A DNA stretch of 64,000 nucleotides from Octopus bimaculoides. Its lineage: Eukaryota. Made by a program: the position numbers and the translations under genes. Below are positions 1-64,000 of the stretch, one piece after another. The DNA is taken from NCBI RefSeq assembly GCF_001194135.2, contig NC_068991.1, positions 72,030,065-72,094,064 on the forward strand, given 5' to 3'. How positions within the stretch are numbered: position 1 is the first letter of the stretch; the number at the start of each line of letters is the position of its first letter. The notes under the pieces were generated by a model. It worked only from the letters and a program-made list of their open reading frames with translations, was not told where the DNA came from and did not search any database.

Positions 1-1892
1 TACTTGTCTAGATGATGGCCTTTAATTAAGAGTCTGCTTGTCTGTGATCTCATCTGAATTGTCAAGTTATTTCATGTGTCATTACATTTATCAGGAGATA
101 AATGGAAATAGCATGCAAAAAAAAGAAAATATCCTTTTTTTGATTCTTTAAAATCAAAGAAATTTTGTCACAACAATATATATTTATTTTTGCTGTCTCT
201 TGCAAATGAAGTTTTTCAATTCTGCAAAACTTTTTTCAGAATTTGTCTTGAAACACTTCAGATTCATCGACCCCAAGAGCAAGAACCAAAATATTAATGC
301 ACTCCTTTACTGAAAACACATTCAAGAACCTTCATCAAAGCATCTGTGAACCTTAAGCTTATGTATTTATGTTGAGAGATGAGAGGAACACAAGATTCAC
401 CAACAGAACCAGTGGGTTGATTTGAAGTTCTTGATATTTTGTGGATGGAAAATGGCACCATACAAATTTTTAAATCCCAAACTGCTAAATAGAGTTCTGA
501 AGTATTTGGATTACAAGAATGTTTACCTGAAGAAAATGAAGCTTTAACAGAGGAATTTTTCGTATCAAAGTGTTTAAACAATTTCCTTGTACTTATCTTT
601 TCAACTTCACCTTAAATGAACATCTATGTTGTCATCTGGCTGCCCTTGAATCACACCTGATTGTCTCACAAAAGAAAAGACATAATGGGATGATATTATT
701 CTAGGTATACTATGTCCGAAAAGAAAACAAAATGATCCTGGAATGCTTTTGACCAGAGCTAACCTGAGGCTAAACAACAACAACAACAAACTTATTTGGT
801 TTTGTAGGCTCAATTTGATTGATTGATTATTCATTTACCGTTTTATTGAAGTTGGGGTATTTTGGTGAATTTGTCGATAAACCATACAAATACTCAACTG
901 TTAAATAAAGGCTATTATTTATCACAAACAGCTCTACTGAATAACCCACAGGCTGTTTCTCATGAATGACTCTGCTGGATAATCTATATACCGCGAAGAC
1001 TCATTTCATGAAATTTGGCTGAAACTGTACTCTAGTTGAGTACAAAAAGGCTTCCTTCAGAGAGAAATGTATTATTTTCTAGTGAAAAATACATTGAGAG
1101 CAATGATAGTGAGGAAAATGAATTCCTTGTTTTCACTCTTTCCAAAATAGTTCTTCAGCAGTTTTAGTGAACATCTCATCTCAGCCTCGAAACCTCAGAC
1201 TTGTCTTCTAACAGCAAATTTATTCCACTTGTGAAGTTTTTTTTTTACTTCACCAGTACAGACTATTGCTTGCATCTTATTGATTCACTCAGTCCTCTGG
1301 TAAGGATTGGATGTTTTCCTGATCTTAGGAGCTGGCTGTAAATGATTAACCAATCCAATACTGACCTAATCAAATATACAGCCTTTAGTAATTTCTTGTG
1401 TGGTATGGGTGTACGGATATGGAATTTGGTTTGTAGCCATGTTGTTTTGGGTTCCATCCCTCTGTGTGGTACCTCAGGTTGTGTCTTTCTACCATTGCCT
1501 TGTGTTAACCAATACCCCGTGGCTGAAAATCTGTAAATGGGAACCTATCTTTGTGAGTGCGTTCACCTTGATATTGCATTATGGTACATTTGTCCGCTGC
1601 TTGTGTAATCAATATATTCCATTGCTCTGGTTTTGTGTGAAGACTTGTAGAATATAAATATCTTACTTAAAAAATGGTGGAGGGCATTCAGCTTCAATAA
1701 GTCTCATCCAACTCATGCTAACATGGGGATATAAAAACAATGATGATGGATAAAATATGATTGGCAACATTAGTCATTTTTTTTTTTGGTAATTGATCAC
1801 AGCAGGAACCATGTAGCATTAAGGAGGTGGTTATGGTGAGTGACAGAATAATTGGGTATTAATAAAAGAATATTGTATGACTTTCTAATTTA

Positions 1893-2335
1893 CATTTGAC
1901 GGATATTTCTCCTCCTCTTTGTTGTTAACACAACATTTCAGTTGATATACCCTCCAGCCTTCATCAGGTGTCTTGGGGAAATTTTGAACCGGGTTCTCCT
2001 TCCTAAGGTATTTTTCAGTGTTATTATTATAATTATTCAGGTCACTGCCTGGAATCAAACTCGGAATCTTGGGGTTAGTAGCCTGTGCTCTTAATCACTA
2101 TGCCATATGCCTGTGGTTAAGAGTGCAGGCTACTAACCCCAAGATTCCGAGTTCAATTCCAGGCAGTGACTTGAATAATGATAATAATAATAATAATAAT
2201 AGCATCAAAAAATACCTTAGGAATGAGAACCCAGGTTCAAAATTTCCCCAAGACACCTGATGAAGGCTGGAGGGGTATATCAGCTGAAACGTTGTGTTAC
2301 CAACAAACAAGATGAGGACAAATATTCGTCAAATG
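1893..2335. mobile_element. Fold-back (head-to-head inverted) dimer of a tRNA-headed SINE-like element
   Basis: 1893-2098 is the reverse complement of 2113-2335; B-box GAGTTCAATTCC at 2149-2160; AAT tract; CTGATGA...GAAAC core at 2257-2290. Confidence 0.85.
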
Positions 2336-2670
2336 GAAATAATGTACATAATTCCTCATCTCTTAAATATAGAACTGAACTTTCTAATTAATACTCAATT
2401 ACTCAGGGTGGGAGCAAGTGATGTGTTGTAGCAAACTGATGAGGTGAATTGTATGTTATTTTGTGATAAAATTCTTCTCCTTAGCAATGGAAACTGTTTA
2501 TTACTTTTATTGTATTTTAGTTCAAATAACTTTCACAGTAATCTTATTAATGTTAGAGTCAAGCATCCTTTTTGTTGTTTTCCATTTTCTGTAAATGTAT
2601 CTGATGCTGACAAATAACTATTACCTCCCCTCTCCAAAAACAAAATCTTTTTAATGTGAAAATATTTTTT

Positions 2671-2880
2671 TCTACTCTAGGTACAAGGCCCGAAATTTTT
2701 GGGGAGGGGGCCAGTCGATTAGATCATCCTCAGTATGCAACTGATACTTAATTTATCGACCCTGAAAGGATGAAAGGCAAAGTTGACCTCGGTGGAATTT
2801 GAACTCAGAACGTAAAGACAGACAAAATACCGCTAAGCATTTTGCCTGGCATGCTGACGTTTATGCCAGCTCCCTACCTT
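2671..2880 (-). mobile_element. tRNA-derived SINE family A (GAGCTGGCAGAA...GAGTTCAAATTC...CATCCTTTCGGGGTCGATAAA)
   Basis: Same sequence recurs more than 15 times in the window; Pol III A/B-box-like head. Confidence 0.85.
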
Positions 2881-2900
2881 TTTAATATGAAAATATTAAT

Positions 2901-3033
2901 CAAGGTAGCAAACTGGCAGAATCGGTTGCATGCCAGACAAAATGCGGAGTTGAAATTCTGCCGAGGTTGACTTTGCCTTTCAGGGCTGATAAAATAAGTA
3001 CCAATTATGTACTGGGGTCGATGTAATTGACTT
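2901..3033 (+). mobile_element. SINE family A, internally deleted, head-to-head with the 2671-2880 copy
   Basis: Matches the family A head and body in opposite orientation. Confidence 0.75.
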
Positions 3034-3865
3034 TATGGCTTTGTGCCGTGATTTTGATGATTTGCAATGTGATTTTTTAAAAAGTGTTTTCAATTGTGTT
3101 TTTGCACTAACTTTAAAATGATTCCATTCTGTTGTAATGTTTCACCACTAATCAAGGTAAAAAAAAAAAGTCAAATATTAGATGTTATTTATATGAAAAA
3201 AATAATAAATTAAAAAACAAAAGACATTTATTGTGGTTAATTAAAAACTGTGATATTTCTAATGAGTAAACAAAAAACAAAACAAATTAATCTCATTTCC
3301 GTTTATAACTAAACTGTGAGCAATCCATTGCTGTTGACCAGAATGACAGAATCTATTTAGTTTGTATGAGACCTGTTCTCCTCAAAAGGAAATTAGATTT
3401 GGGAGGGTTAAAAAAATGAATTTAATATGAAACGGACCCTGAGTTCTGAAAAACTAGAAAAAAAGAGTATGTAGTATCATTAATGGCTCCCTAAAGAAAA
3501 ATTCTGTTTTAATAAATATATTGAAATATAACAGGATGTATATACCACTCATGGGTAATGGTGCTTCATATTTTTACATCAAATATATAGCAAATTCAAT
3601 ATCGGATATGCTAATAATATTTGTCCTCCCCATTTTAATAATGCTTGTCAAATCAAATAAATAAAACCAATGCAATTAAATTAATGGGTTCTAAGCTTTG
3701 GCACTAAACTTGTCAAAGGTTTGAGAAATTTGAAATTTACACCTAGCATGTTAAATCAACATCATTTGGGCTTCAGGCTGGTTTTTAAAAATTTATTTCA
3801 TTTCTTAATTGTATTACTTTGTTCCCAAACTAAGTCTTATAATTGTTTTTCTTCTTTTCTTTTAG

Positions 3866-3927
3866 AAAGTGAACGAGTCACCAGTGCCACAGTCCCAGAA
3901 GATCCCCTTCCCAAAGTCGAACTATGA
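3866..3927 (+). CDS. Terminal coding exon of an unidentified convergent gene: (E)SERVTSATVPEDPLPKVEL*, KDEL-like ER-retention end
   Basis: Strong acceptor ttgtttttcttcttttcttttag (AG 3864-3865), phase 1; TGA TAG double stop; locally GC-richer; poly(A) signals follow. Confidence 0.7.
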
Positions 3928-3990
3928 TAGAGAATATCAACTTGGCTGGCAAAACAAAAACTAAAACAAAACAAAAAAAATTAAATTTTC

Positions 3991-4017
3991 AATAAATAAT
4001 TTTTATACTAAAATAAA
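3991..4017 (+). terminator. Candidate poly(A) signals (AATAAA at 3991 and 4012) for the KVEL-ending gene
   Basis: Two AATAAA hexamers 64-90 nt after the stop; the context is A-rich, so chance occurrence is possible. Confidence 0.4.
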
Positions 4018-4609
4018 AACAAATTTAAAAAAAAAATCAACAACTAAAACTCCTTTTCTGAAAGATTAAAACCAAAGAATGTTCCTAGCTTTTGATCAAC
4101 AACCACGATCTTATTTGTGGGACACAGTTTGTTTTTTATACTTTGATCTTTGAGATTTTCAATTATTCAATTCCAAGTGAGTTACGAAAGCCTCTGTTGG
4201 TCATCTGTCTTGCATCTCTATACCTGGATAAAGGCCTGTTGTTATTATTATGTTTAGAAGACTGGCATTTTCCCATATGTGCAAGTTTATCCTCTCCATG
4301 GCACTGATGTTGTTGAAGGGAAAGGCCACAGCTCGGGCCAGTGTCATTGCATCTGTTGCTGTTAAAATACAAAAGGGCAGAACAGACAAACTGCAAGGCA
4401 TCCTGTTGGTCACTCCAATATTTCCGTCTATCCACCATCTTTGATTGGTACTTTTTTGTCAACTCTGAAATAATAAACTGGCTTTGACAGGGTTTGAATT
4501 CAAAGCACATACAGTTGGGTGAAACAACTGCCATAAGACATGTCTGTCAATGCTAGCAACTTTCAGTTTGCTTCCTTTTCTTTCTGCTCATAGAATTTCA
4601 AGATATTGG

Positions 4610-4808
4610 TTTCAAATTTTGCACAAGGCCTGCAAATTCGGGAGAGGCGCGGGGGATGGTCAATTACATCAACACCCCACCCCACCCCCAGTACTCAACT
4701 GGGACTTATTTTACCGATCCCGAAAAGGATAAAAAGCAAAGTTGAACTCAGAACAAAGACGCTGAGCATTTTTGTCCTTCGTGCTAACGATTCTGCCAGC
4801 TCGCCGCA
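4610..4808 (-). mobile_element. SINE family A
   Basis: ccgaaaaggataaaaagcaaagttgaactcagaac...ctgccagctcgcc. Confidence 0.8.
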
Positions 4809-4979
4809 TACGTATAAACATCCTAAGTAAATATCTGATAAGTATTCATCGGATTAAATGAGATTAATCTTTAAAACATAGAAACTCCAATACTGATTCG
4901 CTTTCACCCACAAAAGGGGAGATTACTCTTCATACACCAAAGAGCGCCATTTTTTCTTAGTCACAATTGTTTGATTACG

Positions 4980-5110
4980 AAGTTAGCTTCACAACCATCT
5001 ATGTTCAGGTTCAATCCCACTGCATGGCACCCTGAGCAAATGTCCTTTATTACAGTCTCGGGCCATCATCATATGTGCAAGTGAAATTGGTATATGGAAC
5101 CCGAAAAGAA
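4980..5110 (+). mobile_element. tRNA-derived SINE family C (GGTTCAGTCCCACTG...CCTTGGGCAAGTGTC, CORE-like)
   Basis: Recurs at about 12400, 17830, 25380, 29750, 33000, 38430, 45010, 59673, 59898, 60272, 61810 and 62220. Confidence 0.7.
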
Positions 5111-5854
5111 GCTTTTATATTCTTTCATTGTACGTTCGTCTTTTCCATGATAGCATGGATCAGGTTTATATATTACTGAATCGTTATTTTTACAGCCAGA
5201 TGCATCTTTGGGAACTCTTCCCTGATTTTCGAATAAGATCTCTTTGAAGACGTAAAGCGAACGGACGATTTGTAGACAGAAGTCACAACAACATCACTCG
5301 TAACTTTCACAGGGCGCAAATGTAAACAAACACTTCTTTTTTTGAAGTTTTGTCAACCAAGTTCACTCACAAGCTTTGGTTGACCCAGGGTTGTAGGAGA
5401 CACTTGCCCAAAGTGCCATGCAGCGGCACTGAATTCAAAATCCGCTGAGGTCAACATTGGCGTCGTTAAAATAAGTCGTATTCGACTTGCCCCTTCCCTC
5501 AAAATTGCCAGCCTAGTATCATAATCAGAACAAAAACATTACTCAAAGAGGAGAGAGAGATGTTTCGGTTTGCATTTTCCAGTAAAACTTTCGATATGGA
5601 GGGACCAGCTGAATGAGAAAAAGATACTTTCTTTAGAAAACAGGTTTAATGTTGGTGACAAGAGCATCTGGTTGTAGAAAATCTGTTTTGACAAGTTTCA
5701 TCCAACTCATGCCAGCATGGAAAAATGAATGTAAAACAGAACTAATGAATGATAACCTGTTTATATTAGTGACCTGTAGGGATAACATTTCTTTATGAAA
5801 CAATAATATATTACCATATATATCAAATGTTTTTATAAATCAATACTGTGTTCT

Positions 5855-6045
5855 ATCATCGTTTAACGTCCGCTTTCCATGCTAGCATGGGTTGGACGAT
5901 TTGACTGAGGAATGGTGAACCAGAAAGCTGCACCAGGCTCCAATCTGATCTGGCAGAGTTTCTAAAACTGGATGCCCTTCCTAACGCCAACCACTCCGAG
6001 AGTGTAGTGGGTGCTTTTTACATGCCACCAGCACAGGAGCCAGTC
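5855..6045 (-). mobile_element. SINE family B (TGGTTGGCGTTAGGAAGGGCATCCAGC body, ACGTTAAACGATGATG tail)
   Basis: Near-identical copies at 40130, 57905, 62966 and 63667; (GAT)n tail resembles RTE-type 3' ends. Confidence 0.85.
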
Positions 6046-7913
6046 AGTTATATATATAAGCACAAATAAAGGTTACAAACCTCATTCAGAGATAGCAAAA
6101 TCCTTTGAAAGTACTGGTTATTTACTGCTACAAAGAATGTTGGACATTACAGTTAATACACAACTGCAAGGTAACTATATAAACCGTGGTTTATACATAT
6201 TTGTATTTTATGTATATTTAGTATTAACTGTAATGTCAAATACACTTTGTTGAGAAGACTCCTCTGTTGATGCCAGTCCATCACAGGGTTAACCCCTCCA
6301 GCTGCCTTGGGTAGTTTTTGGCAGATTGGATTGAGGCAATGTGAAATGAAGTGTCGTGTACAAAGACAGAACAGGATGCCTGGTTCAAAAATCAAACTCT
6401 CAACATTATGACTGTTTAACAAAAGAGAGATGAAAATAACACAGCACAAAACAGAAAATCAGTCAAATTGATTCAGATTTATTGACATTAAAACCATGTG
6501 TGTGTGTACGCGCGCACACACACACGACAGAAGAAAAAAAAAAATAGTAACCAAAGAATGGTAGCAGATAACTATTAATGGAAATAACTGAATATTTGAC
6601 TAATTGCAAAAGGAAGAGAGGGTGGGGTGTTGATTGTAAATGTAGTCCAGACAATTGGACAACTGACAAAAGGTGCCAATTCTTGGCTAATAATTTCGAA
6701 TTAATGCAAAAGTTTGAGAAAGTTACAAATACTAGCAACGAAAGATTGAAAATGAAAATATTTTAGAGTTATATTAAATGGAGGCAAGCTGCACATCACT
6801 GATTTTCATAAAAACTGATGCTTTTAGCCATAAAATATGGTTTAAAATGGTCGTATTTCTTAAAAGCCACTTCACAATTTCACAGAAATCAGAAAATATA
6901 TGGATAGGAATCATTGCCATAAGAAGTTAGAAAGATTTCTTCAGAGACTTTGAAGAAATGCGACTGAAAAACACAAGTGGAGAGAACACTTTGTTCATCC
7001 TTCATGCTGTAATTTACCCGTTTAACAGAAGTCTGTCTCCAGCTTACAGACTCATTATGCCAGAGATTACCCAAGTTTCCAGACTGTGGAAAGTACATAA
7101 TCTTGCATAATGTTTTTCCTTTTTAATATATTTATGTCGTGGTGAAATTTGGAAGGGTTAGTTTTTCAAGAAGAAACACACACAATGGTTCTATTGAACT
7201 ATTATTATTCTATTTGTTTAACCAATTTACCAAATTAACTGGTTGCTTAATCAATCAATCAATCAACTGATTTGTCATATTTTCATCATCGTTTGCCATG
7301 GCATCAACGACATACCTACCCCAAAATTTGTCTCATTAACTCCTTTGCTTTCATTTTTCTTAATTTAAAAATTTTTTTGAGGGAAATACATGTTCATTTT
7401 CAAAAATTTATTACGTAGTAATACAAAATATACTTACTACTCAATATAAGATATATGTAATAGTAGTTTTATTACACAAAACATAGAAATAATATCAATA
7501 GCTAGTAACCATAAGGTTTAGATAACAAGTTTTTCTTTCTGTTTGATAAACTGATTGCATACACAATAAAAGAAAGGTTGGAGAAATGCTTTACATGTTA
7601 TAACAAATATTTAGGTTGTTAGAATTGCACAAAAGTTTCGATAGAAATATCAAATTAATTATTAAGATAATTGTCAAAATAGCTATGTATACAACACTTC
7701 CATCCCAGTGGGTTTTAATCCTAACTTTTCAAAGATCAACAAATTCATTGTTGTTCATAAAATTTCAGAATCTGTCCAAGAGAAATTTGGTATTTCCTTG
7801 ATTAAGAGACAAAGATGCATTTCTCTGCGATTATTGCAGAAGGAACAATTTGTTCTTTGGATGAGTAATTTTTTTTTTTTATTTCATTTATTTCAACACA
7901 TATAATAATATTG

Positions 7914-8130
7914 ATTTCAAATTTTGGCACAATGCCAGCAATTTTGGAGGATGGGGTAAGCCCATTACATTGACCACCTCCCCAGTACACAACTGGTACT
8001 TATTTTATCAACCCCGAAAGGATGAAAGGCACAGCTGACTTTGACATAATTTGAACTCAGAACACGAAGATGGACAAATTAATAAGCATTTCATCAGGAA
8101 TGCTAATGATTCTGCCAGCGCGCCACCTTG
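7914..8130 (-). mobile_element. SINE family A
   Basis: Matches the family A consensus seen elsewhere. Confidence 0.8.
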
Positions 8131-9471
8131 GTAAGAAATATTAAGAGTTATATGCATACAATAATATTGATTGGCTGGCAATATCAGACATATTTATACA
8201 CACAGAATCAAACATTTCCCCCACTACAAAGCCACATAAAAATATCAAGTGTATTCTCAAGCATGCTAATTTTTTTCCATTTTCTTTTTTTAATACAAAA
8301 TATATTTGGAAAATAGAGGTGCATCTTTTACGCCAGCAGATACAGTAAATCAATATGTGCAACATTTTAATCTTCAGAATCAGATCACTCTCTTCATTAT
8401 ACAACACTTAGTAGTCACAACCCTGGTTACTTAGATCTTTTTGTATAATTTGTTTTATAAATTTAGATACTAAGATCATCAATAAATCAATAATTATATA
8501 TTACAACTTAATAATTGAATAATTCTGAAAGTATCACACCTACATTTCCCTTCAATTGTTTTTTATCTCTGCTGTTTCATTTATCATCAGATGAATTTCT
8601 AAACTGCAAATAATTGCTAATTATAATATATATATATTAATGAATCTTTTCTTTGTACAGAAATATATATTGAAGATAAATATGCTCATTTAATGTATAT
8701 GTTTTTGCATCGTAATTCTTTTCTTCTTCTTATTATTATAACCAAAAGGATCGATTCTTGAGGAGTCTACATACCTTCACAGTCGTTTTTTCTGCTATTT
8801 TGGTGATGATTTTTTGAGTTAGCTTACCAATTATTTTTGTTGGTAGTTAATTTATAATATATTGATATATATATATATTACAAAATCAATTTCCATACTA
8901 TTTTAAGAAAATCTATTATAATATTTTGTTTGAATTTATAAAATAAATAAGTAAATAAACAAAGGCTAATAGTAATAAAAGTGGGTGATGGAGTGACTAA
9001 ATTTGCACCGAAGAGAAATCATGGAATAGCAAAATATACAAGGGAGATAACTATAACTCCATTCAATACTGACGGGAGATTTTGGCTGAAAGAAAAATCT
9101 GGGGAGATTTCAGAAATTCTCTTGTCGGCTCCATAGTAAAATGATATTAAAAAAAGAGGGAAAAATAGGTGGAGGTAATGTTCGAGACAGTAGTGTGGGT
9201 AAAATATTTTAAATAATATAAACTAAACTGATGAAATTAAATTTCGTTTTAAACTCTTTAACAGTTAAGTTTAAAAAAAAAAGCATTCACCAATGGAAGT
9301 AGAGTGTAATTTTAACAGATTGCTTAATTAATATCTACTTCTGAATAATTAGGTTGTGTGTTGATTATTAAGGTTCCACTAAATGAAGAGGAAAGAAAGA
9401 TATGAAAAACATATAGCAATATTTCAAAGGAAAACAAAAACAAACAAAAAGCTTATATAGCTTCAGATAAT

Positions 9472-9617
9472 ATTGGTTTCATATTTTGGCACAAGGCCAG
9501 CAATGTTGAGGATGAAAAGCAAAGTTGACCTTGGCGGAATTTGAACTCGGAACATAGGGACAAATGAAATGCGTCTCAGCATATGGCTTGGCTTGTTAAT
9601 AGTTCTGCCACTTTGCC
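9472..9617 (-). mobile_element. SINE family A, internally deleted
   Basis: gcaaagttgaccttggcggaatttgaactcggaac. Confidence 0.75.
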
Positions 9618-9849
9618 GTCTTATAGCTTCAGATAACAGAAAATAAAAATCAAAATATGAACTTTTGTATTTTCGTGACAAAAATACTAGTAATCTATCA
9701 ACAACGAGGCTGTCTTTGGGAATTGAAAAGTAGTGGTTCGCACTTTCTGTGTGCAAAGACAAGAAGGATTTTAATTAACATAATCAGCTACAATTAATTA
9801 AATGAAGTTTAAAAAAAAAAAAAAAAAGACATAGATTGATAAAATACCA

Positions 9850-11053
9850 TTTATTGCTCAGCTAACTTTTGTTTCATCTTTTTTTTGTAAAGCCCATCCA
9901 TTAAAATGTGTAGAGTTTTAGGATAACAGTGTGAAGGAGTTTTGCAGAATAATTAATTATATTGCAGTTCAAGGTTTTTTTTTTTTCTTTCTTTCTTGTT
10001 TGTTTGTTTCCAACAATTACTCTTATATCATTAATCTCAACCATTGTAGAATAATCTGCTTTGCTAGGAGATTTAGACTTCCAGTATTGCAATCTAACTT
10101 GTATTAATTTCTATGGCAATTAATCTGTAAATTGTACCTTCATCATCATCATCTGTATTAGCAAGACAGTTAAGCTACTTCTGTATATAATCTGTATTAC
10201 TAACATAACAAAAATGAAAATGGAGAAATTTTTAACAACTTTATTGCTATATATATATAGATATATAGCAATATAGATATATCATACACGCATTCACATG
10301 CACGCATACATATATGCATAAATATATATATATACATATATATATATAGACACACACAAACATATATATACATACATGCATATATATACACACACACGCA
10401 CTTATATATATCTATGTAAACTTACATGTATACATACAGACAAGCATACACAGATATATGCAAACTTATATATACACATACACACACATGCATACATACA
10501 TATAAAATTCTGTTTAATATTCCCCTACCCCCTTGAACAATGTATACCATGTAGAAGTTTACTGTAGTTGGACTGTTTGGACTAAATGTAGTGACCTTTC
10601 TGCCAATAATCTAATAGGAAACCATCAATAACTGATTGAAGGTGAAATCAATTCTAAATTGGTTTACAATTCATAGGGATTACATCTTGAACTCTGTTCA
10701 ATGTCGTACAAACCAATTTGATTATCATTAAAAACAGACTCAGTGGGAATATTGAACATAAGGTCCAATACTGGACTAAAGTCACAAGGAATCTGTCACT
10801 TTTTGACTGTGTTGATGTGTGAGTGTGTGTGTGTGTGTGTGTGAAAAGTTAAGCTATAGATATGGTTGTTGCACAATAAATCTTCAGACAAGGGAAGCTA
10901 TAATTGGTACCATGAGAAGGATTATACAGATATTCAATGTTAATGTGTAATTTTTTTTTTTTTTTTCCAGTTTTGATATTATACTCCAGGTCAGGGCAAA
11001 AAAGGTCTTGTGTGATAATAAAAGGGCTATATTAGCGTATTATCTAAGTGTTT
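9850..11053 (-). other. PACSIN: Probable PACSIN 3' UTR to the poly(A) signal
   Basis: Follows the TGA. AATAAA on the minus strand at 9850-9855 with a U-rich run about 25-40 nt downstream (A-run 9811-9827 on plus). No SINE recognised in this stretch. Confidence 0.5.
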
Positions 11054-11170
<117 letters not shown>

Positions 11171-12749
11171 TTAAAATGAGAAAGATTAGTTTGGAGACAG
11201 ACATTTAAAAACAAACCCTAACACACCTTGTGTTATAATTTTCATAAATATGTATTTCTTTAAATATCTATAGAATACATACATAGACAGACACACATAT
11301 ACAGTTTCTCTCTCTCTCTCTCTCTCTCTCTTGCGACAGACACACAGCTGAGATATTTGATATTTCTATTAAAAGTAAAATTACAGATTTAAAATAGAAT
11401 TAAATTATATAGAAAATAATTTAAAGAAAAAAAAAAAAAGTTAAAAAAAAAAAACTAGTAATTTAACTGTGGCTGTGAAGTTACTTGAAAATTTATACAT
11501 TTTTTTTCTTTCTAATTTATTTTTGAAAAGCTACAAGTAGATTTAATTAATTAAGAGCTAGTGAAAATTACATAATGTCAGTAATCAAATTAAGAAAAAG
11601 GAAATAACTAAGGTTTTAAAGAGAAGATTGGAAGACATGCGTAAACTGGTGGGTCAATAACTGCATGCTTCAAAACTCCAATCCAGACCAGTTTGTCATC
11701 TAGTAATGTAAAGTATTAAGAAAAAATAAAAAGTGGTATTATTTTATATGAGGGAGGTAAAAAAAAAAATGCCACAATATAAATGATGGATTTTTAACTA
11801 ATGAATGAGTAGGTTGAAAAGACACTGAAACAATAAATAGGTGATGAAGAAGGAAAATGATATATTTTAGTGCTGGGTTTCAGTGAAAGGAAGCTACATT
11901 GCAAATTAGGCAAGGTTTTGAGGTATCAGGAAAGTAGATGAGAAAGAATGTCCTGTAGCTTCATATTCAGCAACTGTAATATCTCAATTCTAGATTCTAA
12001 GGCTTTGTTCTGTTATAACCAAATATGGTGTGAAGAGATACAAACAAGAAGGAAAATATAATCTGTCTTCTCCCAGACAGTTTTTTACTTTTAAGTCACC
12101 CACAGTTCAAAAGCTTAAAACTCTAGTAGGGTTATCCAAAACCCCTTCTAATCACTGAAGTAATGATTTACTAGAGTATCGTATACAATAACTGAAGAAT
12201 ATAAGTTCTGTCTATTCCATGAGAACAATTTAGCATTACCGTAGCAGCATCACACTGCATCATTCTGTGATTTAAATTTCCAGCTTTCTGCTTTCTATCT
12301 AAATATTTCCTGTTTTATAAAATATCAACCACAGAAGAAAACAAAAACAACAAAACCCGTCAAAGTTTTGTAAATAAACGCAAGCATCACTGAGTGGTCA
12401 AGAAGTTTGTTTTGCAACTATGTGATTTCAGGTTCAATCTCAATGCATAGTACACTGAGCAGTTTCATTCTACCATGGCTTTGGGTAGGTAAGTCTGGGA
12501 GATGGAAACTGTGTGGATGTCCAGTGGAACAAATCCTGTCTTTGAGTGGGAGACAGCATCTGTTGTTGTGTTTCAACATGACCAGCTGAATCTTTGGTGC
12601 TTTTAGCAGAATCCACACTGTTATAAGAATTCAAACTAGATCTCTGGTCAGAGAATAACTCTGTCCTTCCCTTGCATCAGTCAGAGGCCATACAGGAATT
12701 CATGGTCATTGCCCTTCAGACCAAAAAATAAAATAAAGAGTGAAACAAG

Positions 12750-13270
12750 GGGTTAGTAGAGAAGCAGTATATAGCAGGGCATTACAGACACAAAACTGCA
12801 TTCTTTGCAGCAAACATTTTGACATTCTAGGCTTAACTGAAAGCTAATCAGATGGCTATTTACTTCAGAAAGTGACTGAAAGGTTTCGTTGCTAAGTTAG
12901 TAAATTGAAACTGGTTTGAGAACAACAAAGCACTCACAACATTTCTTCAACAAGGAAGAATGCAAATGAACAAATTAAGACTGGTGAAATAGAACACACA
13001 GAATTTTCCTAAGGATTTAGACTGGATATGGGCAATCTTTTTTGAAAAGCAGGCCACTTGAGACATAGCACCATCATCAAACAGGCTGCATTACTAAATA
13101 AAGCTGAAGGTAATTTTTATTAGGCAGAACAATCAGAAAGTTCTGCTGCCTGCAGTTTGGCCATGACTGATTCAGACACTGAATAAACATGAAATATGGA
13201 TATTGAGAAAGCTTTCAAATACTGATACAACCTACTTACTGGTGTTAAGCGAAGAATTAGAAATGCAAAA
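12750..13270 (+). mobile_element. Decayed LINE endonuclease-region fragment (RTE-like)
   Basis: Frameshifted remnants resembling DILGLTE and WF-N--L-TTFFQQ; many stops. Confidence 0.45.
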
Positions 13271-14143
13271 TATCAGTTGCTAAATATCAGCTATTTTAAA
13301 ATAGATTTTTTTACAATTGGAAAGACAGAAACAAGATCTAAAGTAACCAACAAAATATGATAGTATTTTTAATAATTGTAGTCTCAATATTTTAGTTAAA
13401 AACCTTATTTTAATTTTACAAGTAATCCAGAGAATTTGTTGGTTTGAGGACTCAGTGAAAAAGCTTCCGTATCTGATACGCGACTGATGGTCTCAAACCC
13501 CTAACTCTACTTTGGTGCTAGGTTTAACGTTCTGCCTATTTTCAAGCCACCTCTTGGTCCTTGAGTGACTTTAGTAGAGTTCATTCTGTCATAAGCATTC
13601 AAGCCAAGACCTCTGATCACCTTCCTACCCATATTTTTACATGGTGACGTCCAGGTTGGGTATCAGTGTCTTTCTTACAAGTCTGGGTGGTCCTGAAAAG
13701 CTCAAGGACTGTGATCTTTGCCTTTGGATTAACTTAACCCACCCCATTACAATTAAATGTGATAATCACTACTCAAGATTTAAAAGATAAAGCTGGTCCC
13801 TATAACCAAAAGGCTAGGTTATATTTTTTTAAGATTAGGAGTCAGTTACAGAAGAAAAAAAAAAAAATGACCAAAAATATTCAAGAAAAAACCAAGAAAA
13901 TCAAACCAATGTTCAGAACTTGAGAAAATATAAGAAAAATAACAAAACCATAAATTCATGAAAAGAATCATGAAAAAAAAGCAGAAAAAAAAAAAGCAGG
14001 AATTTTTTTTTTTTTGATTAGAAAAGAAATGATTAATTTATTCCAGAGCAAACTTAATTGAAGAATTGCTTTTGATTTTTCAAACATGACACCATTTAGT
14101 ATATTTGATCACTTTCAGTGTTTTTAGAGTAATCTGAGCTCAC

Positions 14144-14412
14144 CTGCTTTGAAAGTCAGCTCATCTGGAGCTGTTGCACTATAATCATACAGAGCGCGCA
14201 CTGGCACACCTGGTCGGTTATCATCCACCAATGTTGTGTCATCAAGCCAATCATCACTGTCGGGGTCACCAAACGGATTCCTACTATCAGCATCTTTGAT
14301 ATCAGTAGTAGTAGTAGTAGTAGGAGCAGTAATAGAAGAGTAAGGAGGAGGAGCAACATATGTTGAGCTGGAGTATATCGAATCAGGGTTATGATTGTCA
14401 GCAGTTTCAGCA
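14144..14412 (-). CDS. PACSIN: PACSIN exon, distal linker with NPF plus N-terminal half of SH3: AETADNHNPDSIY...SRNPFGDPDSDDWLDD...GVPVRALYDYSATAPDELTFKA(G)
   Basis: Acceptor ctttgcag (14413-14414) and donor CAG|GTGAG (14143). Phase 2 to 1, joins in frame to the 11160 exon. VRALYDY...DELxFKAG is the SH3 signature. Confidence 0.95.
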
Positions 14413-15169
14413 CTGCAAAGTTAACAGAAATAGTCGGTGGTGGAATTGTGGCAACAGGGAGACAAAAAAGAAGCAGGAGTGCAACAAGTTTTAAAAAATG
14501 GAAAGAAGAAGAAAAAAAAAGAAAATATTAATAAAGATTTAAAAAAAAAAAAAACCCTTAAATCTACAGAAAAACACAGGGATTTTCAAAGGAAAACATG
14601 CATATAAAGGATACATAGAAAAAGAAAAAAGGAAAATGGTTGACGAAATCACATGCAAAGCAACATGGAGAAATGACATTAAAATAAATGCAGAAAAAAA
14701 ATTGAAAATACAAACATATAAAGCACACTGATTCTAGTAATAAAACAATATATATACATATATATGTACACACACATGTATATATATATATATATATAGC
14801 TGTGCAATAGAAGGGGATTAGAAGTAATGGTGGTTTCCAGAACTTTCTCTTTTACATTTTTAAAACAATAATGAAGATTTAGACATTATTAACTGTTCAA
14901 ATTATTGAATTCCAATGTTTTTTTTTTTTTCCAGTTTCTAAAACATGAGAGGCGCAAAGCCACAAGTTTGAAGCAGAGAGAAGATTAACTGATTAAATTT
15001 ACACCAGGATTGGATGAAATGTGAAGTTTGACTTTAGTTGGACTTGGATTGAGAATGTAAAGAGCTGTAACTAAATACCACAAGGCATTTTGGACAACAT
15101 TCTAACAACTCTGTCAACCCATTTCAATGATGATGATGATTATGATGATGACAATAATAATAATGATAA

Positions 15170-15560
15170 TCCTTTCTATTATAGGCATAGGGCCTGAAAT
15201 TTGGGGGAAGAGGGCTAGTCAATTAAATTGACCCCAGTGCTTCACTGGTACTTAATTTATTGACCCTGAAAGGATGAAAGGCAAAATTGACCCAATGAGA
15301 TTTGAACTCAGAATGTAAAGAGCCAGGAGAAGTACTGCTTGGCACAATGATGATGATGATGATGATTTCAAATTTTGGCAGAAGTACATCAAGTTTAGGA
15401 GAGGGGACAAGTCAATTACTTGCCTGGAACTTTGTTTTACTGACCCTGAAAGAATGAAGGGGCAAAGTTAAACTCAGTAGGATTTGATCTCAAACTGGAA
15501 AGGCTTGGAACAAAATACTGCAAAACATTTTGCTCAATGCTATACCAATTCTGTCAAACC
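15170..15560 (-). mobile_element. Two tandem SINE family A copies separated by a (GAT)n tract
   Basis: Both contain gaccctgaaag(g/a)atgaa...ggcaaa and the B-box in reverse. Confidence 0.75.
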
Positions 15561-16225
15561 ACATCTATGATAATCGTTTCTAACCAAAGCACAAAGCCTC
15601 AGATTTGGTAGAATTGGTCACCAGTACTTGAACTTAGAATATAAACACCAGAACAAATACCACAAGGTATTTTTTACCCAATGCTTTAACAATTCAATCA
15701 ATTCAGCATCACAATACCAATAATAATATTTTAAAGAAATATTGATTTTGTCTGAAAACAAATATTTTGTCCAATCAAAACAGAAAAAAACGTTTGGTAG
15801 ATGAATCCAAAGTAGGAACAAATGATAGTAAAAATAAAAGAAACAAGTCAATGAAGATTTAGAGTATGACATCAAAATTTTACTTGATGGATTGTGAAAA
15901 ACACCAATAGGGAAAAAATTGGAGCCTTCTCAATCTATACTATCAAGAAAAGACGAATAATATTAAATTTAGAAGAAAATTGAAACTCATTTAATATAAC
16001 ATATTGGTAAGTTGCTGTATTGTAAAATGCAGCATGCCAATAAAATAATAATAATAATAATAATAAAAAGTACAAGAAAAACAGAGAAATATTGAAGCTA
16101 GTAAATTCTTGGAGCCAGAATACTTAAAGAAAAGCTTAGAATAGGAAAGCAAAAAGATAAGTCAACGGATTTGTTCAGGAAAGCATAAAAACTAAGCTGC
16201 ATTCTATTTGTAAACCAATTTTTAA

Positions 16226-16418
16226 TTAACTTTTTGCATTTAAATCCAGCCACATCAGGCCAAAATAGTCACCCTGTTTTATGTTCAAACTGGCCAAATC
16301 TGGCCTCTCACACCTATCCTACAACGTCATTTTAAAACATAAACAATCACATCCTCAATATCTTGAAGCTAGGAGCTACAATACATTTCACAAACTAATC
16401 TGAATGTTTAGGGGTTAA
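16226..16418. mobile_element. piggyBac-like MITE family F
   Basis: TTAA ends with degenerate TIR (ttaactttttgcattt / aatgtttaggggttaa); same internal sequence as the 19269, 36111 and 42098 copies. Confidence 0.7.
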
Positions 16419-17169
16419 TGTCATCATCATCATCAAATGCTAAGAAGCTGCAGAGGGAGAAACACCAGATCAACAAACTAAATGTAGCCTTACAATATAT
16501 GATCTTGATGTCCTACATTCTAAGGTCAAATCTTGATAGTCCAACTTTGCTTTTCATTTCTTTAGGGTCAACAAAGTAAGAAATCTCCAATATGAATTCA
16601 TGTCATTTTCATTACACTATACTTGTTCCTATATATTTTGTGGTCTTGTACCAAATGTATTTATCAATGCTTTCCATAGCAAATTGGTATTGAAAATATC
16701 ATCAAGACCAGGTCAGTGATAATTTTAATTTAAAATTCAAGCCCTAATGTCTGGTGTAGTGGTGAACATTTCAAAAAAACAGTAAATCTCCAGTGAACCT
16801 ATGAACCAGTTTCAAATCCTAGATGAAGCTATTTAGCCACAACTCCAATGAAATCTGAAGCCTTGCACTTAAACAGTGCATCATTTTGGCTTAATGATCT
16901 GTTAAATCTTTTATATCTACCTCATCACCAAATAATGCTTTCTAACGACAAAACAGCTTCCAGTTACTTGCAAGGTTCAGAACTGTTAAAAGCAAACAAA
17001 ACCAAGCCAAAACAAAACCAAAATCCTCTTTCTCTGCAACAGGAAAGTTAATATAATTCTTGTACTGAAAAAGAAAATGCTGATTGAAACAAACAACCTT
17101 TCTAAAATACTTGAGAAGTTTTGCATGTGTGTGTGCGTGCGTGCATGTATATATGTATGTACATATTCT

Positions 17170-17310
17170 GCACGAAGAATTTAAGTGTGCTGCTTGAAAG
17201 CACACTGCTAGTATAGTGAATGGGGAAAGCTTGGCTTGCAATGTTTGCAGCCGTGTATGCTTGTCGAGAGTAGGGCTCATTAGCCACCAACAGAGCCGCA
17301 AATGCAAAAT
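17170..17310 (+). mobile_element. RTE-type LINE 3' end (C-terminal zinc knuckle)
   Basis: Translates as LACNVCSRVCLSRVGLISHQQSR, the C-x2-C...SR(I/V)GLISH motif at the end of RTE ORF2. Confidence 0.75.
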
Positions 17311-19268
17311 ATAAGTTAGTCCTAGAGCGCACAATGTTCCTAAAAGTCAGCAATGGTCTTCCTTGGATATGAGTGGACGGCCATCATGTTGAAATGTAGA
17401 TAAAATAGGAAGGATTTGCGAGAGTCAAAAGCAAATGTAGTTCCAACAAGGAATCTGAAAAAGATGTCGGATTCAGTATATCACAGTACCAAACTTCAGT
17501 AATTTCTTTTGATTAGACACAAACTCAATTCATATGGCAAATGTTATAGGAAACTGAACTGATTCTGGTTTGGTATGGTGGACTCTCATACTGATGAAGA
17601 TTTTGCAACTTTGTGCTGAACAACCTAGACAGATGATTTGTTTTGTAGTGATCAACTGTACGTGGCATACATTAGCTCACTCCCTTCATAAAATTGCCAT
17701 TATCTGTACCACATGTCAGATATCAGTGATCATTGAGCAATGTGAAATGAAGTGTTCTGCTCAAGAGCACAAAGCACCACCTAGTCCCGGAATCAGAATC
17801 ACCATCTTGTGAACACGAGTGCAACAACCTAACCACTAGGCCATGTGCCTTAATAAATGAATATATTTATGTTCACTTTGTAGCCACATGGTTTCAATTT
17901 CATTGTAGGACACCCAGGGCAAGTGTCTTGAAATATAGCTTTGAGCCAACCAATGCCTTGTGAATTGCTAGACATAAACAGTATGGAAACTAGTTTATCT
18001 AAGTACGTATACGTGTGTGCGTGTGCGCAAATGCTGGTGTTTCTTGGCTTCACTAGTCACTGTCTGAATGAAACGGAAATGTAATGTTTACATTTCCCAT
18101 TGACAATACATCCTGTTACTCAGTGTTTTCAAAGACCAGCAGAATAATAATAAAAAAAAAAACAAGCAAACCCAAAAAACACCCTTACTTGAAAGACAAG
18201 TAATGGCTGGTGACAGGGAATGTGTCTAACTGTAATCTACTGTCTTGAATAAACTTCTGTCCAACCCATGCTAGCATGGAGAAAACAGACATAAAAATGA
18301 TCAAATGAGTGTGTGTTTGGTGTAATAGGTCCTTATCTCATTCAATGTTAGACTAATGATTGTAAGAAAAATCCACAAGATACAAGTAATACAACAGTTT
18401 CATTCCATCTGTTGTATGTGTTATATTTACAAGTCAGGTAGAAAAAAAAAATGATTGAATGCTATTAAGAGAAACCAGAAAAATTCCCCTTCCCTGCAAA
18501 ACACAATTTTTTTTCAAAATTCAAATAAGCAGAATTTGTTTAAATTCAAAATCATATCAAATATGTGTTATCAATGATATAGCAAAACATACATGAAAAT
18601 AACCTAAGCCTTAGACCTAAATGAAAAATATTTGCAAGCTTGTTATAAAATACAACAGTAGGCTTTTCAGACAGCTGACAATACAAAGAAGAATTACAAA
18701 GACGAAAAGAAAGGAAGAAAATAAGGAAGATCTAAAGAATCAAAGAGAAACAAAAAAAGTGTTGCATGCAGTTTCAAAAACGAGCTAACAGCAACATGCA
18801 CTGGCTGCAACTGTCATGACATCAGATTGAGGAAAGATAGATTCAAGTTAGACAAACAGATGACAAAAGGAAAAGAAAAATGAAATCAATCGGAGACAAA
18901 TTAATGGTTAAAATTTGGACAGAAAGCAGCTATATAAAATCTTTGGGAATAACAAAAAGGAACCTGCTCTTCATAGCCATTCCTATGCAGATATTTTAGG
19001 TTAATTATTATAAAATGAATTAAGAACTCTTCTAGCCAGAAAATTATTCTTTTCAGTGAAATTTGGAAAAAAAAAAACATAATAGATAATGATAAACATT
19101 GATATTAACCAACTTATCTAAAGAAAGGAAACAGTCCAAATAATCATTTAATATTTTTAAGCAAAGATACTACACTGAATATAAAGTTTATACATAGGAC
19201 AGATAGAATACAAACTGATGAAGAATAAATATAGAGACAGGTGTTTGCCTCCTTCTTTTTGCATTTTC

Positions 19269-19450
19269 TTAACTTTTTGGCATTTAAACGGGCCATATCA
19301 GGTTAAAATATTCTGTCCATTTCAGGTTGAAACTGGCCAGATCTAACTTCTCTCACCTGCCTGACAATGTCATTCTAAACTAAACAATCACATTATTGAA
19401 ACGTCGAAGAGCATAAAGATTTGAAACTAGTCTGAATGTTAAAGGGTTAA
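19269..19450. mobile_element. piggyBac-like MITE family F
   Basis: ttaactttttggcattt ... aatgttaaagggttaa. Confidence 0.75.
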
Positions 19451-19609
19451 GAAAATATATTGTCTGTCTAAACGCTAAGCTTATATACAATGTGTAACAG
19501 TAATTTCAGTGAATTGTAAAAGGAAAGACCATACATTACATATTGCATATGATATGCAAATAGTGAATCTAAGAAAACATTAAAGACGAGCAGCAGTATC
19601 TAGCCTTAC

Positions 19610-19646
19610 CTGGGTTTATAGAAAATGTAAGCAAAAGTCACATAAC
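19610..19646 (-). other. Candidate 37-nt phase 1-2 exon (GYVTFAYIFYKP) or recursive (AG|GT) splice site
   Basis: Consensus donor CAG|GTAAGG at 19610|19609, preceded by pyrimidine-rich cttttgcttacattttctataaacccag; upstream AG at 19647-19648. Confidence 0.35.
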
Positions 19647-19906
19647 CTGTAACATTCTTGAACAGATGAGCCCCTATACAAAACTTAAGGTACCCACATT
19701 CACTGCTAAATATATTAAGATGAAAACCTTAATGAACGAACGTCGTTATTTTGTTAGTCTTTGAGCATAAGTTTGTGTTAATTTAACTGCACAGTGTTAT
19801 AGTTCATGAGTGATGTGGATTTCACCAACGAAAACAGTTAGAGGAAAACAGACCTGAGGGTAAAAAGATTATTGTATAAGCATGATAAGAAATAACATTG
19901 TGTTTT

Positions 19907-19963
<57 letters not shown>

Positions 19964-20002
19964 TGCATATGCTCTTAAATTAATTAGCTACAACCAGATT
20001 TG

Positions 20003-20043
<41 letters not shown>
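19907..20043. repeat. Two (AT)n microsatellites
   Basis: Direct observation. Other AT/AC tracts at about 10250-10500, 33110-33157, 44146-44235, 44740-44790, 52096-52120 and 60740-60790. Confidence 0.9.
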
Positions 20044-20053
<10 letters not shown>

Positions 20054-20315
20054 CTTTCCCCACCTCCCAGCACAAATTCATAAATAACAGTCAGAAGCAA
20101 ATCCATTAGAGAAAGTACAATGGAAATAAGGACACGTGGTAATCCTGTTGTGATTGTAGGTAAAAAGCAGGGGGGGCGAGTCTTGGTTTGTACTGATGTC
20201 GTTTGTTTGCAAGGTCAGATCTGGAGCGGTGCAAATGGACAGCTGATACAGGTTTACAACAACGGGAAGTTAACTAACTGCCTGGGGGTGTAGGATAGTA
20301 CCTACCTGGTAGAGA

Positions 20316-21132
20316 TCAATCAGAGAAATCAGATAAGGACTCAGTTTCAACACTGCGATAATAACCCTCAATCGACTGATCTGTGTTGGATCTGTTCAAA
20401 ACTCCATAGTCAGTCGATCCTTTTCGGCTACCTGTATATGGAGAAGGTTGATTCATAGGGCTCCTATTATTGTTCAGGTTCTTATTTGGAGTGCCTATAT
20501 TTCTGTTGCCACCAATTCCTTTGTTACCTCCAGCAGGCTTCCCAAGTATCATATCTCGAATTTCTTGGTCAAAGTTATCAGGTATTCCTCTATACTGGTT
20601 CTTTCTGATTGGGACTGGCGATGGAGAGCTAGGTCTCCTCTCTTCTATGTGAATTGCAGGTGCGTTTTGATTCATCAGGGGTCTCATCATTGGGTTAAGT
20701 GGACCCTGAGGCTGTGGGGTCATGCTACCACGTCGATTTGCTGGACTTAATTTTGGCTCATTTATTACTGGTGGTCGTATACCAGGTGGACCCATACCAG
20801 GTGGACCCATACCAGGTGGGCCCATACCGGGTGGACCCATACCAGGTGGTCCCATTCCGGGTGGTCCCATTCCGGGTGGGCCCATGCCAGGTGGACCCAT
20901 GCCGGGTGGACCCATACCAGGTGGACCCATGCCAAGTGGTCTCATGCCAGCTGGACCCATGCCAGGTGGTCTCATGCCACGGGGACTTGAAAGGTGGGAA
21001 CGTGGATCCATTCCATATTTAGCTGGTCCAGCACCACATCCTTGAGGCCCTAAAGGTCCCATACCTGGAGGTGACTGAGTAGTTGGGTTGATTTTTATGC
21101 CAGTGTTCAAAGGTCCTTTCTGCCTGGGTGAG
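20316..21132 (-). CDS. PACSIN: Large Pro/Gly/Met-rich PACSIN exon (SPRQKGPLNTG...(GMGPP)n...ETESLSDFSD*) ending in TGA
   Basis: Long pyrimidine tract tccttctttgttccttcctctatttaccttaatag at 21133+. The phase-2 entry coincides with the reading frame of the 306-aa ORF (about 270 open codons); synonymous variation among the repeat units. Confidence 0.75.
20770..20979 (-). repeat. Coding 15-bp tandem repeat, 14 units (10 GMGPP plus 4 variant units)
   Basis: Plus-strand unit ggtggacccat(a/g/t)cc(a/g), repeated. Confidence 0.95.
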
Positions 21133-21683
21133 CTATTAAGGTAAATAGAGGAAGGAACAAAGAAGGACTTAGAAAGCTTGAAAAACATCATTGCTATGAT
21201 TGGATATAAAAATTCAATTTCATGTAAAACTAACAATTGCTATTTATTTTAATCATAACCTACACAATCCTGTAAATTATTAAGTGATCCAGATAAGAAT
21301 CATTTAATAATCTATTGGCTGTAACAAACAACCTGAAGAAAGTCTGTTAGTGTTGTGTAAGCTTAAAGATCAGCTCCTTGTAAAATAAGAATGGGTTAAA
21401 TTAAAAAACTTTTCTTCTTCTTTGCACTAAGCTAGCAAATCATACCCCCTCCCCGCCACCACTTCAGAAGCACTAAAACTGAAGAGCTAAGAAGAAAAAT
21501 TCTAATAATTTAATTTATTATTTTTTCTTTTAAGTTAAGACCCGTCTAATCTATAATGGCAAAAGTCTGCATAGGAAGAGGTATGTTGTTGACAGGAACT
21601 ATCATTTCATGCCAAGATGCAGTAAATAAAATGTTTTTTTAGTAATTTAAATTATAGACACTGAACTGCAAACCTATCATTAC

Positions 21684-21791
21684 TTTTTCTTTTGAGATGC
21701 ATCTTTCACCAAGTGTTTAGCATCACTATGTATATCTTCGTCGTCAGATTCCTCTCCAAAAGGATTGAGACTTTCATCGTAGCTCTCATGC
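21684..21791 (-). CDS. PACSIN: PACSIN linker cassette exon with NPF: HESYDESLNPFGEESDDEDIHSDAKHLVKDASQKK
   Basis: Acceptor cttttatag, donor AA|GTAATG; 108 nt, symmetric phase 2-2; NPF followed by an acidic cluster, typical of PACSIN linkers. Confidence 0.85.
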
Positions 21792-24700
21792 CTATAAAAG
21801 GTACAGGAGCTATGAAACTGTTCAAATTCAATGAAGTTGAGAGCTAAAAGTGTTGTATTTTTTATTTTTGGAGGGAAGGGAATGTGGAGCCAAAGTAAAA
21901 CTGAACACACACACACACACATACACGTACACACGCCATTCCATGCATTTTAAGATAAATTATTAGATCTAAAAAAAAAAACAAGAATGTTTTTAAAAGT
22001 GGATGTTAGGTTTCTTTGAGAGGATATTTTTCTGATAGGTATGGGCAATAAATATGAGAGAATTAATAAAACAAAAACAACAAACGTGAAAAAGAAAAAG
22101 GCAAGAAAATAGCGCCTCGTGTGTTTGAAAAAAAGCTCACCAAAATTTCAATTTGTTTACAGAATCAATAGTTATTAAACAAATAAACAGATATTAGATT
22201 GCTTTTGCAAGAGGAAACACATAAACACGCAAAAAAATACAATAATAAAATTGGAAGAAAAAAAATAGAGATATCAATAAACAATATCAAATACATGTGT
22301 TGTTTATCAAATTCATACAAATAGAAACAGTTTAGTATGAGGTATTTGTTGGAACCTGAAATATATTTCGTATGAATGCTGAAAATAAAATGAAATTATT
22401 AAAGAAAAAAAAAAGGCGCAAGAAACTGCAAGTTCAATCAGGACGCTCAACTGATTAGACAAAATAACAATTTTCCCCTTAGATTAAACCATTATTCTCA
22501 TTTTTTTATCCTTCCTAATACACGAAAATTAGTTGTAAATCAACATTTGATCTAAAAACATCTTTGCACTAAAGTTAACTCCCATCCTATACACATACAT
22601 ACACACACAAAAGCAATGTTAGACTCCTCATTTAATGGCGACTGCAAATTGAAGAAAAACCCCCCAGAAAACTCATAAAATGAAGGGTTGGACAAAATCC
22701 TTAGCTGTTCCCACTTAATGGAAACAATCTTATTGCTACTGTAAATTAATATTAAACTAGATCAATCCCGTCTTGCAGATATCGATAAACTCACCATTTT
22801 CAATAACTCTCTTCTAAACCTTAGAGTACATTGTCTGTTTATACTGGTTTTTTGTTTTGTTATTTTTGTCCCTAAGCAGGAAAACTTATTTCCTACCTTT
22901 ATATTGGAAGTGGGAAGAGGGGTAAAATTTTGATTGAATATTACTTAAACTTTCTGATATCAAATCACCAGAGAAGCTCCCCTGGTTCTACAATACAAAC
23001 TTCATTGTTAAAAATTATCCAAAAAGCTTTCATTAACGTTAACTTTTGTTCCAAACACCAATAACAATCATTTCACTAAATTCCTTATTATTTTCAAAAT
23101 TAATTGAAACAAAGGCAGAATATAGCAAGAAAAGTGTTAATTTATAATTCTGAAAAACGGTCAGTATTTCTGCTTTGTTAGTTTATTATTAATTCAAGAG
23201 TTTTTGTCTTGCGAACAACTTGATGACCTCATTAGTGTCAGTGAAAAAGTACAGAGTACATTCTGTAAAGTGGTTGGTGTCAGGAAGGGCTTCTAACCAA
23301 AGAAGCAATTCCAAAACAGACATTAGACCTGTTGGATCATGCCAAAGCATCTAACCCATACCAGCATGGAATACAGATGCTAAATGATGATGAATGATTC
23401 TGTGTATAATCTAATTATTCCAGAAATCTTAATCTAACTGCTTACCTTAATCCTCCACCATCTTTCATTATGTGTGACAATATAAGGAAAAACATATCCA
23501 ACACTTACGCAACATTTTTTCTTTCTTTCCATATTTAATTTGCATTCACAAATCTGTTTCTAAACAATTATCATTGATCACAAATACATTATTTACAAAA
23601 GTCTCTATTCTAAGATGGATGGCCTTAATCAGCACAGGACATTCATACTTCAGGCCAAGTGCAAAAGGATCTTAAGATATTTTCCAAAAGAACATTGATT
23701 TATACTACAGAAATAAAGATCATTCCATGCCTACATTTCCAATTTGGCACAGATTAAGGAGATATTTTTAACAACCATTTTCCAATATATCCAATTGCTC
23801 ATTTAGATCTAGCTCTCAGGTCAACTATAAATATTTCACTTCAAAATTAAACTGCGTATTCTTGACCACTATCTTAGATTTTTCATATGATGCTACTATC
23901 AAGGCAGTATTGATCCACATTGATGGGTATAATTTATTTAAAGGCTGCAGGTAATAAAATAGATAAACAGCTTAGCTATAAATCGACTTGCTACTGGTCC
24001 TGTTATGGCAAAATGGAGTTATAAAGTGTGTGTGTGCACACACACACACAAAATGAACTTTACAAAATTTGAATTAAATCTTTAAATTATTAAAGGCAGA
24101 TACATTTTACTATTTGTAGATGGTGTAAAACATCAAATCGTTTTTGACAGACTGACATACTAAAAGATTTCATTATTAGTTTTTACCGTTTTATTCAATG
24201 TGTTATTTAACACTTTCGATATGTCCCCTAATTTATATGATACGCCCTTCCCATTTTATGTGATCTAAATTAGAACTTCCTGTCCAAACATCATATCAAT
24301 TTATTTTGCAAACACTAGCTTTGTACTGACCACATTATTTCACTAAATTTTTCATTATTTTCAAAATGAATTAAAGCAAAGGCAATGTTCCTCAACAGAA
24401 ATACTAATAACAAAGAGATAACCACATTAATTAGAATTTCTTTAATCAGTTGTCATTAAAATTTGAAGAAATCTGTTGAATAGCTATAAATTACTGGCAT
24501 TTCCCCCCTCATAGAATAGACATAATAGGAGAAAAATAAATTGAATAAATCAAACTAAAACTGTTTCAATATTTCAAAGTTGATATCAAATAACCTCAGA
24601 CATTCATTCAAATGATCTATTCTAAAGGAAGGGGCCTCTTAGACTCTAACATAAGGGTCCATCACAGACTGTGACACTAATGGAGACTTTACAAACTATC

Positions 24701-25810
24701 AGCTGTTGGTCAGCGAAACACAGAAATGAAATTAATAAATTGAATATAAATATATTTTGTTGTATGTTGGGAGGGTCATTGTGCCAGAAAAGACTCTACC
24801 CCGAGATACAACAAAATCTCTTTCAACACACAAGTTCACATCAAGAATCTTGCAAACCAAATATAAACAAAACATCAACATGGTTAAATAGAAAATTGAG
24901 GGAGAATATGCAAAATAAATTTTGAAACAAACACAAATTGGAAAAAAAATATGTCAGGCAAAAAGTAAAATGCTTTTTCTTCCCCCTCTCCCTTTTTCTC
25001 TCTCTCTCTTTCTCTCTCACAGAACTGTTTTGTCTAACCATTATATCTGTCTATCTAGCTACGAGTTTTCAAATCAAGTGGAATTTAAAATAATAAAGGG
25101 GCTTTCAATAATATTGTAATTGAGGGGCTGCATAAAGATACTCAATATTCATCCTTTTAAATACTCTTTTATTAGTTTCAGTCAACAGACTGCAGTCATG
25201 CCAGGGCATTAGTAAACCATATCAAGCCCCGAAGCTTACTTCAATCTGGTACTTATTTTACCGATCCCGATTTAGTGACTGCCATAAAGGGATGCATCTT
25301 GATACACCATTTTATAAGGATATAGACAAACACAGACACATACTCTCACATAAGATGGGCTCCTACACAGTTTCCACCAACCAAATTTCACTCATAAGTG
25401 TATTGGTCAACTCTAGTCTACAGGAGAAGAAATTTGCTCAAGGTACCACACAGTAGGATTGATTCCCAAAACCACATGATCGCAGTGTAAACGTCTTAAC
25501 CACATGACTATGCTTGTACCTATAATTACTATGGCTAAATTATATTTGAATTTACAATAAGTAAATTTCTTCTCTGAAAAAGGAGAATAAATTACATTGG
25601 CAAATAACAATTTCTGATGACCTTTTAACTTGACAAAACATTTTGCTAATATTTCAACAATCACAGATACATAACCATTCACCATATCTAAAGGAATAAA
25701 AAGCATTTTATTTTTTGAGAGTGACAAAATCTTTTTATCAATTTGATTCACAATAGTTTAAAAAAACAAAACTGAATTATAGTAAAAAAACATTTTGCAA
25801 AAATTATTCA

Positions 25811-25849
<39 letters not shown>

Positions 25850-25894
25850 AAACTTGTCTAAAAAGAAACCAGACTCTTAAGACCGCACAACCAC

Positions 25895-26789
25895 CAGCTG
25901 GAGGGTGTAGTATGTTTGTGATTGTAGCGTTGTATGTGGGTGACCTTGACCTTCAATCAAATAACAGTCATGTCTCACTACGTCAGTTAGTCATCAATGG
26001 ACATGTGCTTGAACCAATGTCCAGTACATTTGGCAATTTGTTGCAAGTTGAACAATGAGAAGTTTGCCAGAAGAACATGTTTCTATGAAATTTTCTGTTT
26101 TATATTGGATAAAAACATTTTTATGGAGACTTTTCTAATGCTGCATCAGGCATCAGAGAGGAGAACGAGCTGTGCACACATGTCATGAGTAGCACCTGAG
26201 CTTCAAATTAAGCAAATAAGATCATCTACTGAAAATGATTCTAAATCTTCCACCGATAAACAATAATCACATTGTGTAATTCCATGAATATTGTCAATTG
26301 ATAATCCATGAATTTCTGAAAAACTTTACAGACATCTGTACAAGTTTGTGCTACATGAATTCAGGAGAGTTGGGAGTTGTCTAATTGTTTGAATACTGAT
26401 GGAAACTTTCTGTAGTTTTATTAAATGTGACAAAACACAAGAGCGACCAACATCAAAAACAATAATTGTTGATGTGGATTAGACCAATGTCACTGCAAAA
26501 AAATAAACGAAAGCAAATCAGAGTGATGTTGATTGCCATTCTTGATTAGGGGTGCATCATTCATCAGGATGTTTCCCCATTGTCAGGTGAATGGAAAACA
26601 ATTTTACTTAGGTGTCTTGAGACATTTGAGAGACACAGTGACAATGCATTTCCTCAAGTGTCACTCCTATCTGTGACCGTTTGGCAAAGCAACAAGATGG
26701 TTTTTTAGCATCCCCACCACCACCAGGCTCTAATCTCCAGAAATGGTTGTGGGATATTTTTTCTTTTTTTTTGGAAAGTTGTTATACTT
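25895..26789 (+). mobile_element. Decayed mariner (DD34D-type) transposase, truncated by the gap
   Basis: Remnants FCFILDKNIFMETFLMLHQA (vs FCFKLGKTFTETFQLLQQA), VMLIA..D, HSDNA (HDNA), LAK...SPPPPGSNL (HPPYSPDL); many frameshifts. Confidence 0.8.
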
Positions 26790-27154
26790 NNNNNNNNNNN
26801 NNNNNNNNNNNNNNNNNNNNNNNNNNNNNNNNNNNNNNNNNNNNNNNNNNNNNNNNNNNNNNNNNNNNNNNNNNNNNNNNNNNNNNNNNNNNNNNNNNNN
26901 NNNNNNNNNNNNNNNNNNNNNNNNNNNNNNNNNNNNNNNNNNNNNNNNNNNNNNNNNNNNNNNNNNNNNNNNNNNNNNNNNNNNNNNNNNNNNNNNNNNN
27001 NNNNNNNNNNNNNNNNNNNNNNNNNNNNNNNNNNNNNNNNNNNNNNNNNNNNNNNNNNNNNNNNNNNNNNNNNNNNNNNNNNNNNNNNNNNNNNNNNNNN
27101 NNNNNNNNNNNNNNNNNNNNNNNNNNNNNNNNNNNNNNNNNNNNNNNNNNNNNN
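26790..27154. other. Assembly gap (N run)
   Basis: N bases. Other gaps: 33158-33853, 47841-48135, 52121-52804, 56655-56991, 58529-58538. Confidence 1.
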
Positions 27155-27239
27155 ATATATATATATATATAAATAAAATCATAGAGCAAGACAGATTAGA
27201 AATTAATTAGAAATTTCAAAAGATTATAAAAAAAAAAAA

Positions 27240-28500
27240 ATAAGGATCTGTTAGTAATGTCATCATAATGGAAACTACTGAATTTAAGTATAAAAAAAAA
27301 GGAAACATAACTGGGAATGAAGAATTAAAAGTCTGGTAATTCAGGAGTTAGAAATATTTAGATCTATGAAAAACGAGAAAAAAATATTGGTGGGGATAAG
27401 CCATTTAAGTTAGATCTTCAAGTAGAAGAAAGAAAGAAGTGTTGAGAATGATGGGATGATAGTTGAGATTAGGTTAACACTAGAGTGACAGTTATTAGAA
27501 GATCAATAATCAGAAGAAAAAAAGGTTGAATCATGCTGTAATAATGAAAGAATATTAAATAGTCCTTCACTGATTAAGGAATACTGTCCCTATTTCTAGT
27601 AGAATTGGCAGAAATGAGAACTAGTATTCTCCCAGGTTTTATTCCAGTTCCCACATAATTAACTGTAAGTCCTAAAATGTGTGATGTTACAGGTGCTTGT
27701 ATGTGCAGTGAAGGAAATTACTTCCTGATTATGTAGTACTTTGTAGTACCTAGGGAAAATTTCTTATACCACAGGCTAAGAGTTAACTTAATCCTTGTAA
27801 AGGAAACTGCATGGAAGCCTGTATTTATTGCAGAGAGTTAATCTTAATCTGCAGCTTGATTAAACACCACTGTTGGGTCTTTGGATGTCTTTAGTTCTTT
27901 AAAAGATTCCAGTCTATCATAAACATTTGGATCAGATGTCTAATCTGTGGATAATTTTCACACCAGTTTTGCCTTCCTTTGACTATGCCATAAAATAATT
28001 AAAATAAAAAATCTTTGAGTTATTTTTATCAGGTCTGCTGAAGAAACTTGACTTGCCAATGCAGCAATCTTCTTAATATTATTAAAACTGTGATATCTTT
28101 TGAGAACATGCCTCTCCAAAGAATTAAATCTATTCCTAATATATTTCTTTTACTGACCCAATTTGGACTTAGATACAGAACTAGAAATGTAAATATTTTT
28201 TTCATTGTTGTCTTTGTCGAAAGTAACAAATATAAATTGGGGAGAGCTGTACAGAAGCTGTTTAATGAGTTAACCTTAAGTTTAAGATGAATTTAGGTTG
28301 TTCCGAATAAATATATGAACCATTTGGAGATTAATATCATAATTTGTAAACAATCTCCAATAGTGTGTCCAAACATTTGTATTTGCAAACTCACCAAAAA
28401 CATTCTGTTGTGGAAAAGATGTTAGCAGGAAAGTTATCTAATGACAATGACCCAAAAATGTTATAAAGTCTTGATTTGGACTATTGAGGTAACATAGTAG
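27240..28500 (-). mobile_element. Highly decayed CR1/L2-like LINE RT and 3' remnant
   Basis: Weak remnants such as NILGIDLILW...; identification tentative. Confidence 0.35.
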
Positions 28501-29045
28501 AAGCCCAAGTTCAAATGTAACAAAAAAAAAAAAAGAAAAAAAGGAAAGGTCTACCTTGTTAAATTTAGAAATGTATGAACTCATTTGTGAATTTGAAAAA
28601 CACAGTTATTATCAATCAACTGCAATCAAGTTAGTGGTACATGAAATAAAAACAACAAAACAATAAAAACTAAAGGTTATTTGTGAGAATCCCCTCCCCC
28701 CCATGACAATTGTGTAATAAGGAAAATGAGGTGATTATTAATTAAAAACTTATGTTACACACAAAAATGTGTTTAAACAGCTGGTTGCAACCAACTCAGA
28801 TGGACAATGTCTTTGAAGTAACAGCAACAACAGCAATGAGAAGATGGCAGGAAACAAAAAAAAAACCTACTCAATTCTTGCTATTTCTATTTACATCATT
28901 TAAATTTGTGCCAAAAATCCACAAAACAAACATTTTTAGGTTTTTGAAATGAAATTTTGAGACACTAAAAAACTGTTCCAAATGATCAAACTCATTGATA
29001 TTGTTGCTTTTTATGTAATTTTATACATAGCAGCAATGATCTCAC

Positions 29046-29072
29046 CAAGCTTGCGGCTGCGCATTAGCTGTA
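29046..29072 (-). other. Candidate 27-nt phase 2-2 microexon (TANAQPQA)
   Basis: Strong donor TTG|GTGAGA; acceptor caccag with a weak pyrimidine tract; open only with this acceptor. Confidence 0.3.
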
Positions 29073-30483
29073 CTGGTGTTGCGCATTATAATTCATAAAG
29101 ATATGCTGGATAAGCTGCACGAAAATTCGAATGCCACGCATTAGCTTTGCATTTAAAATAATTCTGCTGAAGGCATGAAAAATTCTGTTAAGTGATTGGG
29201 GAAAATTTGAAGGGACACTGAAGAGCAGCCAAAGTTTTGCACTCTAAGAATATCTACATTAGGTAACATAGTCCTAGATATACTATGCTTAAAAAAAAAA
29301 AGGGTCAAGGCTCGCAACCAGGTCCAAGCTGGAGCTAAACAACAATATTCTATGGTATTTAAGCTTTCTAATTCTAGATTAGAAATCCAATTTCTCAATT
29401 AATTATACACATAAAACATGGTAATTAGTTTTTAGGATACTATGTATACTAGTTTTTCATATTAATTAAAATCTCGCCTGTTTGAACTAACAAAAAAAAA
29501 AAAAAAGTTATGTTTTAACTTATTCAAACAAAATTTTCTCTCAGGTAAATATCGGAGATAACAAAGACAAGAGCTTTCTTAAGCACTGCTTATATTTATA
29601 TATTCCATATTACAGCAATTCAATTCCATAAATTAAAAAGGAACAGCAGATAGGAATAAAGATTGTGATCCAACTTTAAATATTTTCCTTGGCAATGATA
29701 AAATTGTATTTGATTACTATACTACTAACATTGAAGTAATCCCAGGTATTGCTGTATGGTCAAGAAGCTCACTTCACAACTACACGATTTCAGGTTCAAT
29801 TCCACCGTGTGTCCTATTCTGCAAGTGTCGACAATCATAGGCTCAGGTCAACCAATGCCTTGCAAATGAAATTAGGCAGCTGGAAAGGAGATGGTCAGTT
29901 CATGTTCAGATTTAACAGCACTAGATGGCCCATGGTTGTAAATATTTGTGTAGGTCTCCCACTAGTCAGGGAAGCCTTTATTAAGAGTCATGTGAGGTAC
30001 TCTTCCTCTCCTAAGGCATTAAAAATAAAAGAAGTCAACAGATAATCTAAGTGGATCACAACTTTTATTCCTGTCTGCTGGTCCTTCTTAATTTATAGAA
30101 TTATATTGTTGGTGAGTTACGATTGGGTTATTATTAGTTATCATATATGAAGTTCTGCTCTACAATCTATTAGAGACTAAATGGAATGTTGATAATTTCT
30201 TTGGTAAATCCATGAACTAATTTATTATAAAGCTTAAGAAATCATTAGCTGGCTTTTGAGTACTTGGGGAAAAAAATGAAAAAAAAAAAAAAAAAAGGGA
30301 AAGCAGATTAGGGAAATTTAGATAAAGAATAGTACTGGTTTAAAAGAGTGGGTAAAAGAAAGTTAAGTAGACATATTATGAATTAAAGATTGTATCTGAA
30401 AATTATGAGAGAACGCAGAGATGGGTAAAAGGCAGAATTTACTGGCCGGCATGCAGCAGATATATAATAGAGCGCTATTTTAC

Positions 30484-30714
30484 ATTTTTTGTTTGGTTGC
30501 AACAGTGGCATTCTGTTCGATTGCGACAGGGGCATTCTGCTCAATTGCGACAGGGGCATTCTGCTCGATTGCGACAGGGGCATTCTGCTCGATTGCGACA
30601 GGGGCATTCTGCTCAATTGCAACAGTGGCATTCTGTTTCCCTTTGCTATCTGCCGGATCCACTTCTGACACCTCATCAAAAGGATTCCTTTTGTTCTCCT
30701 GTTGTGGCTCTTCC
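30484..30714 (-). CDS. PACSIN: PACSIN linker cassette exon with NPF and an 8-aa tandem repeat: EEPQQENKRNPFDEVSEVDPADSKGK(QNA[P/T]VAIE)x5 QNATVATKQK
   Basis: Acceptor tttttttag, donor AT|GTAAAA; 231 nt, phase 2-2, open frame with NPFDE. Confidence 0.8.
30499..30642 (-). repeat. Coding 24-bp tandem repeat, 6 units (QNAPVAIE)
   Basis: Plus-strand unit ggggcattctgctc(a/g)attgcgaca, near-identical copies. Confidence 0.95.
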
Positions 30715-31689
30715 CTAAAAAAATTCCCAAGTAGGAATGATAAACTTGAAATAGCTTACTGACTTTAAGCATTAAAAGCATAGTATTTAGATAATCCATT
30801 GAAAGAGAGGGGATTATTTTACAGTAATTATCTTGGAATATATTATAATCTGAAAATATCATTTACAAGTGTAGGTTAGTAAAATATTCAGGTTATTAAA
30901 ATTTCAAGAAAAGTAAAAATACATTTTTTTACAATATATTTTTTATAACATCTACTTTGAATTGCCTAAATGAAAATTCTGCATTTTTACCACCAAATAT
31001 ACAAAATATATTAATTTGTTAAAATCAAAATAGTTTAAAGTTTCCCACAAAAAATGTTGAAATGTACAACCCTAAATTTGTCCTATTGTCTTTTATAAAG
31101 GGATAATATTTAAACATAACACAGGGTTCTGCAAACACCTAATTGACTGCATTAAATGTTGAGAGTTATATATCTTTTTAGAAGAATTAGAACTGTAATT
31201 TTTGATTTTCTTTTTTTTTTGGTTTTCCAATTTCCGCTCAATAATTTCAACCTCTTGAAGGCTACTCTTGTATTCATAGCATCATTATTCAAAAATCCTT
31301 TCTGGTAATACCTTTTTTCTGAATTTGTTATTCTAAATAATTTTCTCTTCTCTAATTTATGACTTCCTAACTCTTCTACATATAAAGCAGAAAGGTCCAA
31401 GCAATTACAAAGTGAAATCAAAATCTATAAATACTAATGAATTGAAGAAAAGAAACAAAAATACAATTTGTAAAATTAAATGGGCTGCAAAATAAAACAA
31501 TCTTAACGCAATTCTAGAAATTCAAATGAAACATTACACACAGAAAATTATACACCAAGAAATATTTAAAAGCAGTCATTAAATATGTGGTTGGCTAGTG
31601 TTTTTATGGAAAATAACTGAGATAATGTCAACTAAACAGATTTTATTAGAGATATTTCCATGTTTCGCCTATTTTTATTTTCCTGACAA

Positions 31690-32075
31690 GATGACATAAC
31701 ATCAGTGCATCCACTCACTGCCTCCCTGCATGATGTGACAACAATCATCCAGGAAGTGGGTCTCAAACTCAAACTTAAGCATTTCACAAAAAGTTATATG
31801 GAGCACATACGTGTGAAAATTCCTTGCTATTATTATTATATGGTAGTGAAACATGGACACTGACAAAGAAATTGTCAAACGGGCTAAATGGATGTGACAC
31901 AAGGGTGCCACAAATGGCCCTAAATGTGAAACGGCAGCAACGTATATGACAAATGGATGCCTTTAAGGAGACCTGCTGAAAGTTAGCAAGAAGGTCAGGC
32001 AAAGATGGCTGCAACCATCTGGTTACTGCATGCATTATTCTGAACTGGAAGCATCCGAGTTAGTATTTATATGCC
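31690..32075 (+). mobile_element. RTE-clade LINE RT C-terminal fragment
   Basis: LLYGSETWTLTKKLSNGLNGCDTR...MALNV...ELEASELV, characteristic of RTE ORF2. Confidence 0.8.
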
Positions 32076-33102
32076 TTATCTCTATATTGTTATGTCAAAC
32101 GACCAATGAATAGATGACAGTCTATATATGGTCATGTGAAAAGAGCCAATGGAAAAAAAAAAGTAATGTTCAACTCATCTATGAAATATAATAATGAAAA
32201 GCACTGAATATTTTATTTACTACAAGCAAATATAAAAAACTAGTTGGTCACAGTTGGAGTGGCTTTCATCATAGGCCTGCTTGATTAGGAGTGATCTTAT
32301 CTGGTTAATTCAACTGTGAAACTATAATTAAATCTCATCCCTTTTTCTAACTTGAAGTTAAAGAAATAAAAAATAAAAAAAAAATAAAGCAATCAATTCG
32401 GCTAATGAGGTGTCTCAGTAATATTAAATCAAGAAGCAATTACTCAACTATACAATGAGACAATGAGGGAGCCACAACAACAACAACTACAACTACTCAA
32501 GTACACAATTGTTGTACCTGTTTGGCAAGTGATTTGAAACCGAGTTGAATCTTGTGTGTTTGAATCATATCATTCTGCCAACACAGACTCTTGTATTGCT
32601 TTTACAATAGTACAAACACACACACACATTATTCAGCATCAGTGCTTTATTATTCATTTATGATCTGGTCATTGACACAACTTTGCAGTATGTATACAGT
32701 TAAAAAAAATGTCAGTCATCTAATAAATATTACACTTAAGAAAATATGTGTATGTGTGTGTGCGTGTATATAAGCACTAAGCCATCACTTGCAGGTGACT
32801 GCAACATGCTAGTATGTAGTGTGCTTGGCTTAGGACCAATATAGTCACAACCAGACACACAATCTATCTCCACTCCCCAACCCCCGACCCAAAGGAACAT
32901 CCAAGATGTCACAGTTGCACCAGCATTAGTTTTTCCTTTCTTTTCATGTGAGTAGACTGGAGTGATGTGAAATGAATTGCCTTGCTCAAGGACACAATGT
33001 GGCACCTTGTCCAGGAACTGAACCCACAACCTTATGGTTTTGTGTCCAACACCCTAACTACTAGACCCCACACATTCACGTATTACTGTGCAAAATGATA
33101 GA

Positions 33103-33157
<55 letters not shown>

Positions 33158-33868
33158 NNNNNNNNNNNNNNNNNNNNNNNNNNNNNNNNNNNNNNNNNNN
33201 NNNNNNNNNNNNNNNNNNNNNNNNNNNNNNNNNNNNNNNNNNNNNNNNNNNNNNNNNNNNNNNNNNNNNNNNNNNNNNNNNNNNNNNNNNNNNNNNNNNN
33301 NNNNNNNNNNNNNNNNNNNNNNNNNNNNNNNNNNNNNNNNNNNNNNNNNNNNNNNNNNNNNNNNNNNNNNNNNNNNNNNNNNNNNNNNNNNNNNNNNNNN
33401 NNNNNNNNNNNNNNNNNNNNNNNNNNNNNNNNNNNNNNNNNNNNNNNNNNNNNNNNNNNNNNNNNNNNNNNNNNNNNNNNNNNNNNNNNNNNNNNNNNNN
33501 NNNNNNNNNNNNNNNNNNNNNNNNNNNNNNNNNNNNNNNNNNNNNNNNNNNNNNNNNNNNNNNNNNNNNNNNNNNNNNNNNNNNNNNNNNNNNNNNNNNN
33601 NNNNNNNNNNNNNNNNNNNNNNNNNNNNNNNNNNNNNNNNNNNNNNNNNNNNNNNNNNNNNNNNNNNNNNNNNNNNNNNNNNNNNNNNNNNNNNNNNNNN
33701 NNNNNNNNNNNNNNNNNNNNNNNNNNNNNNNNNNNNNNNNNNNNNNNNNNNNNNNNNNNNNNNNNNNNNNNNNNNNNNNNNNNNNNNNNNNNNNNNNNNN
33801 NNNNNNNNNNNNNNNNNNNNNNNNNNNNNNNNNNNNNNNNNNNNNNNNNNNNNCCACCTTAATAAGAA

Positions 33869-33870
<2 letters not shown>

Positions 33871-33964
<94 letters not shown>
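33871..33964. repeat. (AAT)n microsatellite
   Basis: Direct observation; explains the poly-Ile and poly-Leu ORFs. Confidence 0.95.
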
Positions 33965-33967
<3 letters not shown>

Positions 33968-34755
33968 CAATAATAATCATGGTTTGATAACAGATTTCCT
34001 GCAGTGCATTTTTTGTTTTTTGAAAGTGAAATGAAACTGAAATACTGTTTAAATTAAAAGTGAATTAATACAATTGAATGTTCTTCAGTGCTTCTAAATG
34101 CTAGAATTAAGTTTCTCCATGAATACTTGATGATATTGAGACATAGAACATTATCAATATCACTGGTGAAATGGAACTGCCAAAAGACAGTATCTACATG
34201 CTTTTTTAAACTACGAATTGAATATTAAAACACTATTCTAAGATTCGGAGAGAGAAAGGGAAGCAGAGTGAAAAAGGTAAAGAATGAAATGCATTTGAAG
34301 AAACGGCATTTCGAACAGAATATTTCTAGAGATCAAACCAAACTAACAATTCACTGATTCATTGAGATTAACTGATTGGGAAGATGCAATAAATCATAGA
34401 CATAAAGCCCTTGCCATACATAAGAAGTATCAAATACAAAATACAAGCTAACCTCATCTCATTTTCCCAAGATTGGCAAGCAAAGGAACAATGTTAATTC
34501 TGCAATGTATTTGTTTACTTAACAAGCAAAAAAAATGTTCCATGCAAAATATTTGCAATGCAGAGTTACTGTAAAAATGCATTACCATTCAACTCATTAA
34601 ATATAAATACATTTTTGGCCTTCTTTCATTTTTATGGTCATTATAAAAAAAAATTTTTTTAAAAGGGGCCATTATTTAAGAAAATAATTGAAGCTACAAA
34701 CCATTTTAGCAATTAAAACAACTCACAATGCTAATTTAGGAAATGTGTATATATT

Positions 34756-35159
34756 TTAACCCTTTTGACACCAACTCACCCAGGACTGTCTCTGGTACTT
34801 ATTACACAAACTTCCAGTTTTGAAGTTGTCTAAGTTAAAATTTTCCATCTTCGTGATTTATGTTCCAAACACCAGCTTAATAATGATTTTTAGATTTTGG
34901 TAAAAGGCCAGCAATTTTAGGAGAAGTTCCAAGTTGATTATGTTGATCCCAACTGGTCCTTATTTAGCAGAATTTGAACTTGGGACATAAAAATGGACGG
35001 AATGCCACCAAGCATTTTGTGTGCTGTGCTAACAATTTTGCCAGCTCACAACCTTAATAACGACAGCTATTTTACAAAATTCTTCATTATTTTCAAAATC
35101 AAATGAAACAGAACAATGGCAGTGTATTTCAAGAGAAATATGGTAACAAAAGGGTTCAA
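34756..35159. mobile_element. piggyBac-like MITE family G with a nested SINE A (34884-35052)
   Basis: ttaacccttttg ... caaaagggtt(c)aa ends; the SINE is flanked by a CTTAATAA direct repeat (34876-34883, 35053-35060). Related fragments at about 22945-23140 and 24206-24422. Confidence 0.75.
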
Positions 35160-36110
35160 TATATTTTTCCTTTTGAGAGAAACCATCTTTATTTTAAACA
35201 ATAAATGTCAGATACAAATACCCCACCTTTTCATTTCTACTTCCTTTGAATTTTAAAAGAATTATCTCCAAATATATCAAATGGTAATCATCATCGTTAC
35301 ACTTTGATCTTAGCCAAAAGGCGTTCTTTCAATTCATTTTAATCCTCCATTTCTAACAACTCATTATAATCATCTGCTGGAAAGTTTTGCATCATATGAA
35401 ATTACAAATTTGAAGCAATTTCTCTATACTCCAATCCTACCTGCTAAATTATTCTGATTAAATTAAACAGAAACGTATTTATTTTACTAAAGTTAAATAT
35501 ACACATCTGGCAAAAATATATCTGCACAATTTGTAAACTACCAATAGTAAAAGGAAATGTGTATAGAATGATAGTGAAATTAATTTACAGCTAAAGTGTA
35601 ATTTTAAAAAGATAGTTTTTTTTTTTTTAATGATTCAGGTCCCAACTGAGTATAAACATAAATAGAAAAAGAAAAATAAGTGACTGAGAAAATGACTTGA
35701 GTGTGTCTCAGTTTGATCACACAAGAGTAAATCCAATAAAGAGAAATGACACATCTATGTATAATTAAAATGGACAATCAGAAGGATAGTTTCCTTGATA
35801 ATAGGAAGATTTCAGATAATATTCATATACAAAATAACGAAATAACAATATAACAAGCAATGACATAAAAAAAAAAAAAAACTTTTTACCACTAAAATGG
35901 TCAAACTAATGTTTGAAAAACTGAAATAAAAAGAAAAGATTAATCCAAAATGTTGATGGTTACACATGATATTGTGAATAATTGTTATTTTGAAAATAAA
36001 ATTAATTAATGCCTAGAATATAACAGCTCTTTTTCTGGTTATAAGGATAACAGGTAAAAGATCTCAGTAGATTGTGTTAAAACAAATTTAACCAATAGAA
36101 ATGTTCAGAA

Positions 36111-36336
36111 TTAACCCTTTAGCATTTAAACCAGCCATATCTGGCCCAAATATTCTACCTGTTTTATGTTCAAACTTGTCAGATCCTGCCTCTCACACCT
36201 ACCCTACAATGTCCTAAAAATAAACAACCACATCGTTGAAATCTCAAAGCAATGAGATAATGCATGATTAATTCAAAACAATGGTGAATCAATGAGTATT
36301 TCATTTGATAGAGTAACATGAATGCTAAAGAGTTAA
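36111..36336. mobile_element. piggyBac-like MITE family F
   Basis: TTAA-CCCTTTAGCATT ... AATGCTAAAGAG-TTAA terminal inverted repeats. Confidence 0.85.
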
Positions 36337-36891
36337 AAAAGAAACTGATACGGCTTCTTCAAATATGAACAATATTGAAACTAAATGAAATAATATTTAG
36401 TTGCTGGTGAAAAGTTCGCAACGATTATACATATATAGCAATCAACATAACAAAACACTGGATAGTTTATTAGAAATATATAAAGTTCTGGAACCACTGA
36501 ATACTCCTGGCATCTATACATTAATAGAATAATCTTGGTGTCTGTATTTATTAATATATTTACAGGAGATATGTTTTCTTGACGATCGCCAATATTTATT
36601 ATTATTATTATTGACAAAACATTTTCTAGAAATTAGAAATTAGTTTAAGTTATATTTAATAATAACCAAATTATTTTATTTATCTTTATTGTATTTATTC
36701 AATTTAATTTATTTTACTTATACAAAATTACAAGAGTGAATATTTTGGAATAAAACAACAGAAAATAATATAGTGACTATGGTAAACTAAGGGAAACTAT
36801 GCTGTGGCATGCTAAAGTCCAATAGCTATTGCTACAGTATTTGGTTGAATAAACTGAAGGTTTGTGGCAGTTGCAGTGAGGAGTCTCAAAC

Positions 36892-37059
36892 CTGCCAAAA
36901 GGATTTTTATCAATAGCTTGCAGGCCACATAGCGCATGAGCAGACAAAGACTCAGAGATTTTAATCATGGCATTTGTGGCATGGCTTGTCCACCTTCCAG
37001 TAAAGGACTTTGATATGTTGACAACGTAAGAGAGTTTTGATTTCACACCATTAGTAAAT
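36892..37059 (-). CDS. PACSIN: Candidate PACSIN cassette exon ending in NPF: FTNGVKSKLSYVVNISKS...LQAIDKNPFG
   Basis: Strong acceptor tattttcacag; phase-2 entry is the open frame; weaker donor CAG|GTTTGA directly after NPFG; 168 nt, 2-2. Confidence 0.5.
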
Positions 37060-37261
37060 CTGTGAAAATATACAGCATGAATGGAAGAAACAAGATATAT
37101 ATATATATATGTATGAACGTTACTAATGTTTCAATAAAATATTTCCAAAATTAGTTTTTAAACAACAGTAAAGTGGATACTCATTAACAACATATGTATA
37201 TTGATTAGATAATACTCTTTAACCCTATTTAATTGTCTCTCCTCATCTCATCACCTTTGTT

Positions 37262-37420
37262 GTGCCCAACCGTTCTCCCAGGCCCTGCATTAACCAATAT
37301 ATCCAATCCTTCCCTCCCAAAATGTCAGATCTCTGGAATTTTCTCCCCGTTTATGTCTTTTATACAACTGTAGACTTACAAATTGAGATGAACATTAACA
37401 GCTTCAGTCTCACTGGTCGG
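37262..37420 (+). mobile_element. CR1-like LINE 3' end fragment
   Basis: SFPPKMSDLWNFLPVYVF...DLQ resembles the SFxPRTSxLWNxLP end of CR1/L2 ORF2. Confidence 0.6.
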
Positions 37421-38823
37421 GGGGGGGGGGGACTGAAAAGAACCCTTCCTCTAGACCAAGCAAGTAAAAAGTAAATAATGCTGCTATACTTTTATTGCTT
37501 AATAGAGTGCTATTAAATTCATACATACACAAAACTATATTCATAAGAGATTTATAAACATAATATCAAACAATCAATAATATTATGATTATAAGAAATT
37601 ATTATATTCTCCAAATAATTCTATTTCTATCTGCCAACGAACCAACTAGCCAACCAACCAATATATAATCATGTACTTAGTGATTCTTCCATCACTACTT
37701 CACCAAGTATAGCGAAGTCTATGCTTGCTTCATGTTTGCTTCAGTGATGAGGTCATAATAGAAAACATGACTGGAGTTATGTCCCTTACTCGAACAAAAT
37801 AATTAAAGTTATATTAATCATTAACTAATACTAATTTTTCCCCACCCCAGATATATTTCTAACTACGTTTTTAATGCTAAGCTTATTACATACCTTAACA
37901 CCAGATTAATTAAAATAATTCAATCAATCGACAATAATCCAGTAGAATTCTTTTTATATTTTCATTTCACTACATTAGATTACAATGCAGCAAATCAAAC
38001 TTGAAAATATTTCTTCAATTTTAAAAATTCATAGAATACCATTTGCCATTATCTTGTATCTACATCCCTAAACTAACTCTAACTCTTTATTTCAAAGAAA
38101 AACAAAATCATCAAAGCAAAAACAAAATTCATGAATCCAAATCACATGATCTAAAAATTTCTTATTTTCTAATATATGCACCTTACAAAACATAGTGGTA
38201 AAAAAAAAAATTCTGTAAAAAGTTTATACCTAATCTGCTTTTAACTTTTTTTTCCTTTTTTTTTATATACTAAGACCACAAGAAATTAGCTTTGGCTTCT
38301 TAGATGTTTGATGTCAAAAAGTATCCTTTGTCCATCTAACATGAACAACAACCAAAACGTAGCATATTTATTTTGTGAACAGAAATGTTTATATCTAAAA
38401 CTTCAAGTAAGAAGTTATATAGATTGGCCTAGGGCTATAGAAGACACTTGCCCAAGGTGCCACGCAATGAGGCTGAACCTGAAACCATGTGGTTGCAAGG
38501 TGAACATCTTAATCATACAGCCATGCCTACACTTATGTGGGATTAAACAAAAATTCTTTGGTAGAATCTAAATTGTTTTGCACGACAAAAAAGTACAAAG
38601 GGGTATAATAAAAGAAACGGAAAGGCTGTTTGATAATGGCAATTATTGATAATTAGTTAAATATTTTAAAAATTACTCCCCACCCCCATCTCCAAAACGA
38701 ATAAAGTATAATTAAAAACAAAGAATTTTTTTTGAAATGCTTTAAAAAGTACTTTGGTATATTACTGAGTTGAGATATCTGAAGAACAAAAGCCTAACTG
38801 CCAACTTGTACAGTTCCAAGTAC

Positions 38824-38859
38824 CAAATGGGAATAAGTCTTATGGAATGGTCCTTCAAC
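38824..38859 (-). CDS. Candidate 36-nt cassette exon (LKDHSIRLIPI)
   Basis: Strong acceptor ttttttttgtccag, moderate donor TTG|GTACTT; phase 2-2 open. No homology recognised. Confidence 0.3.
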
Positions 38860-39544
38860 CTGGACAAAAAAAATTCTTTAAAGAAAAAAAATATTGCATT
38901 ATATTAAAATTTCACTGAAAGAGATGCAAATAATGAGAAATGAATATATAAGCTAAAATATATGTTATATATATATATATATATATATATAATTTGTGTG
39001 TGTGTGTGTGTGTGTGTCACGTGTTTGCAACTGCGTGTGTATGAGTGAGTGAAACTTGGTGCAGTCCTCTGGTTTTCCAGCTCCTGTCAAGCCTTCTAAT
39101 TCATGCCAGCATGGATAACAGACACTAAATGAGGATGAAAAAACTCCCTCTTCCTTGAGCAACATCCTACCCACTCATGCTTACCATCTCCAACCATGTT
39201 TACCACTCTTTATCACTCACCCCTACATCCTTCTCCTCTTGTATTTATTCTGCTAGTCAACACCCTTCCTGTACTGCCAATCATCACTCCCTCTCTTCCT
39301 CGTCCTCACCCTTGTTCACCATTCACTGCACCCCAATTTATAACCATCTCTCACTTTCCCTCACACTTTTGCAACCTTCACCCATCCTTCTTTATCTTCT
39401 GTCCCCACACTGTCTTCTATTCACCTGCTTGTTCATTGAGGATATGCTCTGGCACTTCATCACCTTTTTATCTCTCTCTTTCTCCATCCAGCCACCCCCA
39501 ACCAGCTCTATATAATATGTAGAGTAGCCATGAATCTCCTTCAC

Positions 39545-39791
39545 AACAACAACCTGTTTCTTGTGTCTTTACTGCCCACAAGGGACTACACACAGAGGGG
39601 ACAAACAAGGACAGATAAACGGATTAAGTCGATTATATCGACCCCAGTGCCTAACTGGTACATATTTTATTGACCCCGAAAGGATGAGAGGCAAAGTTGA
39701 CTTCGGTGGAATTTGAACTCAGAACGTAGCGGCAGACGAAATACCGCTAAGAATTTCGCCCGGCGTGCTAACGTTTCAGCCAGCTCACCGC
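39545..39791 (-). mobile_element. Full-length, little-diverged SINE family A
   Basis: Retains CpGs; complete head to tail. Confidence 0.9.
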
Positions 39792-40129
39792 CTGTTTCTG
39801 TCCCCACATTCATACTGGAACCCCTCAATATTTTGCATGAAGCCTCCTCTCACTTGTGCTGGGGTTACATAAAACCACTAGTACTATCTGTAAAGTGGTT
39901 GGTATTAAGAATGGGCATCCAGCCATTGAAACCATGTTAAAACTCAAATGCTGGAGTAAGATGTGGTCCTCTGGTCCATTGGATCCTGTTGGACTGACCA
40001 ATCCATGACAGCATGTAAAGCAGATGTGAAATATCTTATACACACACACACACCTATCAGGCCAAGTAAAGTCATAGTCATGGCAGATACTGGTATCACG
40101 CAAATGGTCTGTAAAAGCATCCATTATAC

Positions 40130-40285
40130 TCTCAGAATGGTTAGTGTTAGGAAGAGCATCCAGCTGTAGAAACCCTGCCAAATCAGACTGGAGTCTGGTG
40201 CAGCCTTCCAGCTTGCCAGCCATGGTCAAACTGTCCAACCCATTCCAGCACGGACAACGGACATTAGATGATGATGATGATGATG
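40130..40285 (+). mobile_element. SINE family B with (GAT)n tail
   Basis: tggttagtgttaggaagagcatccagctgtagaaac ... acattagatgatgatg. Confidence 0.8.
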
Positions 40286-40572
40286 TGTAAATGTGTTGCA
40301 TATGTACATCTGATGTCTGTGAATGTGTGTATCTGTGATATAAATATTATGTGTGCGTGTGTGTGTATTATGCATACGTACACACGCAATTATAGATAGG
40401 TTGTTGAGGTCCTGAAATGTGAAGTAAATAAATATTTGTGATGTCAGAAACAACAACAATAAAAAAAAAAACGACTTCAAAACAATGAAGCAGAAAAATC
40501 AAACAAATAAACATACAACAAAATAAAAAAAGAAAAAAAAGAAAAATCAAATAAAAACCATAATATTCTTAC

Positions 40573-40721
40573 TTTTGGTAATTGGACCCTGCAGGAGGAT
40601 GGTCTGAATTGGCAGCATAACTTTCACGGTTGTGTTTGATACCTGTTATGGTGATGCCTTCATTGGAACCAAATGTTTGCTTTTTTGTTTTGGTGATATT
40701 GTGCAGTTCTGGGGAGTATTC
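40573..40721 (-). CDS. PACSIN: PACSIN post-F-BAR exon: EYSPELHNITKTKKQTFGSNEGITITGIKHNRESYAANSDHPPAGSNYQ
   Basis: Acceptor ttttgcccag, donor AA|GTAAGA; phase 0 to 2. Resembles the conserved (E)EWSADL...K...DGVTLTGI segment after WPQFE in PACSINs. Confidence 0.9.
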
Positions 40722-41364
40722 CTGGGCAAAAATGAATTAAAATAAATATTTACTAAAATGCAGAAAAAAAAAAAACCCACCTCACCGAAAGAAACCAAAA
40801 CAAAAGAAGCAAAATCTATAAATATGAAATTGGAACCTGAATAAAAACCATTATAGAATTTTAGAAATTGCTAATTACTTCCGTAAATATACCATTTCAA
40901 AATTTTAATTAAATAAAGTACCACGAGGAAATGGTTTGGCATGTAGTGGAACATCAAACTGATCACTGAAGAACGGTATCTGAAAATTCATTCTTGTGCT
41001 GCCAGTCATCCTATTCTCTTGAGTCACTTTTGTTTACATCCATCCCTCATTCTTGATACAAAAACCCTTCTTATTTACCACTGACCATTCCCGTTCTTGT
41101 TCACCATTCACTCCATCCCCATTTAAATTATCCCTCATTCTCCCCCCCCCCCCATCACACTTCGTATCAGATTGTACAGCCTCATAATGTTATTTCTGTA
41201 GAAAAGAGTACTCCTTAAGGAGCTTCACTATGTTAGTAATGTAATAAGAGTAACACTCTCCAATGAGGAACTTCTGAGAATAATACTCATGTTGCTTCTT
41301 CATTCTTACCCCATGTTTCTCTTCGTCATTGCTCCACATTTCTTATTGTTATTATCCTGCATTT

Positions 41365-41752
41365 TGTGGAGGCGCAATGGCCCAGTGGTTAGGGCAGCGG
41401 ACTCGCAGTCATAGGATCGCGGTTTCGATTCCCAGACCGGGCGTTGTGAGTGTTTATTGAGCGAAAACACCTAAAGCTCCACGAGGCTCCGGCAGGGGTT
41501 GGTGGCGAACCCTGCTGTAATCTTCCACCACAACTTTCTCTCACTCTTACTTCCTGTTTCTGTTGTGCCTGTAATTCAAAGGGTCAGCCTTGTCACACTG
41601 TGTCACGCTGAATATCCCCGAGAACTACGTTAAGGGTACACGTGTCTGTGGAGTGCTCAGCCACTTGAACGTTAATTTCACGAGCAGGCTGTTCCGTTAA
41701 TCAGATCAACTGGAACCCTCGACATCGTAAGCGACGGAGTGCCAACAACAAC
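41365..41752 (+). mobile_element. Full-length tRNA-derived SINE family D with (CAA)n tail
   Basis: tRNA-like head TGGCCCAGTGGTTAGGGCAGCGGAC...GGTTTCGATTCCC; second copy at 58774-59099. Confidence 0.9.
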
Positions 41753-41965
41753 TCCACATTATGTCTCGTTAGTTCTCTGAATTTTATGTTATTACTTTGC
41801 ATTCCTGTCATTATAACCCTGCATTTTCCTTCATGATTGCCTAACACTTCATGTTTTTACCCTACATTTTTTGCTGTTATCCCACATTTGATTTCATAAT
41901 TATCTATATTCTACTTCATTGTTACCCCACATTTTACTCCATTATTATCCCACATTTCAAAATGG

Positions 41966-42000
<35 letters not shown>

Positions 42001-42097
42001 CGAGTACATAAGAATACATATACAATATCCAAAATATTTCTTCTAATTTCAACTGACCTGTTCTCAAACATGGTATTCTTTCTGAATGATAGTTCCT

Positions 42098-42325
42098 TTA
42101 ACCCTTTAGCATTTAAACTGGCCATATCTGGCCCAAATATTTTACCTGTTTCATGTTCAAACTGGCCAGATCTGGCTGTTCATACCTATCCTACAATGTC
42201 ATTCTAAAAAAATAATCAATCATATCACAAAAATCTCAAAACTAGGAGATAATACTTACTTATTCTCATTGTTTTAAATTAATTGTATTACAATTGAATG
42301 AGTAATCTGAATGCTAAAGGGCTGA
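42098..42325. mobile_element. piggyBac-like MITE family F
   Basis: ttaaccctttagcattt ... aatgctaaagggctga. Confidence 0.8.
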
Positions 42326-42657
42326 GACAATTTTTTTCTATGGCATCACCAATGTTTCCAATACTCTTGGTTTTGCCTTGACTCCCTCAATTCATGGTAA
42401 AACACGTCACAGACTTGATGGGAAAAGAACAAGTTGATTTTCTTCAAAAATTCTATTATACGGTCATTGTTCACATTTTTAAAACAAATTATCCATAAAT
42501 TATTATTTGAAACGACAGCTTAGATTTAAGCATGAAAATAGAGCCAATGAGAAAAAAAAGAAAGAAAAAAAGAAAGAATAAAAAGAAACTGATGAGGAAC
42601 AATAACAAAGAAACTTGATACAATTTCTTTGTTTTTACCCACTCAGGATTTTTCACA

Positions 42658-42851
42658 TATGAAGGGGTGCTGAAAAGTTCCTGGCTTTAAAGGGTATCAT
42701 GAAAAGCCTGGTTGGAGGCCTGACTTTCTGAGTTATTTTACAAGGCTTAGAAAAACTGAAGGACTGCTGCAATAAGTGAATAAAAATCATAACTGATCCT
42801 CCTATATTTTTCTCTTACCAAAAGCCAGGAACTTTTCAGCAACCCCTTGTA
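42658..42851. mobile_element. Tc1/mariner-type MITE with TA ends
   Basis: TIR aggggtgctgaaaagttcctggcttt / aaagccaggaacttttcagcaacccct; partial second copy at about 44584-44690. Confidence 0.85.
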
Positions 42852-43689
42852 TGCAGACCTGATCAACCAAATAGTTGATCAGATCCAGAAATAAATGTAC
42901 CCAACTCAAAGCACTGCCATGCACAGATTTGTATTATGTTAGAGCCACCATGGGGCCAAGGTGAAAGGTAAGTGCATATGTTTTTTTAGAACTTTTACTT
43001 GTTGGGGAGAGGGAGTGAGGGAAGGTGTTCTCAAAATAGAGATCTGGCCTGAATGCTTGTAACAAGTGGACCTTGATGAATGCAATCAAGGCATCAGGTG
43101 GTAGTATTAAACTGGACAGTGGATTGTCTACTGTCCATGTAGGCCACAGCAGGATTAGAACTCAGATCAGGTTAAAAAAACAAAAAACAAAAAAAAAACA
43201 GGGCAAATAGTGCAAGACAACTAGTTTGACACGCTTATAATTCCACCAATCAAATGCCCTGGATTGGTACTTTTTAATTGGCCATAAAAAGATGAAAGGC
43301 AAAGTTGACCATGGCAGGATTTGAACTCATTGTGCTGAGAATCACAATAAATACCATGAAGCAGTCTATCCAAAGCTTTAACATCCATTTCCCATACTGG
43401 CATGGGTTGGATGGTTTGAAAGGTTTCGACAAGCTACAGAACTGCATCAAGTTCCAATGTCTATTTTGGCAATGGTTTCTATAGCTGGATGCCCTTCCTA
43501 ACATTAACCACTCTACTCTGTGTACTGGCACTCGTAAGGTTGTCAAACAATAAAAGGTTGCAAGTAAAGGAAAAACAAAACCCCTTTTAATTGAATATAC
43601 AGAGGGTGTAGTTGAGAGACGGAGGTGGCTTTATGCCAGGTATCTTGCTACAGAGGAGATACATAGCTACCCTGCATTAGGTAAGGGTG

Positions 43690-44070
43690 GGTGCGTTAAC
43701 TGGAAAAAGGACTGCTAATTCCTCATTACATAGGAAATGCCTCTGACATCAAAGAGTTTATTAAAGAGCATCCACTTGTGACTACATGTGCTCTCAATAT
43801 ACTTTCCTATTATTGCTGTAAGATTAAAGCCATGTTCAATCATCTTTGGTGAGTGAGATACTGTCTGACAATTGTCAGATGGAGGATTACCGCAGGACAA
43901 ATTAAGGTGAGCTGGCATTCATGCTATACAGACACTGAGCTTGGCATTTGGCTTTAAAGATGTTGTGAAGAGGGAGATCAATGTCTTTGCCATTAATCAA
44001 AATGAATAGTAAGGAAACAGCTGCAGAGAGATTCTTGGAGTTGGCACGCTGCCATGGACGAGAAATCAAT
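43690..44070 (-). mobile_element. Possible decayed LINE endonuclease fragment
   Basis: Interrupted frames loosely resembling APE-domain motifs (CLY...SSP; ...LFPVNAPT); weak. Confidence 0.3.
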
Positions 44071-44734
44071 AAGGAACACTATAATTGAAGTGTGGCAAGC
44101 ACACAAACAAAACACCTCATACATAAATACACGCATTGGTGGGAGCACGCGTGTGCATGCACGTGTGTATGTGTGTGCGTGAGTGTGCATGTATGTGTGT
44201 GTGTGTATGTGTGTGTGTGTGTATGTGTGCACGTATACAGGAATACAAAGCAGCACAGTCGGGTTACTTTAACCTTTGTTTAAGCGTAGGTAAGATCAAT
44301 ATGTGCACCGATGTTACATGTAGGTGCAAATGAAATAGATAAATGTATTATTGTGACATTCGTAGATGAAATAGAGAATTTTATATACACATACACACAG
44401 ACATATATATGCACAAACATATACATCATCATTGCTTCAGTGTCTATGCTCGCATGGGTCAGAGGGAATTCATTGAGGCAGATATTACATGCATGTAGTT
44501 ATGGATAAAATATATACATACTGGTGTTACATGTATGTAGGTGCAGATAAGACAGATGTATGAATATATATATATATATATATATACAAGGGGGTGCTGA
44601 AAAAATCCTGGCTTTAAGGGTATTGTGAAAGGCCTGATTGGAGGTCCAACCTTCTAAGTTCTTTTACAGGGCTTCGAAAAACTGAATTAATGTACGACGT
44701 CAAGAGATACATGAACATGCACACACAGACATAC

Positions 44735-44792
<58 letters not shown>

Positions 44793-46059
44793 TATAACCA
44801 TCATTAAATATGACTGAGGGTGTTGTAAAAACCTACATTGCTAGAAATAAGAGCTAAACACTCTAATACTGCAGTCGAAGCATGTAATTGTATACCTACG
44901 TGCTGATAGAGACCATAAATGCCTGAAAAGCAGCAGTCAAGATATTTCCAGACTGCTGCCTAAAAAATTATTTAACACACACACACAACAGGTCTCTTTT
45001 TGGTTTCCATTTACCAAGTTTAGCTCACAAGGCTTTACATGGCCTGCCTCTCTAAGTAGAACACACTTTCCCAAGGTGTTGTATAGTGGGACTGAACCTG
45101 AAACCACGGATGAGATTTGAATCCCAGGCCTAAATACTGCTTGGCATTTTGTTTCCGTGACTCAACTGCCACAAACAATTCTTGAAATGAATCGATATCA
45201 AAAGCATAAAGAACGAGGGGCAGAGATGTCACAGTTTATGTCTAACAGATGTTGAAATACATATTCTGTGTTGATAATGATCAATACTGAACATAAAGGA
45301 AGGTAGTAACACTGAATAAGAACTGATTATAGAGGAAAGGAAATTCTGAACGACAAGCTCTATAGTACTGGTAGCATAATAAAATGGATCTAGTTCATGC
45401 TGTAAAGTGGTTGGTGATAGAAAGGGAATTCAATCATAGACGCTATGTTAAAAATAAAGGGAAAGTACAAAGGAAACATGGGCTTTGAAAGCTGCATCAC
45501 ACCTATTTGCCAAGAAGGACAGTGACCCTGGATAAGAATTGATATAGGGCAGAAGGGACTTTTTTTGTTTTTATCCAGTTACTGTTTTTTCTCTGGTGAT
45601 GTTGACATGCTAAACTGTATCCAGTTCATGCTGAAAGAGGATACACAACAAAAGAGTCAGCCAGTTTTTTTGTTGTGTGTGCATGCTCTGTGATGAAATG
45701 GAGGATTGTAGTGGATGGTGAGACAAACGACAGTAGTGACTAGGGAGGTAAAAAGACTGATGAGATGAGGGATCACAGTGAGTAGCAAGACAAGGGACCA
45801 TGGAGGATAACAAAACAGAACTGGTGGGTGGCAAGGTGACAGACTACACTAAATAATGAAATGAAGGACCATGAGGTGATGAGACAGAGGGTCAGAGTGG
45901 TCAAAAGGCAAAAGACTGTGATTAGTGGTAAGGCAAATTAATAGAACCACCTAGAAAGAAATTCAGTGAGATACATTTTAAAATATCATGAGAAACTTTG
46001 GTCAAAATTTGTAAAACTTTTCAGATGCATATATACATAATTGAGGGCTTGAAAATACC

Positions 46060-46560
46060 AAACTAGTGCTGTAAAGGTACTTGAAATAATAGCTTGAGGG
46101 AAGGAGTGTTGGGACCTGACAGTACATTCCATTCTTCTTGTTTCTTTTGTTTTTGTTTTCTCTGTTGCATGCCAAAGTTTGGAACAATCTTCCACATACA
46201 AATAACAACACATTATTCCCATCAGTGTTCCAAAGAGTAGAGGTAGAATGTGCTGAGGTGTTCCTGGTAGCTCAGAATTTTGACATGTTTTTCACTTTTT
46301 GTCATGTACAATATATGTCATTTACTGTTGTATCTGATGTCTAGATTTTGTTGGAGATGACAGATATTATCGTCCGTCTTGACTGTATATCCACTGAGAG
46401 TGGCTAATTGTATATTTTTTGTCAAGGCCAACATTATGAGAACCAAAAGGAGGCCCAGAATGGTGCTTTGTGACAGTTCATTTCTTACCATAGACATTCT
46501 AGACAGAAGACCATTAGTCATATTTAAATAGAAGGGTTTACATAACACATTCTTTTTATA
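46060..46560 (-). mobile_element. Decayed CR1/L2-like RT fragment
   Basis: SQSTILGLLL (PQGSILGPLL), KTDD (FADD), and ...VICMWKIVPNFG. Confidence 0.6.
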
Positions 46561-47670
46561 GTTTGGTACATAAGGTTGACTGCAGTAATACCACATATTT
46601 GCCAGTTAAGTTAAAAGTTGCTTTTAACCAGCAAAGTTCACAAGTCACTTTTAAAGATGCTTTTGTTTAGCATGTCCAAATTTTCTCAAAATATATTGGA
46701 TAGCAATTATAATAAATCTGACTAAACACTTCTAGTTTAGAAAAGTCAGTGTATATAAAATATTTTCCTGGGAATTCACAGACCAAAATTAGAGGTACTA
46801 CATGTTATATATGAGGGTGTATTATACATAAATAAACATGGTATATAAATAGAAAAGCAGTTAAAAAATTCATTTTAAGATTAAAAAACAAATGTTAGTC
46901 ATATTTCAATGTTAAAGAGATTTTATTGCAGTTAGTTTCAAATAACAAAGGAAATACAATAAATAGTACAACATGGTTAAAACTACTTTCAACAAATATA
47001 CTACAAGAGTTGTATGAGGAAATGAGCTTCATTTGTTTGGAAGTTGTCTCTTGCCTTCTCTCACTCAATCACACACACACACTCTCTCTCTCTCTCTTTC
47101 ACAGGAACATAATGGTGAAGTAAATTAAATGTAGGCTGCTGTAATCCATAGCTCAGTAATTTCTATCTCTGGACAGGGAACTTGTTTGTTCATTATTATC
47201 TATCAAGGGTAATTATAGCATCCTGGGTTACAGTGGCTTGGCCGAGCATAAGAGTTAAGTACCAAGGAAATCCAACAGTGTTTATAGCTGTATTGGCTGC
47301 TTCTGCTGGTGGCCAAATTATTTTAAATGTCAGTAAAATATTTGAAACTGAAAATTAGGTATGATAGCGATAGCAAGGAGAGAAACTATCTAATGTTTTA
47401 TACAAAGCCATTCATTCTCTGATCAGAATGTACACTTGTTTATATAATTTTCCTCCTCTTACAATAACTTGATGGCCTCCTTTCTTTATTTTATTGTACT
47501 GTCTTGACAATGTAGTCTCCTATGGCCCCTAATTATTAAATTTCACGAGTGGAAAGATTAAACTCAGAATGCAAAGACCCAGAAGAAATGCTGCTAAGTA
47601 TTCTAACCAAGGTGTTAACAATTCTGCCTGCTCGATGCTTTAACGATAACAATCCTTTCTGCTGTAGGCA

Positions 47671-47840
47671 CAAGGCCTGAAATTTTGGAGGAGGGGGGAT
47701 AATCGATCACATTGATCCCAAGGTCCAGAATTTTGGGGGAGGGGGGATAGTCAATCACATTGACCCCAAAGCCTAAAATTTTGGAGGAGGGGGGATAATC
47801 GATCACATTGATCCCAAGGTCCAGAATTTTGGGGGAGGGG
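47671..47840. repeat. 48-bp minisatellite derived from the SINE family A tail, alternating A/B units, running into a gap
   Basis: Units start at 47671, 47719, 47767 and 47815; sequence matches the family A tail (aaggcctgaaattttgg...gggg...gatcacattgacccc). Confidence 0.85.
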
Positions 47841-48269
47841 NNNNNNNNNNNNNNNNNNNNNNNNNNNNNNNNNNNNNNNNNNNNNNNNNNNNNNNNNNNN
47901 NNNNNNNNNNNNNNNNNNNNNNNNNNNNNNNNNNNNNNNNNNNNNNNNNNNNNNNNNNNNNNNNNNNNNNNNNNNNNNNNNNNNNNNNNNNNNNNNNNNN
48001 NNNNNNNNNNNNNNNNNNNNNNNNNNNNNNNNNNNNNNNNNNNNNNNNNNNNNNNNNNNNNNNNNNNNNNNNNNNNNNNNNNNNNNNNNNNNNNNNNNNN
48101 NNNNNNNNNNNNNNNNNNNNNNNNNNNNNNNNNNNATTGTAAATAATATATTAAAATTTTCATTTATAACTTAAATATTTATGTTTGTCCATTTGCAAAA
48201 GGTTAAAATAATAATTAGTGAAACTTTGTAAACTACTATCATGTATGATTCATTGCAACAAAATATTCT

Positions 48270-48451
48270 TTTCTACTCTAGGCATAAGGCTTGAAATCTT
48301 GGGGGAGGAGGCTGGTTGATTAGATCGCCCCCAGTATGCAACTGGCACTTAATTTATCGACCCCGAAAGGCAAAGTCGACCTTGGCAGAATTTGAACTCA
48401 GAACAGAAAGACAGACGAAATACCGCTAAGCATTTCACCTGGCGTGCTAAC
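48270..48451 (-). mobile_element. SINE family A
   Basis: Matches the family consensus. Confidence 0.85.
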
Positions 48452-50022
48452 TCGAAACAAAATGTTAACACAGGAATGCTAAGTTTACAGTCAAAAAAAG
48501 GTAAATTAGTTTATAGAAAAAAATCTACTCCATCTCTTTTGTAAAAAATTGAATAATTTATAAATATATCTATAAATTTTTTTATAAATGTAATACAAAG
48601 GCACTTGTTTGTTAAAAGTACATAAACATGCATCATACATACATACATACATACATACATGAATTGACTTTTAATGAGCAATTTAGCAATAAATATGATA
48701 TTGCTTACTAACATAGGCACAAAGCCAGACAAAGAGTATAGCTGCTTACATCAACCCAGTACTTGCCTGATACTGTATTTTATCAACCCTGAATGGATGA
48801 AAGGCAAAACTGACCCTGATATGGAAGGCTCAAATTCATAACATAATGACATATTGAAAACAATACAAAGTAGCTTGTCTGTCACTCTATTGATTTTGGT
48901 AACACATCTCCCTTACCAATAAATAATATATTAACAACTATAAACAGAATTAAGACTAGTCCGATCCAGATGATTTTAACACTTGACTCATCTTGAAAAA
49001 TAAATAAAATTCCTCATAAAACATAAAACAACAACAACAAAATGTTGATTTCCACAATCATAACAATCCCCAAGTTCATATAATGCCTAATATGGGCATA
49101 TGCCTACTCAACGTATAAGGAAATTAAATGGAATAAATGATGATGAACTTTTGAACAAGACCAAGTTTATTCAGAATGACTAAGAATGAATGTTCACATA
49201 TCCGTGAACAAAGAAAGGTCTTGGAGTTAGAACTTTTGATGGCTGATATACGGTCTTCTAAGATACTAAACCTTGGTTGTAAATATTGGTAGTGCTTTCC
49301 TTGCTTGGAAAGGTGACACACTGCATTCTGCAGCACTTATTATACAGGCTCCGTAAAATAAATACATGGTGTGAATTCTGTATAACCTTCATTTTTCTAT
49401 CTGTTACATTAAAACTTATGATTAACTTGGAAAAACAAAAAATGACAAGTTTATAAAAATATATGGTAGTGAAATTTAAGTTGATACATAATTTCATATA
49501 ATTCCTTAAACCTTTTCCTTTTAAATAGCAAAAAAGTATGAAAAAATAACAAAGATAACTAGCATAGTTTCTATATAATATTACAGATTTTTTTAAAAAT
49601 CACCATTACATTTAACTGTTTTTCTAATTTAAATAATTTTTTAAAAAATTGAAATTCGATTAAAAAAGAAAAAAACTAACATGAGATTTCCAGAGAACAT
49701 AAAAACTACAATTATTTAATGATCACATACCATAAAGCTAAAATAATTTGTACATCCTTCTTAATACAGAGAAAACTTTAAAAAACTTACATTCTTGAGA
49801 TATATTATAAAGATTATTTTAACTATGATACAAAGACAAAAAGATCTACATGATAACAACAGCCAGGTAAGTAAGCAAGGCTTTCTTTTTTTTTTTTCAT
49901 CAAATTTATACCAATATCTCCAAGCAAACTGTCCAGCTCACAGTTTCATAGGCAGCACCAGGCAGTTAGTGAAATGAGAGTTTGTACAAGACTTCACACT
50001 AGCATTTCCACGAAAGACTCAC

Positions 50023-50045
50023 TCAATTTGATCCGGATGGTAGTC
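50023..50045 (-). CDS. PACSIN: Candidate 23-nt PACSIN microexon (DYHPDQI-E/D), phase 0 to 2
   Basis: Acceptor ttctgtttttcacttcag and consensus donor GA|GTGAGT; DYHPD resembles EYSPE of the 40721 exon. Confidence 0.6.
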
Positions 50046-50527
50046 CTGAAGTGAAAAACAGAATGTGTGTCACTCCACAAAGAATGAGTCCTCAAGAAAG
50101 TCAGTGCAGTTTTGAGACAGATTGCTTAAGAATCAAATTCTTTCCTTTGATGGTTTTCTACTTTGATAAAAGTTGCTTTAAGAAACTGTCCCAGCTACTT
50201 GCCAAAGGCCAAAGTGACAACACTCCTCTCTCCCTCTTCCTCACTCTCCATTGGAGGCCCAAAATATTAGACTCTGTATCACTAATGGCAACTGAACTTA
50301 ACAAATATGAAAACCATCACCAGTTACTTAATCACTTAACAAACCAGTCCTTCAATTTATTTTACCAATTTCATTAATTCTATTTTACTAGATTGGTATG
50401 ACACTAATTAAAAAAATGTTCAATAAAAAAAAAAAAATTGTAAGGTAGTAATTGCTTTTAGCCCCAGATCGGCTCTGATCAAAGTCATTCCAGCCTTGAC
50501 AATCTTGTCTTTTTAGGGGTAGCTAGT

Positions 50528-50868
50528 AAAAGGGTAAAGACCCTCTTTGGTCATGAATGACCATGGGGTTGCACCTAGAAAGTTCCCCTCTGAGGCACAA
50601 GTTTGGGCAAGGATGTTTATGGAAGACCAGTGGTTGTCCATGCATGCCAACCTCCCCTTTCCATGCCACCAATGTTATCCGAGAGGCAAAGGCCAATACA
50701 GCTTGGCACCAGTGATGTCGCAACTCATTTCTACAGCTGAGTGAACTGAAGCAACGTGAAATAAAGTGTCTTGCTCAAGAACACAACACGCAGCCCGGTC
50801 CGGGAATCGAACTCGCTACTTTATGATGGTGAGCCCGACATTCTAACCACTGAGCCATGTGCCTTCAC
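50528..50868 (-). mobile_element. tRNA-derived CORE-like SINE family E
   Basis: Reverse strand GGCTCAGTGGTTAGAATGTC...GAGTTCGATTCCC...GAGCAAGACACTTTATTTCAC; fragments at about 6280-6420, 17700-17850 and 32900-33070. Confidence 0.8.
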
Positions 50869-52805
50869 TATACTAGTAGCTAGTATTACGTAATTTAATG
50901 TATCCTTCACTTTTTTTTTAAGATGGTGAGACCATGTAAAAAATAGCACTTTCTTCTTTTCATTATTATTTCTCAGTAGTGAAAGATAAAAATTTAACAT
51001 TTTAAATATCTGTAATGTAGTAGATGAATTATTAGTTGTTAGTACACTTGGAGCAGCTGTTATATAAAAAGTATTAGGTGTCAACCAGGTATAAAAGAAC
51101 ACTAGCAAAACACTACAATGATGTGGAGGTGATTAATAATAAAAAGAAATCCATAAAATCAAAATCAAAACTGGACTTTCAATATTTTTCACAATTACAC
51201 TAGTACATGGTAGCATGTATTGAAGCTTGGTATGAAATACTAATAACAGAATGCTCCAGCATCAAGCAGAAAACAAACAAACCAATCAAGAGAGAAATCT
51301 AATTGATTATAAGTCACTTCAATTAATTGCTATGGACCCCAAAATTATTAAGATAATCTGTGTAATCTACACGGTAGTCATTAACAGTTAAGAAAATGAG
51401 CAGCAATAACCTCATAGCTACAATATGGACACATTTTCAAGAGGAATGAAATATTTTCTTAAATTTTGAAAAGTAACCAATAAAGAGAAGAAAGATTTCC
51501 ATGGGATATTAAATTACTTGATACACACACACACACTGTCCATGTTCCATCGGTTGGACAGTTTGGCAGCATTTTTCAGATCCAAACACAGCATCAAACC
51601 CCAATCTCTTCTTTGGCATGGTTTCTGTGGTTGGGTGTTCTTCCTAAAGCCAAATCAATTTTACAGCATGTGCTAGGTACGTTTACCATGGAGCCAGCAC
51701 TAGTAAAGTTGCCACATAGTTGGCAAGACTAAGATCCCCTTTGATTGAGTGGGGCAAGAGTAAAGAGAGAAGGTAACTATGGGATGAAGATATAAAGTGT
51801 GAGAATGAGGGAGCAGAGCAGAACGGATTTCTTGCTGCAGAGGAGCTACATAGCTACTTACATTATAAAGAAAGATAGATAGATAGATATGCTAGATTGA
51901 GGTTATTTTAAAGCAAATTTCAGAATAATAATGAATTATTTACCAATTGGGGGATTCAATACTGAGAGTAAAGTCAAATTTATTATAATCTATGTTGGTT
52001 GGTTCTTTAAATTTTGCTTGGTATCTTTTTCAACTGAATTAGTTTAATAAGCTACCAGGTGAAATAAAGTCCCAGAAGTCTCAAGCAACACAGACTATAT
52101 ATATATATATATATATATATNNNNNNNNNNNNNNNNNNNNNNNNNNNNNNNNNNNNNNNNNNNNNNNNNNNNNNNNNNNNNNNNNNNNNNNNNNNNNNNN
52201 NNNNNNNNNNNNNNNNNNNNNNNNNNNNNNNNNNNNNNNNNNNNNNNNNNNNNNNNNNNNNNNNNNNNNNNNNNNNNNNNNNNNNNNNNNNNNNNNNNNN
52301 NNNNNNNNNNNNNNNNNNNNNNNNNNNNNNNNNNNNNNNNNNNNNNNNNNNNNNNNNNNNNNNNNNNNNNNNNNNNNNNNNNNNNNNNNNNNNNNNNNNN
52401 NNNNNNNNNNNNNNNNNNNNNNNNNNNNNNNNNNNNNNNNNNNNNNNNNNNNNNNNNNNNNNNNNNNNNNNNNNNNNNNNNNNNNNNNNNNNNNNNNNNN
52501 NNNNNNNNNNNNNNNNNNNNNNNNNNNNNNNNNNNNNNNNNNNNNNNNNNNNNNNNNNNNNNNNNNNNNNNNNNNNNNNNNNNNNNNNNNNNNNNNNNNN
52601 NNNNNNNNNNNNNNNNNNNNNNNNNNNNNNNNNNNNNNNNNNNNNNNNNNNNNNNNNNNNNNNNNNNNNNNNNNNNNNNNNNNNNNNNNNNNNNNNNNNN
52701 NNNNNNNNNNNNNNNNNNNNNNNNNNNNNNNNNNNNNNNNNNNNNNNNNNNNNNNNNNNNNNNNNNNNNNNNNNNNNNNNNNNNNNNNNNNNNNNNNNNN
52801 NNNNN

Positions 52806-52841
<36 letters not shown>

Positions 52842-54149
52842 TATTAAAATGTCATATCTCTTTTACAATTTCATCTGATAATAGTGAAATTTGAGAATAA
52901 AAAAAGAGGGGTTTTTAAAGTAGAAAATAGAAAAAGTACTACAAATATACTAAAAAGTAATAAAATTATTTAACATCGACCAAAGAGAGATTGGGAATGA
53001 AATCTGTCTGGACTTGACACTAAAATTTCAGGAAGCATTTTTTTTAATGGTTGAAGAAGTATAGTTATTAATCTAAATTACAAAATTATGAACACACTAA
53101 TTATGAATGATAGATAAATAATCTGACTCAAATTCTGCACTGATTTTAGAATAGTTTAAAACAAAAGGCAAAAATAAAACAGCAAATAAAAGTGAAGGAA
53201 ACAGAAGTGAGAGAAACTAAGGCTAGTGAAACTAAGTGGTGTATTTTGCCACAAATAACAAACAATTGAATACAGTCGGGGGAAAATTATGGCTAAGTGA
53301 CAACAAACCGATGTGACCACAAACAAAAGACAAACAGACAGACACATAAACTACCTATATTTGAAACTATGAAATAGTCATGTAAGAAACAGGCTAGAAT
53401 ATATTTGATAATAAAATATTCAAAATATTTACTGTTATGGCTTAGCCAGAGGAGGAAGGGTAGAACACATGCATAACCTTTTTATCAAAAGCACTGAGAT
53501 TTAGTGAGTTATACAAAGACTGAAGATGTAACCTGAAGCTTATAACAGTGGACTCTTCCAGAGGTAGCCAAAGGCTAGGTGGTAAACTGATTAAGCTGAC
53601 CAATACAAAAACAAGAATGGACCTAGAACCATGTGGTTGGGAAGCAAGCTTCTTACTACCAAAATATATATATATTTATTTATTTTCAGCACATGACATG
53701 ATGGAATTATGTGTCATATTTTCAACTAGAAACTCTCTAAAGTTGTTCTTGTTCATCTCAAGATAAACTCCAGCCTAGTAGACTTATGATCAAATGTATT
53801 TCAGTTGTAATCACCCGCTCTCCACATGGTTGGGTTTTATTTATTTTATAGATTTCAGACAGTGTATCTAGGACAACAGTATTGAATGTAGCCTTCCTAA
53901 TTTTAAAGCGGCAAGGGTATAATCTGTGCGCCATTGGTTGCTAGTTCATACAAATCAAGCAATGATTGGTAATGTAGACATCCGGTACATTGCAATTACA
54001 ATGTAATATAAGCTAATTAAACAACATCAGTTTTTACTTATTTCATATTTAATGACTGCTTGAAACTGATATGTTTGAGTTGTGTTAAATTTTCTAATAG
54101 ATCATCTGAAGTATATACTTGAGAATATTTTCATCATTATTATTATTGT

Positions 54150-55406
54150 TATTATTATTACATTATGTTCTGAGTTCAAGTTCCACCAAGGTCAACTTCA
54201 CCTTTCATCCTTTCAGGGTTGATAAAATGAATACCAGTTGTGTACTAGGACCAATAGACTTTTCCCACTTCCCTGAAATTGCTGGCCTTGTGCCAAAATT
54301 TGAAATCATTATTATCATAGTTATTACACAAGGTGGCAAGCTTGCAGAATCATCAGGGAATCTTACAAAATTTCTTGCAATATTTCTTCCAGTCCTTTAC
54401 GTTCTGAGTTCAAATCCTGCTGAGGTCAGCATTGCTTTTCATCCCTCTCATGTCAATAAAATATAGTATCAGTCAAGCACTGGAGTTGCTAGAATCACCT
54501 GACGCCTCCTCCTCAAACTTGCTGGCCTTGTGCTTAAATCAGAAGCTATTATTATTATTATTATTGTTGTTGTTATTACTATTGAATGCGAGAGCAGTGC
54601 ATGCCTTCAAAGTGACGCTAGGACATAAATATACCCCTCATGATTAGCCATCTGATAAGGGTACACCAAGCACATGCATCACAACACCATGTGTACAACA
54701 AGGTGTTTTCATATCAAGATAAACAGGGCATGACCTTGTAGGTGGGACCCAATTAGAATTTTCTTCAGTTCAAGTAACCTTGCTGAAGAGGTCCCTGAAT
54801 AAAGCTGATGAACAAAACACCCATATTTCCAGAGGTGAATTATTCAAACCCCAAAGAATTCCTCTCGACATATAGCTATGACGCTCCCCCACTATTCCTG
54901 CTAGTCAGCCACTAAGGGACATGCTCAACTGTTTAAGGTCAAACAACTGACAAGCAAGTCCATCTTCCACACCAAGACAAAACATGTACATAACACTTCT
55001 GACCAGTTAAGATTGGAAGCCATGAGAGCCTACAAAGGTGATAAATTGGCAGAATTGTTAGTGTTTGAGTATTTCTTCAGGCTCTTTACAGTTTAAGTTC
55101 ATATTTCAATGAGGTCAGCTGTCATCCTTGAGGACATGATAAAATAAACGCACAGTCAAGTACTAGGGTAGAGCAAAGCTGTTGGTATTGACAAATTCTA
55201 ACCCACAAAATTACTGTCTTTTTACCTATATTAGAAATCTTGTTATTGTTAAAATCATTGGCGCATCAGACAAAATGCTTAGTTCAAATTCCACTGACGT
55301 TGACACTGTTTTTCATTCTTTCAGGGTCATTGAAACCAGTACCAGTTGAGCGCTAGGGGTCGATGTAATTGTTTATGACCCCCTAATTGATTACACCAAC
55401 CGCAGG

Positions 55407-55447
<41 letters not shown>

Positions 55448-55900
55448 GGCAGTGAGCTGGTAGAAATGTTAGCATGCCAGACAAAAATGTCTAGTGGTAT
55501 TTGTTTCAACTTTACATTCTGAGTTCAAACTCTGCTGGGGTTGACTACCTTTCATCTTTTAGGGGTTGATAAAATACCAGTTGAGCACAAGGGTCAATGT
55601 AATTGACTATTCATTCTGTAAAAACTGCTGGTCTTGTGCCAAAATTTTCAACATTCTTCTTCTTCTTCTTATTATTATTATTAAGGCAGCAAGCTTGCAG
55701 AATCGTTAGCTTGCTGGGCAAAATGCTTAGCAGCATTTCATCTGTCTTTATGTTCTGAGTTCAAATTCTGCCAAGGTCGACTTTGCCTTTCATCCTTTTG
55801 GGGTTGATAAATTAAAGTATCAGTGAAACACTGGGGATCAATGTAATTGGCTAGTCCCCTCCTACAAAATTTCAGCCCTTGTGCCTTTAGTAGAAAGGAT
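54150..55900 (+). mobile_element. Cluster of at least five same-orientation SINE family A copies interleaved with (ATT)n, plus an unclassified insert (about 54590-55040)
   Basis: Repeated tctgagttcaa...gtc(a/g)ac...catcc...gggttgataaa blocks at about 54165, 54400, 55280, 55445 and 55685. Confidence 0.8.
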
Positions 55901-57201
55901 AATTATTATTATTATTATTATTCAAATAATTTCAAATTAAAACTTCAGTGAACCTATTAGCTCTTTCTGTGTGCATATGATCATTAATAAAATGTGCCGA
56001 CACAATCTAGTGTACACAGACAACAGAACGTCTACAAAGAAACACAAGATTTTTGAAATTGGGTTTAAAACTGAAAACAAAAAGATAGTACACATATAAA
56101 CCACCAGTAACTCAATAAAATTGTAACTGGAATATTTCTCAGTACACATGGAGTGAGTGATTTTATAAACATACCATAATTTCTGGCTTTAAGTCTATGG
56201 ACAGTGAGTGAAAAGCTTGGGGGCCGACTAATAAGATAAACTGACTTTGTGAATGTGCAGAGTAATTTCTAAATAATGTTGGAGTGGTAGGAGAGAACAT
56301 CAAGAGATGGTGTACAGAAAAGAGGAAAAAATAGGGCACCAAGATAAATTAAAATAACTTTATGAACAATGTGGGGTAGTTGTATATCCTACACCACACA
56401 CACCATACATATGAAACATTAACTTTATTATTTAATAACACTGCAGTATGTAATAAAGCAAAAAAGGGATAGGCTATTGAGGATAAAGGAAGCTTGAGAA
56501 AACAGAAGTGGTATTGGTGTATGATGAGAGTGAAAGGTGAGAATATATTTCAAATACTTGAGTAGGGATAAAAAAAGTGTTAAAAAAAAAGACATTTATT
56601 TCATAGGAAGAAGTTTTATTGTCCAAACTTGACTGACCCATAAAGTGGGGGGGGNNNNNNNNNNNNNNNNNNNNNNNNNNNNNNNNNNNNNNNNNNNNNN
56701 NNNNNNNNNNNNNNNNNNNNNNNNNNNNNNNNNNNNNNNNNNNNNNNNNNNNNNNNNNNNNNNNNNNNNNNNNNNNNNNNNNNNNNNNNNNNNNNNNNNN
56801 NNNNNNNNNNNNNNNNNNNNNNNNNNNNNNNNNNNNNNNNNNNNNNNNNNNNNNNNNNNNNNNNNNNNNNNNNNNNNNNNNNNNNNNNNNNNNNNNNNNN
56901 NNNNNNNNNNNNNNNNNNNNNNNNNNNNNNNNNNNNNNNNNNNNNNNNNNNNNNNNNNNNNNNNNNNNNNNNNNNNNNNNNNNNNNNNNNNGGGAGGGGG
57001 GGGGTGCCTTTTTAACTGAGAAAAAAAGACAAGATTAATAAGTGAGTCTTTCAAACATGCAACAAGAATGACTAGAGTACATAATATAAAAAAAAAGTCT
57101 GTCTTCTTGTGACTAAAAATAGTCTTTAATTTTGTATGAACAAAAAATGAGAATTAAAACTAGGACAGAACTTTATAATATAATAAAATTGTTGTTAATA
57201 A

Positions 57202-57442
57202 TATTGGGTTGGTGCATAATTATTGTGGCTTTTTTTTCAACCAAAACAGCAACATGTAACAAAAACATCTTTAAATGATTATTCCGGAGCATATTCACCA
57301 TCTACTTCAATTACTGCTGCCCTAATTTGCTTGGCAGATGGTCAGACCGTCATTTAAAGATGCTTTTGTTAAATATTGTTATTGTTTTTGTTGAATAAAA
57401 TTTGTTGAAAAAAAGTCGCAATAATTATGCACCAACCCAATA
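57202..57442 (-). mobile_element. Mariner MITE with Hsmar1-like TIRs and a transposase C-terminal remnant
   Basis: TA-TTGGGTTGGTGCATAATTATTG ... CAATAATTATGCACCAACCCAA-TA; internal minus-strand AVIEVDGEYAPE*. Confidence 0.9.
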
Positions 57443-57782
57443 GTTTCAAATTTTGGCACAAAGCCAGCAATGTCTGGGAAAGGGGCAGGTCCAGTGTCTG
57501 ACTGGTATTTATCATACTGACCCTGAAAAGATGACAGGCAAAGTCGACCTCAGCAGAATTTGAATTTCAAACGTAAGGACAGACAAAATGCTCACTGGCT
57601 AACGATTGCTAACGATCCTGTCAGCTCCCCACCTTTAAGAAACCTTTCAACGAAAGGCACAAGACCTGGAATTTGGGGGGAAGGGAGCTAGTTAATTACA
57701 TCGGCCCCAGTACGTAACTGGTACTTATTTCATTGACCCTGAAAGGATGAAAGGCAGTCGACCTCCGTAGAATTTGAACTCA
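57443..57782 (-). mobile_element. Two tandem SINE family A copies
   Basis: Family consensus in reverse orientation. Confidence 0.8.
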
Positions 57783-57904
57783 AGTGTCTTCCCAACACTT
57801 AGGGCAAAGATATACATTGATAGGCTATTAAAATGAACATACCAGATTGTTCATTTACAAAGTTGGTGTGGGGGGGAGGAAGAAAAATTTAAAAAAAGAT
57901 TACA

Positions 57905-58040
57905 TCATCATCATCATCGTCGTTTAACATCCGCTTTCCATGCTAGCATGGGTTGAACGATTTGACTGAGGACTGGTGAAACCAGATGGCTACACTAGGC
58001 TCCAATCTGATTTGGCAGAGTTTCTACAGCTGGATGCCCT
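57905..58040 (-). mobile_element. SINE family B 3' part
   Basis: catcatcgtcgtttaacatccgctttccatgctagcatgg. Confidence 0.85.
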
Positions 58041-58773
58041 TCCAAACGCCAACCACTCAGATTACATGGGTCATAATTGTTCTCATAGCAACAATGCTCT
58101 TCTCAATAAGAATGAGTGAGATGACGATGAGGATTTTAAAATGGAATGAGTAGCATAAAAGGAGAGATGGAATCGTGAAATATTAGACCTCAATTGTTAA
58201 TTCTTAATAAACTTGTTATAATATACAATTATAAAATCAACGTTGGTTATAAAATCTGGGGCCAGCTAATCAAAGAAGATTCTTTCCAATGTCTTCTTAA
58301 TTTGGTTCTACTTTCTTTAGATACTGAGATTGCAAATGATGCCTTTTTTTTTGTTTTTGTTCTAATATGGATAATGTTTCTACCATGTGAAACATTATAC
58401 CGGAGGTTGTAAAATAAAATCCACCATTAACTCTCCAATGTTGTTAGATAATAACATTTTACTGGCCTTCTAAGAGAAAAATTAATTAAAAGATAATACA
58501 GGAAAAGTAAAACAAAAAAAAAAAAAAANNNNNNNNNNAAAAAAAAAAAAAAAAAAAAGATAAGCTTAATCCAAGATTATCAAGCCTCACTAATCCCTTC
58601 AGAATAAAAAATAAGCTAAATGAGAATAATACAAGCAAAATTCATAGATATTCATAAATAGGTACAGACATCAGATATCAACCCTATGATTTTGGGTTCA
58701 ACCCCCACCTGTGCTACTTTGGGGAAGTATGTGCCACTGTAGCACCAAACCAACTAATGTCTACTAAGTGAAT

Positions 58774-59099
58774 CCAGACTGGGCGTTGTGAGTGTTTGTT
58801 GAGCAAAAACACCTAAAGCTCCACGAGGCTCCGGCAGGGGATGGTGGCGAACCCTGCTGTACTTTTTTTTTCACCACAACTTTCTCTCACTCTTACTTCC
58901 TGTTTCTGTTGTGCCTGTAATTCAAAGGGTCAGCCTTGTCACACTGTGTCATGCTGAATACCCCCAAGAAATACGTTAAGGGTACACGTGTCTGTGGAGT
59001 GCTCAGCCACTTGCATGTTAATTACACGAGCAGGCTGTTCCGTTGATCAGATCAACTGGAACCCTCAACGTCGTAAGTGACGGAGTGCCAACAACAACA
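58774..59099 (+). mobile_element. 5'-truncated SINE family D abutting a family C remnant
   Basis: Highly similar to 41430-41752. Confidence 0.9.
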
Positions 59100-59672
59100 A
59101 TATATGCACCAACTGTGTAAACAACATGAAATACATAGACAAATGAATTAAATGCATAAACGAGAGAAAAAATGGAAAACAGGACAAGTAAGCACAGAGA
59201 AACGACCCTTCATCAGTTGTCGGCTGTCTATCTACTCCTCATTTCGAACATTCAACGACAATATGAGTCTTCAAAGACAGTTGCTTCCATAAATTCTAAA
59301 ATAAAATTTAGGATTTATGGAGGGTCAAAGTTGGGAATAAAAACAGGACAGTGGAGACGTACAAGGAAACCGAATGAAAACAAACATGGAAGGTCATTAG
59401 ACCAGAATGATAAATTGGCTAGTCGCAATTTAAAACCAAAAGGCATAAGTACAAATGTCACTAAAAGTGACTTCAGGTGTAAGTAGACACCAGCATTACT
59501 AGAAATAAGAGTTAGGACAACTCATCTCTTTTGTCAGCGATAGATAAATGCTCTTGTAACAGAAAAATGTTCTATTTGTGGTTAAGAATTGTTTTAGCTC
59601 TTATTTCTAGCAATGTTGGTGCTTACTTGCATCCTTAGTCACTTTCAGTGACGTTTGTACACGTATATATAT

Positions 59673-60031
59673 AGGGGTGCAAGAGTGGCTGTGTGGTAAG
59701 AATTTTGCTTCCCAACCACATGGTTCTGGGTCCAGTCGTACTGTATGGCACCTTGGGAAAATGTCTTTTACCATAGCCCTGGGCCAATGAAAACGAATGG
59801 ATTTAGTAGGGATTTATTTACAGGGACGTAAATAAACCAACACCCATCATCAAGCAATGGTGGAGGACAAACACAGATACAAAAACACACACACGGACTT
59901 CTTTCAGTTTCCGTCAACTAAATCAACTCACAAAGGCTATACTAGAAGACACTTGCCCAAGGTGCCACGCAGTGAGACTGAACCCGGGGCTATGTGGTTG
60001 GGAAGCAAGTTTCTTACCCACAGCCATACCT
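59673..60031. mobile_element. Inverted tail-to-tail pair of SINE family C (59673-59810 plus, 59898-60031 minus)
   Basis: ccaaccacatggttctgggtccagtc...ggcaccttggg versus cccaaggtgccacgcagtgagactgaaccccggggctatgtggttggg. Confidence 0.8.
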
Positions 60032-60736
60032 GCACGTATATATGTATACATTTATGTTTTACTTGTTTTAGTCATTGGACTGTGGTCATGCTGGGGCACC
60101 ACATTGAAGGGTTTTAGTTGAACAAATTGACTCCAGTAGTTATGTTCTTTGAAGTGTGGTAGTCATTCTAACAGTCACTTTTGCCAAACTGCTAGAGTTA
60201 TGGGGACATAAGCAAACCAACATCGGCTGCCAAGTGCTGGGGATGTGCAACAAAGATACACACACACAGACAGGCTTCCACACAGTTTCCATCGACCAAG
60301 CTCACTCACAAAGCATTGGTTGATGCTGGACCGTAATAGAAGACTCTTGCCCCAAAGTATTGCATAATGGAGTTTGAACCCAAAACCACATGGTTGCAAA
60401 GTGAGCTACTTAATCACAGTCATAGCTGTGCCTACATTATGTTAATCTATATTTGACAAACATCATCGATTTTTCTTTTTTGTTTAGTTGTTATACTGAA
60501 GTGTGTATGTGTGTGTGTATATGCAATTATATTAGTGTTTATATCAAGTTGTATATAAAAAAAAAAAACAAATTAACATGAAACTGAAAGGTTATTCAAT
60601 AATTTTTAGTAGAAAACAGAATTATTAACTTCTATAAGGAAAAGGTCGAGATTGACAATGACTTCAAAGTTTTGACTTGTATCCTTTATCAGGCTGTCAA
60701 CCTCAGCCCTTTCTTTGTAAGAGTGTGTATGTGTGC

Positions 60737-60780
<44 letters not shown>

Positions 60781-62965
60781 TATACACACATATAGGTTTG
60801 GTAATACAAACAAGAAAAATGTAACTCAACAGTGTGTGTGTGTGTGTTTATTTTTATTTCAATCTGCAGAAGTTACAAAGTGATTCAAGGGCTAAGAGTT
60901 TAATGCATGTTTGGTAAGCAAGCCCCACATATGAAACTTTCAGCCCTTGAGTCACTTTGTCTACTGATTAAAATTAAATAGGACTGAATGTACATACGTA
61001 GGTGAGCATACATGTATTCAATCTTATTCTGCAGTCTGCAATTGGATATACATGCCAAAAAAATTTTAAGCAAAGAGAAAATTGCCAATATAATGATACA
61101 CACGAGAGAAGAGAATGTGAGGAACCACCAAATGTAATTTTTCAGATGACCTGTTTTGCTTTGTGAAAAACTTATAAACATAATAATGCAGAATGGAAGA
61201 GACAGGTTAGCCATTCAGAAACATACAAAGACTGTTAACTTCACAAAAACATTTACTGTTTGTAATGTGGTGTCAACATTCTTGTCATCTGAAACTGTGA
61301 TTTTGACACCATATTACAAACAATAAATGTTTAAGTGAAGTTAACATTTCTAAATGGATAACATGTTCTCTTTCATACTGCAATTCGTTTTAGTCTCGGA
61401 TCAGAAGACTTGCCATGCAAGTACATCTCCATGATACAAATATGTACATTAAAATAATAAATAAAGATTTTACTTTCTTTAGAACAATGCGATCAGTCAA
61501 CAAATATTTCTGACAGAAAAAGCTATTTGTTATTTTTTCTCTCTATATGTTATGATGCATGCACAACTTGAAAACTATTGAAAAGAAGAAATATCTTAAG
61601 AATTCAATCAAGCCATCAAATAAATTTTAAACCAGCATAAACCATGGCCTCTTTAACAATTTCAACCATATGAAAATGAATTACAACTCAATAATTCAAT
61701 AATAAAACTCTAAGCTATAAAGAATTCACAGACAGTAAGCCTATCAAGCAATTATTCTCATCATCAGCTGCCTAAAGGATATCACTATGGTTTCGACACC
61801 TGGGCACAACCATTTGGTCTGGCTTCTTTCAGTTCCTGTCTACCAAATCCAAGGCTGTATTGGAAGACACTTGCCCAAGGCACCACACAGAGGAAGTGAA
61901 CCTGAAACCATGCAGTTAGGAAGTGAACTTATTAACGACAAAGCTCAGCTTGCACCTCATAATACACACACACTTCTTTTATTCTTTTGTTTGTTTCAGT
62001 TATTGGACTGCAGCCATGTTGGGGCCACCACTGTGAAGGGCTTAGCTGATCACACCAGTCTGCTATTTATTCCATTGGTCTCTTTTGCTGAACTGCTAAG
62101 TTAAATGCACATGAGCAAACCAACACTGACTGTCGAATTGGGATGTTGGGCATAGTTTGAGTTTACCAACTTCATTCACAAGATACTGGTCACCTCAAGG
62201 TCTTAGAAGAAGGCATTCATCCAAGGGGCCATACAACAGGAGTGAACCAGAAACTATGTGGTTGCAAGGCAAACTTCTTAACCACATGGCCATGCCACAC
62301 ACACACACAATATTCAACAAAGTATATCAGCAAAGGTTTTAAACAGAGGTTAAAAAAATTGAAGAACTAGTAGCACCCTCCTGAACACTCTCATTGTTAG
62401 AAGCCCAGGAGACCACGATTGGCTTATTGGAAATCTGTAGCCAATGACATTGTTCCTAAAATTAGAATTTGCCTCTATCAAGACTAACGAATGTGTGTGT
62501 GTGTGTTTATAGCTTTGTTTCTCTGTACTGACATTATTGTTCAGCTGCCAGAGACAATGTTTACGTTTCTTGTAAACACAAAGGTTCAAAAGCTCAGTAG
62601 TTCATATGAAGTTGTGGAATAAAAGATGTTCTTCAAAACAAGAATTGTAGTCAGGAAGAGCATAAGACCACAAACTATTGCCTTCCCTAGTTTAGTCCGT
62701 CTCATGCCAGCATGGAATAAAGTATGCAGCTGTTATATACTTTTGGGTCTTAGGGGGAGAAAAAATTTTTTTTTTAATTATTCAGAATAAATATACTATA
62801 TACCAAAGTAAAGGACTAGCATTAATGAGAGCCACTACATAAAAATCTATACCTATGTAAAATCATAAAGACTGTTTATACTTCAATAAGTAGGCAAGTG
62901 TGGGTTTGCTTCCCAACCACAGGACTTCTGCTTTGTCTTACTAAGAGGCATCTAAGTCAAGTGTC

Positions 62966-63330
62966 TTCATCGTCGTTTAACGTCCACTTTCCATGCTAGC
63001 ATGGGTTGGATGATTTGACTGAGGACTGGTGGACCAGGAGGCGACACAAGGCTCCAATCTGATTTGACAGAGTTTCTACAGCTGGATGCCCTTCCTAATG
63101 CCAACCACTCTGAGAGTGTAGTGGGTGCTTTTACGTGCCACCGGCACGAGGGCCAGTCAAGCAGTATTGGCGACGGCCATGCTCGAAATGGTGTATTTTA
63201 CATGCCACCTGCACAGGAGCCAGTCCATTGGCACTAGCAACGATCTCGCTCGAATGTCTTTTCACGTGCCACTGGTACAAGTGCCAGGGAGGCGATGTTG
63301 GTAACGATCAACGGCCACACTCGAAATGGT
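62966..63330 (-). mobile_element. SINE family B with internal subrepeats
   Basis: Family tail plus repeated ggccatgctcgaaatggtg blocks. Confidence 0.85.
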
Positions 63331-63666
63331 GTATTTTGTCTTCTAATATCATTCTGAGCTGACCAAAGCTGTGTGTGTGTGTGTGTTTACATCTGCATTC
63401 TACAAAAGCTATGATCATTGTTGTTGCCATGTCTCCTGTCAAGAAATTATCCACTCCTTTGAAGATTTGTGAAATAAAAGATCCTTTACTTGAAAATTAG
63501 GTAAGGGTTAGTGACAGGAAGGGCATGAAGCTGTAAAGCAATGCCTCAATAATACATTTGTCTGGCCCATCCTAGCTTGGAAAAGGAGATGTGAAATGGA
63601 CAAACAACACCAGCAAACTATATGATCCTCAGTATTAATTTACAAAAACTGCTTCACTGAGTTTCC

Positions 63667-63921
63667 ATCATCATCATCATTTAACGTCCACTTTCCATGC
63701 TAGCATGGTTTGGACGATTTGACTGGGGACTGGCGAACCAGAAGGCTACACCAGACACCAATCTGATCTGGCAGAGTTTCTACAGCTGGATGCCCTTCCT
63801 AATGCCAACCACTCCGAGAGTGTAGTGGGTGCTTTTACGTGCCACCGGCACAAGGGCCAGTCTGGCAGTACTGGCAACGGCCATGCTCAAAATGGTGTTT
63901 TTTACGTGCCACCTGCACAAA
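63667..63921 (-). mobile_element. SINE family B
   Basis: Near-identical to 62966-63210. Confidence 0.85.
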
Positions 63922-64000
63922 GCATAATACTAATAGCATTCAATATATCTTAACACGGATATACAATAGAAAGCCACAAAACTGTGGTATTTGTCTAAAG

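What the first reader, a model, noticed from the sequence alone, without database searches (positions are those of the whole stretch)
14144..50045. Modular phase-2 cassette array builds a PACSIN linker with a tunable number of NPF motifs
Seen: between the post-F-BAR exon (ends phase 2) and the SH3 exon (starts phase 2), the exons at 36892-37059, 30484-30714 and 21684-21791 are symmetric 2-2, and each carries exactly one NPF. A fourth NPF is in the SH3-proximal exon. Any subset splices in frame, giving 1-4 NPFs and very different linker lengths over about 26 kb of intron. Established: PACSIN NPFs bind EHD-family EH domains, which favour NPF followed by acidic residues (here NPFDEV, NPFGEESDDED, NPFGDPDSDD), and vertebrate PACSINs vary NPF number by splicing. 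Inference: a one-motif-per-exon combinatorial dial for EHD avidity and F-BAR-to-SH3 reach, possibly tissue-specific.
Basis: partly seen in the sequence, partly recalled or inferred. Interest (0 to 1): 0.8.

Follow-up and report, generated by a model that had tools for sequence, protein, structure and literature searches.

The report
Octopus PACSIN linker: alternative NPF exons
This is the 3' half of the Octopus bimaculoides PACSIN/syndapin gene: two of the three proposed one-NPF cassette exons are real, already annotated and used in every combination in sister species, while the third has no support, so this is an accurate reading of an ordinary, known kind of splicing.

Summary
The window holds the 3' part of the Octopus bimaculoides PACSIN gene on the minus strand. 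The window's exon peptides match RefSeq XP_014778554.1 exactly.

**Confirmed**
- Cassettes 30484-30714 and 21684-21791 are real exons.
- Gene models in O. vulgaris, O. sinensis and O. bimaculoides show neither, either or both cassettes included, giving 1, 2 or 3 NPFs.
- The 21684 cassette (SYDESLNPFG plus an acidic run) is ancient. It is present in long isoforms and absent from short ones in oysters, clams, abalone, snails and an annelid. Cuttlefish RNA contigs show both inclusion and skipping.

**Not supported**
- The 36892-37059 "cassette" is in none of the 14 cephalopod models or RNA contigs read here.
- It matches no fetched protein, and its codon usage is no better than that of chance intronic ORFs.
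- So 4 NPFs is unsupported.
- Coordinate 50045 marks no known exon. The F-BAR exons lie outside the window.

- An 827-nt exon (20306-21132) with PPGMG repeats and an in-frame stop.
- It gives an F-BAR-only isoform with no NPF and no SH3, and it is conserved in cephalopods.

The three assembly gaps lie in introns. The EHD-avidity function remains an inference by analogy with the long and short forms of vertebrate PACSIN2.

The parts
40573..40721 (-). Post-F-BAR exon (149 nt; EYSPELHNITKTKKQTFGSNEGITITGIKHNRESYAANSDHPPAGSNYQ + 2 nt 'AA'). It is constitutive in every model read here.
   Evidence: Splice sites and phase were read. The peptide is found exactly in XP_014778554.1 and XP_052827969.1. 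It is homologous to cuttlefish, gastropod, bivalve and annelid PACSINs.
36892..37059 (-). It is most likely a chance intronic ORF, not an exon.
   Evidence: It is absent from all 14 cephalopod models and RNA contigs read here, and no 12-mer of it occurs in any fetched protein. There is no tblastn match in the gastropod locus or the cuttlefish transcripts. Its codon log-odds is -0.059 per codon, and 16% of 234 chance intronic ORFs score as high, whereas every verified exon beats all 234. The peptide is basic and hydrophobic, with no acidic run after the NPF. It is not a repeat copy.
30484..30714 (-). NPF cassette A (231 nt, phase 2-2): EEPQQENKRNPFDEVSEVDPADSKGK + (QNAPVAIE)-type repeats. So far it has been seen only in Octopus species.
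   Evidence: The peptide is found exactly in XP_014778554.1. Orthologs occur in O. vulgaris CAI9729812/13 and O. sinensis XP_029643072.2. It is skipped in O. vulgaris CAI9729810/11. The junction residues K (AA+G), M (AT+G) and I (AT+T) match the predicted phases.
30497..30635 (-). 24-nt tandem repeat (5.8 copies, 93% matches) inside cassette A. It encodes six 8-residue units.
   Evidence: TRF. The number of units is the same in the O. bimaculoides, O. vulgaris and O. sinensis proteins.
21684..21791 (-). NPF cassette B (108 nt, phase 2-2): HESYDESLNPFGEESDDEDIHSDAKHLVKDASQKK. This is an ancient lophotrochozoan cassette.
   Evidence: The peptide is found exactly in XP_014778554.1. It is included in some Octopus models and skipped in others. 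The cuttlefish homolog is seen in gene model CAE1254400.1 and in RNA contig L011. The SYDESLNPFG motif is in long isoforms of about 20 mollusc and annelid species and absent from short ones. Phases are the same in the Gigantopelta locus.
20306..21132 (-). Alternative stop-containing exon (827 nt). The acceptor (aatag|C) is in the same phase as the cassettes. It encodes NSPRQKGPLNTG.., a (PPGMG)n repeat and a conserved tail ..YYRSVETESLSDFSD. The stop TGA is at 20316-20318, and the donor CCAG|GTAGGT follows. The product is F-BAR plus a Pro-rich tail, with no NPF and no SH3.
   Evidence: The sequence was read. The models are O. vulgaris CAI9729814, O. sinensis XP_036362971.1 and O. bimaculoides XP_052827969.1. 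Homologs at 92% and 51% identity on two other Logan contigs end with the same ESLSDFSD-stop-~10 nt-GT. There is no AATAAA/ATTAAA in the 1 kb after the donor.
20779..20969 (-). 15-nt tandem repeat (12.7 copies) encoding PPGMG units inside the stop-containing exon.
   Evidence: TRF.
14144..14412 (-). SH3-proximal exon (269 nt). It starts with 1 codon base, carries the constitutive NPF (SRNPFGDPDSDDW) and encodes the first half of the SH3 domain (VPVRALYDY..).
   Evidence: Pfam SH3_1 E = 3.9e-14 on the joined exons.
11054..11160 (-). Last coding exon: the second half of the SH3 domain ([34 protein letters not shown]) plus the stop TGA at 11054-11056.
26790..27154 (.). Assembly gap inside the intron between cassettes A and B.
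   Evidence: No residues are missing between these exons in the models of other Octopus assemblies.
33158..33853 (.). Assembly gap inside the intron upstream of cassette A, flanked by (AT)n and (TAA)n.
47841..48135 (.). Assembly gap inside the intron upstream of the post-F-BAR exon. That intron is more than 23 kb long.
50023..50045 (-). 23-nt AG..GTGAGT stretch (DYHPDQIE) at the finding's upper coordinate. It is not an exon of any known isoform.
   Evidence: The sequence was read. No PACSIN residue maps above 40721 in the window.

Best explanation
The window carries the last exons of the Octopus bimaculoides PACSIN/syndapin gene.

**Shown**
- Between the constitutive post-F-BAR exon and the NPF+SH3 exon lie two genuine cassette exons, 30484-30714 and 21684-21791.
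- Both cassettes are in the same symmetric phase, and each encodes one NPF followed by acidic residues.
- Alternative splicing includes neither, either or both. The resulting proteins have 1, 2 or 3 NPFs and linkers of about 126 to 239 residues.
- A third alternative exon (20306-21132) uses the same acceptor phase but carries a stop codon. It yields an F-BAR protein with a PPGMG-repeat tail, no NPF and no SH3.

**Inferred**
- More acidic NPFs means more or stronger binding of EH-domain partners (EHD/RME-1/Past1-type). This parallels the long and short forms of vertebrate PACSIN2.
- The SH3-less form would drop both dynamin/N-WASP-type and EH-domain contacts.

**Rejected**
- The proposed 36892-37059 exon is most likely a chance intronic ORF.
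For: **Identity of the gene**
- Every window exon peptide is an exact substring of XP_014778554.1.
- Pfam finds an SH3 domain on the joined exons. The same proteins carry F-BAR (PF00611).

**Phases**
- Read directly from the sequence.
- Confirmed by the junction residues in the models: N, K, M and I.

**Alternative use**
- O. vulgaris CAI9729810 skips both cassettes, -811 has +21684, -812 has +30484, -813 has both and -814 has the PPGMG exon.
- O. sinensis X2 has both cassettes and X1 has the PPGMG exon.
- In cuttlefish, six RNA-seq assemblies carry the skip-all form. One carries the junction from the post-F-BAR exon into the cassette.

**Conservation**
- The Gigantopelta locus has identical phases, and its X1 and X2 isoforms differ by this cassette.
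- Long and short isoforms in about 20 lophotrochozoans differ by SYDESLNPFG.
- The PPGMG exon is conserved, including the position of its stop.

**Coding signal**
- All six real exons beat 234 of 234 chance ORFs on codon usage. The 36892 candidate does not.

**Established background**
- PACSIN NPFs bind EHD EH domains, and EHD EH domains prefer NPF followed by acidic residues (PMC13282721).
- PACSIN2 long and short forms differ in NPF number (PMC9285741).
Against: - No octopus RNA reads were examined. The isoform evidence for Octopus is gene models, whose transcript support I could not inspect.
- For O. bimaculoides itself only the both-included model and the PPGMG model were seen.
- Inclusion levels, tissue pattern and EH-domain binding are untested.
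- The orthologous DNA for the 36892 region could not be obtained, so rejection of that exon rests on absence from models and on composition.
- The PPGMG isoform has its stop upstream of two exon junctions. It could be an NMD target rather than a stable protein-coding mRNA.
Confidence: 0.85

Rival explanations
1. One reading: three cassettes including 36892-37059, giving 1 to 4 NPFs.
For: - The 36892 candidate has fair splice sites (acceptor at about the 93rd percentile, donor about the 91st) and the right phase.
- An NPF inside a phase-compatible chance ORF is itself uncommon. My rough estimate is about 3%.
Against: - It is in none of the 14 cephalopod models or RNA contigs read here.
- No homolog was found.
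- Its codon usage falls within the chance distribution.
- The peptide is basic and hydrophobic, unlike the acidic real cassettes.
- Three other NPF 9-mers on the same strand in the same interval sit in plain junk.
Confidence: 0.06
2. Both cassettes are essentially constitutive in octopus, and the skipped forms are annotation noise or minor mis-splicing. There is then no regulated dial.
For: The O. bimaculoides and O. sinensis SH3-containing models seen here carry both cassettes. I saw no read counts.
Against: - O. vulgaris has separate models for all four combinations.
- Argonauta, cuttlefish and a further Logan cephalopod contig (88% identical to cuttlefish) show skip-all forms, six independent RNA assemblies in cuttlefish.
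- Short and long isoform pairs recur across molluscs and an annelid.
Confidence: 0.1
3. The cassettes are real and alternative, but their main effect is not EHD avidity. They might change linker length or charge, SH3/F-BAR autoinhibition or phosphoregulation, or recruit other EH-domain proteins (Eps15 or intersectin type).
For: - Cassette A adds a 48-residue repeat unrelated to NPF.
- The cassettes are rich in Ser, Asp and Glu.
- PACSIN activity is known to be controlled by SH3/F-BAR autoinhibition and by phosphorylation of the central region (PMC9285741).
Against: The only element invariant across phyla in cassette B is LNPF plus an acidic run. That is the EHD-preferred motif (PMC13282721).
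Confidence: 0.2

Closest known systems
Vertebrate PACSIN2/syndapin II long and short splice forms
   Same: - Both are F-BAR / NPF linker / SH3 proteins.
- An alternatively included linker segment changes the number of NPF motifs (PMC9285741, citing Qualmann & Kelly 2000).
- The NPFs bind EHD EH domains (PMC13282721).
   Different: - Octopus has two independent cassettes, giving four SH3-containing combinations and 1-3 NPFs.
- It also has a stop-containing Pro-rich exon.
- The cassette sequences show no detectable homology to the vertebrate insert; this was only looked for incidentally.
- The octopus protein is the single invertebrate-type PACSIN.
Lophotrochozoan PACSIN isoform sets in RefSeq/ENA (e.g. 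Gigantopelta aegis X1/X2, Crassostrea, Haliotis, Owenia long/short)
   Same: - The SYD(E/S)SLNPF(G/A) + acidic cassette is homologous.
- The position and splice phases are the same.
- The cassette is present in long isoforms and absent from short ones.
   Different: - Octopus adds a second, unrelated NPF cassette with a 24-nt tandem repeat.
- Cephalopods add the PPGMG exon.
- Oysters have other non-NPF inserts (RKISFDGF.., KSYTNYTYFS), and these have no match in the window.
RefSeq model XP_014778554.1 (O. bimaculoides PACSIN)
   Same: It uses exactly the exons 40573-40721, 30484-30714, 21684-21791, 14144-14412 and 11057-11160.
   Different: It shows only the both-included form. It contains neither the 36892 exon nor the PPGMG exon.

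Membership tests
PACSIN/syndapin | C-terminal SH3 domain | tested here: met
   Pfam SH3_1 E = 3.9e-14 and SH3_9 E = 3e-13 on the joined window exons.
PACSIN/syndapin | N-terminal F-BAR (FCH, PF00611) domain | tested here: inconclusive
   No F-BAR exon lies in the window. However, the RefSeq proteins that contain the window's exon peptides exactly belong to clusters with PF00611, and they align full-length to cuttlefish PACSIN. The feature is met for the gene but is not in this DNA.
PACSIN/syndapin | NPF motifs in the variable linker between F-BAR and SH3 | tested here: met
   NPFDEV, NPFGEESDDED and NPFGDPDSDD are in validated exons.
Alternatively spliced NPF cassette (PACSIN2 long/short type) | The exon is frame-preserving and carries an NPF | tested here: met
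   231 nt and 108 nt, both 1 nt + codons + 2 nt, with one NPF each.
Alternatively spliced NPF cassette (PACSIN2 long/short type) | Both inclusion and skipping are observed in transcripts | tested here: met
   - For 30484 and 21684: O. vulgaris, O. sinensis and O. bimaculoides gene models.
- For the 21684 homolog: also cuttlefish RNA contigs.
- This is not read-level evidence in O. bimaculoides itself.
Alternatively spliced NPF cassette (PACSIN2 long/short type) | The same criteria applied to the 36892-37059 candidate | tested here: not met
   It is frame-preserving and has an NPF. But it is in no model or RNA contig, has no homolog, and its codon usage is at chance level.
EHD-binding NPF motif | NPF followed by acidic residues | tested here: met
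   Sequence only: D/E at +1 to +8 in the three validated motifs. The rule is taken from PMC13282721.
EHD-binding NPF motif | Physical binding to an EHD EH domain | not testable with these tools
   This needs a pull-down, ITC or NMR with the octopus EHD EH domain.

The most novel reading that the evidence does not exclude
Octopus PACSIN is a multi-state splicing switch.
- Two independent NPF cassettes set EH-domain valency: one is ancient and pan-lophotrochozoan, the other is Octopus-specific with a fixed six-unit repeat.
- A cephalopod-specific PPGMG exon produces an F-BAR-only subunit.
- By dimerising with full-length PACSIN, that subunit would place a PPG-methionine repeat tail next to the partner's SH3 domain. 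From my own knowledge, not tested here, such a tail resembles a GYF- or SH3-type ligand, like the tails of SmB.
- The result would be a built-in modulator of syndapin signalling in the cephalopod nervous system.
Probability: 0.1. Interest if true: 0.55.

Novelty: new member of a known kind. Interest (0 to 1): 0.3.

Why it matters
- The finding shows that a tool-free reading recovered the exact exon borders and phases of two real alternative exons.
- Biologically it extends a known vertebrate theme, PACSIN2 long and short forms differing in NPF number. It points to one conserved lophotrochozoan cassette (SYDESLNPFG plus an acidic run) and an Octopus-specific second cassette.
- That offers a natural 1-, 2- and 3-NPF series for testing how NPF valency controls EHD recruitment.
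- The practical gain is modest. The exons are already in public annotation and the function is inferred.
- The unreported PPGMG stop-exon isoform is the less expected element.

Tried and rejected
- **tblastn with human PACSIN2 typed from memory.** It found only the SH3 exons, so it served as a lead only.
- **Two protein searches with window-derived linker and SH3 peptides.** They returned only fragments plus cuttlefish and Gigantopelta, and missed the Octopus proteins. A later search with the cuttlefish protein found those proteins. Negative results are therefore not evidence of absence.
- **Genomic DNA of the O. vulgaris ortholog.** This was meant to test conservation of the 36892 region. The cuttlefish gene model was not on record.
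- **Exact look-up of 10 ORFs around 36892.** The aim was to reach orthologous Logan contigs. None were in the collection.
- **Cassette A as a duplicate of cassette B.** BLASTP gave no alignment, so the idea was dropped.
- **36892 as part of a dispersed repeat.** There was no repeat match.
- **Pfam on the PPGMG exon.** No family was found.
- **Rfam on the whole window.** Nothing was found.
- **Oyster-type extra linker inserts.** They have no match in the window.
- **Two literature searches.** They found no paper on cephalopod or mollusc PACSIN isoforms.

Full report
**1. What is in the sequence**

The gene runs on the minus strand. I read the claimed places directly.

- All three proposed cassettes have AG/GT borders: 36892-37059 (168 nt), 30484-30714 (231 nt) and 21684-21791 (108 nt).
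- Their lengths are divisible by three.
- Each is open in the frame '1 base + codons + 2 bases', and each encodes exactly one NPF.
- The SH3 domain is split over 14144-14412 and 11057-11160. Pfam gives SH3_1 E = 3.9e-14.
- The 14144-14412 exon begins with one codon base and carries NPFGDPDSDD.
- The upstream constitutive exon is 40573-40721. It begins cag|GAATAC and ends CAAAA|gtaaga, that is, with two codon bases.

**2. Is the geometry more than chance?**

On its own it is not.

- At the splice scores of the weakest claimed exon there are 10 phase-compatible AG..GT open stretches of at least 60 nt in the interval. Seven encode hydrophobic junk.
- NPF-coding 9-mers occur nine times per strand in the window, against about 6.5 expected.
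- Six lie on the minus strand within the interval, and three of those sit in obviously non-coding ORFs.

External evidence was therefore needed.

**3. Identity and validation**

Searches with window peptides first gave only fragments, a cuttlefish PACSIN model and Gigantopelta isoforms. Searching with the full-length cuttlefish protein then returned the octopod proteins.

- Every window exon peptide is an exact substring of O. bimaculoides XP_014778554.1. This holds for the post-F-BAR exon, 30484, 21684, SH3a and SH3b.
- The junction residues are those predicted by the phases: K = AA+G, M = AT+G, N = AA+T.
- The window is therefore the 3' part of the O. bimaculoides PACSIN gene, and two of the three cassettes are real exons.
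- No F-BAR residue maps to the window. The upstream intron exceeds 23 kb, and the O. vulgaris ortholog spans 196 kb.
- The finding's upper coordinate 50045 marks only a 23-nt AG..GTGAGT stretch that is in no model.

**4. Alternative use**

O. vulgaris has separate models for each combination:

| Model | Exons included | NPFs |
|---|---|---|
| CAI9729810 | neither cassette | 1 |
| CAI9729811 | 21684 only | 2 |
| CAI9729812 | 30484 only (junction ..KQK-I-AETADNH) | 2 |
| CAI9729813 | both, then read-through into the intron (..QKKK-stop) | 2 |

- O. sinensis XP_029643072.2 and O. bimaculoides XP_014778554.1 carry both cassettes, giving 3 NPFs.
- Argonauta, a further Logan cephalopod contig (88% identical to the cuttlefish protein) and cuttlefish give skip-all forms. 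In cuttlefish that form sits on contigs from six RNA-seq assemblies.
- One further cuttlefish RNA contig joins the post-F-BAR exon to the homolog of the 21684 cassette. It then runs 10 nt into an intron that starts gtaatgatagg, as in octopus.

**5. Age of the cassettes**

- In the gastropod Gigantopelta the locus has the same phases: ..ATCAG|gt, then a cassette starting with 1 base and ending with 2, then an SH3 exon starting with 1 base.
- Its isoforms X1 and X2 differ by the SYDSSLNPF cassette.
- Its isoform X3 uses an internal donor that shifts the frame and loses the SH3 domain.
- Across 43 lophotrochozoan isoforms, long forms carry SYDESLNPFG plus an acidic run and short forms lack it. 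This covers oysters, clams, abalone, limpets, pulmonates and the annelid Owenia, which has two copies and 3 NPFs.
- tblastn of those linkers onto the window hits only the 40721 exon and the 21684 cassette.
- Cassette 30484 has been seen only in Octopus. It contains a 24-nt tandem repeat with the same six units in three species. It shows no similarity to the 21684 cassette.

**6. The 36892 candidate**

- It is absent from all 14 cephalopod models and RNA contigs read here. No 12-mer of it occurs in any fetched protein.
- It has no match in the gastropod locus or in the cuttlefish transcripts.
- I trained a codon log-odds score on the other exons plus the cuttlefish CDS. It placed all six validated exons, each left out in turn, above 234 of 234 intronic ORFs of at least 40 codons.
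- On that score the candidate reached -0.059 per codon, and 16% of chance ORFs did as well.
- Its peptide is basic and hydrophobic (it contains W and C). Its NPF sits on the last codons with no acidic run within the exon.
- It is not a repeat copy.
- I could not obtain orthologous DNA. A rare, species-specific exon therefore cannot be excluded, and I give it about 6%.

**7.

Between cassette 21684 and the SH3 exon lies an 827-nt exon, 20306-21132.

- Its acceptor aatag|C is in the same phase as the cassettes.
- It encodes NSPRQKGPLNTG.., a 15-nt (PPGMG) tandem repeat, and a tail ending ..YYRSVETESLSDFSD.
- The stop TGA is 10 nt before a strong donor, CCAG|GTAGGT.
- O. vulgaris CAI9729814 and O. 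sinensis XP_036362971.1 join it directly to the post-F-BAR exon and end at that stop. The product is F-BAR plus a Pro-rich tail, with no NPF and no SH3.
- A full HMMER scan found two further homologs, at 92% and 51% identity. They lie on contigs whose upstream sequence is intron-like and whose exon ends the same way: ESLSDFSD, stop, about 10 nt, GT. The exon and its stop are therefore conserved in cephalopods.
- There is no poly(A) signal in the next 1 kb. The exon is probably internal, and the mRNA may be NMD-sensitive.
- XP_052827969.1 reads through (..SDFSD-C-AETADNH). That implies a non-canonical TG|AT donor at 20317 and looks like a model artefact.

**8. Assembly gaps**

- 26790-27154 and 33158-33853 lie in introns between cassettes. 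47841-48135 lies in the upstream intron.
- The first is flanked on one side, and the second on both, by simple repeats.
- Models from other Octopus assemblies join the same exons without extra residues.

**9. Mechanism**

- Shown: frame-preserving cassettes that change NPF number from 1 to 3 and linker length from about 126 to 239 residues, plus an SH3-less alternative.
- Established: PACSIN NPFs bind EHD EH domains, these domains prefer NPF followed by acidic residues, and PACSIN2 long and short forms differ in NPF number (PMC13282721, PMC9285741).
- Inferred: inclusion tunes EH-domain valency and F-BAR-to-SH3 reach. Tissue specificity is untested.

**10. Verdict**

- The real part is already in public annotation and follows a known principle.
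- I rate it a new member of a known kind, of modest interest.

Noticed in passing
window 20306-21132 (-): An 827-nt alternative exon with a (PPGMG)n repeat and a conserved ..ESLSDFSD-stop. It gives an SH3-less, NPF-less PACSIN isoform and appears to be cephalopod-specific. The PPGM repeats resemble GYF/SH3-type proline ligands; that resemblance is from my own knowledge and is untested.
   Followed up: yes
window 20304-20321 (-); protein XP_052827969.1: This RefSeq model reads ..SDFSD-C-AETADNH. It bypasses the TGA through an implied TG|AT non-canonical donor, which makes the exon 816 nt and in frame. It is probably a gene-model artefact.
   Followed up: partly
window 30497-30635 (-): A 24-nt coding minisatellite encoding six QNAPVAIE-type units. 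The unit number is identical in O. bimaculoides, O. vulgaris and O. sinensis, so it is stable rather than polymorphic noise.
   Followed up: partly
window 21673-21683 (-) and L011 1213-1223: The first 11 intron bases after cassette B (gtaatgatagg) are identical in octopus and cuttlefish. Models and contigs in both (CAI9729813, CAE1254400.1, L011) read through this donor to an immediate stop. This could mean intron retention or a regulated weak donor.
   Followed up: partly
L002 about 22420-22470 and 30660 (Gigantopelta aegis): Isoform X3 uses an internal donor in the NPF cassette (CCTAAA|GTGACA). This shifts the frame in the SH3 exon (PHADSL-stop) and gives another SH3-less product in a distant mollusc.
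   Followed up: partly
window 62964-63215, 63668-63919, 5847-6046, 57911-58061, 40111-40280; and 39653-39797, 2739-2883, 55684-55824, 48340-48451, 7991-8128 and others: Two SINE-like dispersed repeat families lie in the introns and flanks, in both orientations. One is about 250 bp and the other about 145 bp, with at least 12 copies. There is no Rfam match.
   Followed up: partly
L002 about 4850-9100 (Gigantopelta aegis intron 1): A long tandem array whose translation repeats part of the next F-BAR exon (..GPEYGTCLGGWK..). It looks like a satellite that has captured an exon fragment.
   Followed up: no
tool behaviour, versus 38: Word-indexed protein searches with window-derived peptides missed Octopus proteins that contain those peptides exactly. 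A search with the cuttlefish ortholog found them. Negative results from such searches should therefore not be read as absence.
   Followed up: no

Follow-up and report, generated by a model that had tools for sequence, protein, structure and literature searches.

Within a 64 kb stretch of Octopus bimaculoides DNA (the whole of which we refer to as the window), a large minus-strand exon encodes a run of proline-glycine-methionine (PGM) repeats and ends in a TGA just short of a splice donor, which raises the question of which gene the exon serves and what its stop codon does to the product. An earlier note on this DNA had offered three answers, namely an alternative C-terminus without an SH3 domain, a poison exon that triggers NMD, and a switch in which readthrough or A-to-I editing of the stop restores the linkage to SH3.

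Judged by the peptides that it encodes, the window holds the 3′ part of the O. bimaculoides PACSIN/syndapin gene, carried on the minus strand. Comparison of the NPF + SH3 peptide with the PDB gave five top matches that were all PACSIN1, PACSIN2 or PACSIN3 (E values 1.3e-20 to 9e-19), the next family being GRB2 (E = 8e-15), and the alignment to PACSIN2 spans the NPF linker, NPF motif included. Pfam assigned SH3_1 to the same peptide (2.4e-14), and both SH3 exons were matched in the window by tblastn with PACSIN1. The same search, run over the 64 kb with an approximate PACSIN1 sequence as query, returned no F-BAR exon; these exons are presumably located farther upstream, outside the window. Strand, order and phase are the basis on which the following exons are predicted to belong to a full PACSIN:

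30484..30714, minus strand: NPF1, a putative linker cassette exon (231 nt, phase 2/2), placed by its splice sites and in-frame joining
21684..21791, minus strand: NPF2, a linker cassette exon (108 nt, phase 2/2), HESYDESLNPFGEESDDEDIHSDAKHLVKDASQKK
20306..21132, minus strand: PGM-repeat exon (827 nt, 2 modulo 3; acceptor phase 2, donor phase 1)
14144..14412, minus strand: SH3a exon (269 nt; acceptor phase 2, donor phase 1)
11054..11160, minus strand: SH3b exon, the SH3 domain's second half, with the canonical TGA stop at 11056-11054

Three NPF motifs precede the SH3 domain in the linker, one each in NPF1 (...ENKRNPFDEV..., together with five NAPVAIEQ repeats), in NPF2, whose donor is weak (AAAAA|GTAATG), and in SH3a, which also encodes the SH3 domain's first half (VPVRALYDY...TFKAG). 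Every linker exon is phase 2/2, and the acceptors of the PGM exon and of SH3a are both phase 2. When the PGM exon is skipped, an NPF exon joins SH3a in frame and the reading runs uninterrupted through ...KKNAETADN...ALYDY...YVEPL to the stop.

The PGM exon begins behind a good acceptor with a polypyrimidine tract (...ccttaatag|CTCACCCAGG..., first base 21132) and comprises a split codon, 271 sense codons, the TGA and a 10-nt tail, the open frame extending over 275 codons. Its 3′ end reads ...GAT TGA TCT CTA CCA G|GTAGGTAC, with the last base at 20306 and the GT at 20305-20304. At 827 nt it is unusually long for an internal exon. The signals at this end are:

20316..20318, minus strand: TGA stop of the PGM exon, in GAT TGA TC context, 10 nt before the donor
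20300..20308, minus strand: PGM exon donor, CAG|GTAGGT, with a PWM score of 11.06

The placing of a stop 10 nt before a near-consensus donor, as first noted, was confirmed (TGA at 20318-20316, exon end at 20306), and exon phasing likewise bore out that this donor is phase 1. With a simple PWM, only 7 of the 3515 minus-strand GT sites in 61.6 kb score at least 11, and the PGM donor is among them. The SH3a donor also belongs to this group of seven. Four nucleotides past the PGM donor lies a weak tandem GT (TAG|GTACTA, exon end 20302, score 1.6, phase 2). Inside the exon, the weaker donors described at 20528 and 20432 are present and are phase 1, as are stronger GT sites at 21065 and within the repeat; all donors inside the exon with a score above 0 are phase 1, and no usable phase-2 donor was found within it (best score -0.45). 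As 827 nt leaves 2 modulo 3, the SH3 exons lose their frame when the exon is included, and editing or readthrough of the TGA does not change this.

The tail that the exon encodes contains the following elements:

20779..20969, minus strand: tandem repeat with a 15-nt unit in 12.7 copies; it encodes MRPPG/MGPAG/MRPLG and ten MGPPG units
20523..20591, minus strand: conserved block RGIPDNFDQEIRDMILGKPAGGN, from comparison with the distant cephalopod contig L002
20319..20363, minus strand: conserved C-terminal peptide YYRSVETESLSDFSD, acidic and serine-rich, from comparison with L002

The 271-residue tail is predicted to be disordered and proline-glycine-methionine-rich (P 20%, G 18%, M 8%), with about 13 PPGM/GMRPP pentapeptide units and with 11 PPGM and 15 GM dipeptides. 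Copies of the repeat differ mainly at synonymous third positions, yet the MGPPG units stay identical. Other peptides of the exon product are GIPDNFDQEIR and the C-terminal SVETESLSDFSD, and the conserved block is also given as RGIPDNFDQEIRDMILGKPAGG. No Pfam family matched the tail, no PDB chain had detectable sequence homology to it, and no PxxP core occurs in the repeat.

For comparison we used Logan contigs from a second octopod (L001 and L003) and from a distant cephalopod (L002). These share with the window the acceptor (tag|CTCA), the frame, the C-terminal end, with the pattern YYRSV-D/E-TESLSDFSD-stop, and the TGA. Both the position of the stop and the GAT TGA TC around it are unchanged in L001/L003 and L002, in answer to the check on its conservation suggested earlier, and the recurrence of the stop at this position in three independent contigs rules out a consensus error. 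In O. bimaculoides the exon is 827 nt long and in L001 791 nt (2 modulo 3 in each case), and in L002 it is 1164 nt (0 modulo 3) on the assumption that an AAG|GT, at whose GT the L002 contig ends, is the donor. The donor is identical in L001, and AG|GT follows the stop after 10 nt in O. bimaculoides and L001 but after 11 nt in L002.

Against L002, the RGIPDNFDQEIRDMILGKPAGGN block is identical at 20 of 23 residues (9 synonymous-only codon differences, 3 amino-acid changes) and the YYRSVETESLSDFSD peptide at 14 of 15 (6 synonymous-only differences), giving 15 synonymous-only codon differences versus 4 conservative replacements over the blocks together. The dN/dS of the PGM exon is 0.23, and its dS of 0.15 is close to the 16% divergence of the upstream intron. 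By these substitution patterns the exon is under protein-level selection that constrains the amino acids and not the nucleotides. Among 1.84 billion representatives the two cephalopod ORFs were the only matches. The protein databases yielded nothing beyond ORFs of exon size on contigs of genomic appearance, and neither P0001, nor the ORF of the window, nor the SH3a ORF in the +1 frame had an exact match. The exon is conserved in coleoids and has no detectable relatives elsewhere, and is thus a candidate for a lineage-specific adjustment of the endocytic machinery.

The reading that we prefer, at a probability of roughly 0.6 from the sequence evidence, is that the PGM exon is a conserved cassette exon, internal to the gene and carrying a stop of its own, which yields an SH3-less syndapin isoform. 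Skipping of the exon would join the linker to the SH3 exons in frame and give the canonical F-BAR/NPF/SH3 protein. Inclusion, with a PACSIN linker exon as the predicted upstream partner, would lead to translation of the disordered tail up to the exon's own TGA, and the strong donor at 20306 would then be used to splice the exon onward, leaving the SH3 exons as 3′ UTR only. The product, if translated in vivo, would be a syndapin that retains the parts for membrane bending and the NPF motifs and lacks the SH3 domain, in place of which it would gain a multivalent PGM-type proline-rich ligand with putative binding partners of its own; both the inclusion of the exon and the 3′-end processing of the transcript are as we infer them. 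The conserved frame, stop position and C-terminal peptide, and the protein-coding substitution pattern, support the first of the earlier note's three options. Several points tell against this reading. The only annotated model makes the exon a separate gene, no F-BAR exon was found in the window, and 827 nt is unusually long for an internal exon. If the PGM exon is spliced to SH3a, moreover, the SH3a/SH3b junction falls 279 nt past the stop, and the mRNA should be unstable if EJC-dependent NMD operates in cephalopods.

That difficulty would be avoided if the PGM exon were instead an alternative last exon, with the 20306 donor unused and polyadenylation in the downstream ‘intron’, the cleavage falling, for example, close to the ATTAAA of position 19152 or else at some non-canonical site, so that the same SH3-less protein would be made from a message with a different 3′ UTR. 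The 2015 gene model does stop at the TGA of the PGM exon, and the sequence just past the donor is conserved:

20195..20305, minus strand: intron flank just 3′ of the PGM donor, about 110 nt, 94% identical between the two octopods

The upstream intron is 84% identical between the same two octopods, and this difference would suit a 3′ UTR; conserved intron flanks are, however, also typical of regulated cassette exons, and the segment is probably a splicing-regulatory flank; with the donor unused it would be 3′ UTR. Polyadenylation signals argue the other way, as no AATAAA occurs for 5 kb downstream on the sense strand (first at 15261), and the only ATTAAA (19152) is 1.15 kb from the stop, at a background density of 0.78/kb. 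The absence of AATAAA over 1.3 kb downstream that was first noted holds, but about one would be expected in that distance and it is hence not significant; over the whole intron a single sense-strand AATAAA compares with 4.3 expected from composition, a weak argument against intronic polyadenylation, and the introns are all T-rich on the sense strand. A near-consensus donor 10 nt past the stop, with an AG|GT at 11 nt in L002, also speaks against a terminal exon, and strong U1 sites would be expected to hold back polyadenylation in their neighbourhood. We consider this alternative unlikely.

Were the PGM exon purely a poison exon, its inclusion would only make an NMD substrate and lower syndapin output, and the tail would have no function. 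The geometry is suitable, since splicing of the exon to SH3a and SH3b would place the stop 279 nt before the last junction, beyond the threshold of about 50 nt, and the flanking intron is conserved. For such a purpose, however, a stop would suffice and 271 codons in a conserved frame would not be needed; the dN/dS of 0.23 at a dS equal to intron divergence, the 15 synonymous-only differences as against 4 replacements relative to L002, and the C-terminus kept exactly all make a sole poison role improbable. To our knowledge, EJC-dependent NMD is also not established in molluscs. The second of the earlier options may stand in part, since its geometry would fit an added regulatory layer, whilst the amino-acid constraint goes against decay as the only function.

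A nested gene would account for the existing annotation. The PGM exon is 100% identical to UniProt A0A0L8IC45_OCTBM, and in this only annotated model it forms part of a separate two-exon gene that starts in a mini-exon at 23468 (MKDGGGLS plus the exon). Transcription from a promoter within the PACSIN intron would then give a free-standing 279-aa PGM-rich protein with neither F-BAR nor SH3. The donor of the mini-exon (AAG|GTAAGC at 23446) is one of the only 7 top-scoring sites on the strand, but a 23-nt first exon made up of an ATG and a donor is typical of ab initio prediction, and the model leaves out NPF2, which lies between its two exons. The phase 2 of the PGM acceptor equals that of every PACSIN linker donor, and the promoter has no independent support. 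This explanation has in our view little likelihood, and the exon of the orphan ‘uncharacterized protein’ A0A0L8IC45 probably belongs to the PACSIN gene.

It is very improbable that the UGA is a conditional terminator, by which editing or readthrough combined with the 20302 donor would give an F-BAR/PGM/SH3 syndapin on demand. In the L002 lineage, with its 1164-nt exon, only the stop would then stand between the PGM tail and SH3a, and an exon end at 20302 would restore the L002 phase in octopus. The same two features, the L002 exon length of 0 modulo 3 if AAG|GT is the donor and the phase-2 tandem donor at 20302, speak, together with the recognition of stop-loss editing in coleoid editomes, for the last of the earlier options, in which editing (UGA to UGG) or readthrough at 20318-20316 joins the PGM tail to SH3; this is scarcely credible and is rejected on splice phase, because the donor is phase 1 and the SH3a acceptor phase 2, and bypass of the stop would give ...SDFSDWSLPVLKLL...poly-Leu...QMS and a further stop, with SH3a read in the +1 frame and no SH3 domain. 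The two donors within the exon, 20528 and 20432, proposed as a way round the stop, would not restore SH3 linkage, as they give the same out-of-frame tail. SH3a has only weak cryptic phase-1 acceptors (14293 and 14209), and a crude scan for an exon bridging phase 1 to phase 2 gave one candidate (18270..18189), no more than for other phase combinations. The segment after the stop is not conserved in length modulo 3 (10 nt in the octopods, 11 nt in L002), and an unspliced readthrough extension would run for 14 codons. The stop context was described correctly as unfavourable (G-UGA-UCU, not UGA-CUAG): UGA-U is no known readthrough context and the 5′ G neighbour disfavours editing. A 301-nt fold had a z-score of +0.66 relative to shuffles and no unusual RNA structure. 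A selenocysteine or structured recoding element was also considered and is unsupported, with no Rfam match and no SECIS in the whole window and a fold no more stable than shuffles.

Through their SH3 domain, vertebrate PACSINs recruit dynamin, N-WASP and synaptojanin, and coleoids are known for their large, fast synapses. If the SH3-less isoform is real, it should differ in behaviour, and might shape membranes in a constitutively open state or act dominant-negatively within F-BAR heterodimers, and the PPGM array together with the two conserved motifs may recruit a different set of partners. For annotation, the orphan A0A0L8IC45 is probably to be reassigned to the PACSIN gene. More generally, even where editing is as heavy as in this animal, a stop placed shortly ahead of a donor is not necessarily a recoding gate, and here the splice-phase check settles the case.

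Among known systems, poison exons coupled to NMD, such as those of SR-protein genes, show nucleotide-level conservation and have no useful coding content. The PGM exon is like them in that an acceptor and a donor flank it and its in-frame stop comes well before the last junction, and unlike the classical cases in its codon-level purifying selection and conserved C-terminal peptide. Stop-loss A-to-I editing is a recognised class of event that coleoid editome pipelines handle explicitly (PMC8382921). As at coleoid stop-loss sites, the UGA of the PGM exon is editable in principle to UGG, but it differs from them in having no in-frame functional extension, no supporting RNA structure and an unfavourable 5′ G.

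The tail itself recalls the PGM motifs of SmB/B′/SmN (GMRPPPPGMRG), which are ligands of the FBP21 WW, CD2BP2 GYF and RBM5 OCRE domains (PMC5127646, citing Bedford et al. 1998). In octopus and Sm proteins alike, short Pro-Gly-Met(-Arg) units recur along a C-terminal tail that is disordered. Unlike the Sm motif, the octopus unit PPGMG has two prolines only and mostly no flanking Arg, and we treat it as a putative ligand.

The closest comparison is with PACSIN proteins themselves, whose architecture, splice forms differing in NPF number and SH3/F-BAR autoinhibition have been reviewed (PMC9285741). The long and short forms of vertebrate PACSIN2/syndapin II arise from frame-preserving linker exons that vary NPF number (PMC9285741), and octopus NPF1 and NPF2 (231 and 108 nt, phase 2/2) resemble these linker cassette exons. 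The PGM exon does not, since it fails to preserve frame, carries its own stop and removes SH3. A natural SH3-less PACSIN isoform is not among the forms described in that review (PMC9285741), and our literature search for syndapin/PACSIN in cephalopods or octopus found no match. In vertebrates dynamin is a ligand of the SH3 domain, which also acts as a clamp that keeps F-BAR autoinhibited, and delta-SH3 forms serve as dominant negatives (PMC9285741). Engineered delta-SH3 PACSIN has the same predicted domain content (F-BAR + linker) as the proposed octopus isoform; those forms are laboratory truncations, whereas the loss in octopus would be natural and splice-regulated, and would come with the gain of a conserved 271-residue tail.

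The Pro-Gly-Met (PGM) repeat exon translates into a sequence with 100% identity to UniProt A0A0L8IC45, an Octopus bimaculoides protein listed as uncharacterised, and the locus is the 3' part of a PACSIN/syndapin gene, since PACSIN-type NPF/SH3 exons are present with the NPF exons lying upstream on the same strand. The exons are as follows.

30714..30484, minus strand: NPF1, putative linker exon of 231 nt with an NPF motif, then five near-perfect 24-nt repeats encoding NAPVAIEQ
21791..21684, minus strand: NPF2, linker exon of 108 nt with an NPF motif, upstream of the PGM exon
21132..20306, minus strand: the PGM exon
14412..14144, minus strand: SH3a, downstream of the PGM exon, encoding ...SRNPFGDPDSDDW...VPVRALYDYSATAPDELTFKAG
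11160..11054, minus strand: SH3b, downstream of SH3a, a 34-letter peptide followed by a stop

All five best PDB matches of the joined SH3a and SH3b peptide were PACSIN1/2/3 (E 1e-20 to 9e-19), in an alignment spanning the NPF motif; the next family, GRB2, was weaker by five orders of magnitude, and Pfam recognised an SH3 domain in the same peptide. PACSIN/syndapin proteins comprise an F-BAR domain, an NPF linker and an SH3 domain (PMC9285741). A search of the window with a PACSIN1 sequence as query found no F-BAR exons, which presumably lie beyond position 64000. The donor of NPF1 (phase 2/2) is weak (AAAAAT|GTAAAA, score 1.7), and NPF1 is likely another alternative cassette exon. Six assembly gaps in the upstream intron region (26790-27154, 33158-33853, 47841-48135, 52121-52805, 56655-56991 and 58529-58538; N runs, 2388 nt in total) could conceal small exons.

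The PGM exon (827 nt, mod 3 = 2; open frame of 275 codons) begins on the minus strand at an acceptor at 21132, with a strong polypyrimidine tract and then ...ccttaatag|CTCACCCAGG. This acceptor is phase 2, the codon being completed by the first exon base, and the donor is phase 1 in that frame. The earlier note had placed a TGA 10 nt ahead of a consensus donor, with its A at 20316, and this was confirmed: the exon ends ...GAT TGA TCT CTA CCA G|GTAGGTAC, its TGA occupying 20318-20316 and its final base being 20306. The donor scored 11.06 using a simple consensus matrix (generic metazoan and not cephalopod-trained, as for all splice-site scores here), and only 7 of 3515 GT sites on the same strand across 61.6 kb scored 11 or above, the SH3a donor among them. 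The feature as first noted is genuine and not a product of chance. The reported lack of AATAAA over the 1.3 kb downstream also held, the first on the sense strand lying at 15261 and the first ATTAAA at 19152, but is uninformative alone because about one would be expected there; the whole 5.9-kb intron holds one AATAAA against 4.3 expected from composition.

The same intron carries two long (TA)n microsatellites some 260-390 nt downstream of the exon (19920-20045, minus strand), TG/CA and TA microsatellites being common throughout the window. Dispersed repeat copies, 73-77% identical, occur at 19270-19450, 16226-16418 and 42098-42218, the first of which contains a strong donor-like site (19357); another such site lies at 19610 (CAG|GTAAGG).

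A protein search yielded a related ORF on each of two short Logan contigs, and a cluster-member listing added a third from a sister run. Two contigs (L001 and L003) come from another octopod, one individual each, and show 92% nucleotide identity across the exon; the third (L002) represents a far more distant cephalopod (40-56% amino-acid identity). All three look genomic because intron sequence precedes the same acceptor (tag|CTCA), and all retain the frame, the PGM-type repeats, the NPMMR motif, the block RGIP(D/E)NFD(Q/K)EIRD(M/L)ILGKPAGGN and an identical ending, YYRSV(E/D)TESLSDFSD followed by TGA, so that the stop is kept both in the second octopod and well beyond it. The octopod stop is followed by 10 nt, TCTC(T/C)ACCAG|GTAGGT, and that of L002 by 11 nt, TCAACACAAAG|GT, where the contig stops. 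That lineages so far apart share an AG|GT at a like distance past the stop speaks for a functional donor, and the differing length and sequence of the post-stop tail speak for its being untranslated. The octopod exons measure 827 and 791 nt, each mod 3 = 2, and that of L002 would measure 1164 nt (189-1354; mod 3 = 0) if the contig-terminal AAG|GT serves as its donor. L002 has longer repeat units, of the PPGMGPRGAGVG type, and an in-frame TAA just before the acceptor. L001 and L003 differ at columns 68-70, 382, 464 and 1000 (poly-C length, one C/T, one A/G and one A/C), which fits polymorphism between individuals, although the A/G difference (Ser/Gly in ...NT(S/G)IK...) could be an editing site if the source runs were RNA. 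No relatives of the tail were found outside cephalopods among 1.84 billion representatives, nor any match to a Pfam family or PDB chain.

In the non-repeat part of the exon the octopod pair shows 14 synonymous and 12 non-synonymous differences (dN/dS 0.23; dS 0.15, close to the 16% upstream-intron divergence). The blocks alignable with L002 contain 15 codons with synonymous changes only and four residue changes, all conservative, and the 15-nt repeat copies vary in third positions whilst the encoded MGPPG units stay identical. This pattern carries the sequence signature of a translated, functional peptide, and is not the one expected had only the stop codon or signals in the RNA kept the exon in place. 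The 110 nt past the donor (20195-20305, minus strand) are 94% identical between the octopods, with one 6-nt and one 2-nt indel, compared with 84% for the upstream intron; a brief look found no obvious known splicing-factor motifs there, and the conservation fits a regulated cassette exon or a 3' UTR alike.

We consider the PGM exon to be an alternatively included internal exon with its own conserved terminator (probability roughly 0.6), its inclusion, upstream partner, donor use and in vivo translation being inferred from sequence and conservation. Each of the linker exons NPF1 and NPF2 is phase 2/2 with a length divisible by three. SH3a has a single usable AG, immediately preceded by a TAA, so its acceptor is phase 2, and NPF2 joined to SH3a gives a single unbroken frame up to the canonical stop. 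The PGM exon, having a phase 2 acceptor, is compatible with the PACSIN linker donors. Skipping would yield canonical syndapin, whilst inclusion would give an F-BAR domain, the NPF linker and a 271-residue disordered tail without SH3, the SH3 exons becoming 3' UTR.

The same protein would result if this were a terminal exon polyadenylated at a distant or non-canonical site, which is unlikely given that the conserved donor is strong and no poly(A) signal lies nearby. A pure NMD poison exon is a still more doubtful reading: the geometry suits, with the stop 279 nt ahead of the last junction, but constraint at the amino-acid level does not. Equally doubtful is a nested or internally promoted gene, as modelled in UniProt with a 23-nt first exon (ATGAAAGATGGTGGAGGATTAAG|GTAAGC; 23468..23446, minus strand) whose donor is among the only seven top-scoring on the strand; this mini-ORF (ATG AAA GAT GGT GGA GGA TTA AG|GTAAGC) nevertheless resembles an ab initio start, and the model leaves out NPF2. 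The lack of an in-frame AGN codon excludes the mini-ORF as a phase 2/2 PACSIN cassette, leaving an artefact of ab initio prediction or else a sign of an internal promoter.

A TGA gate whose bypass by editing or readthrough would restore SH3 linkage, as the earlier note had proposed, is highly improbable, since the 827-nt exon (mod 3 = 2) throws SH3 out of frame regardless of the TGA, octopus would require both the weak tandem donor 20302 and stop bypass (in L002 alone would the strong donor be frame-compatible), the stop context is G-UGA-U, the 301 nt around the stop fold no more stably than shuffles (z = +0.66), and Rfam, SECIS included, matched no family anywhere in the window. Simulated TGA>TGG gave ...SLSDFSDWSLPVLKLLTIITLIRYTPAQHMLLLLLTLLLLLLLLLLLLISK...QMS-stop, the +1 frame of SH3a without an SH3 domain. 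The in-exon GT sites at 20528 and 20432, suggested as ways round the stop, are indeed phase 1, as are stronger donors at 21065 and in the GGT codons of the repeat, and all lead to the same out-of-frame tail; no in-exon phase 2 donor scored above 0. Frame-restoring cryptic acceptors within SH3a (14293 and 14209) are weak, and a crude scan of the intron for exons bridging phase 1>2 gave a single candidate, a yield not above that of the other phase pairs. A stop-bypassed PGM-exon transcript would be read in the +1 frame of SH3a, which is open for 123 codons (14159-14527, minus strand) and includes a 20-residue poly-Leu arising from an (ACT)6 run where the real frame is TTTTTT; this openness is probably coincidental. 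Of the options first raised, an SH3-less C-terminus is thus the best-supported and the SH3-restoring switch fails on frame.

The PGM exon thus appears, from its sequence, to be a conserved, coleoid-specific, stop-containing alternative exon that would produce an SH3-less syndapin isoform, of use to genome annotation and cephalopod synaptic cell biology. This is a familiar kind of isoform switch rather than a recoding gate, and its mechanism is unsurprising. Vertebrate PACSINs use their SH3 domain both to bind dynamin and other ligands and to keep the F-BAR domain autoinhibited; delta-SH3 constructs serve as dominant negatives (PMC9285741). By analogy, the octopus isoform would lack autoinhibition, be uncoupled from dynamin and N-WASP, and could modulate canonical syndapin via F-BAR dimerisation. 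With 11 PPGM units and no PxxP core in the repeat, the tail is closer to the PGM-type motifs of SmB/N tails, ligands of WW, GYF and OCRE domains (PMC5127646), than to a classical SH3 ligand, and proteins with such domains may, speculatively, be its partners.
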